In this document: positions 1-23,084 of the stretch, one piece after another | Layout of the letters: every line of letters begins with the position of its first letter | Numbering within the stretch: the first letter of the stretch is position 1 | From: Myxococcota bacterium | Lineage (GTDB): Bacteria > Myxococcota_A > Polyangia > Polyangiales > Houyiibacteriaceae | Length of the DNA: 23,084 nt | Reading direction: 5' to 3' | NCBI GenBank assembly: GCA_039030515.1 | Contig: JBCCEA010000051.1 | Coordinates: 1-23,084 of the forward strand | Translations under genes and position numbers: made by a program | The notes under the pieces: model-generated | Databases searched by the model: none | What the model was told of the DNA's origin: nothing | The model's input: the letters and a program-made list of their open reading frames with translations, nothing else

Positions 1-401
1 GGCGTTCGGGCCGACATACGCGTACCCAGGGGGCCTAGGTTGGTCAAAACAGCGAGCGCCCCGGAAGCGCAGGAGTGAAGGCGTACTTCGGGTACGTTGA
101 GCGACGAGCATGGGAGGAAAGCCGCTGTTTGGGCCGACTCACTCACCACCCCCCAGCGGGTCTAGGTTGGCCTAAATAGCGAGCGCCCCGCACGCGCAGG
201 GGTGAAGGCGTACTTCGGGTACGTTGAGCGACGAGCATGGGAGGAAAGCAGGCGTTCGGGCCGACATACGCGTACCCAGCGGGTCTAGGTTGGCCTAAAT
301 AGCGAGCGCCCCGCACGCGCAGGAGTGAAGGCGTACTTCGGGTACGTTGAGCGACGAGCATGGGAGGAAAGCCGCTATTTAGGCCGACATAGGCCCGCTG
401 G
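1..401 (+). repeat. Tandem array of ~125-nt hairpin-forming repeat units (tail of one unit plus 3 full units), REP/MITE-like
   Basis: The core AGCGAGCGCCCC...GAAGGCGTACTTCGGGTACGTTGAGCGACGAGCATGGGAGGAAAGC starts at 51, 178 and 301. Bases 1-29 recur at 251-279. The last unit is closed by an imperfect inverted repeat, 276-304 (CCAGCGGGTCTAGGTTGGCCTAAATAGCG) vs 373-401 (CGCTATTTAGGCCGACATAGGCCCGCTGG). Confidence 0.93.
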
Positions 402-402
402 A

Positions 403-1506
403 TTAGAGGTTTTGAATGCGCCGTCGTGCCTGTCGATGATCCGGGTCGAGTTCGATCACCCTCTCGAACGAGCGAACGGCTTCCTCACGCTGTTGTGAAG
501 CGAGGAGCGCATCGCCGAGCACCATCCAAGCTGCCGGCCACTGAGGGGCGACCTCGACCGCACGGCGCGCCCAGCTCAGCGCGCGTGAAGCACTGCCTTC
601 CTGCAGATGGACTCGAGCCATGCCGACGGCGCCCTCTGGATTTTCGGGCCGGTATCGGAGCGCTCGCACAAAGGATGCTCGGGCCAGTGCAGCGTGGCCG
701 AGGCGTTGGGCGGTGCGGCCGGTCCGAGCCGCATTTTTGGATAGGTTGCGCAGCTCGGACTCGTTGAATTTATCAAAGACCGGATCGTTTCTGCTCGCGC
801 GCAAAAGCCGCTCATCTTCTTCTGCCGCGTCGAGCGCTCCATCTGCAGGCGTTTTGGTTTGGACTGCATTCAACTCGGCTGGCGTGCGCTGAGCCTCCAT
901 AGAAGAACCTGAGACCTCAGATGAAGCCGGCGCTTCCGAGGGCACTGTCATCGGAGTGACCTCGGTCAGCGGAGTGACCCTGAGCGCACTTGCCCGGTTT
1001 GCGCCGAGATCGGCGTAGTAGGGCCCGACGATCGACGAGACCGCGACCACCGCGAGCAGGCCCATGGCGAAACCGAGCATCAGGCTCCCTGCAGAACAAA
1101 GCCAGCGCCAAGAGCGCTTGAATTCTGAAGTCGAGCTGAGGAGTCTCGGCGGTAGTTTGGGAGAGGCGTATTGCGTTTTCGGGGGCTCTGAGGTTGCGCC
1201 TTGAGCTCTCGCCTCCCGCTGAGGCGAAGCTCGCCGCAATGTCGATGTGCTGGCCGAAGGTTTTGTGGAGACTGAACCTGCCGCGCTGAACGAATAGAGC
1301 CCCGAAAACTCAAAGCCTCGAGCCGAAGACGCACTCCCGTACGATCCCATCGCAGCATCGACTCCTGCAGGATGTATCTGCTTGGGACGCGTCACGTTCG
1401 GAACGGTCGGTCTCGAGCGCGCACTGCGAGACGACAAAGCACCAGGGTCAAGCAAGCGATTCAGAGTCGAAGGCAGTCTCGGCCCTCGGTTTTTTGACTC
1501 GAGCAT
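403..1506 (-). CDS. Single-pass membrane protein with Ser/Ala-rich N-terminal region and C-terminal TPR repeats
   Basis: 367-aa ORF with AGGAGG just upstream of the ATG. Hydrophobic helix LMLGFAMGLLAVVAVSSIVG. TPR-like motifs: FVRALRYRPENPEGAVGMA, AVEVAPQWPAAWMVLGDALLA, FERVIELDPDH. Confidence 0.8.
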   Translation of the reverse strand: MLESKNRGPRLPSTLNRLLDPGALSSRSARSRPTVPNVTRPKQIHPAGVDAAMGSYGSASSARGFEFSGLYSFSAAGSVSTKPSASTSTLRRASPQREARAQGATSEPPKTQYASPKLPPRLLSSTSEFKRSWRWLCSAGSLMLGFAMGLLAVVAVSSIVGPYYADLGANRASALRVTPLTEVTPMTVPSEAPASSEVSGSSMEAQRTPAELNAVQTKTPADGALDAAEEDERLLRASRNDPVFDKFNESELRNLSKNAARTGRTAQRLGHAALARASFVRALRYRPENPEGAVGMARVHLQEGSASRALSWARRAVEVAPQWPAAWMVLGDALLASQQREEAVRSFERVIELDPDHRQARRRIQNL

Positions 1507-1512
1507 GTTTGA

Positions 1513-1518
1513 CCTCCT
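1513..1518 (-). promoter_or_regulatory. Shine-Dalgarno (AGGAGG) of the TPR gene
   Basis: CCTCCT on the + strand, 6 nt from the ATG at 1506. Confidence 0.75.
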
Positions 1519-1708
1519 GAGGGATACGGATTTGTTTCGCCGCGTACACAGCGCCCCACATCTTCATGATGAAAAATAAACGCCGTCGCTTCCATTTCGG
1601 TGGATTGCAACGCCCCCTTGAGCCACTGCATCAGACTGGCCGCAAGCATCTTTCGAACGCCGTAGCGCATCTTCCCAATTCCCAAAAACGTGTCACGATC
1701 AGAACGTC

Positions 1709-2152
1709 GTGGCAGGAAACGTCGTCGTCACCGGGCATCTGTGCATGCCTCTTCCGATGTCCAAGGAGGGCGCCATGCTCACGGCGTCCCCGGTGGCGCT
1801 TCCCTTCGTCGCCAGTTCCGCGACAACCCCGCCCATGCTCTGTTCAGGTGATGAGACAGCTGCTCCGGTTTGGATGTTGCCTTACATAGTTGGCTCGTTT
1901 ACGACTCCAGGTATGTTGCGGATGCGGGTGGTGCTCCTGAAAGGCGATCAGCCTTCTCGTGCGATCTCTTTGGGTGGGCGTTCGGTGTTGACCGAGGGAA
2001 CTCCGCTCACCGGAGAGGTTCTCGGGACCGTAATCACTCCAGCGTTGATGGTGCAGGGAACGAGCGTCACGACCGATCCTGCTTTGGCGTATTACTTTCC
2101 TCTCCATCTGTTTCCTTCAACGCAGTCCCCGCCCATCCTTGAGGGCGGCTGA
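1709..2152 (+). CDS. Putative contractile injection system spike-tip protein (Afp10/Pvc10-like, PAAR-like)
   Basis: 147-aa ORF with GTG start. The motif order C-x-GDE ... Y-x4-F-x2-PG ... L-x-GDQ ... GG-x-x-VL-x-x-G ... V-x-x-PA ... D-x4-Y matches my recollection of Afp10/Pvc10-family spike tips, as does the length. Confidence 0.6.
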   Translation: MAGNVVVTGHLCMPLPMSKEGAMLTASPVALPFVASSATTPPMLCSGDETAAPVWMLPYIVGSFTTPGMLRMRVVLLKGDQPSRAISLGGRSVLTEGTPLTGEVLGTVITPALMVQGTSVTTDPALAYYFPLHLFPSTQSPPILEGG

Positions 2153-2160
2153 GTCGACCC

Positions 2161-2724
2161 GTGCGCGCTTCTAGGCGATGGCTGCGGATCGCGTTGGTTC
2201 TGCTTGCGTTTGTGCTCGCACCGGTTTTGGTATCGACATTCGATCTTCAGTCCCACTTTGAGCTGGAGGCGATTCAGTCGACCATTCGAGGGGCAGGATG
2301 GTGGGGGATGCTCGTCTTTGTCCTGATGTTTAGCGTGGGCGAGCTGCTGCATATTCCCGGCATCGTATTCGTTGCGGCATCGATGCTGGTCTACGATCGG
2401 TTTCTCGGCACCCTCATAGCCTACGCTGGAGCGGTAGTGGCCGTGACGGTGAGTTTCTTGGTGGTGCGTACCCTCGGCGGCCAAGTTCTCGGTACCCTCG
2501 AGCAGCCTTGGGTCCGGCGAGCCCTGCTCCGTCTCGACCAACGTCCCATTCGAACTGTCATCCTGCTGCGCATCGTGCTTTGGATGTTGCCGGCACTCAA
2601 TTACGCGCTCGCACTGACCCGGATTCGCCTTTTTCACTACGTTCTAGGTTCCGCGCTGGGGCTGCTGCCGCCGATCGTGCTGATCTCACTCCTGTTCGAC
2701 TGGTTTCTGGAGCGCCTGTCTTGA
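2161..2724 (+). CDS. TVP38/TMEM64 (DedA/VTT superfamily) membrane protein
   Basis: Multiple TM helices. Motifs HIPG, VSFLVVRTLG, ILLRIV...P..LNYALALTRIRLFHYVLGSALGLLP. Confidence 0.85.
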   Translation: MRASRRWLRIALVLLAFVLAPVLVSTFDLQSHFELEAIQSTIRGAGWWGMLVFVLMFSVGELLHIPGIVFVAASMLVYDRFLGTLIAYAGAVVAVTVSFLVVRTLGGQVLGTLEQPWVRRALLRLDQRPIRTVILLRIVLWMLPALNYALALTRIRLFHYVLGSALGLLPPIVLISLLFDWFLERLS

Positions 2725-3476
2725 TCTTGAATTCACCCCTGCTTCGCGAGTTTGTGCACGGTTTCTCTACCCGAGCGGGAGGCGTGAGCGAGGGCCCGTT
2801 TCACGCGCTGAACCTCGGGCGCAGTTTGGGCGACCGTCCATCTGCCGTTACGGAAAACCGCAGGAGGTTTGCCGAGGCCGCCCGCTACGATGCGAACGCC
2901 CTAGTGGAAGCCCACCAGGTGCACGGGGCCGCGGTTCGGGTGATCGACCCGGGTGAAGATCCGGCCGCCTCCTCTCAGAAGCCGGCTGACGCGCTGATCG
3001 GCCGGGATGGGGTGACGGTTGGGATTCGGGTTGCGGATTGCGTTCCCATCTTGATCGCCGATCCCAAGACGGGGTGGGTTGCCGCGGTTCATGCTGGATG
3101 GCGGGGAATCGTTGCCGGTGTGGTTCAGGAGACCTTCCGGGCACTTTACCGTTTGGGCGCCTCGCCCGCAGACTGCTGCGCCGCAATCGGTCCCCACATC
3201 GAAGCGTGCCACTTTGAAGTGGGTGAAGATGTTGCAAGTCAGATACAGGCGGCTGCCGCGGGAGCGACGGTGGTTTTTGAAGACTCAGGCAGTCTCCGGG
3301 TCTCTCTAGAGGCGGCAGTGCGGGCCCAGATTCTCGATGCGGGGCTTTCTGCCGACCGGATCGACCGAATCGCTGGATGCACTTTTGCTGAGCAGGATCG
3401 CTTCTTTTCTTACCGTCGCGACTCGGGAACGACTGGACGCCACCTGGCGGTGATCCAGTCGAGGGAGGCTTCTTAG
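2721..3476 (+). CDS. pgeF: Peptidoglycan editing factor / purine nucleoside phosphorylase PgeF (YfiH)
   Basis: HGFSTRAGGVS, LNLG, QVHG, ADCVPIL, AAVHAGWRG, IGPHI..C.FEVG, FFSYRR. Start placed at TTG 2721, which overlaps the DedA stop (TTGA) and has GGAG upstream. Confidence 0.92.
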   Translation: MILNSPLLREFVHGFSTRAGGVSEGPFHALNLGRSLGDRPSAVTENRRRFAEAARYDANALVEAHQVHGAAVRVIDPGEDPAASSQKPADALIGRDGVTVGIRVADCVPILIADPKTGWVAAVHAGWRGIVAGVVQETFRALYRLGASPADCCAAIGPHIEACHFEVGEDVASQIQAAAAGATVVFEDSGSLRVSLEAAVRAQILDAGLSADRIDRIAGCTFAEQDRFFSYRRDSGTTGRHLAVIQSREAS

Positions 3477-3535
3477 TTCACGTTTTCCGCCGCTATTTTG
3501 GCGAGAGCGCTGCTCGTGCTAGCCCAAGGCTTCAA

Positions 3536-4378
3536 ATGATGGACCAGCCCGAGCGCACAAAGGCGTCCAAAGACGCTTCGGAAAAGCGAACCATCGGACG
3601 TGGCGTGTTCCGAAATTGCGATGGCTGCGGCGCGACCCTTCGGGCGGAGGAGTTCACCGAGAACTACGAAGTCTGTCCCAAATGCGGCAAGCACTATCGG
3701 CTCGATGGAGACGGCTGGATCGAATTGCTGTTGGACTCCGGCTCCTGGGTCGAACTTGATGAAGGCCTGCGCTCTGCCGATCCTCTTCAGTTTCACGACG
3801 GGCAGAGCTACAGCGCGCGCCTGGAAGCGGCGCAGAGAAAAACAGGTCTGAGCGATGCGGTTGCGGTCGGAAGCGGAGCCATCGAGGGAAGACCGGTCGA
3901 ATTTGGAGTCTTTCAGTTCCGTTTCATGGGGGGATCGATGGGCTCGGTTGTCGGAGAAAAGCTCGCTCGGCTGTTCGAACGAGCCCTCGAGCGCAAGCGG
4001 CCCGCGATCCTTCTCTCGTCTTCGGGTGGGGCGCGGATGCAGGAGGGGGTGCTTTCGCTGATGCAGATGGCCAAAACCGTATCGGCACTCGGGCAGCTTC
4101 GAGAAGCTTCGATCCCGTTTCTCAGCGTTTTGCTGCATCCAACGACTGGAGGCGTCGCTGCCAGCTTTGCCCTCCTCGGAGACGTCAATATTGCGGAGCC
4201 TGAAGCACTCATCGGATTTGCGGGTCCTCGGGTGATCGAGCAAACGATCAAGCAAACGCTGCCGGAGGGATTTCAGAGTTCGGAGTTTCAAATGGAGCAC
4301 GGGCAAATCGACATCATCGCGAGCCGCCACGAACTTCGAGATACGCTCAGTACCTTGCTGTCTCATATGCTCGATTGA
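3536..4378 (+). CDS. accD: Acetyl-CoA carboxylase carboxyltransferase beta subunit
   Basis: Zn finger CDGC...CPKC, FMGGSMGSVVGEK, SGGARMQEG, PTTGGVAASFA, AEPEALIGFAGPRVIEQTI, LPEGFQ. Confidence 0.97.
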   Translation: MMDQPERTKASKDASEKRTIGRGVFRNCDGCGATLRAEEFTENYEVCPKCGKHYRLDGDGWIELLLDSGSWVELDEGLRSADPLQFHDGQSYSARLEAAQRKTGLSDAVAVGSGAIEGRPVEFGVFQFRFMGGSMGSVVGEKLARLFERALERKRPAILLSSSGGARMQEGVLSLMQMAKTVSALGQLREASIPFLSVLLHPTTGGVAASFALLGDVNIAEPEALIGFAGPRVIEQTIKQTLPEGFQSSEFQMEHGQIDIIASRHELRDTLSTLLSHMLD

Positions 4379-4578
4379 TCGCGTCCTGTGTTGATCCCGC
4401 GGCATGGGGGCGAACGGCCCAAGAGCTGAACGAATGATCGCCCCGGGGGCAAATGGAGGATGCCCGCTGCCGACCATTTCAAGAAGCGGCAGCGATCCCG
4501 CGCGCCAGGGTGAGGCCCGTCCGTGTCGGATCGCGGCGGCGCAGCCAAGACCGGCCTTCTTCTACCCATGAGAATCGG

Positions 4579-5877
4579 ATGACGACGATGGAGACAGATG
4601 AATATCGAGAGATGCTCGCTTGGATTTTTCGGCTTGAGTCGAGAGGGGTAAAACTCGGTTTGGATCGCATCGCTTCGGCTGCAGAGCGGCGAGGTCATCC
4701 GGAGCGAGCTCGGCTTTGCGTGCACGTTGCCGGCACGAACGGTAAGGGCAGCGTTTGTGCAATGCTCGAGGCGATGCTGCGGTCGGCGGGGTACCGCACC
4801 GGGCTTTTCACTTCTCCCCACCTGCATCAGTACACAGAGCGCATCCGTCTGGACGGCGTGCCGGTTGCAAGAGATCGATTGCTGCCTGCGGCGCGCACGC
4901 TCCGTCATGCGATGGAGTCGGGGGCACTCCCCCAGCTTAGCTTTTACGAATTCACCACTCTCCTTGGTTTTGAATTATTTTCGCACTCTGAGTGTGAAAT
5001 TGTGATCTACGAAGTGGGTATGGGCGGTTTGCTCGACGCGACCAATCTGGTCGACCCGCTCCTAAGCGTGATCACGCGCATCGGATTCGATCATACCAAG
5101 GCGCTCGGCGCGACTCTGGCTGAGATCGCGGCGCAAAAGGCCGGCATCATCAAGCCAGGTAGACCCGTCGTTGCCGGAATGCGCGACCCTGAAGCATCCA
5201 AGGTAGTCCGTGATCGCGCCCGGGACCTCGAGTGCCCACTGCTTCTGCTCGGGGACGATTTCGAACTAGAGGCGTCTGCTGATCTTGCGGTACGGGTGCA
5301 CTCAGAACGTTACGACTCGCTTCGTTCTGCGCTACGAGGACGCTTTCAACACGACAATATCGCATGTGCGGTGGCGGCAGCTGCGCTCCTGCGCCCGTCC
5401 TTCCCAAGGCTCGACGCTCAGGCGGTCCGGCGTGGTTTGGCAGCGGTTCGCTGGCCGGGCAGGATGGAGGCGATCTCGGCGGCCGGTATCGATACCGAGA
5501 TTTGGATGGACGGCGCACACAATCCTGACGGCTGCCAAGCGCTTGCATCCTTTGTACGTGAGCTCGAGCAAAAACCTACGATCGTGATCTTTGCCGGCAT
5601 GGCAGATAAAGATCTCTCGGCCATGCTTCGGGTTTTGAGTACGGTGACAGAAGATTTCGTCTATCCACCTCTTCCCCTGCGACGCGCAGCCCTGCCTGAC
5701 GATCTCGCAGGTCTGCAGCCGGGACGCGTCGTCTCTAGTGTCGCGGCCGCGCTCGACTTTGCGCGTGCACGTGCGGGTTCGCACGGCCGAATCGTGGTGG
5801 CCGGCTCTCTATTTTTGCTGGCCGAAGCGCGCGCCACCCTGCTCGGCATCGAAACCGATCTCCTCATTCCGATGTAG
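4579..5877 (+). CDS. folC: Dihydrofolate synthase/folylpolyglutamate synthase
   Basis: VHVAGTNGKGS, TSPHL, ERI, EVGMGGLLDATN, DH..ALG..L.EIA.QKAGIIK, WPGR, DGAHN, GSLFL. Start is ATG 4579 or 4588; the ORF-track extension to 4453 is unlikely. Confidence 0.95.
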   Translation: MTTMETDEYREMLAWIFRLESRGVKLGLDRIASAAERRGHPERARLCVHVAGTNGKGSVCAMLEAMLRSAGYRTGLFTSPHLHQYTERIRLDGVPVARDRLLPAARTLRHAMESGALPQLSFYEFTTLLGFELFSHSECEIVIYEVGMGGLLDATNLVDPLLSVITRIGFDHTKALGATLAEIAAQKAGIIKPGRPVVAGMRDPEASKVVRDRARDLECPLLLLGDDFELEASADLAVRVHSERYDSLRSALRGRFQHDNIACAVAAAALLRPSFPRLDAQAVRRGLAAVRWPGRMEAISAAGIDTEIWMDGAHNPDGCQALASFVRELEQKPTIVIFAGMADKDLSAMLRVLSTVTEDFVYPPLPLRRAALPDDLAGLQPGRVVSSVAAALDFARARAGSHGRIVVAGSLFLLAEARATLLGIETDLLIPM

Positions 5878-5968
5878 ACCGGATTGTCAGCGTACTGGCA
5901 GCGAGGCATCGATTTTTTGACGATGTCGGCGCACTGAGTGCCAAATTGGTAAGTGATTTCGGTATGGC

Positions 5969-7627
5969 ATGACCTCTGCTGTGGCTCCGAACGTGGAACT
6001 AGCTGTGGAAGTAACTCCGAGCGGTTTGCCTTCACTTCGCTTTCGTGGCGAGTGGCTGGACGACTCGAAGGACCCCGTTGCCGCTGCGCTTGCGTTTGCC
6101 GACCCGGAGATCGTGGAAGGGGCGAATCGAGTGGTGCTTTTTGGCGCCGGACTTGGCTATCGAATCCTCAGGTTGGAAGAGCTTGGAGTGGATCCGATCA
6201 TCGTCTTCGAGCCCAATCGCGAGGTGGTCTCACTTTGCCGCCAATATGTGCCTCGCGCGCATCAGCGAGCCAGGGTGTTTACCGAGGTCACCCCGTTTCT
6301 CGACTATTTGATCGACGATTATCAGCCGGATCACAGCACGCGGCTTCTTGCGGCTCCCGCGTATCGACGGGCCTATCCTGAATTTTTCGCCAAGGTAGAA
6401 CATACACTTCGAGATGCTCAGGGTTTTGTTTCCATCAAGAAGAAGAGCTTGGAACAACGGTCTCAGGCGATGGTGGAAGCTGCGATGATCAACCTCGGTC
6501 GCGCCGCCGAGGTTCCTGATGCCCTCTCACTCGGTAGACCCCTCGAGGGCAGCGCCGCTTTTATCGTGGCTGCCGGTCCTTCCCTCGACAAGAACGGATC
6601 GCTCCTCTTCGAGGCTTCCAAAAAAGGCGCTATTTTTGCAGTCAATACCTCTGCGCCGGTGGTGAAGCACTACGGGGCAGAGATCGACTGTTTGGTCAGC
6701 ATCGAGGCGATGCGGGCGGCAGACCAGATGCACGGCACGGAGCCTCGCTGCATCGCGCTGGACTTCACCGCGCATCCGGCGAGCTTTGAGGTGCCTTCAG
6801 AAACCAAGATCGCGTTCGCCCAGGATCATCCTGCCTTTGCTCCTCTCGCGACCAAGCTGGGTCTTCGTCGCATGCGCTATGGTGCGAGCGTGGCGACCGC
6901 CGCGGTATCGCTTGCGTGGCATCTCGGCGCGGATCCGATCGTGGTGGTCGGCCAAGATCTCGCGTTCACCGGTGGTCGCGTCTATGCGACGGGCACCGGT
7001 CGAGAGGCAGCCACTGCCACGGTGAACGGCGAAATATTGACCGTAGAATACGGTTTGGACGGCTTTTTCGAAGCCCATGGAGTGAAGCCACCGTCCAAGC
7101 ACCAGCCTCGGCAAACCGTCGCCGCCTGGGGAGGAGGCATGGTCGAGAGTGCGTTCGATCTCTCACTTTTTCGCCGCTGGTTTGAGGGCCTAGCCCACTT
7201 CTCTAAGGACGTTCGTTTCATCAATGCAACTGAGGGGGGCGCCCGTATCGAAGGCTGGGAAGAACATACCTTGCGTGCGGTGATCGACACGCTTTCCCCT
7301 CGTTCGGATGAGCTGATCGCTGCGGCTAAGCGAGCGAAAACGATGTCGGCCGAGGCAGTTGAGTCGCTGCGGCAGGAGACCCGATCGACCGCAAAACTCG
7401 TCGAGCGTGCCGCGAGAAAGTGCCTCAAAGCGCAATCCCGGAGGCAAGAGTCTGCTGCGATGAAGGTCCGTAAACTTGCAGACAATGCGCCGTTTGTAAG
7501 AGCGCATGCGGCAGGGCCTCTGTCTGAGCTTCGTTCAGATGAGTCTTTGGCGCATCGACAGCGCTATCTACGTACTTTTGAAATTATTCGCGATTCTGCC
7601 CGGACGATACGAGAGCTCGCTGAATGA
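5969..7627 (+). CDS. Motility-associated factor (Maf, MAF_flag10/DUF115) family nonulosonate glycosyltransferase
   Basis: N-terminal LFGAGLGY/IIVFEP region. Central IVAAGPSLDKN, SVATAAVSLA..LGADPIVVVGQDLAF and FINATEGGARIEG, all typical of Maf proteins. Confidence 0.88.
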   Translation: MTSAVAPNVELAVEVTPSGLPSLRFRGEWLDDSKDPVAAALAFADPEIVEGANRVVLFGAGLGYRILRLEELGVDPIIVFEPNREVVSLCRQYVPRAHQRARVFTEVTPFLDYLIDDYQPDHSTRLLAAPAYRRAYPEFFAKVEHTLRDAQGFVSIKKKSLEQRSQAMVEAAMINLGRAAEVPDALSLGRPLEGSAAFIVAAGPSLDKNGSLLFEASKKGAIFAVNTSAPVVKHYGAEIDCLVSIEAMRAADQMHGTEPRCIALDFTAHPASFEVPSETKIAFAQDHPAFAPLATKLGLRRMRYGASVATAAVSLAWHLGADPIVVVGQDLAFTGGRVYATGTGREAATATVNGEILTVEYGLDGFFEAHGVKPPSKHQPRQTVAAWGGGMVESAFDLSLFRRWFEGLAHFSKDVRFINATEGGARIEGWEEHTLRAVIDTLSPRSDELIAAAKRAKTMSAEAVESLRQETRSTAKLVERAARKCLKAQSRRQESAAMKVRKLADNAPFVRAHAAGPLSELRSDESLAHRQRYLRTFEIIRDSARTIRELAE

Positions 7628-8667
7628 CTCCGGGCTCCTTCGCCATCCGCGGTCGCTTCATCGGTGACGCGCATCCGCCCTATGTGATTCCTGAGATCGG
7701 AATCAATCACGAGGGCGATATGAATAAAGCGCTTCAAATGATCGATGATGCAAAGGCTGCCGGTGCAGAGTGCGTGAAATTTCAATGCCATATCCTCGAA
7801 GACGAGATGTCCGATGCGGCAAAGAAGGTTGTTCCAGGCAACGCTTCAGAGTCTATCTGGGAGATCATGAGCAGATGCGCTCTGAGTGAATCGCAAGCCA
7901 AGGACCTGAAGGCTTATGCTGAAGACCTCGGTCTGACCTACCTGTGCACCCCATTTTCGCGAGCGGCGGCCGACAGGCTTGAATCGATGGGAGTCGATGC
8001 CTACAAAATTGGTTCTGGTGAGTGCAACAATTACCCGCTCATCGATCACATCGCCTCATTCGGTAAACCGATCATTTTGAGTACCGGAATGAACGATCTT
8101 GCCAGCATCGCCCGCGCGGTCGACGTGCTGGAGAAGCGTTCGGCATCTTACGCGTTGCTGCACTGCACCTCGATGTATCCGACGCCGTACCCCAAAGTGC
8201 GTCTTGGCGCGCTCGACGAGATGCGTCGTCGATTTCCCGGGGTGACCGTGGGGCTTTCCGATCACTCTCTCGGCAACTGGACCTGCTTTGGTGCGATACC
8301 GCTTGGGGCCCGCGTCTTAGAAAAACACTTTACCAGTGATCGAAACTGGCCGGGTCCGGATGTGCCGATATCGATAACGCCCCGTGAGCTGTCGGAGCTG
8401 GTCGAAGGGAGTCGGGCGATCTTCCAGGCGCTTGGCGGCGAGAAAGCTGTGCTGCAAGAGGAAGAGCCGACCATTCGTTTTGCCTACGCCAGCGTGGTGA
8501 CGCTCGGTCAGGTTCGGGCGGGGGAACAGTTCACCAAGCAAAATCTCTGGGTGAAGAGGCCAGGCACCGGTGAGATTCTCGCCGAGCATTTCGAGTCGAT
8601 TCTCGGTCGTCGCGCAGAATGCGACGTGCCTGCGGATGCGCAGTTGAGGTGGGAGCAGATCGTTTGA
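7624..8667 (+). CDS. neuB: N-acetylneuraminate synthase (NeuB/SiaC-like) with C-terminal AFP-like/SAF domain
   Basis: EIGINHEG, EDEMS..AK.V.PGNA..SI.EIM.RCAL, TPFSRAAA, YKIGSGECNNYPL, PIILSTGM, LHCT..YPT, GLSDH, LEKHFT, WVKRPGTG. ATGA overlap with maf. Confidence 0.95.
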   Translation: MTPGSFAIRGRFIGDAHPPYVIPEIGINHEGDMNKALQMIDDAKAAGAECVKFQCHILEDEMSDAAKKVVPGNASESIWEIMSRCALSESQAKDLKAYAEDLGLTYLCTPFSRAAADRLESMGVDAYKIGSGECNNYPLIDHIASFGKPIILSTGMNDLASIARAVDVLEKRSASYALLHCTSMYPTPYPKVRLGALDEMRRRFPGVTVGLSDHSLGNWTCFGAIPLGARVLEKHFTSDRNWPGPDVPISITPRELSELVEGSRAIFQALGGEKAVLQEEEPTIRFAYASVVTLGQVRAGEQFTKQNLWVKRPGTGEILAEHFESILGRRAECDVPADAQLRWEQIV

Positions 8668-9827
8668 AAAAGCGTGTCGTATTTTTGAGCGGTACTCGGG
8701 CAGACTTTGGAAAAATCAAGTCGTTGATTCGCACGCTACTACAGCCACCGTTTCAGTTTGATGTGCATATATTTGCGACAGGAATGCACATGGAGCCTAA
8801 GTACGGCTTCACCGTCGAAGAGATTCAAAAGTGCGGCTTTCCCAATATCTACCGCTTTATCAATCAGTCGAGCCAGGGACTGATGGACAGGAGCCTTGCG
8901 CATACGGTTCTCGGGTTTGGAGACTACGTCCGCTTGATTCAGCCCGATCTTATCGTGGTGCACGGTGATCGAGTGGAGGCTCTTGCGGGAGCCATGGTGG
9001 GCGCGCTGAGCAATGTTCGGGTGGCGCATATCGAGGGCGGCGAGATCTCCGGAACGGTCGACGAACTGATTCGTCACTCCGTCACCAAAATGAGCCACAT
9101 TCACTTCGTTTCCAACGAAGAAGCCAAACGCCGTCTGGTTCAGCTTGGTGAGCCGGAGCCGAGCATTCACGTCATCGGATCTCCCGATGTCGACATCATG
9201 AACTCTCCGGATTTGCCGAGCCTTGACGAGGTCAAAGCCTACTACGAGATCGATTTTGACCGCTACGGCATCCTCGTATTTCATCCGGTAACCACGAGTG
9301 TCGACGGGCTTCGCGAGGAAACTCGTGCGCTGCTGCACGGCGTACTCGATTCCGGGCGCAACTGGGTCGCCATCTACCCCAATAGCGATCTTGGCTCCGA
9401 CATCATCTTGGAAGAATACGATCGATTGCTGAGAGATCGGGTCGAGGTGCGTCTCTTTCCTTCCTTGCGGTTTGAGTCGATGCTGGTGTTGCTCAAATAC
9501 GCTGAGCTGATCGTCGGCAACTCCTCGATGGGTATCCGCGAAGCTCCCTATTACGGGGTGCCGACGGTCAATGTCGGATCCCGGCAGGCGGGTCGAAGCG
9601 CGAACCCAAACATCGTGACCGTAGCCCCAGCCTATGACGAAGTGCGCGGGGCGATCGACCGCGCGGCTCAGTTGCGCACCTGGCTCAAGCCCGTGCAGGA
9701 GTTTGGCCGTGGAGACAGTCATCAGCGCTTTCGAGCGGTTTTAGAGCGTGGGGATATTTGGGGCATCAGCGTGCAAAAACAGTTTTGCGATTTGCCGATC
9801 ACCGCTTTCGATCGAAATGCCGCATGA
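8664..9827 (+). CDS. neuC: Hydrolysing UDP-GlcNAc 2-epimerase (NeuC/SiaA-like)
   Basis: GTRADFGK, TGMH, VHGDR.EALAGA, HIEGGE.SGTVDELIRHS, IGSPD.D, FHPVTT, YPNSD.G, GNSS.GIREAP. TTG start at 8664 overlaps the neuB stop (TTGA). Confidence 0.95.
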   Translation: MKKRVVFLSGTRADFGKIKSLIRTLLQPPFQFDVHIFATGMHMEPKYGFTVEEIQKCGFPNIYRFINQSSQGLMDRSLAHTVLGFGDYVRLIQPDLIVVHGDRVEALAGAMVGALSNVRVAHIEGGEISGTVDELIRHSVTKMSHIHFVSNEEAKRRLVQLGEPEPSIHVIGSPDVDIMNSPDLPSLDEVKAYYEIDFDRYGILVFHPVTTSVDGLREETRALLHGVLDSGRNWVAIYPNSDLGSDIILEEYDRLLRDRVEVRLFPSLRFESMLVLLKYAELIVGNSSMGIREAPYYGVPTVNVGSRQAGRSANPNIVTVAPAYDEVRGAIDRAAQLRTWLKPVQEFGRGDSHQRFRAVLERGDIWGISVQKQFCDLPITAFDRNAA

Positions 9828-10585
9828 GAAGACTCAGTGAAACTCTTGGCCAAACCCTCGCGGTCATTCCCGCTCGAGGAGGGTCTCGAGGGATTCCTCA
9901 AAAAAATATCGCTCCGGTTTTTGGACGCCCGCTGCTCGCTTGGACCATCGAGGCTGCTCTCAAGGCCGATGAGATCGACCGGGTCGTGGTATCGAGCGAC
10001 TGTGACGAGGTCCTCAAAGTTGCCCGTCGATGGGGTGCAGAGCCGCTGCACAGGCCTAAAGAGCTTGCAACCGACATCTGCGCAAGCGAGCCGGTCCTAG
10101 GGCATGCCTTTTCTACGCTCCAGTCAGAGGGAGCCAACGTCGAGACGCTCGTCTTGCTGCAGCCGACTTCGCCGCTCCGGGATGCGGGCCATATCGACGA
10201 GGCACTTGCGCTCTTGGGCGCCGGGGTGAACGCAGTGATCAGCGTGTACGAGCCACGGCATTCACCCCATAAATGCCTGCAGTTGAGCCCGAGCGGCAGC
10301 CTTCAAGGCCTGGTCGACGAGGATGCGCCTTTTCGTCGACGACAAGATCTGCCGATGGCCCTTATGCCGAACGGTGCGATCTACGCGATCACTGCGGAGG
10401 CATTTCGGCAAACGCGAAGGCTTTTGACCGATCGTACGGCGCCCTACATCATGGCCGCCCACTTGAGTTTGGACATCGATACCCCGAAAGACCTGCAGGA
10501 GGCAGAGCGTCGATTGCGCACGCTGAGGCCCGCCTCGGTTGGGCTCAGCACGAGACGACGATCGACACTATTCAATTCGCTGTGA
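9824..10585 (+). CDS. neuA: Acylneuraminate cytidylyltransferase (CMP-sialic acid synthetase)
   Basis: AVIPARGGSRGIPQKNI, RP.ELATD, LLQPTSPLR, RQDLP, PNGAIY, SLDIDT..D. ATG 9824 overlaps the neuC stop (ATGA). Confidence 0.93.
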   Translation: MRRLSETLGQTLAVIPARGGSRGIPQKNIAPVFGRPLLAWTIEAALKADEIDRVVVSSDCDEVLKVARRWGAEPLHRPKELATDICASEPVLGHAFSTLQSEGANVETLVLLQPTSPLRDAGHIDEALALLGAGVNAVISVYEPRHSPHKCLQLSPSGSLQGLVDEDAPFRRRQDLPMALMPNGAIYAITAEAFRQTRRLLTDRTAPYIMAAHLSLDIDTPKDLQEAERRLRTLRPASVGLSTRRRSTLFNSL

Positions 10586-10688
10586 TGAATCAGGCCGGCC
10601 GCAGCGATTCGACACCTCGAGGGCGAGGGCGACCTCAGGCTGCCGCAGCTTACGGTCTGTGCGTTTCCATTCGATCGCTTCCGGTAGC

Positions 10689-11351
10689 TCAGGGTTTGAT
10701 CAGATAGGCGGTAGGGGTTCGGGCCCAGGGAAGGGTCTTGAGGACCACCTCTTCTTGGGCAAAGAACCGATCGACGGCCTGACTCTCAGTCCACTTGTCT
10801 ACGGCGTACTCATCGAAGAGCACCAAACCACCCCGGGCGAGCCTCGGCCAAAATACTTCAAGTGCGGCCTCGGTCGGCGCGGCGAGATCGAAGTCGAGAT
10901 GCAGCAGGCTGATACGAAAGCCGGGATGCGAAGCGCAGTATGCCGCTCCCGTGTGCTGAATATCGCCGGGAACCAGTCGGCACCGCGGCTCCTGTCCGGC
11001 CGCCCTTAGGTACGCTTCGATATGCGCGGGTGAGAAGTCTTCAGGATAGTTCGCTTCGTCGAGCAGCTCGCGAACCGCGGACTGTTCGCCCTCTTCTGCA
11101 TGGTCTGCGAACCCCTGAAAAAGGTCGAATCCGATCACCTTCTTGTTGGAACCAGGAGCAAATATCGCGAGAAGCTTTGCCCAAAGTAAAAGCCCGGAGC
11201 CTTTGAATACGCCGCACTCGACGATGTCTCCCGGGATCTCGAGCACCCGACGAAAAAACTCGGCGCGGACCAGAATCTTCCGCAGTCGCTCTACGTCTGG
11301 TCCGGTCGTCAGGAGATTGTAGGCATCCCAAAGCTTTTGATCTTCACCCAT
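10689..11351 (-). CDS. TylF/MycF/NovP-family sugar O-methyltransferase
   Basis: PGDIVECGVFKGSG, VIGFDLFQGF, ISLLHLDFDL..PT..AL...WPRL..GGLVLFDEY, ES.AVD.F. Confidence 0.85.
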   Translation of the reverse strand: MGEDQKLWDAYNLLTTGPDVERLRKILVRAEFFRRVLEIPGDIVECGVFKGSGLLLWAKLLAIFAPGSNKKVIGFDLFQGFADHAEEGEQSAVRELLDEANYPEDFSPAHIEAYLRAAGQEPRCRLVPGDIQHTGAAYCASHPGFRISLLHLDFDLAAPTEAALEVFWPRLARGGLVLFDEYAVDKWTESQAVDRFFAQEEVVLKTLPWARTPTAYLIKP

Positions 11352-11423
11352 AGCCTCGGACGCTAAACCGAAGCGTTACGTATTCCCAACTCTGTGCGCT
11401 CCTTCCTTTGCAAAGTACTTTCG

Positions 11424-11458
11424 CGATACCGCTGTGCGCACCCACGATACCGCTGTGC
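11424..11458. repeat. 14-bp direct repeat with 21-bp period in the divergent TylF/hemE intergenic region
   Basis: CGATACCGCTGTGC at 11424-11437 and 11445-11458. Confidence 0.75.
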
Positions 11459-11489
11459 CGCTGCATCGTTTTTGTGGATACTGCCTGCA

Positions 11490-12527
11490 ATGAGCGCGTT
11501 TTTGTCAGCCTGTCGCAGAGAGCCGGTCGACCACACTCCTATTTGGATCATGCGTCAGGCCGGACGTTATCAACCGGAGTATCGGGAGCTTCGATCCAAA
11601 GTGAGCTTTCTCGAACTGTGTAAGACGCCTGAGCTTGCGGCCCAGGTGACGCTGCAGGCGGTGGAGCAACTCGGCGTCGATGCTGGAATTATTTTTGCGG
11701 ATATTCTGCTAATTCTTGAGCCTCTCGGGGTTGGATTTGAGTTTGCGAAAGACCACGGACCGAGAATCCATCATCCGGTGCGCACGGCCGCCCAGGTAGA
11801 TGCGCTGCCGGAACAGATCGATGCTGGCGCCAGTTTGTCCTTCGTGATGGATGCGATCCGCTTGGTGAAGCGAGATATCAAGGTGCCACTCATCGGATTC
11901 TGTGGTGCCCCGTTCACGCTTGCGAGCTACGTCATCGAAGGTAGGGGCACGAAGAACTACTATGAGACCAAGCGGCTCATGTACGGAGATCCGGGCCTCT
12001 GGAACGCTCTGATGACCAAGTTGGTGGACGCGCTAGTCGGCTACCTGCAGGCGCAGATCGACGCGGGGGCAGATGCGGTGCAGGTGTTTGATTCTTGGGT
12101 CGGGTGTCTCGGGCCTCAAGACTACCGCAGGTATATTCAGCCTCACATGCATCGCCTTTTTGCAGCGCTGCCAAAGAGCACCCCCAGCATTCACTTCGGG
12201 ACTGGAAATCCGAGTTTGTATCCCCTGATGAAAGAGGCAGGAGGTGACGTTGTCGGTCTGGATTGGCGAGTAGACCTCGGCGAGACCTGGACGGCGCTAG
12301 GTAAGGACGAGGTAGCCGTGATGGGAAACCTCGACCCGGCCAGTTTGCTCGCACCCCGTCCGGTGATGAAGCAGCGGGCCCAGCAGATCCTCGAGTCGGC
12401 AGGCGGCGTCCCGGGACATATTTTCAATCTAGGGCACGGAATCATGCCCGAAGCGGAAGTGGCGGCGGCGCAGGAACTCATCGCCTATGTTCACGAGGCG
12501 AGCGCAGGCCTCAAGACGCCGGCCTGA
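11490..12527 (+). CDS. hemE: Uroporphyrinogen decarboxylase
   Basis: FL.ACR.E.V..TPIWIMRQAGRY, DAGIIFADIL, PLIGFCGAPFTLASY, QVFDSW, GNLDP, HIFNLGHG. ATG 11490 matches the usual N-terminus. Confidence 0.97.
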   Translation: MSAFLSACRREPVDHTPIWIMRQAGRYQPEYRELRSKVSFLELCKTPELAAQVTLQAVEQLGVDAGIIFADILLILEPLGVGFEFAKDHGPRIHHPVRTAAQVDALPEQIDAGASLSFVMDAIRLVKRDIKVPLIGFCGAPFTLASYVIEGRGTKNYYETKRLMYGDPGLWNALMTKLVDALVGYLQAQIDAGADAVQVFDSWVGCLGPQDYRRYIQPHMHRLFAALPKSTPSIHFGTGNPSLYPLMKEAGGDVVGLDWRVDLGETWTALGKDEVAVMGNLDPASLLAPRPVMKQRAQQILESAGGVPGHIFNLGHGIMPEAEVAAAQELIAYVHEASAGLKTPA

Positions 12528-12660
12528 GGCGAAGGGTCGACCCCTCCAAGGCGTCAGCTTTCGCCAGACGAGTCGTAGTTCGATGACGGTTGCAGGATAC
12601 GCCTCGGCCCTATGATTTCTCAGCCAAGCTGCTAGCGGCGCATCGCATTTAGGAGGCTTT

Positions 12661-14211
12661 TTGAGTCCGCATTCACTCGTAATAGTTGGGGGAGGGATTA
12701 CCGGGCTTGCTGCGGCGTTTCGGGCCCTGGAGCTCGAACCGTCGCGAAGCGTGGTCGTTTTAGAAGCGTCCTCTCGCGCTGGAGGGCTGCTTCAGACCGA
12801 GCGAACCGACGATGGGTACATCATCGAGAGAGGTCCGGACTCGATGATCACGACCAAGCCGGCGGCCCTCTCGCTCGCTCTGCGGTTGGGCCTTGGCGAT
12901 GAAATCGTCCGCACGCGTACCGAAGGCGCGTACGGAGCCTACGTGGTGTCTCGGGGTCGGTTGCAGCGTATTCCGGATGGGTTTTCGGTTGTCGCACCGA
13001 CCAAAATTTCGCCCTTGATGCGGTCTGGACTGCTGTCGACCTTTGGAACGCTTCGGGCCGCCGCCGAGGTCTTGCTGCCTCAAGGGTATGGTCTGTCGCC
13101 TTCCTCAGCCCTGAGTTCTGCCGATGAAAGCCTGGCCTCTTTCGTGCGACGTCGCTACGGTGCAGAACTGCTCGAGCGACTTGCCCAGCCTTTGGCGGGC
13201 GGCATTTATGGAGCCGATCCCGAAGAGCTTAGCCTGAGCGCAACGATGCCTCGCTTTTTGCAGCTGGAGCGCCTTTACGGGAGTGTGACTCGAGGTCTTC
13301 GGCGTACGTCTCGGCAGCCGGGACAGCAGGCAAGCGGAGCGCGCTACGGTTTGTTCATCAGTTTCCGCCAAGGGATTGCGGCGCTTCCCGAGCGTTTGGC
13401 GCAGCTTCTTGGCGATCGCGTTCGACTGTCGACCCCGGTGGAGCGCATCGAAAAGAAAGCCGGCGGCGGCTATCGAGTGCATACCGCTGGAGCTGTGAGC
13501 TGGGATGCCGGCGCGGTACTGCTCGCCATGCCCGCATCTAAGGCGGCCGGATTGTTGCAGGATTCATTCCCCGAGATTTCGAATTCGCTAAAGCATATTG
13601 AATACGGTTCGGCGGCGACCGTGAGCTTTGGGTTCTCTCGTAGCGATGTGCCGCATCCCTTAGACGCTTACGGCTTTGTGGTGCCGTCTGTGGAGCGGCG
13701 GGTGGTGCTCGCCTCGACCTGGGCGAGTGCGAAATGGCCTGGGCGGGCGCCTCTGGGGAAGGTACTGATCCGAGTTTTTCTCGGCGGAGCGGACTACCCG
13801 GACATCGATGATTGGGACGAATCCACGCTCATCCTCGCTGCCAGGCGGGGACTCCGCGATCTGATGGGGGTTGTGGCAGATCCGGAGCTCGTTCGAGTCG
13901 ATCGCTATGTTCGATCCATGCCTCGGTACTGCACAGGGCATCAGGCACGGGTTGCGCAGATCATGGGCTCTTTGGGTCTGCGTGACTCGGGCGACCCGGG
14001 CGACCCGTCGAGTTCGCTCGGTCCGCAAGAAACGCTCCATCTGACCGAACGCTTCGAGAAGAACGCCCCCACGACCGGTCTTTTTCTCGCGGGAAACGCC
14101 TACTCCGGCGTCGGGATACCCAATTCGATCGCCAGCGGCGAACGGGCTGCGGAGTTGGCGCTACAGGAGCTTTGCCGAATCGAATCGAGCCGCGCCCTTT
14201 TGAATGCGTGA
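12661..14211 (+). CDS. hemG: HemY-type FAD-dependent proto-/coproporphyrinogen oxidase
   Basis: IVGGGITGLAAA FAD motif, ERGPDS, DESLASFVRRR.G, PLAGGIYGADP, YGFVVP, S.KWPGRAP, LAGNAY.GVGIP. AGGAGG at 12651-12656 precedes the TTG start. Confidence 0.93.
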   Translation: MSPHSLVIVGGGITGLAAAFRALELEPSRSVVVLEASSRAGGLLQTERTDDGYIIERGPDSMITTKPAALSLALRLGLGDEIVRTRTEGAYGAYVVSRGRLQRIPDGFSVVAPTKISPLMRSGLLSTFGTLRAAAEVLLPQGYGLSPSSALSSADESLASFVRRRYGAELLERLAQPLAGGIYGADPEELSLSATMPRFLQLERLYGSVTRGLRRTSRQPGQQASGARYGLFISFRQGIAALPERLAQLLGDRVRLSTPVERIEKKAGGGYRVHTAGAVSWDAGAVLLAMPASKAAGLLQDSFPEISNSLKHIEYGSAATVSFGFSRSDVPHPLDAYGFVVPSVERRVVLASTWASAKWPGRAPLGKVLIRVFLGGADYPDIDDWDESTLILAARRGLRDLMGVVADPELVRVDRYVRSMPRYCTGHQARVAQIMGSLGLRDSGDPGDPSSSLGPQETLHLTERFEKNAPTTGLFLAGNAYSGVGIPNSIASGERAAELALQELCRIESSRALLNA

Positions 14212-14230
14212 ACGCGGATACGCCTCTCTA

Positions 14231-14293
14231 CTTGAGGTGAATTACAGAGGACTCGAGGTGAATTACGGAGGACCCAAGGCGAACTAAGAGAGC
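14231..14293. repeat. 21-bp tandem repeat (2 near-identical copies plus 1 degenerate) downstream of hemG
   Basis: CTTGAGGTGAATTACAGAGGA / CTCGAGGTGAATTACGGAGGA / CCCAAGGCGAACTAAGAGAGC. Confidence 0.75.
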
Positions 14294-14445
14294 GGTCTGG
14301 TCTGAACTGTCTTGCTGCGCGCGTAGCACGCTGTCATTCGCCGTGGACCGTGATAGCCTTCGAAATAAGGGAATCTTTTCGCGCCCAGCGTTCGAGCTGG
14401 GATCGAATTGCAAAGCTGCGCTGTTGCGCTCCGAGGAAAGAGACC

Positions 14446-16527
14446 ATGCACCAACCGACTTCTGTCACGCCACGTTGCGAGGTGAGCGTGTCCAATCGCT
14501 TCTCGGAGGTTCGCGTACTGCCTCAGCGCTCGCTGCTTCCGGCACGGTCGACCACCTTCGCGGCGTCCATCACCCTTGCGGCATCGATCACCCTCGCGGC
14601 TTGCGGTCCGAGTCAAGGATCGATGAATCCTCGCTACGTAACCGTGCACAATGTGCTCGCGGCGATGGGTCTGAGTCAGACGGGAGCCATCAGCGAAGGT
14701 TCGTTGCCGGCGGGCGGTGAATCGAAGATCCAGGTTTCGCTCCCCTCAGGTCAGTGTCACACCTTTGTCGCCCTGGGCAGCGGCGCAGTCTCGGACATCG
14801 ATCTGGTTGTTCGCGAGGCTTCCGGTGAAGTCGTGGCGCGCGACGCGACTCATGACGCCCAGGCCGCGGCCCAACTGTGCACCACAATGAGTGGGGACTA
14901 CGAAGTGACTGTTTCGATGGCGGATGGGGCAGGAGGCTACACGCTCTCATCGTGGTCCGGCGAGGACGGTGCGGGAGGTGGTGTCCTGGCTGCGAATCGC
15001 GGTCGCGGAAGCTGCAGCCAGCCGCTTGCCTTTGAATCGGGCGCTGAGATTGCCGGTGACACGCGAGGAGGCGTCGATGCGATGCAGGGCAGCTGTGTTG
15101 ATGGCGCTTCACCGGAAGTCGTACACAGCTTTCAACTGGCATCCCGCGCTCAGGTCACGGTGAGCTTGCAGTCGTCCTTTGATGGGGCGCTCTACATTCA
15201 ATCACGCTGTGGAGACGCTTCGACTGAAGTTGCCTGCAACGACGACTTTCAAGACACTTCAAACTCTCGCCTTGTAGCGACTCTGGATGAGGGCGAGTAC
15301 TTCGTGGTTGTCGACGGATACGGTCAGGGTGCGGGTCAATACCAGTTGTCCATGGGCGTCCGCGAGTTGCGTCCACTGGCCGAGGTATGTCGTGATGCGG
15401 CCCCACTCACCTTTGGTCAATCGATCTCCGGAAGCACTGCGGAAGCAGCCGACTATTTTCATGCCTCCTGCGCGGGAGGGACACAGTCCCCCGATCAGCT
15501 GTACCGCTTGGAGGTTTCTGAGCGCTCTCGACTCCGGGCACAGATGGAAAGCGATCACGATGGGGCGCTCCACCTGCGCAGCTCTTGCGAAGATCCCAAC
15601 TCCGAGTTGCTGTGCAACGATGATTTCCGAGATCAAAGTCATTCTGTCGTGTCTTCAGTCGTCGAACCTGGCGAATATTTCCTCATCGCTGATGGATTCC
15701 GCGAAGCTCAGTTTGGCTCCTTCAACCTCATCGCGGAGCTCGCTCCGGTGCAGGGCTCCAGTGTGGTTGGGGACAGTTGTGAGTACCTCGCTCGGGTACC
15801 GATTCGCGAGACGCTGAGTGCCGATACCTTTCAAGCCACCGACGCCTTTGAAGGTTCTTGCGGAGGGCAGGGAGGAGCCGACCTTGCGTATCTCATCGAG
15901 TCCCGAGGCCGAAGCCGACTGAGGGTTCAAGCTCGGCATCCAGAATTTTCTGGCGTGATGTACGTACAGCGAACCTGCGGGGACGGGGCGAGTGAGGTGG
16001 CTTGTGCTGCGCTTCCTGAGGGAGAAGACACCGGTGGTGTACTCGAAACGGTTTTGGAGCGCGGCGAATACGTACTCGTCATCGACGGTCAGGGAGAAGA
16101 CGCGTTCGGAAATGTCGATCTAGAAGTATCCTTGGATGATCTAGCCACCCTTGAACGAGCCTGCCGTACGGCTCCGCTGTTGCAAAATGGACAAAGGGTT
16201 TCTGGGAGTACTGCGGAAGCATCCGATGATTTCCATGCGACCTGCGCCATGGGCGCGGCAAGTCCCGACAAGGTTTATCGCATTCGAGTACCCAGAAGGT
16301 CGGCGCTGCGTGTCGATATGGAGAGTGACTATGACGGCGCGCTCTTCTTACGCCGATCGTGCATCGATGCTGCTTCGGAGCTCGCATGCAACGACGATCA
16401 TGAAGACAATCGGCATTCCCGAATCGAAACCACCGTCGATGCGGGAACCTACTACCTCGTGGTCGACGGTTTCCGGTCGGGCAGTAGTGGTCATTTCGAT
16501 CTCGAAGTGGATGTCTCGAGACCGTAG
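14446..16527 (+). CDS. Cys-rich lipoprotein with an N-terminal PPC-like domain and four ~125-aa PPC-like repeats
   Basis: Lipobox LAAC (Cys codon at 14602). The repeat C...PL..G..ISGST..A.D.F.A.C...SPD.VY...DGAL.L...C.D...E.ACNDD......S......G.Y.LV.DG starts near 15007, 15385, 15772 and 16159. GAGGA precedes ATG 14446, but the start could be a downstream GTG. Confidence 0.8.
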   Translation: MHQPTSVTPRCEVSVSNRFSEVRVLPQRSLLPARSTTFAASITLAASITLAACGPSQGSMNPRYVTVHNVLAAMGLSQTGAISEGSLPAGGESKIQVSLPSGQCHTFVALGSGAVSDIDLVVREASGEVVARDATHDAQAAAQLCTTMSGDYEVTVSMADGAGGYTLSSWSGEDGAGGGVLAANRGRGSCSQPLAFESGAEIAGDTRGGVDAMQGSCVDGASPEVVHSFQLASRAQVTVSLQSSFDGALYIQSRCGDASTEVACNDDFQDTSNSRLVATLDEGEYFVVVDGYGQGAGQYQLSMGVRELRPLAEVCRDAAPLTFGQSISGSTAEAADYFHASCAGGTQSPDQLYRLEVSERSRLRAQMESDHDGALHLRSSCEDPNSELLCNDDFRDQSHSVVSSVVEPGEYFLIADGFREAQFGSFNLIAELAPVQGSSVVGDSCEYLARVPIRETLSADTFQATDAFEGSCGGQGGADLAYLIESRGRSRLRVQARHPEFSGVMYVQRTCGDGASEVACAALPEGEDTGGVLETVLERGEYVLVIDGQGEDAFGNVDLEVSLDDLATLERACRTAPLLQNGQRVSGSTAEASDDFHATCAMGAASPDKVYRIRVPRRSALRVDMESDYDGALFLRRSCIDAASELACNDDHEDNRHSRIETTVDAGTYYLVVDGFRSGSSGHFDLEVDVSRP

Positions 16528-16549
16528 TGCGTGCTCGAGACCGTAGTGC
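16515..16549. repeat. 16-bp direct repeat duplicating the lipoprotein gene 3' end and stop codon
   Basis: CTCGAGACCGTAGTGC at 16515-16530 and 16534-16549. Confidence 0.8.
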
Positions 16550-16841
16550 TTCATTGAGCTGTTGACGCTCCGGGCTTGCAGCGCTGTTTTTTGCTGTTGC
16601 AAGCGGCGTTGGCTAGCCTGTCCTACAGGTCCTGTGTCCACCTCACTGCCAGAACACGACGACTCCTCAAGGAGCGCCATCCAAGTCGAACGCGACGCTG
16701 GTGCTGACTTAGGCGGCAGTATTCAGCACGGTGGACGGTCTGGCAGGGCGGCCCCACCTCGACAAAGAGTCACGCGACCATCCGGAGCGTCGCTTTGGGG
16801 GGCGCCGGATTTGTGATGTCCTTCAGCAAAAGACCTCTAGG

Positions 16842-17843
16842 ATGGGTGTGAGTCGCTGCGTTCGCGAGTGCATCCCTCGCATACGACGCCATGGCACCCG
16901 CCTTCTGTCCCTATGGGTCCTGTTCGGCTGGATCGCTTTTGACTGGCTCTCCCCGTGCATTGAGTTGTCTGCAGGTGTGTCCCGAGCCTGCGTGACGCGA
17001 GGGCTGTGTTCGGTTGGGTTCCCGATCGCTCGCGCAGAGCCACCTCACGTATCGCCCTCTTCAGAGGGGTCGGGGACGCAGCACGGGCTTCAGGAGGGGC
17101 GCGTTTCGAGCTGCCTTGCGCCACCGGTTCTCGTCGTACGCTACTCGGCCCCAAGAGAGCGGAGTTGGCTTTCTCTCACGACTTGTGACGGCCGCCCGAA
17201 CTTGAGCGCTTTGCGGGAACTGGGTGAACTCGGCCGACCTCAATCACAGGTCCGATCCGGTTCTCGAAGCCCCTCCCGCGAACCAGATCGCTTGGGACGC
17301 TGGCAGTTGAACGCTGGGCTGCTCACCCGTCTGCAAGAGATTGCAGATCACTTCCCCGATCGATCCCTTTTGATCGTTGCAGGTCGTCAAAGAGAGCGTG
17401 AAGCTTCGGTGAGCCGTCACGTGCGTGGTAGGGCGATCGATGTGCAGGTTGAGGGAAGCTCGGGTGCCGAGCTGGCTCGGTTTGCGCGCACCCTCGCTCA
17501 AACGGGAGTGGGTCACTATCCAAATCGGTCCTTTACCCACCTTGACGTCCGTAGCCAAAGTGCCTTTTGGGTCGATGTCAGCCGACCCGGCGAACGCGCG
17601 CAGTACCTGAATCCATCGGACATCCCAGATCTCGAAAGATGGCTTGCGGTTGACGTTGTGAATGTGGAGGCATTTGAACCCAACACCTCTCCCGCTCTGG
17701 GTGCAGATACCTCGGCAGGGTTCGTGGAAGATGCGCTGCCGGCGAGCGGCACGGGCTCCCTAGAATCTCAGCGCGCATCGGATAGAGAGGCGTTTCTACA
17801 AATGCTTACTCGCGCAGAAGCGATCTCCCAGGGCGAACCCTAG
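16842..17843 (+). CDS. YcbK/DUF882 (peptidase M15A, MepK-like) Zn metallopeptidase with N-terminal hydrophobic segment
   Basis: LLTRLQEIADHF...SRHVRGRAIDV...GVGHYPNRSFTHLDVR..W gives the SxH-x6-D and HxD Zn ligands. Start uncertain (16731 GTG or 16842 ATG). Confidence 0.75.
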   Translation: MGVSRCVRECIPRIRRHGTRLLSLWVLFGWIAFDWLSPCIELSAGVSRACVTRGLCSVGFPIARAEPPHVSPSSEGSGTQHGLQEGRVSSCLAPPVLVVRYSAPRERSWLSLTTCDGRPNLSALRELGELGRPQSQVRSGSRSPSREPDRLGRWQLNAGLLTRLQEIADHFPDRSLLIVAGRQREREASVSRHVRGRAIDVQVEGSSGAELARFARTLAQTGVGHYPNRSFTHLDVRSQSAFWVDVSRPGERAQYLNPSDIPDLERWLAVDVVNVEAFEPNTSPALGADTSAGFVEDALPASGTGSLESQRASDREAFLQMLTRAEAISQGEP

Positions 17844-17911
17844 ATCGGGTCGTGAGGAGCATCCGGCGTGAACTATGGACGGCTTCTAAGCCTTGGATCA
17901 CAGTCCAGCGG

Positions 17912-18514
17912 ATGACCCGACGGATTCGCCATCGCTATCAGGATCCATTGGACGCCATTTGGATCGCTGCGGCCCGTTCCACGGGCCTTACCGTAGGTCG
18001 TTCTTCAGAAGTATTTGCGGCCACGGACGGCCGGGGAGAACTGCTCCTCGGTGAAGCCTCGACGCTGGATGCGGACGACGCCCTGGCCCAGATGATCTTT
18101 CACGAGATTTGCCACTGGATCGTGGAGGGTAGGGGTTCATTTCACAGTGTGGATTGGGGTCTATCCAACGCAGAAAACGAAGAAGACGTGTCGCGGGAGC
18201 ATGCAGGATTGCGTGTTCAGGCCTACCTGGCCGGTCTTTACGGGCTTAGGACGTTTCTGGCGCCGACCACCAAATTTCGAAGCTTTTACGATGCTTTGCC
18301 GCAAGAGCCCATCGAAGGAGAGGGTTCAGACGTGCGCCTTGCGCGTGAGGGGCTGATTCGGGCGGAGACTTCCCCCTGGTCTCCTCACCTAGAAAGAGCG
18401 CTCGGTGCGACGCGACGGATCGTGTTTGCGACCAGGCAGGCTCTATTGGAATTTACTTCCCCGGACGTGCAGCTTCTTTATTTCAGTGAGGACGAGTCTC
18501 TCAGACCGCGGTGA
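17912..18514 (+). CDS. HExxH-motif metal-binding protein, distantly EpmC/YfcM-like; function unknown
   Basis: LAQMIFHEICHWIVEG...VDWGL...REHA.LRVQA. ATG 17912 preferred over GTG 17852. Confidence 0.65.
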   Translation: MTRRIRHRYQDPLDAIWIAAARSTGLTVGRSSEVFAATDGRGELLLGEASTLDADDALAQMIFHEICHWIVEGRGSFHSVDWGLSNAENEEDVSREHAGLRVQAYLAGLYGLRTFLAPTTKFRSFYDALPQEPIEGEGSDVRLAREGLIRAETSPWSPHLERALGATRRIVFATRQALLEFTSPDVQLLYFSEDESLRPR

Positions 18515-18580
18515 TTCTGTAGGGTTGTAATCCGCTGCCGCTGAGCGCGCGCCTATTTCCCGCTTGGTCTTTTCTAGGAC

Positions 18581-19510
18581 ATGCCGAAAAAAAAGGTTGG
18601 ACGAGCTGGACTTTCCGCCCGAACTGAAGGAGTTAGACAGGCGATGACTCGTGCCGCACGCTTCGATTCAGCGCACCGACACCAAGTTCAATCTGTCGGC
18701 GATCGACCCCCTCGACCCAGGGGTTCGGTGTGCCTTCAAATCGAGGGGATGGAGCCGAGCATCACCGTTCAGGTTGCCTATCAAACCCAGCGCAGCCTTA
18801 CCGTGGCTCAGCCTCTCTCGTTTCTAAGGATCGGAGCCGTTACTCAGGACGAGCAGGGTGTGCTTCGAACTGTTGAGCGGGTGTCCATCGACGTTTCGCG
18901 AGGCGTCCCTCACTTGATGATCGACCTTGCAGAGCATGCATCGCGGCTAGAGCGGGGGCCGCAGTTGGCAAGCTGTGAGCCGTTGCAGCAGGACTTTGGA
19001 TTCGACGAGTGTCCACCAAGCGAGCGTTCCTACCGCTCCTTCGAAGAGCATTTTGAGCCATCGACTCGGGCCGCTGATCGGCAAAGCACCGGCCACGAAT
19101 GGCAGGATACGAGACCAACGCTACCCTTCGGTGACCGATTGGCCGCGCAGGCATGGGGGGATTCGCAGGAAGAAGAGCCCACCGGTCAGCATTCACGGGC
19201 TCGAGCCGAAGCTGTGGAGCGGTCATGTCAGTTGAACGTGCCTGCTCGAGCGCGAAAGGCACATGCAGAAGCGTTGCGTGTCGCTTCGATACATATTTCT
19301 TCCGAAATTTCAGAGAACACTCGGTATGAGAGGCTCTTCGAAGAAGACGCCGCTGAAGGAGACACCGCGGAAGATTCTTTCGCCCCATTCGATGAGCCCA
19401 CCCAGATCGCAGTGCGGCAAAGCTATTGGACAGGGCACTTTTATTTCTTTTTGATTCGATGCCGACACTGGTTTGCGAGTGCTTGGTGTTCACTACGCGG
19501 CGAACGCTGA
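18581..19510 (+). CDS. Hypothetical protein (N-terminal beta-rich region, acidic low-complexity C-terminal half, aromatic tail)
   Basis: 309-aa ORF co-oriented with its neighbours and filling the gap between them. No family recognised. Confidence 0.55.
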   Translation: MPKKKVGRAGLSARTEGVRQAMTRAARFDSAHRHQVQSVGDRPPRPRGSVCLQIEGMEPSITVQVAYQTQRSLTVAQPLSFLRIGAVTQDEQGVLRTVERVSIDVSRGVPHLMIDLAEHASRLERGPQLASCEPLQQDFGFDECPPSERSYRSFEEHFEPSTRAADRQSTGHEWQDTRPTLPFGDRLAAQAWGDSQEEEPTGQHSRARAEAVERSCQLNVPARARKAHAEALRVASIHISSEISENTRYERLFEEDAAEGDTAEDSFAPFDEPTQIAVRQSYWTGHFYFFLIRCRHWFASAWCSLRGER

Positions 19511-19591
19511 TCTCGCGCGAGAATCGATGCAGCTGGCCCTAGCGACAGTTGGTGTGAGGGGCGCACTACCCGCTATCAGAATCCGATCGAG

Positions 19592-20776
19592 ATGAGTGCC
19601 GGCCCAAGCTCACTTCCTACGATTCGCCTGCTTCGCCCTTTGGATCGCGTCGCGCGACTTGGACACCCCTGGGTATACCGAGATGCGCTCGAGGGAGCGC
19701 TGCCAAGTCCAGGCACGCTCGTCGATCTCACGTTCAAGGACGACTTTGTGGCGCGCGGTTACTTGGATGGCGGCCCGATCGGTGTGCGACTCCTAACCAC
19801 GCTGAAGGAGCCTTTGGACCTCAATTTTTTTCGGCGGCGCCTCATGGCCGCGGCTGAGCTGAGACGCACTGTGTTGCCCAAGGACACCGATGCTTTTCGT
19901 CTCGTGAATGGAGAGGGAGATCGTTTGCCTGGCGTCGTGTGTGACGTGTACGGAGCCTACGCCGTTCTTCGATTTGATTCTCCCGGGGCGCGTTTGCTCC
20001 TGCCCAAATTGGAGAGCTCTCTGATTCAAGTCCTGAGAGAGTTCGGGGTTCAGAATCTACTTGTACGAGCGGGTCGTGGTGCAGGTCGAACGCTGGAGGT
20101 TCGGGCGGGAACGCTACCGGAAGATTCTATTTCGGTTCGGGAATGCGGCATGACGCTGCTCGTCGATTTGGTTCACGGCCAAAAAACCGGCATGTTTCTC
20201 GACCATAGAGACTCGCGCGCCTTGGTTCGTAGACTGAGCGAGGGTGGTCGGGTGCTCAACCTCTATGGCTATACGGGGGGATTCTCTATTGCCGCCGGGC
20301 TAGGCGGTGCGTTTGAGGTGGTGACGGTGGATGCCGCTCCTGCCGCAATCGACCTTGCTTTGCGAGCGTGGCAGCTCAACGGGCTCTCGCCCAAGAATCA
20401 CCAAGGCATCGCGGCGGACGTGCCAAGTTTTCTCAGGCAAGCTGAGTCCAGTCGAGAGTATTTCGATTTCATTATCGCAGACCCTCCCAGCTTTGCTCCG
20501 AGAGAAGCCGCAAAAGACGCAGCGCTCGAAGTCTACGCTCAGCTTCATCGAAGTTGTGTTGAGAGATTGCGGCCCGGCGGAATGTACCTGGCTGCCTCCT
20601 GCTCAAGTCACGTGGACCGTCATGCATTTTTGGAAACTGTCGTCGAGGCAGGACGAAGACTTTCTCGGGTTTTGCAGGTTCTGGGCTGCTGGGGTGCTGC
20701 TCCCGACCACCCTTTTTTGACTGCGTTTCCAGAAGGTGACTACCTGAAGTCGATCCTTGTACGTCCGGTGTTCTAG
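19592..20776 (+). CDS. rlmI: RlmI-like class I SAM-dependent rRNA m5C methyltransferase with PUA domain
   Basis: GHPWVY, RLVNGEGDRLPG...D.YG, GQKTGMFLDHR, VLNLYGYTGGFS, DPPSF, ASCS, DHP....FPEG.YLK. Confidence 0.88.
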   Translation: MSAGPSSLPTIRLLRPLDRVARLGHPWVYRDALEGALPSPGTLVDLTFKDDFVARGYLDGGPIGVRLLTTLKEPLDLNFFRRRLMAAAELRRTVLPKDTDAFRLVNGEGDRLPGVVCDVYGAYAVLRFDSPGARLLLPKLESSLIQVLREFGVQNLLVRAGRGAGRTLEVRAGTLPEDSISVRECGMTLLVDLVHGQKTGMFLDHRDSRALVRRLSEGGRVLNLYGYTGGFSIAAGLGGAFEVVTVDAAPAAIDLALRAWQLNGLSPKNHQGIAADVPSFLRQAESSREYFDFIIADPPSFAPREAAKDAALEVYAQLHRSCVERLRPGGMYLAASCSSHVDRHAFLETVVEAGRRLSRVLQVLGCWGAAPDHPFLTAFPEGDYLKSILVRPVF

Positions 20777-20787
20777 AGGAACGGCCG

Positions 20788-21003
20788 CCGGAAGCGGAGG
20801 AGCGAAGTCGTACGAAGGTAGAGCGAGCTCCGAGCATCGGAGGTAGAGCGAGGGTTTGAGCGATTCAGAGAAGGTAAGCAGAGTTTTTGAGTTGGTGTGA
20901 ACGGTCAGCGCCCCGGAAGCGGAGGAGCGAAGTCGTACGAAGGTACTGCGAGCTCCGAGCATCGGAGGTAAGCGACCGTTCAGGCCGACTCAGAACCTCT
21001 GCT
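20788..21003 (+). repeat. Two copies of the structured repeat family between convergent rlmI and lolA
   Basis: A 58-bp core occurs at 20788-20845 and 20913-20970 with 2 mismatches. The second copy is closed by an imperfect 30-bp inverted repeat, 20877-20906 / 20974-21003. The core is homologous to the 1-401 units. Confidence 0.9.
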
Positions 21004-21697
21004 ATGGTGTGACGATACGTGTCCCCCTAGGAAACCGAAACTCAAAGTAGCGTTCCTCGATCGGGGTCGTAAAGCGAAGCCCTTGGAACTCGAAAAGGTT
21101 CCGGTTTCCTACTGGGTCGACGATGAGAACGCGCTCCACGATTCCGGCCCCTTCGACGAGTCGCACGTAGAAAAGCACCTGCTCGAAGTGAGGAGACGGA
21201 CTGCGTGGTCTTAGCTGGAGTACGTAACCGTCCCATGCCGCCCCCATGGAATCCCGCGTATCGAGGAGCCTGAAGGTGAACTGTTCGTCGAGCCGCCCGG
21301 TGCCGGTCAGGAACGCAAAGACGGCCGGCAACTGGTTGTCGTCCATCGACTGCTGGTATCCCTGTCCCCTGGTTTCTCCCTCCCTCGGAGGCTCGTAAAC
21401 CTTGAGTGTCTGCCCGTTCGAAACGATGACCTTCTGATGAGGTTCATCGTAATTCCACCGCATACGCCCCGGTTTCTTGAATACGACGGTTCCAGAAGAG
21501 GTCTCCTCTCGATCGTATAGCTTCAAGAAGTACCGTTGCTGAAAGTTGGCCCGAATCGTGGCGGTGCGGTCGTAGAAAGATTGAACTCTTGCCGCGATTT
21601 CGCCCGCTTGCAAAGCAGGCTGAGCCTCGCTTGTCGCGGCTAGATTCACGCCGATAGAGAGCCAGCTGAGTAGCAAGGTGCGTAGCGGACGATTCAT
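21002..21697 (-). CDS. lolA: Outer-membrane lipoprotein carrier protein LolA family
   Basis: Signal-peptide-like N-terminus. ANFQQ, SSGTVVFKKPGRMRWNY..P....IVSNG.TL.VY, D..GN.N.F.F. ATG 21697 has AAGGA upstream. Confidence 0.88.
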   Translation of the reverse strand: MNRPLRTLLLSWLSIGVNLAATSEAQPALQAGEIAARVQSFYDRTATIRANFQQRYFLKLYDREETSSGTVVFKKPGRMRWNYDEPHQKVIVSNGQTLKVYEPPREGETRGQGYQQSMDDNQLPAVFAFLTGTGRLDEQFTFRLLDTRDSMGAAWDGYVLQLRPRSPSPHFEQVLFYVRLVEGAGIVERVLIVDPVGNRNLFEFQGLRFTTPIEERYFEFRFPRGTRIVTP

Positions 21698-21937
21698 GGG
21701 TTTTTGTTCCTTGATGGGGGCACTCGCTGAGATGATCGACTCCACCTTGGATCGAATATTCAATGTTCCGAAAGTGAATCAAGTTCGATCGAATCGAGGT
21801 GGGGGGCATTGATCTTCGATCGCGTTGTCTTCTACGCTCGTTCTTTAGCTCGGGGAAGCTTTTACTTCCCTAGCGTGTTGTGTTCCTTGAAGTCTCGACG
21901 AATCAACTTTTCCAAGATCCAATCAAAGGAAGTTTCT

Positions 21938-22150
21938 ATGCACAAAGCGTTGCCCTCCGCAGAACTCGGCAAACAAATCCTATGGCTCCAAAGCAAACAC
22001 GATGACCTAAGTCGGCAAGTGGACCTCCTTGAGAGGCGCGCTTGGCTCTCCGGCGATGAGCGGACCAGCCTCAGCCGACTCAAGAAACGCAAACTAAGGG
22101 CAAAAGACTCCCTCGAGGCTGCCAGACGGCGGCGGAACCCAACGCTCTAG
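21938..22150 (+). CDS. DUF465/YdcH-family small coiled-coil protein
   Basis: L..KH..L...V..LE....LS..E...L..LKKRKL.AKD.L pattern. AAGGA precedes ATG 21938. Confidence 0.8.
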   Translation: MHKALPSAELGKQILWLQSKHDDLSRQVDLLERRAWLSGDERTSLSRLKKRKLRAKDSLEAARRRRNPTL

Positions 22151-22972
22151 TGTTCCAATGCCTCGGCCCGATCCGCATCACTCGTGAGCGCGCGATGGGA
22201 TGCGGTGTTCGGCACCAGGCGCTGTAAAACCCGTTCAAGCGTCGCCTCTCGCTCGGCAGGAAGCCACTGGTGTTCGCTCGCGCCCGAGCTTTTCGAGCTG
22301 CAGCAATGCCTCGGCACAGCGAGCTTGTATGAACAGGCGAGCTCACGTAAACAGCGCTCCCGCCCCCGCAAGTCGGTCGCTCAGGCCAGCACAGCCGTAG
22401 AGCACCAAAGCTATGAGCAGCGACAGGATCTGAGCGCTCATCCCTCGATGGCTTGGTTCATGGGGTCTCCCGATAGACACGCCATTTCAGTCTAGGCCTG
22501 AGCCCAAGGTGGCCCATCTTTTTCCAGATTATCCTAATTCGGCCCACGCGAGAGAACCGGCTTTGCGTGTCATGCCTTGTTTTCGGGCAAAGTGCGGGAC
22601 CCTACATACTCGAGAAAAGTGAAGTTAAAGCCAAGCTATGGAAGTAGAGCGTCGGACGAACTAGCCCAGCACCCCTAAGTCAAAAGATATACGGTCCTCC
22701 AAGCAACTCAGATGCCACTTAAGATCTAGTCGCCCGAACTCAGGCGCAGTCGTCCTCAGCCAGGGTACATTCGGCTTTTTGTCTAGGATTCCCGAGGCCG
22801 TCGCTCGATGAACGAAGCGGAGCGTCCGGTTTGCGAGCCGAAGATTCTGACATTTGTGTCGTGGTCTCAATAGGGCATGCGCCTTCAAATCTATGTGCCA
22901 GATGCCTAAGTATACGATATTCAAAGGGAAATATTGTTGTGTGATATGTCGGACAGCATTGGCACACCCGCT

Positions 22973-23084
22973 CCAGCGGGCCTATGTCGGCCCAAACAGC
23001 CGCTTGCCGCCTTGCTCGTCGTCGTCAGGTACCAATGAGTACCCTCCTCCTCCTCGCCACGGGGGCGCTGGCTGTTTGAACCAA
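22973..23084 (-). repeat. Diverged copy of the structured repeat family, running off the window end
   Basis: The reverse complement reads TTGGTTCAAACAGCC-AGCGCCCCC...GGGTAC-TCATTG-GTACCT...CGACGAGCA...AAGC-GGCTGTTTGGGCCGACATAGGCCCGCTGG. Its last 20 nt are identical to 382-401. Confidence 0.88.

What the first reader, a model, noticed from the sequence alone, without database searches (positions are those of the whole stretch)
1..23084. Dispersed ~120-nt structured repeat family with compensatory base changes (loci 1-401, 20788-21003, 22973-23084)
Seen in sequence: six core copies at three loci share the architecture closing stem - AGCGCCCC - purine-rich GGAG/GAAG - GTAC(loop)GTAC - CGAGCA - GG - AAGC - closing stem (the 20788 copy is partial). 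The closing stem changes while still pairing: AAACAGCG/CGCTGTTT (unit at 51), AAATAGCG/CGCTATTT (unit at 301), GAACGGTC/GACCGTTC (20.9 kb), AAACAGCC/GGCTGTTT (23 kb). The inner hairpin does the same, cGTAC/GTACg vs gGTAC/GTACc, with a free loop (TTCGG, GAAG, TCATTG). Inference: selection acts on fold rather than sequence alone, pointing to a structured ncRNA or a ssDNA-folding non-autonomous mobile element with at least three subfamilies. It loosely resembles GCGTAC..GTACG multicopy elements I recall from Deltaproteobacteria, but I cannot assign it to a named family. No transposase is present here.
Basis: partly seen in the sequence, partly recalled or inferred. Interest (0 to 1): 0.75.

Follow-up and report, generated by a model that had tools for sequence, protein, structure and literature searches.

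The report
ERIC-like hairpin repeat targeted by IS110
The repeats are copies of a 126-base hairpin element present over 200 times in this myxobacterial genome, mostly just behind stop codons; it resembles the small hairpin repeats of E. coli, inserts into copies of itself, and is the programmed landing site of an RNA-guided transposon.

Summary
The repeat is real and larger than reported. The unit is one 126-bp imperfect hairpin (29-bp arms, 68-nt core). The genome holds 226 hits in 89 arrays (0 on a reversed genome), and relatives occur in 23 of 150 genomes of the phylum (Myxococcota). Covariation is strong and only the purine-rich strand folds well, yet host mRNAs mostly carry the other strand: element 3' ends face convergent stop codons. 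No Rfam family matches.

A model built only from Myxococcota copies finds a six-copy E. coli K-12 repeat (probably RSA; name recalled) and, more weakly, ERIC. In some relatives the same core sits between TA-flanked ends, in one genome IS5-type, so this is an ERIC/RSA-like, MITE-derived family.

This genome's lineage differs: no TA ends, no target duplication, and nested self-insertion at one fixed bond. An intact IS110 has inserted at one bond of the conserved core at all five of its junctions, and its bridge-RNA guide matches that site. No mobilising enzyme was found; RAYT and ISAzo13 were rejected. Verdict: new variant of a known kind; how it spreads is open.

The parts
1..25 (+). right-arm tail of a further copy, cut by the contig start
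   Evidence: (D1: 1-138 is 93% identical to 251-388)
26..151 (+). copy 1 of the tandem array; last ~12 nt replaced by an unpaired C/A-rich linker
   Evidence: (20 of 29 outer positions pair)
153..275 (+). copy 2, chimeric: left and right arms from different subfamilies
   Evidence: (18 of 29 pair)
276..401 (+). copy 3, complete 126-bp rod (29 + 68 + 29); its 3' end lies 1 bp from the stop codon of the convergent gene
   Evidence: 28 of 29 pair; z -8.6
315..316 (+). bond 40|41 of the element, where other copies insert elsewhere in the genome (not filled here)
364..377 (-). 14-bp stretch of the core equivalent to the IS110 target; crossover at element bond 93|94 (window 368|369); not filled here
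403..1506 (-). TPR-domain gene; its stop codon abuts the 3' end of the array
19592..20776 (+). SAM-dependent methyltransferase gene ending 11 bp before the partial copy
20788..20845 (+). partial copy, core only, 97% identical to 20913-20970
   Evidence: D2
20878..21002 (+). complete 125-bp copy with an outer stem found once among 101 copies; last base overlaps the lolA stop codon
   Evidence: 27 of 29 pair; z -10.0
21002..21763 (-). lolA, convergent on the copy at 20878
22973..23084 (-). copy of the second core subfamily (GAGGAG-rich), 5' 14 nt lost at the contig end
   Evidence: (I1)

Best explanation
A non-autonomous mobile hairpin of the ERIC/RSA type, descended from TA-targeting MITEs. Shown: a ~68-nt core with fixed internal loops is kept across Myxococcota inside exchangeable outer arms; in at least four other lineages the arms end in TA-flanked terminal repeats, in one of them clearly IS5-type. 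Inferred: founders were placed by an IS5-type DDE transposase at TA/YTAR sites, which in a GC-rich genome are enriched at TAA/TAG stops, and orientation was then filtered so that mRNAs carry the weaker-folding, C-rich strand. In this genome the TA ends have eroded and the arrays grew by insertion of copies into copies at fixed bonds, with recombination among arms. The purine-rich strand is the one selected to fold, most likely as single-stranded DNA or an antisense RNA bound by an unknown protein (inferred). Because the core is abundant, conserved and intergenic, an IS110 bridge recombinase uses it as its programmed target (junctions and guide match shown; activity not tested).
For: TA-flanked long versions in G178, G047/G159/G107, G128 and G147/G180; TA ends in G007. 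G178 ends match the terminal repeats of an 882-bp broken IS5 at G000:C34:36057-36938 at 12 and 13 of 15 (chance at most 0.0004); one G000 copy and G029 copies reach 9-10 of 15 (chance 0.008-0.036). Of 102 outward array ends, 82 are element 3' ends, 52 of them within 40 bp of a convergent stop; of the 28 at 0-9 bp, 18 are TAA against 450 of 2378 genome-wide. Relatives: 35 of 45 classified 3' ends against 5 of 41 5' ends. Non-Watson-Crick oppositions in the outer stem: G-U 68 against A-C 11, purine-purine 75 against pyrimidine-pyrimidine 9; purine strand stabler in 30 of 30 as RNA and as DNA. K-12 six-copy family: 6 of 6 copies above all 300 pair-preserving shuffles by sequence alone. ERIC: the top 14 of 31 hits of the Myxococcota-only model are the 14 ERIC loci, all on the purine strand; the ERIC-only model finds five Myxococcota copies at E <= 1.3e-4. 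IS110: 5 of 5 junctions at one bond.
Against: The dominant G000 arms match the IS5 repeats only at chance level (5-8 of 15); 0 of 101 copies begin with TA, and flanking direct repeats are at chance (10 of 98, shuffled mean 8.3). The nested site has no TA. No transposase gene was found between element-type ends, and PF01609 does not track the element (10 of 16 carriers, 9 of 16 non-carriers). The ERIC link is weak by sequence alone (1 of 12 above all shuffles; PSSM z -0.3 to 2.1); ERICs were missed in both whole-genome K-12 searches; unrelated perfect palindromes score up to 33.6 bits with the same model, though on both strands and over ~70 nt only; window copies score only ~11 bits with the ERIC model. 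Arm-to-arm conversion can mimic covariation without selection. No local GC-skew or expression data settle DNA against RNA.
Confidence: 0.5

Rival explanations
1. The core itself is the mobilisation signal. A strand-specific enzyme acting on single-stranded DNA (HUH-like) or on an RNA copy recognises the purine-strand fold, cuts at a fixed distance (29 bp out) and inserts without duplication at structured targets; DDE-type ends in other genomes are later captures.
For: Core conserved while ends are free but of fixed length; terminal dinucleotides inverted in 23 of 30 and never a non-palindromic direct repeat; nested insertion at one bond in both orientations and at its mirror bond on the other arm (motif counts: 5 same-orientation, 25 and 20 opposite-orientation junctions, 4 mirror); strand asymmetry; E. 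coli ERICs also have variable, still-paired ends.
Against: No Y1 transposase in G000 (85% complete); Y1 in 8 of 13 carriers and 6 of 16 non-carriers, and those examined are flanked by other palindromes. Nested composites may descend from three or four events. Relatives have clear TA-flanked ends. No reverse transcriptase search was run.
Confidence: 0.27
2. A domesticated cis-acting RNA element: the C-rich strand read through behind stop codons acts in termination or decay (Rho loading or RNase cleavage), and copies spread by recombination and slippage, not transposition.
For: Strong position and orientation bias; 142 of 163 outer-stem mismatches carry a G on the purine strand, so a C on the mRNA strand; ERIC affects mRNA stability in an orientation-dependent way (PMC2229807, passages).
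Against: The strand selected to fold is not the mRNA strand; precise nested insertions and unrelated neighbours need a mobilising step; copy number varies within one genus.
Confidence: 0.15
3. The IS110 recombinase that targets the core also drives its spread or the growth of arrays.
For: IS110 leaves no duplication and has rearranged an array at C21.
Against: Element ends do not resemble the IS110 donor sequence; the nested bonds (40|41, 85|86) differ from the IS110 bond (93|94); no relative of this IS110 at E <= 1e-40 in the carriers G002, G009, G015, G082, G117, G027, and none of 22 transposase loci scanned had an IS inside a copy.
Confidence: 0.06

Closest known systems
ERIC / IRU / RU-1 (127-bp enterobacterial repeat; PMC2229807, PMC3184786, PMC10969869, PMC2759123, passages read)
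   Same: Length 125-128 bp; one long imperfect rod; central TAC-loop-GTA hairpin 61 nt from the 5' end; purine-rich folding strand; variable but paired ends; the pyrimidine strand is found fused to gene 3' ends (PMC2759123); no cognate transposase named in the passages read.
   Different: Low sequence identity; no TA ends in this genome; long tandem and nested arrays; different phylum; targeted by IS110.
Six-copy E. coli K-12 repeat (pyrH-frr and five other loci); probably RSA/BEE95 (name recalled; seen only in a reference title in PMC3751351 and one sentence of PMC5604773)
   Same: Shares the inner core by sequence (6 of 6 above 300 shuffles, purine strand only); a Myxococcota copy in L178 carries both its inner motif and the Myxococcota outer core.
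   Different: About 117 bp, lacks the outer AGCGC / AAGC junction, low copy number; identity with RSA not confirmed from a text.
IS5-family (IS427-like) TA-flanked MITEs
   Same: G178 ends match an IS5 terminal repeat at 12-13 of 15; TA flanks; internal deletions and insertions.
   Different: The dominant copies in this genome have no TA, no duplication and ends at chance similarity to IS5.
IS621-REP pair of E. coli (PMC11208160, passages) and ISPpu10 (bioRxiv 10.64898/2026.03.19.712850, abstract)
   Same: An IS110 whose left end folds into two guide loops; a 9-nt left target guide equal to the target's left half; a multicopy intergenic hairpin as target.
   Different: The target is an ERIC-like core, not REP; target and donor cores read TT and CT; the right guide appears to reach position 14.
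REP / BIME / REPIN with RAYT
   Same: Intergenic arrays at gene 3' ends, no duplication, strand-specific fold.
   Different: No GTAG/CGTC-tagged short unit, no RAYT in the genome or beside the element.
Rfam RF02818 V_AS5 and RF02798 CssrA
   Same: V_AS5 aligns end to end with three K-12 ERIC copies below its gathering score; CssrA overlaps one ERIC copy above it.
   Different: Neither matches the window or the 19 Myxococcota loci scanned.

Membership tests
ERIC/IRU | about 127 bp, single long imperfect stem-loop | tested here: met
ERIC/IRU | sequence similarity to the ERIC consensus | tested here: not met
   HMM: 1 of 12 ERICs above all shuffles; window copies ~11 bits with the ERIC model
ERIC/IRU | shared structure and register (remote homology) | tested here: inconclusive
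   for: (33.6-33.8 bits against ~20 for unrelated palindromes); against:
ERIC/IRU | TA at both termini | tested here: not met
   0 of 101 G000 copies; met in G007
ERIC/IRU | co-transcription and orientation-dependent effect on mRNA decay | not testable with these tools
   no RNA run available
K-12 six-copy (RSA-like) repeat | shared inner core sequence on one strand | tested here: met
K-12 six-copy (RSA-like) repeat | identity of that family with published RSA/BEE95 | tested here: inconclusive
   searches gave the name but no sequence or position
IS5-type MITE | terminal inverted repeats like those of an IS5 | tested here: inconclusive
   met in G178 (12-13 of 15), borderline in G029 and one G000 copy, chance in the main G000 families
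IS5-type MITE | target-site duplication (TA or CTAG) | tested here: not met
   G000; present as TA flanks in other genomes
IS5-type MITE | cognate intact transposase with the same ends | tested here: not met
   only a broken IS5 (NF033580 below cut-off); genome 85% complete
REP/REPIN-RAYT | RAYT (Y1) gene flanked by the repeat | tested here: not met
Rfam ncRNA family | match at the gathering score | tested here: not met
IS110 bridge recombinase (the targeting element) | DEDD and Tnp domains | tested here: met
   PF01548 + PF02371; NF033542 208.5 bits, cut-off 140
IS110 bridge recombinase (the targeting element) | non-coding end with target and donor guides matching the junctions | tested here: met
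IS110 bridge recombinase (the targeting element) | bridge RNA expression and recombination activity | not testable with these tools
   needs an assay

The most novel reading that the evidence does not exclude
ERIC, the K-12 six-copy repeat and these myxobacterial rods are one old cross-phylum family whose conserved core, not its ends, is the mobilisation signal of an undescribed strand-specific, duplication-free mechanism that measures 29 bp from the core and inserts into the same fold. The 'TA duplication' of ERIC would then be only a self-complementary end, and this genome, where the ends have lost TA yet reached more than 200 copies, is where the enzyme could be found.
Probability: 0.25. 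Interest if true: 0.85.

Novelty: new variant of a known kind. Interest (0 to 1): 0.55.

Why it matters
ERIC has been used for strain typing since 1991, but the reviews read here name no enzyme that moves it and treat it as enterobacterial. A high-copy, highly covarying relative gives the alignment depth that ERIC lacks, and states testable rules: which strand folds, where the ends lie, which bond accepts an insertion. The IS110 is a natural bridge recombinase programmed against such a core, with its junctions and guide in one genome, so its targeting rule can be tested directly. The arrays also break this assembly (50 of 86 arrays lie at contig ends).

Tried and rejected
Rfam: no hit in the window or at the element in 19 Myxococcota loci. 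Y1/RAYT: none in G000, no tracking, other palindromes beside them. ISAzo13 next to a copy in L120: the IS ends before the element and the family was not found in G000, G007, G015, G029. PF01609: no tracking. Unpaired terminal repeats in G178, G128, G047 turned out to be truncated remnants; their ORFs were listed but not scanned against families. Neighbour genes: 48 and 84 ORFs scanned (84 of 111 listed), no recurrent partner. Plasmid searches with four Myxococcota or viral-contig copies and one window copy gave nothing significant. Viral-contig patterns gave one full-length element (L209) among 6 loci, one unrelated end match read of 2, and three empty scans. One pattern was miscounted and found nothing; one script had a length error (redone). 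IS110 relatives: one distant metagenome locus and 11 other genomes at 33-40% identity, none inside a copy. Sequencing runs: no RNA holder listed; four DNA contig sets of one study laid on one 10.7-kb region with two arrays showed no empty site, which proves nothing. Orientation against local GC skew 32 to 20, not decisive. De Gregorio 2005 and Sharples and Lloyd 1990 were not held.
Full report
Observation. The window is contig C51 of a 4.08-Mb draft genome, 85% complete. The unit is longer than described: 29-bp left arm, 68-nt core, 29-bp right arm, folding as one rod (z -8.6 and -10.0). Iterated nhmmer gave 214 hits in 86 arrays; a broader profile gave 226 hits in 89 arrays, 24 kb, and 0 on the reversed genome. 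Fifty of 86 arrays lie at contig ends, so the count is a floor. Records that match the core pattern are titled Myxococcota and Polyangia. A covariance model found copies in 23 of 150 genomes of the phylum (only 23 candidates scored per genome).

Structure. In 30 diverse copies from three genomes, 88% of cells pair against 35-39% with slid partners; 42 of 50 pairs show two-sided changes. The 61-row alignment agrees, but it was fitted to the model. Arm-to-arm conversion could produce part of this. Two facts point to selection as well: fixed internal loops persist, and mismatches are one-sided. On the purine-rich strand the outer stem has 68 G-U and 75 purine-purine oppositions against 11 A-C and 9 pyrimidine-pyrimidine; 15 copies from other genomes give 28, 48, 3 and 7. 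That strand is stabler in 30 of 30 copies as RNA and as DNA, so the energies do not choose between the two. Copies are related, so these counts are not independent events.

Ends. Pairing stops sharply at the 29th pair. The terminal two bases are inverted in 23 of 30 copies and direct only when self-complementary (6). No G000 copy of 101 starts with TA, and flanking direct repeats are at chance (10 of 98, shuffled mean 8.3). In G007 the ends are TA. In G178, G047/G159/G107, G128 and G147/G180 the core lies in longer rods with TA-flanked terminal repeats that differ between lineages. G000 holds a broken 882-bp IS5 (C34:36057-36938; NF033580 below cut-off) whose repeats match the G178 ends at 12 and 13 of 15 (chance at most 0.0004), one G000 copy and two G029 copies at 9-10, and the main G000 families only at 5-8.

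Position. Of 102 classifiable outward array ends, 82 are 3' ends of the purine strand; 52 of these lie within 40 bp of a convergent stop codon (12 with the stop inside the element, 28 at 0-9 bp, 12 at 13-38 bp). Of the 28, 18 are TAA, against 19% of long ORFs. In relatives 35 of 45 classified 3' ends and 5 of 41 5' ends lie that close (9 ends without an ORF left out). ORFs were called mechanically. Host mRNAs therefore mostly carry the strand that folds worse. In K-12 the trend is weaker: 6 of 20 ERIC and six-copy elements end within 20 bp of a convergent stop.

Self-insertion. Copies sit inside other copies at bond 40|41 without loss or duplication in the same orientation, at the same bond in the opposite orientation with 2-3 bases lost, and at the mirror bond 85|86 (motif counts 5, 25 and 20, 4). 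Head-to-tail joins mostly share two bases (11 of 12 read GG or GGG). Different subfamilies occur as guest and as host, which suggests at least three or four events; later copying of composites inflates the counts. None of these sites has a TA.

IS110. A 1,287-bp IS110 (C3:161433-162719; NF033542 above cut-off) interrupts a copy. Five junctions (C3 left and right, C4, C58, C21) fall at one bond, 93|94; the C3 and C4 right ends may not be independent; a sixth, 84% identical left end at C13 is not in a detected copy. The left end folds into a 5' stem-loop and two large internal loops. The first carries a 9-nt stretch equal to the target's left half and a 7-nt stretch complementary to its right half; the second carries 8 nt equal to the IS right end, the layout described for IS621 (PMC11208160, passages). 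Of 110 genome sites within two mismatches of the predicted 14-mer, 45 lie in the 0.86% of the genome taken by arrays; the single exact match lies outside them (it is not mapped, and no array holds one). At C21 the IS is cut exactly after its own left guide and continues into the target's right half, which confirms the register. The C13 variant has a changed guide base and a flank that carries the same change. This is a known kind of parasitism (IS621-REP; ISPpu10, abstract only), here on a new target.

Known kin. I fetched 14 K-12 ERIC loci. The Myxococcota-only model R2 ranked all 14 first among 31 hits in 43.6 kb, each on the purine strand and none on the other (E 1.5e-5 to 0.067). The ERIC-only model found five Myxococcota copies at E <= 1.3e-4 among 25 sources and a viral-contig copy at 33.6 bits, against about 20 for unrelated palindromes. 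Against this: perfect palindromes reach 33.6 bits with R2, on both strands; whole-genome K-12 searches with strict filters missed every ERIC; by sequence alone 1 of 12 ERICs beat all shuffles; window copies reach only 11 bits. The whole-genome search instead returned three members of a six-copy K-12 family, all six above 300 shuffles on the purine strand only, while 0 of 4 palindrome controls were. I believe this is RSA/BEE95, from recall; the name was seen but no sequence. So kinship with the six-copy family is well supported, with ERIC probable (about 0.6) but not proven, and the element is not a member of ERIC as defined.

Mobiliser. Not found: see Tried and rejected. The IS5 route explains TA-ended relatives and the TAA bias; it does not explain TA-free nested insertion or the fixed arm length, which the core-driven rival does.

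Literature. Nine full-text searches showed no paper on such a family in Myxococcota, on ERIC homologues in other phyla or on IS110 targeting an ERIC-like repeat; I judged from listings and read passages of PMC10969869, PMC2759123, PMC3184786, PMC2229807, PMC11208160, PMC3751351, PMC11602168 and PMC5604773. Subscription papers are not held, and no supplements were read; the cluster tables of PMC11602168 could contain this family. De Gregorio 2005 is known here only through PMC2229807 and PMC3184786. Earlier AI notes of this scan describe ERIC-like cores in MITEs of other phyla; they came after my tests and are leads, not support, and one of them rejects an ERIC link for its own family.

Verdict. 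Real, strongly structured, a new variant of the ERIC/RSA-type hairpin MITEs, with three features worth following: loss of TA ends with continued spread, insertion at a fixed bond of its own fold, and a cognate bridge recombinase. Interest 0.55.

Noticed in passing
G000:C34:36057-36938 (L242:460-1341): 882-bp TA-flanked IS5-family remnant with a broken transposase; its terminal repeats match the element ends of G178.
   Followed up: yes
G000:C13:34640-34730: Diverged left end of a second IS110 variant with a changed target guide, outside any detected repeat copy.
   Followed up: partly
L146 (G015:C103:1755-1880 and 2466-2591): Two 126-bp copies lie inside an RHS-repeat ORF on the opposite strand without breaking its frame.
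   Followed up: no
L116, L122, L135: Copies beside tRNA genes and upstream of a 23S rRNA gene in three genomes.
   Followed up: no
L112 and L113: Copies behind the same ribonucleotide reductase gene in two genomes of one genus, with different outer arms: a possible orthologous pair for timing arm change.
   Followed up: no
L040, L039, L041, L042 (E. coli K-12): Rfam V_AS5 aligns end to end with ERIC copies below its cut-off, and CssrA overlaps an ERIC copy above it: both families may be ERIC-derived.
   Followed up: partly
plasmid hits H3-H15: A copy of the K-12 six-copy family overlaps an RND efflux permease gene on many enterobacterial plasmids.
   Followed up: no
L186, L188, L197: Y1/RAYT-like genes flanked by their own palindromic repeats in three Myxococcota genomes.
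   Followed up: partly
G007 loci L003, L006, L050-L073: Most copies share a degenerate ~45-nt sequence just upstream of the left end, unexplained.
   Followed up: no
window 5969-10585: MptE-like, NeuB, UDP-GlcNAc 2-epimerase and cytidylyltransferase genes: a nonulosonic acid synthesis cluster.
   Followed up: no
window 1709-2152: Isolated contractile injection system spike-tip-like gene (PF19267).
   Followed up: no
G000:C71, C74, C73, C72: Two further IS110 transposases, an IS1380 transposase and a relaxase on small contigs; none of the three IS contigs scanned holds a copy.
   Followed up: partly

Follow-up and report, generated by a model that had tools for sequence, protein, structure and literature searches.

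PF19267, the CIS_spike_tip family of Pfam, is treated as a marker of extracellular contractile injection systems (eCIS). A gene of this family is present in a Myxococcota bacterium on a contig of 23,084 nucleotides (the window in what follows, which is the whole of contig C51 in a 4.08-Mb assembly that is 85% complete), where it lies directly ahead of housekeeping genes. This position raises the question of whether the gene still encodes a spike tip and, if so, which spike that tip would cap.

The spike-tip gene and its housekeeping neighbourhood

The part of the window that surrounds the gene contains the following features:

403..1506, minus strand: TPR-containing gene, divergently oriented, upstream of the tip gene; no relation to contractile injection systems was found
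1709..2152, plus strand: PF19267 / Afp10-Pvc10-type spike-tip gene, 147 aa from GTG 1709 or 125 aa from ATG 1775
1763..1777, plus strand: Shine-Dalgarno-like AAGGAGG (1763-1769) and ATG 1775, a possible true start, use of which would shorten the product by 22 N-terminal residues
1829..2092, plus strand: conserved core, residues 41-128, with the motifs GDE, Y..G.F.tPG, L..DQ, G..V.T.G and PA...DP (genome search match, alignment A1)
2161..2724, plus strand: DedA/VTT membrane protein, 8 bp 3' of the tip gene
2766..5877, plus strand: pgeF-accD-folC housekeeping run

The preliminary description had recognized the Afp10/Pvc10 type from the order of the sequence motifs and had named profile and structural similarity to these proteins as the test of the assignment; both kinds of similarity were detected. 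The CSGDE/DQ/DP-type motifs that it quoted are all present in the 147-aa ORF read from the GTG start. ORF 1709-2152 scores 36.3 bits (E 6e-9) against PF19267, above the cut-off of 24.1, and this is the sole Pfam match at E <=0.1; the families of T6SS PAAR, DUF4150 and DUF4280 tips (PF05488, PF13665 and PF14107) gave no match. With an independent family alignment (32 members), HHalign returned a probability of 96.7% over 124 columns, and the corresponding profile assigned the ORF 46.1 bits versus at most 7.2 for shuffled ORFs (470 scored of 500 full shuffles). A PDB search with the family profile including the tip matched a single chain, Pvc10 (6p22_D, E 4e-24); phmmer with the single tip protein found nothing relevant in the PDB.

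The AlphaFold2 model of the tip, which leans on the family alignment (pLDDT 76 with the 33 rows of A1; an uninformative 37 with the single sequence), predicts a Pvc10-like conical beta fold. In the Foldseek search of this model, Pvc10 6p22_D was the sole match under E 0.001 (TM 0.75, E 1.3e-5), and VIA-align superimposed the two with Z 14.3 over 133 residues, the next four matches being T6SS and phage spike-tip or baseplate entries with Z 5-7. The ESM Atlas gave no feature match at >=0.9 for the tip, and its own model has a pLDDT of 0.28. The protein genuinely belongs to the known tip family, as a divergent member whose gene has an unusual, though recurrent, detached location. As originally described, it has no toxin extension: the 147-aa ORF lacks an effector domain at either end and no effector-immunity pair adjoins it, the neighbours being dedA and the TPR gene.

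The tip gene is not part of a tube, sheath, spike and baseplate cluster on the 23-kb contig; none of the 22 ORFs scanned there encodes such a component, and both this observation of the preliminary description and its gene order, with the tip 8 bp before dedA followed by pgeF-accD-folC, agree with the ORF map and the Pfam matches. A contig from another sample (X3 record 19) crosses the tip-dedA junction with zero differences, so that the adjacency is no assembly artefact. The two genes are probably co-transcribed; no sigma-70-like promoter was found. In relatives, pgeF adjoins accD in three of five cases (with identical gene order in one genome, G002), dedA is next to neither pgeF nor accD in 14 loci, and we found neither tip nor dedA in the pgeF-accD loci and no tip beside dedA orthologues. 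The tip-dedA arrangement thus looks lineage-specific.

Several other features of the window were noticed. Positions 1-401, at the contig end, contain three REP-like repeats of ~125 nt at very high read depth, and the genome contains 37 occurrences of a 17-mer from these repeats. At position 1663, upstream of the tip start, a related strain carries an inserted 21 bp that resemble the adjacent sequence. Positions 5969-10585 encode a nonulosonic-acid synthesis block, with a Maf/MptE-like gene, neuB, UDP-GlcNAc 2-epimerase and a cytidylyltransferase.

Divergence, eroded termini and selection

The tip is both rare and highly diverged. Its closest genuine relative among 1.84 billion representatives shows 33% identity (E 8e-4; two other matches, to repeat proteins, were judged spurious), and identity to any family member is at most 29-33%. 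No homologue was found in 60 relatives, and a search for close relatives returned only the tip itself among 19 candidates; a metagenome scan with P0028 as the query yielded one short, weak locus. The end branch of the tip has a length of 8.1 versus a median of 0.24, and the tree cannot place it. The family signal is concentrated in residues 41-128, which supply 43 of the 46.1 bits (43.1 from residue 41 on). The first 40 residues contribute ~3 bits (the full score was reached by 31 and 67 of 500 partial shuffles) and the last 19 residues none. Both termini, by analogy with PAAR architecture, presumably belong to the base that binds the spike.

The start codon bears on the N-terminus. GTG 1709 has no Shine-Dalgarno sequence, and a strong AAGGAGG lies upstream of ATG 1775, at which a database protein (P0002, 125 aa) also begins; a 125-aa product is therefore possible. 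GGAGG or AGGAG precedes 43 of 516 starts of long ORFs versus 49 of 2565 random ATGs. Initiation at this best ribosome site would delete the first repeat of the tip.

One explanation for this divergence is that the gene is an eroding relic, left by a lost eCIS, which is under relaxed selection and caps nothing, its frame being kept open mainly by its coupling to, and position at the head of, dedA-pgeF-accD-folC. Several observations fit such decay: the termini are eroded, 19 of the 35 family columns conserved at >=90% are lost (16 are kept), and retention is alike across conservation classes (16/35, 9/28 and 8/30), as near-uniform drift would give. Moreover, none of 87 genomes of the same family carries the tip, and on contig C31 the genome has a further tip that is broken, a DUF4150 truncated at its N-terminus. 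However, in simulations of neutral decay to 45-28% identity (substitutions only, without indels), 133, 60 and 37 of 2000 runs retained an open frame (2-7%). Among the differences listed for related strains, five of six in the ORF are silent (P 0.0065) and none is an indel, in a small set drawn from contigs under depth 5, all from one study. The sequence occurs in runs that are marine metagenomes of one study, with no RNA dataset among those listed. The third-position GC content (GC3) of the tip is 0.66 (genome median, 0.63) and the coding signal is strongest in its frame. With its genome-like codons, open frame and mostly silent differences, the tip looks resident and under purifying selection, and we regard the relic as an unlikely explanation.

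Selection combined with lost termini would also be compatible with a repurposed protein, in which the core of residues 41-128, perhaps translated from the strong ribosome site at ATG 1775, now serves a function that has nothing to do with injection, for example together with DedA in the envelope. Detached tips of relatives that are fused to Ig-like and OmpA domains (see below) give some precedent, but this tip has no second domain, its linkage to dedA is not conserved, there is no positive sign of another partner, and the modelled fold is still that of Pvc10. We consider such a new function somewhat less likely than simple decay. The "repurposed remnant" of the preliminary description stays a serious rival because of the eroded termini.

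Candidate spikes in the genome and in relatives

The preliminary description had further suggested that the tip acts in trans on an eCIS encoded elsewhere in the genome. The genome searches covered the 4.08-Mb, 85%-complete assembly apart from 8,000 bases, with ~15% of the genome unassembled; in this assembly, the profile search identified a single copy of the tip gene (match C51:1829-2092). The Pfam families for the eCIS sheath, T4-type tube, CIS tube and baseplate J matched only a prophage on contig C1, or nothing, and Pvc16 was not found. Searches with real eCIS proteins and with profiles built from eCIS loci likewise revealed no eCIS outside this prophage, and nowhere else in the assembly did we find any of Afp1/5, Afp2-4, Afp11 and Afp16. 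Weak additional matches to the CIS-tube profile on contigs C2, C16, C4 and C46 were not reported by the Pfam family. The suggestion therefore finds no support in the 85%-complete assembly. Action in trans would still be conceivable on another machine, as two T6SS spikes are encoded in the genome (see below).

An eCIS could still be encoded in sequence that the assembly lacks. In one relative, G108, the eCIS is scattered, with sheath, tube and Pvc16, a lone spike gene and a lone PF19267 tip on three contigs, and among 11 other genomes with a tip that were tested, nine have Pvc16, which together imply that an eCIS is available in most relatives; none was found here. In 4.08 Mb, searches with Pfam families and with eCIS-locus profiles detected no sheath, tube, baseplate or Pvc16 component beyond the prophage, and a scattered eCIS would need to be missed at several places. 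We would give this possibility about the same low weight as repurposing. Spreading of the eCIS over several contigs is seen in family f52 (loci L047, L049 and L051 of G108 and L052 of G168). The lone tips of G108 and G168 are both followed by an unannotated gene for 420-460 aa, and the two genes look homologous by eye.

The C1 prophage (G000:C1, ~184-212 kb) is a high-GC element that combines a capsid with an eCIS-like contractile tail, consisting of a sheath, a T4 gp19 tube, a CIS_tube protein, baseplate J and a 193-aa gpV-like spike (Phage_base_V). The major capsid gene and the spike-gene GC3 of 0.98 identify the locus as a prophage. With the tail complete to this extent and no tip gene seen by eye beside the spike (part of the genome being unreadable), the tip might cap the prophage spike. 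However, the difference in GC3 between the spike gene (0.98) and the tip (0.66) suggests that the prophage has arrived recently and that the tip is long resident. We consider this pairing the least probable of the explanations.

Several T6SS components, among them a blunt-ended spike, are encoded in the same genome. An orphan full-length VgrG is found on contig C47 (no relatives of its C-terminus were detected), and an hcp-tssE-tssF-tssG block at the end of contig C44. In the latter (G000:C44:26595-30863), hcp and tssF have a GC3 of 0.41, unlike the rest of the genome, and a second TssB/TssC was not found, which suggests a canonical T6SS that is incomplete or was recently acquired. Contig C27 carries a DUF2169-pentapeptide-DUF3540-DUF4150 cassette with an intact DUF4150 tip. 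No DUF4280 or PF05488 PAAR protein scored above the cut-off genome-wide.

A larger cluster, on contig C32 (G000:C32:23580-42206, locus L076), encodes TssB, TssC, TssK, a TssF-like protein, DotU, IcmF and IglE-N and resembles the Francisella pathogenicity island, with the order iglA-iglB-tube?-iglD, in a marine genome. Its TssC is nearest to Francisella IglB (E 2e-118, versus 6e-101 for the runner-up), and the presumed IglC-like tube has no match to IglC or in the PDB. An 846-aa protein of this cluster appears to be a PdpA-VgrG-like spike fused from what are two separate genes in relatives. The sole PDB match of its hub part, a weak one, is PdpA (E 0.26), and the 846-aa protein ends in a short, blunt VgrG-type beta-helix whose profile matches VgrGs, including that of Francisella (E 1.6e-7 and 5e-5). 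No recognizable tip gene was seen in the cluster, which runs near the contig end. At least 10 further genomes of the phylum contain similar clusters, most of which encode hub and short VgrG separately; in 10 of these genomes we found no PF19267 match, inside the clusters or elsewhere. DUF4280 is missing from six of the 10 (present in four), so that a Francisella-island-like cluster without a tip is not unusual.

Of 60 PF19267 loci in other genomes, all related to a single canonical family member, 47 lie at up to 10 kb from an eCIS core gene; the remaining 13 comprise five full 20-kb loci and others that are shorter. Scans of 400 genomes each of the phylum and the order added three and eight tip-bearing genomes, respectively, with 13 loci in the phylum of the window; these comprise four eCIS clusters and nine loci detached from eCIS. 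In one of the nine, in G712 (L183:9609-14639, G712:C15), a PF19267 tip and a T6SS-type vgrG on the opposite strand are arranged tail-to-tail, and no further eCIS core gene was found at up to 10 kb from the tip. This vgrG is preceded by an unannotated 676-aa ORF.

Three other detached loci encode diverged PF19267-like tips fused to extra domains. Members of the family usually have no extensions; in L184:8833-10077, L185:7847-10096 and L186:9963-12182, they are fused to Ig/carboxypeptidase-regulatory-like domains, and two of the three also to OmpA (one of the three was matched by the custom profile only). These could possibly be cargo-carrying tips.

Taking these observations together, we tentatively favour, at rather less than even probability, the view that the gene encodes a long-resident, highly diverged tip that has departed from any eCIS locus and is used in trans on a T6SS spike. 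The protein would be made from the housekeeping transcript, probably together with dedA-pgeF-accD-folC, and would cap either the PdpA-VgrG-like spike of C32 or the orphan VgrG of C47, where a single monomer, seated on the blunt terminus of the beta-helix trimer, would sharpen the spike without adding a toxin of its own. Capping of VgrG spikes by PAAR-type tips is established. The C32 spike is the more attractive candidate partner, because its cluster has no recognizable tip, whereas the VgrG of C47 has the DUF4150 protein of C27 available.

Several observations count against use on a T6SS spike: the termini of the tip show little or no homology and many near-invariant positions are lost, the intact DUF4150 of C27 is already a candidate tip for the C47 VgrG, and the adjacency of tip and vgrG in G712 is a single case. 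Nor do the 10 other genomes with Francisella-island-like clusters, all lacking a PF19267 match, support a rule that ties this family to such systems. A complex prediction for the tip with the last 130 residues of the C32 spike as a trimer, run without controls, scored 0.02 against a mark of 0.32 and carries no weight in either direction. A more specific scenario, to which we assign a low probability similar to that of the relic, is that an eCIS-type tip was domesticated into the housekeeping operon of a free-living marine host and replaced the IglG/DUF4280 tip on the fused spike of C32, its divergence then reflecting a base refitted to the new spike.

Relationship to known tips and spikes

PF19267 is located away from eCIS clusters both here and in nine of 13 other loci of the same phylum. 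Were binding of the tip to a T6SS spike demonstrated, the exchange of tips between eCIS and T6SS, hitherto argued mainly from phylogeny, would have a direct example, and the base residues that set spike specificity would become definable; if it is a relic, the sole lesson would be that PF19267 alone is unsuited for calling eCIS. The Francisella-island-like T6SS of C32 may be a more valuable lead than the tip. In the literature searched, we found no description of a detached PF19267 tip with a T6SS (the PAAR subtype tables of supplements, outside this search, may cover the family) and no account of T6SSii in Myxococcota, most subscription journals lying outside the search.

The closest known counterparts of the tip are Pvc10 (PDB 6P22 chain D) and Afp10, which it resembles in passing the Pfam cut-off, in the co-linear alignment and in the modelled structure. 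The aspartate of its GDE motif would, going by the alignments, correspond to D49 of Pvc10. Pvc10 is reported to have a conserved D49 and no iron ligands and to sit as a single copy on the Pvc8 trimer (PMC12546770). PMC6899500 lists Afp10 as the PAAR-like tip for the eCIS subtypes I, IIa, IIc and IId. The present tip differs from both proteins in its low identity, in its position outside an eCIS locus with no eCIS in the assembly, and in the lack of the C-terminal GxGxF strand and of several near-invariant residues.

The C32 cluster finds its counterpart in the Francisella T6SS-ii, whose spike consists of PdpA, VgrG and IglG (PMC5924787). The likeness extends to the gene order, the IglB-like TssC, IglE-N and the PdpA plus short-VgrG-like spike; the differences are the fusion of the PdpA-like and VgrG-like parts and the lack of a detected tip of the IglG/DUF4280 type.

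Orphan PAAR-type genes are well known. Like the orphan T6SS PAAR proteins (PF05488, DUF4150 and DUF4280), the tip is encoded by a stand-alone gene far from vgrG and shares the same general cone fold at Z 5-7, but it belongs to another sequence family. In Zhang et al. (2021; PMC8651086), whose main text does not mention Afp10 or Pvc10, vgrG lies within 20 genes of 62.3% of PAAR genes, which leaves over a third that are not near vgrG, and one PAAR subtype can serve T6SS and eCIS alike. Our best guess from the combined comparisons is that the tip, outside any eCIS locus, behaves like such an orphan PAAR.
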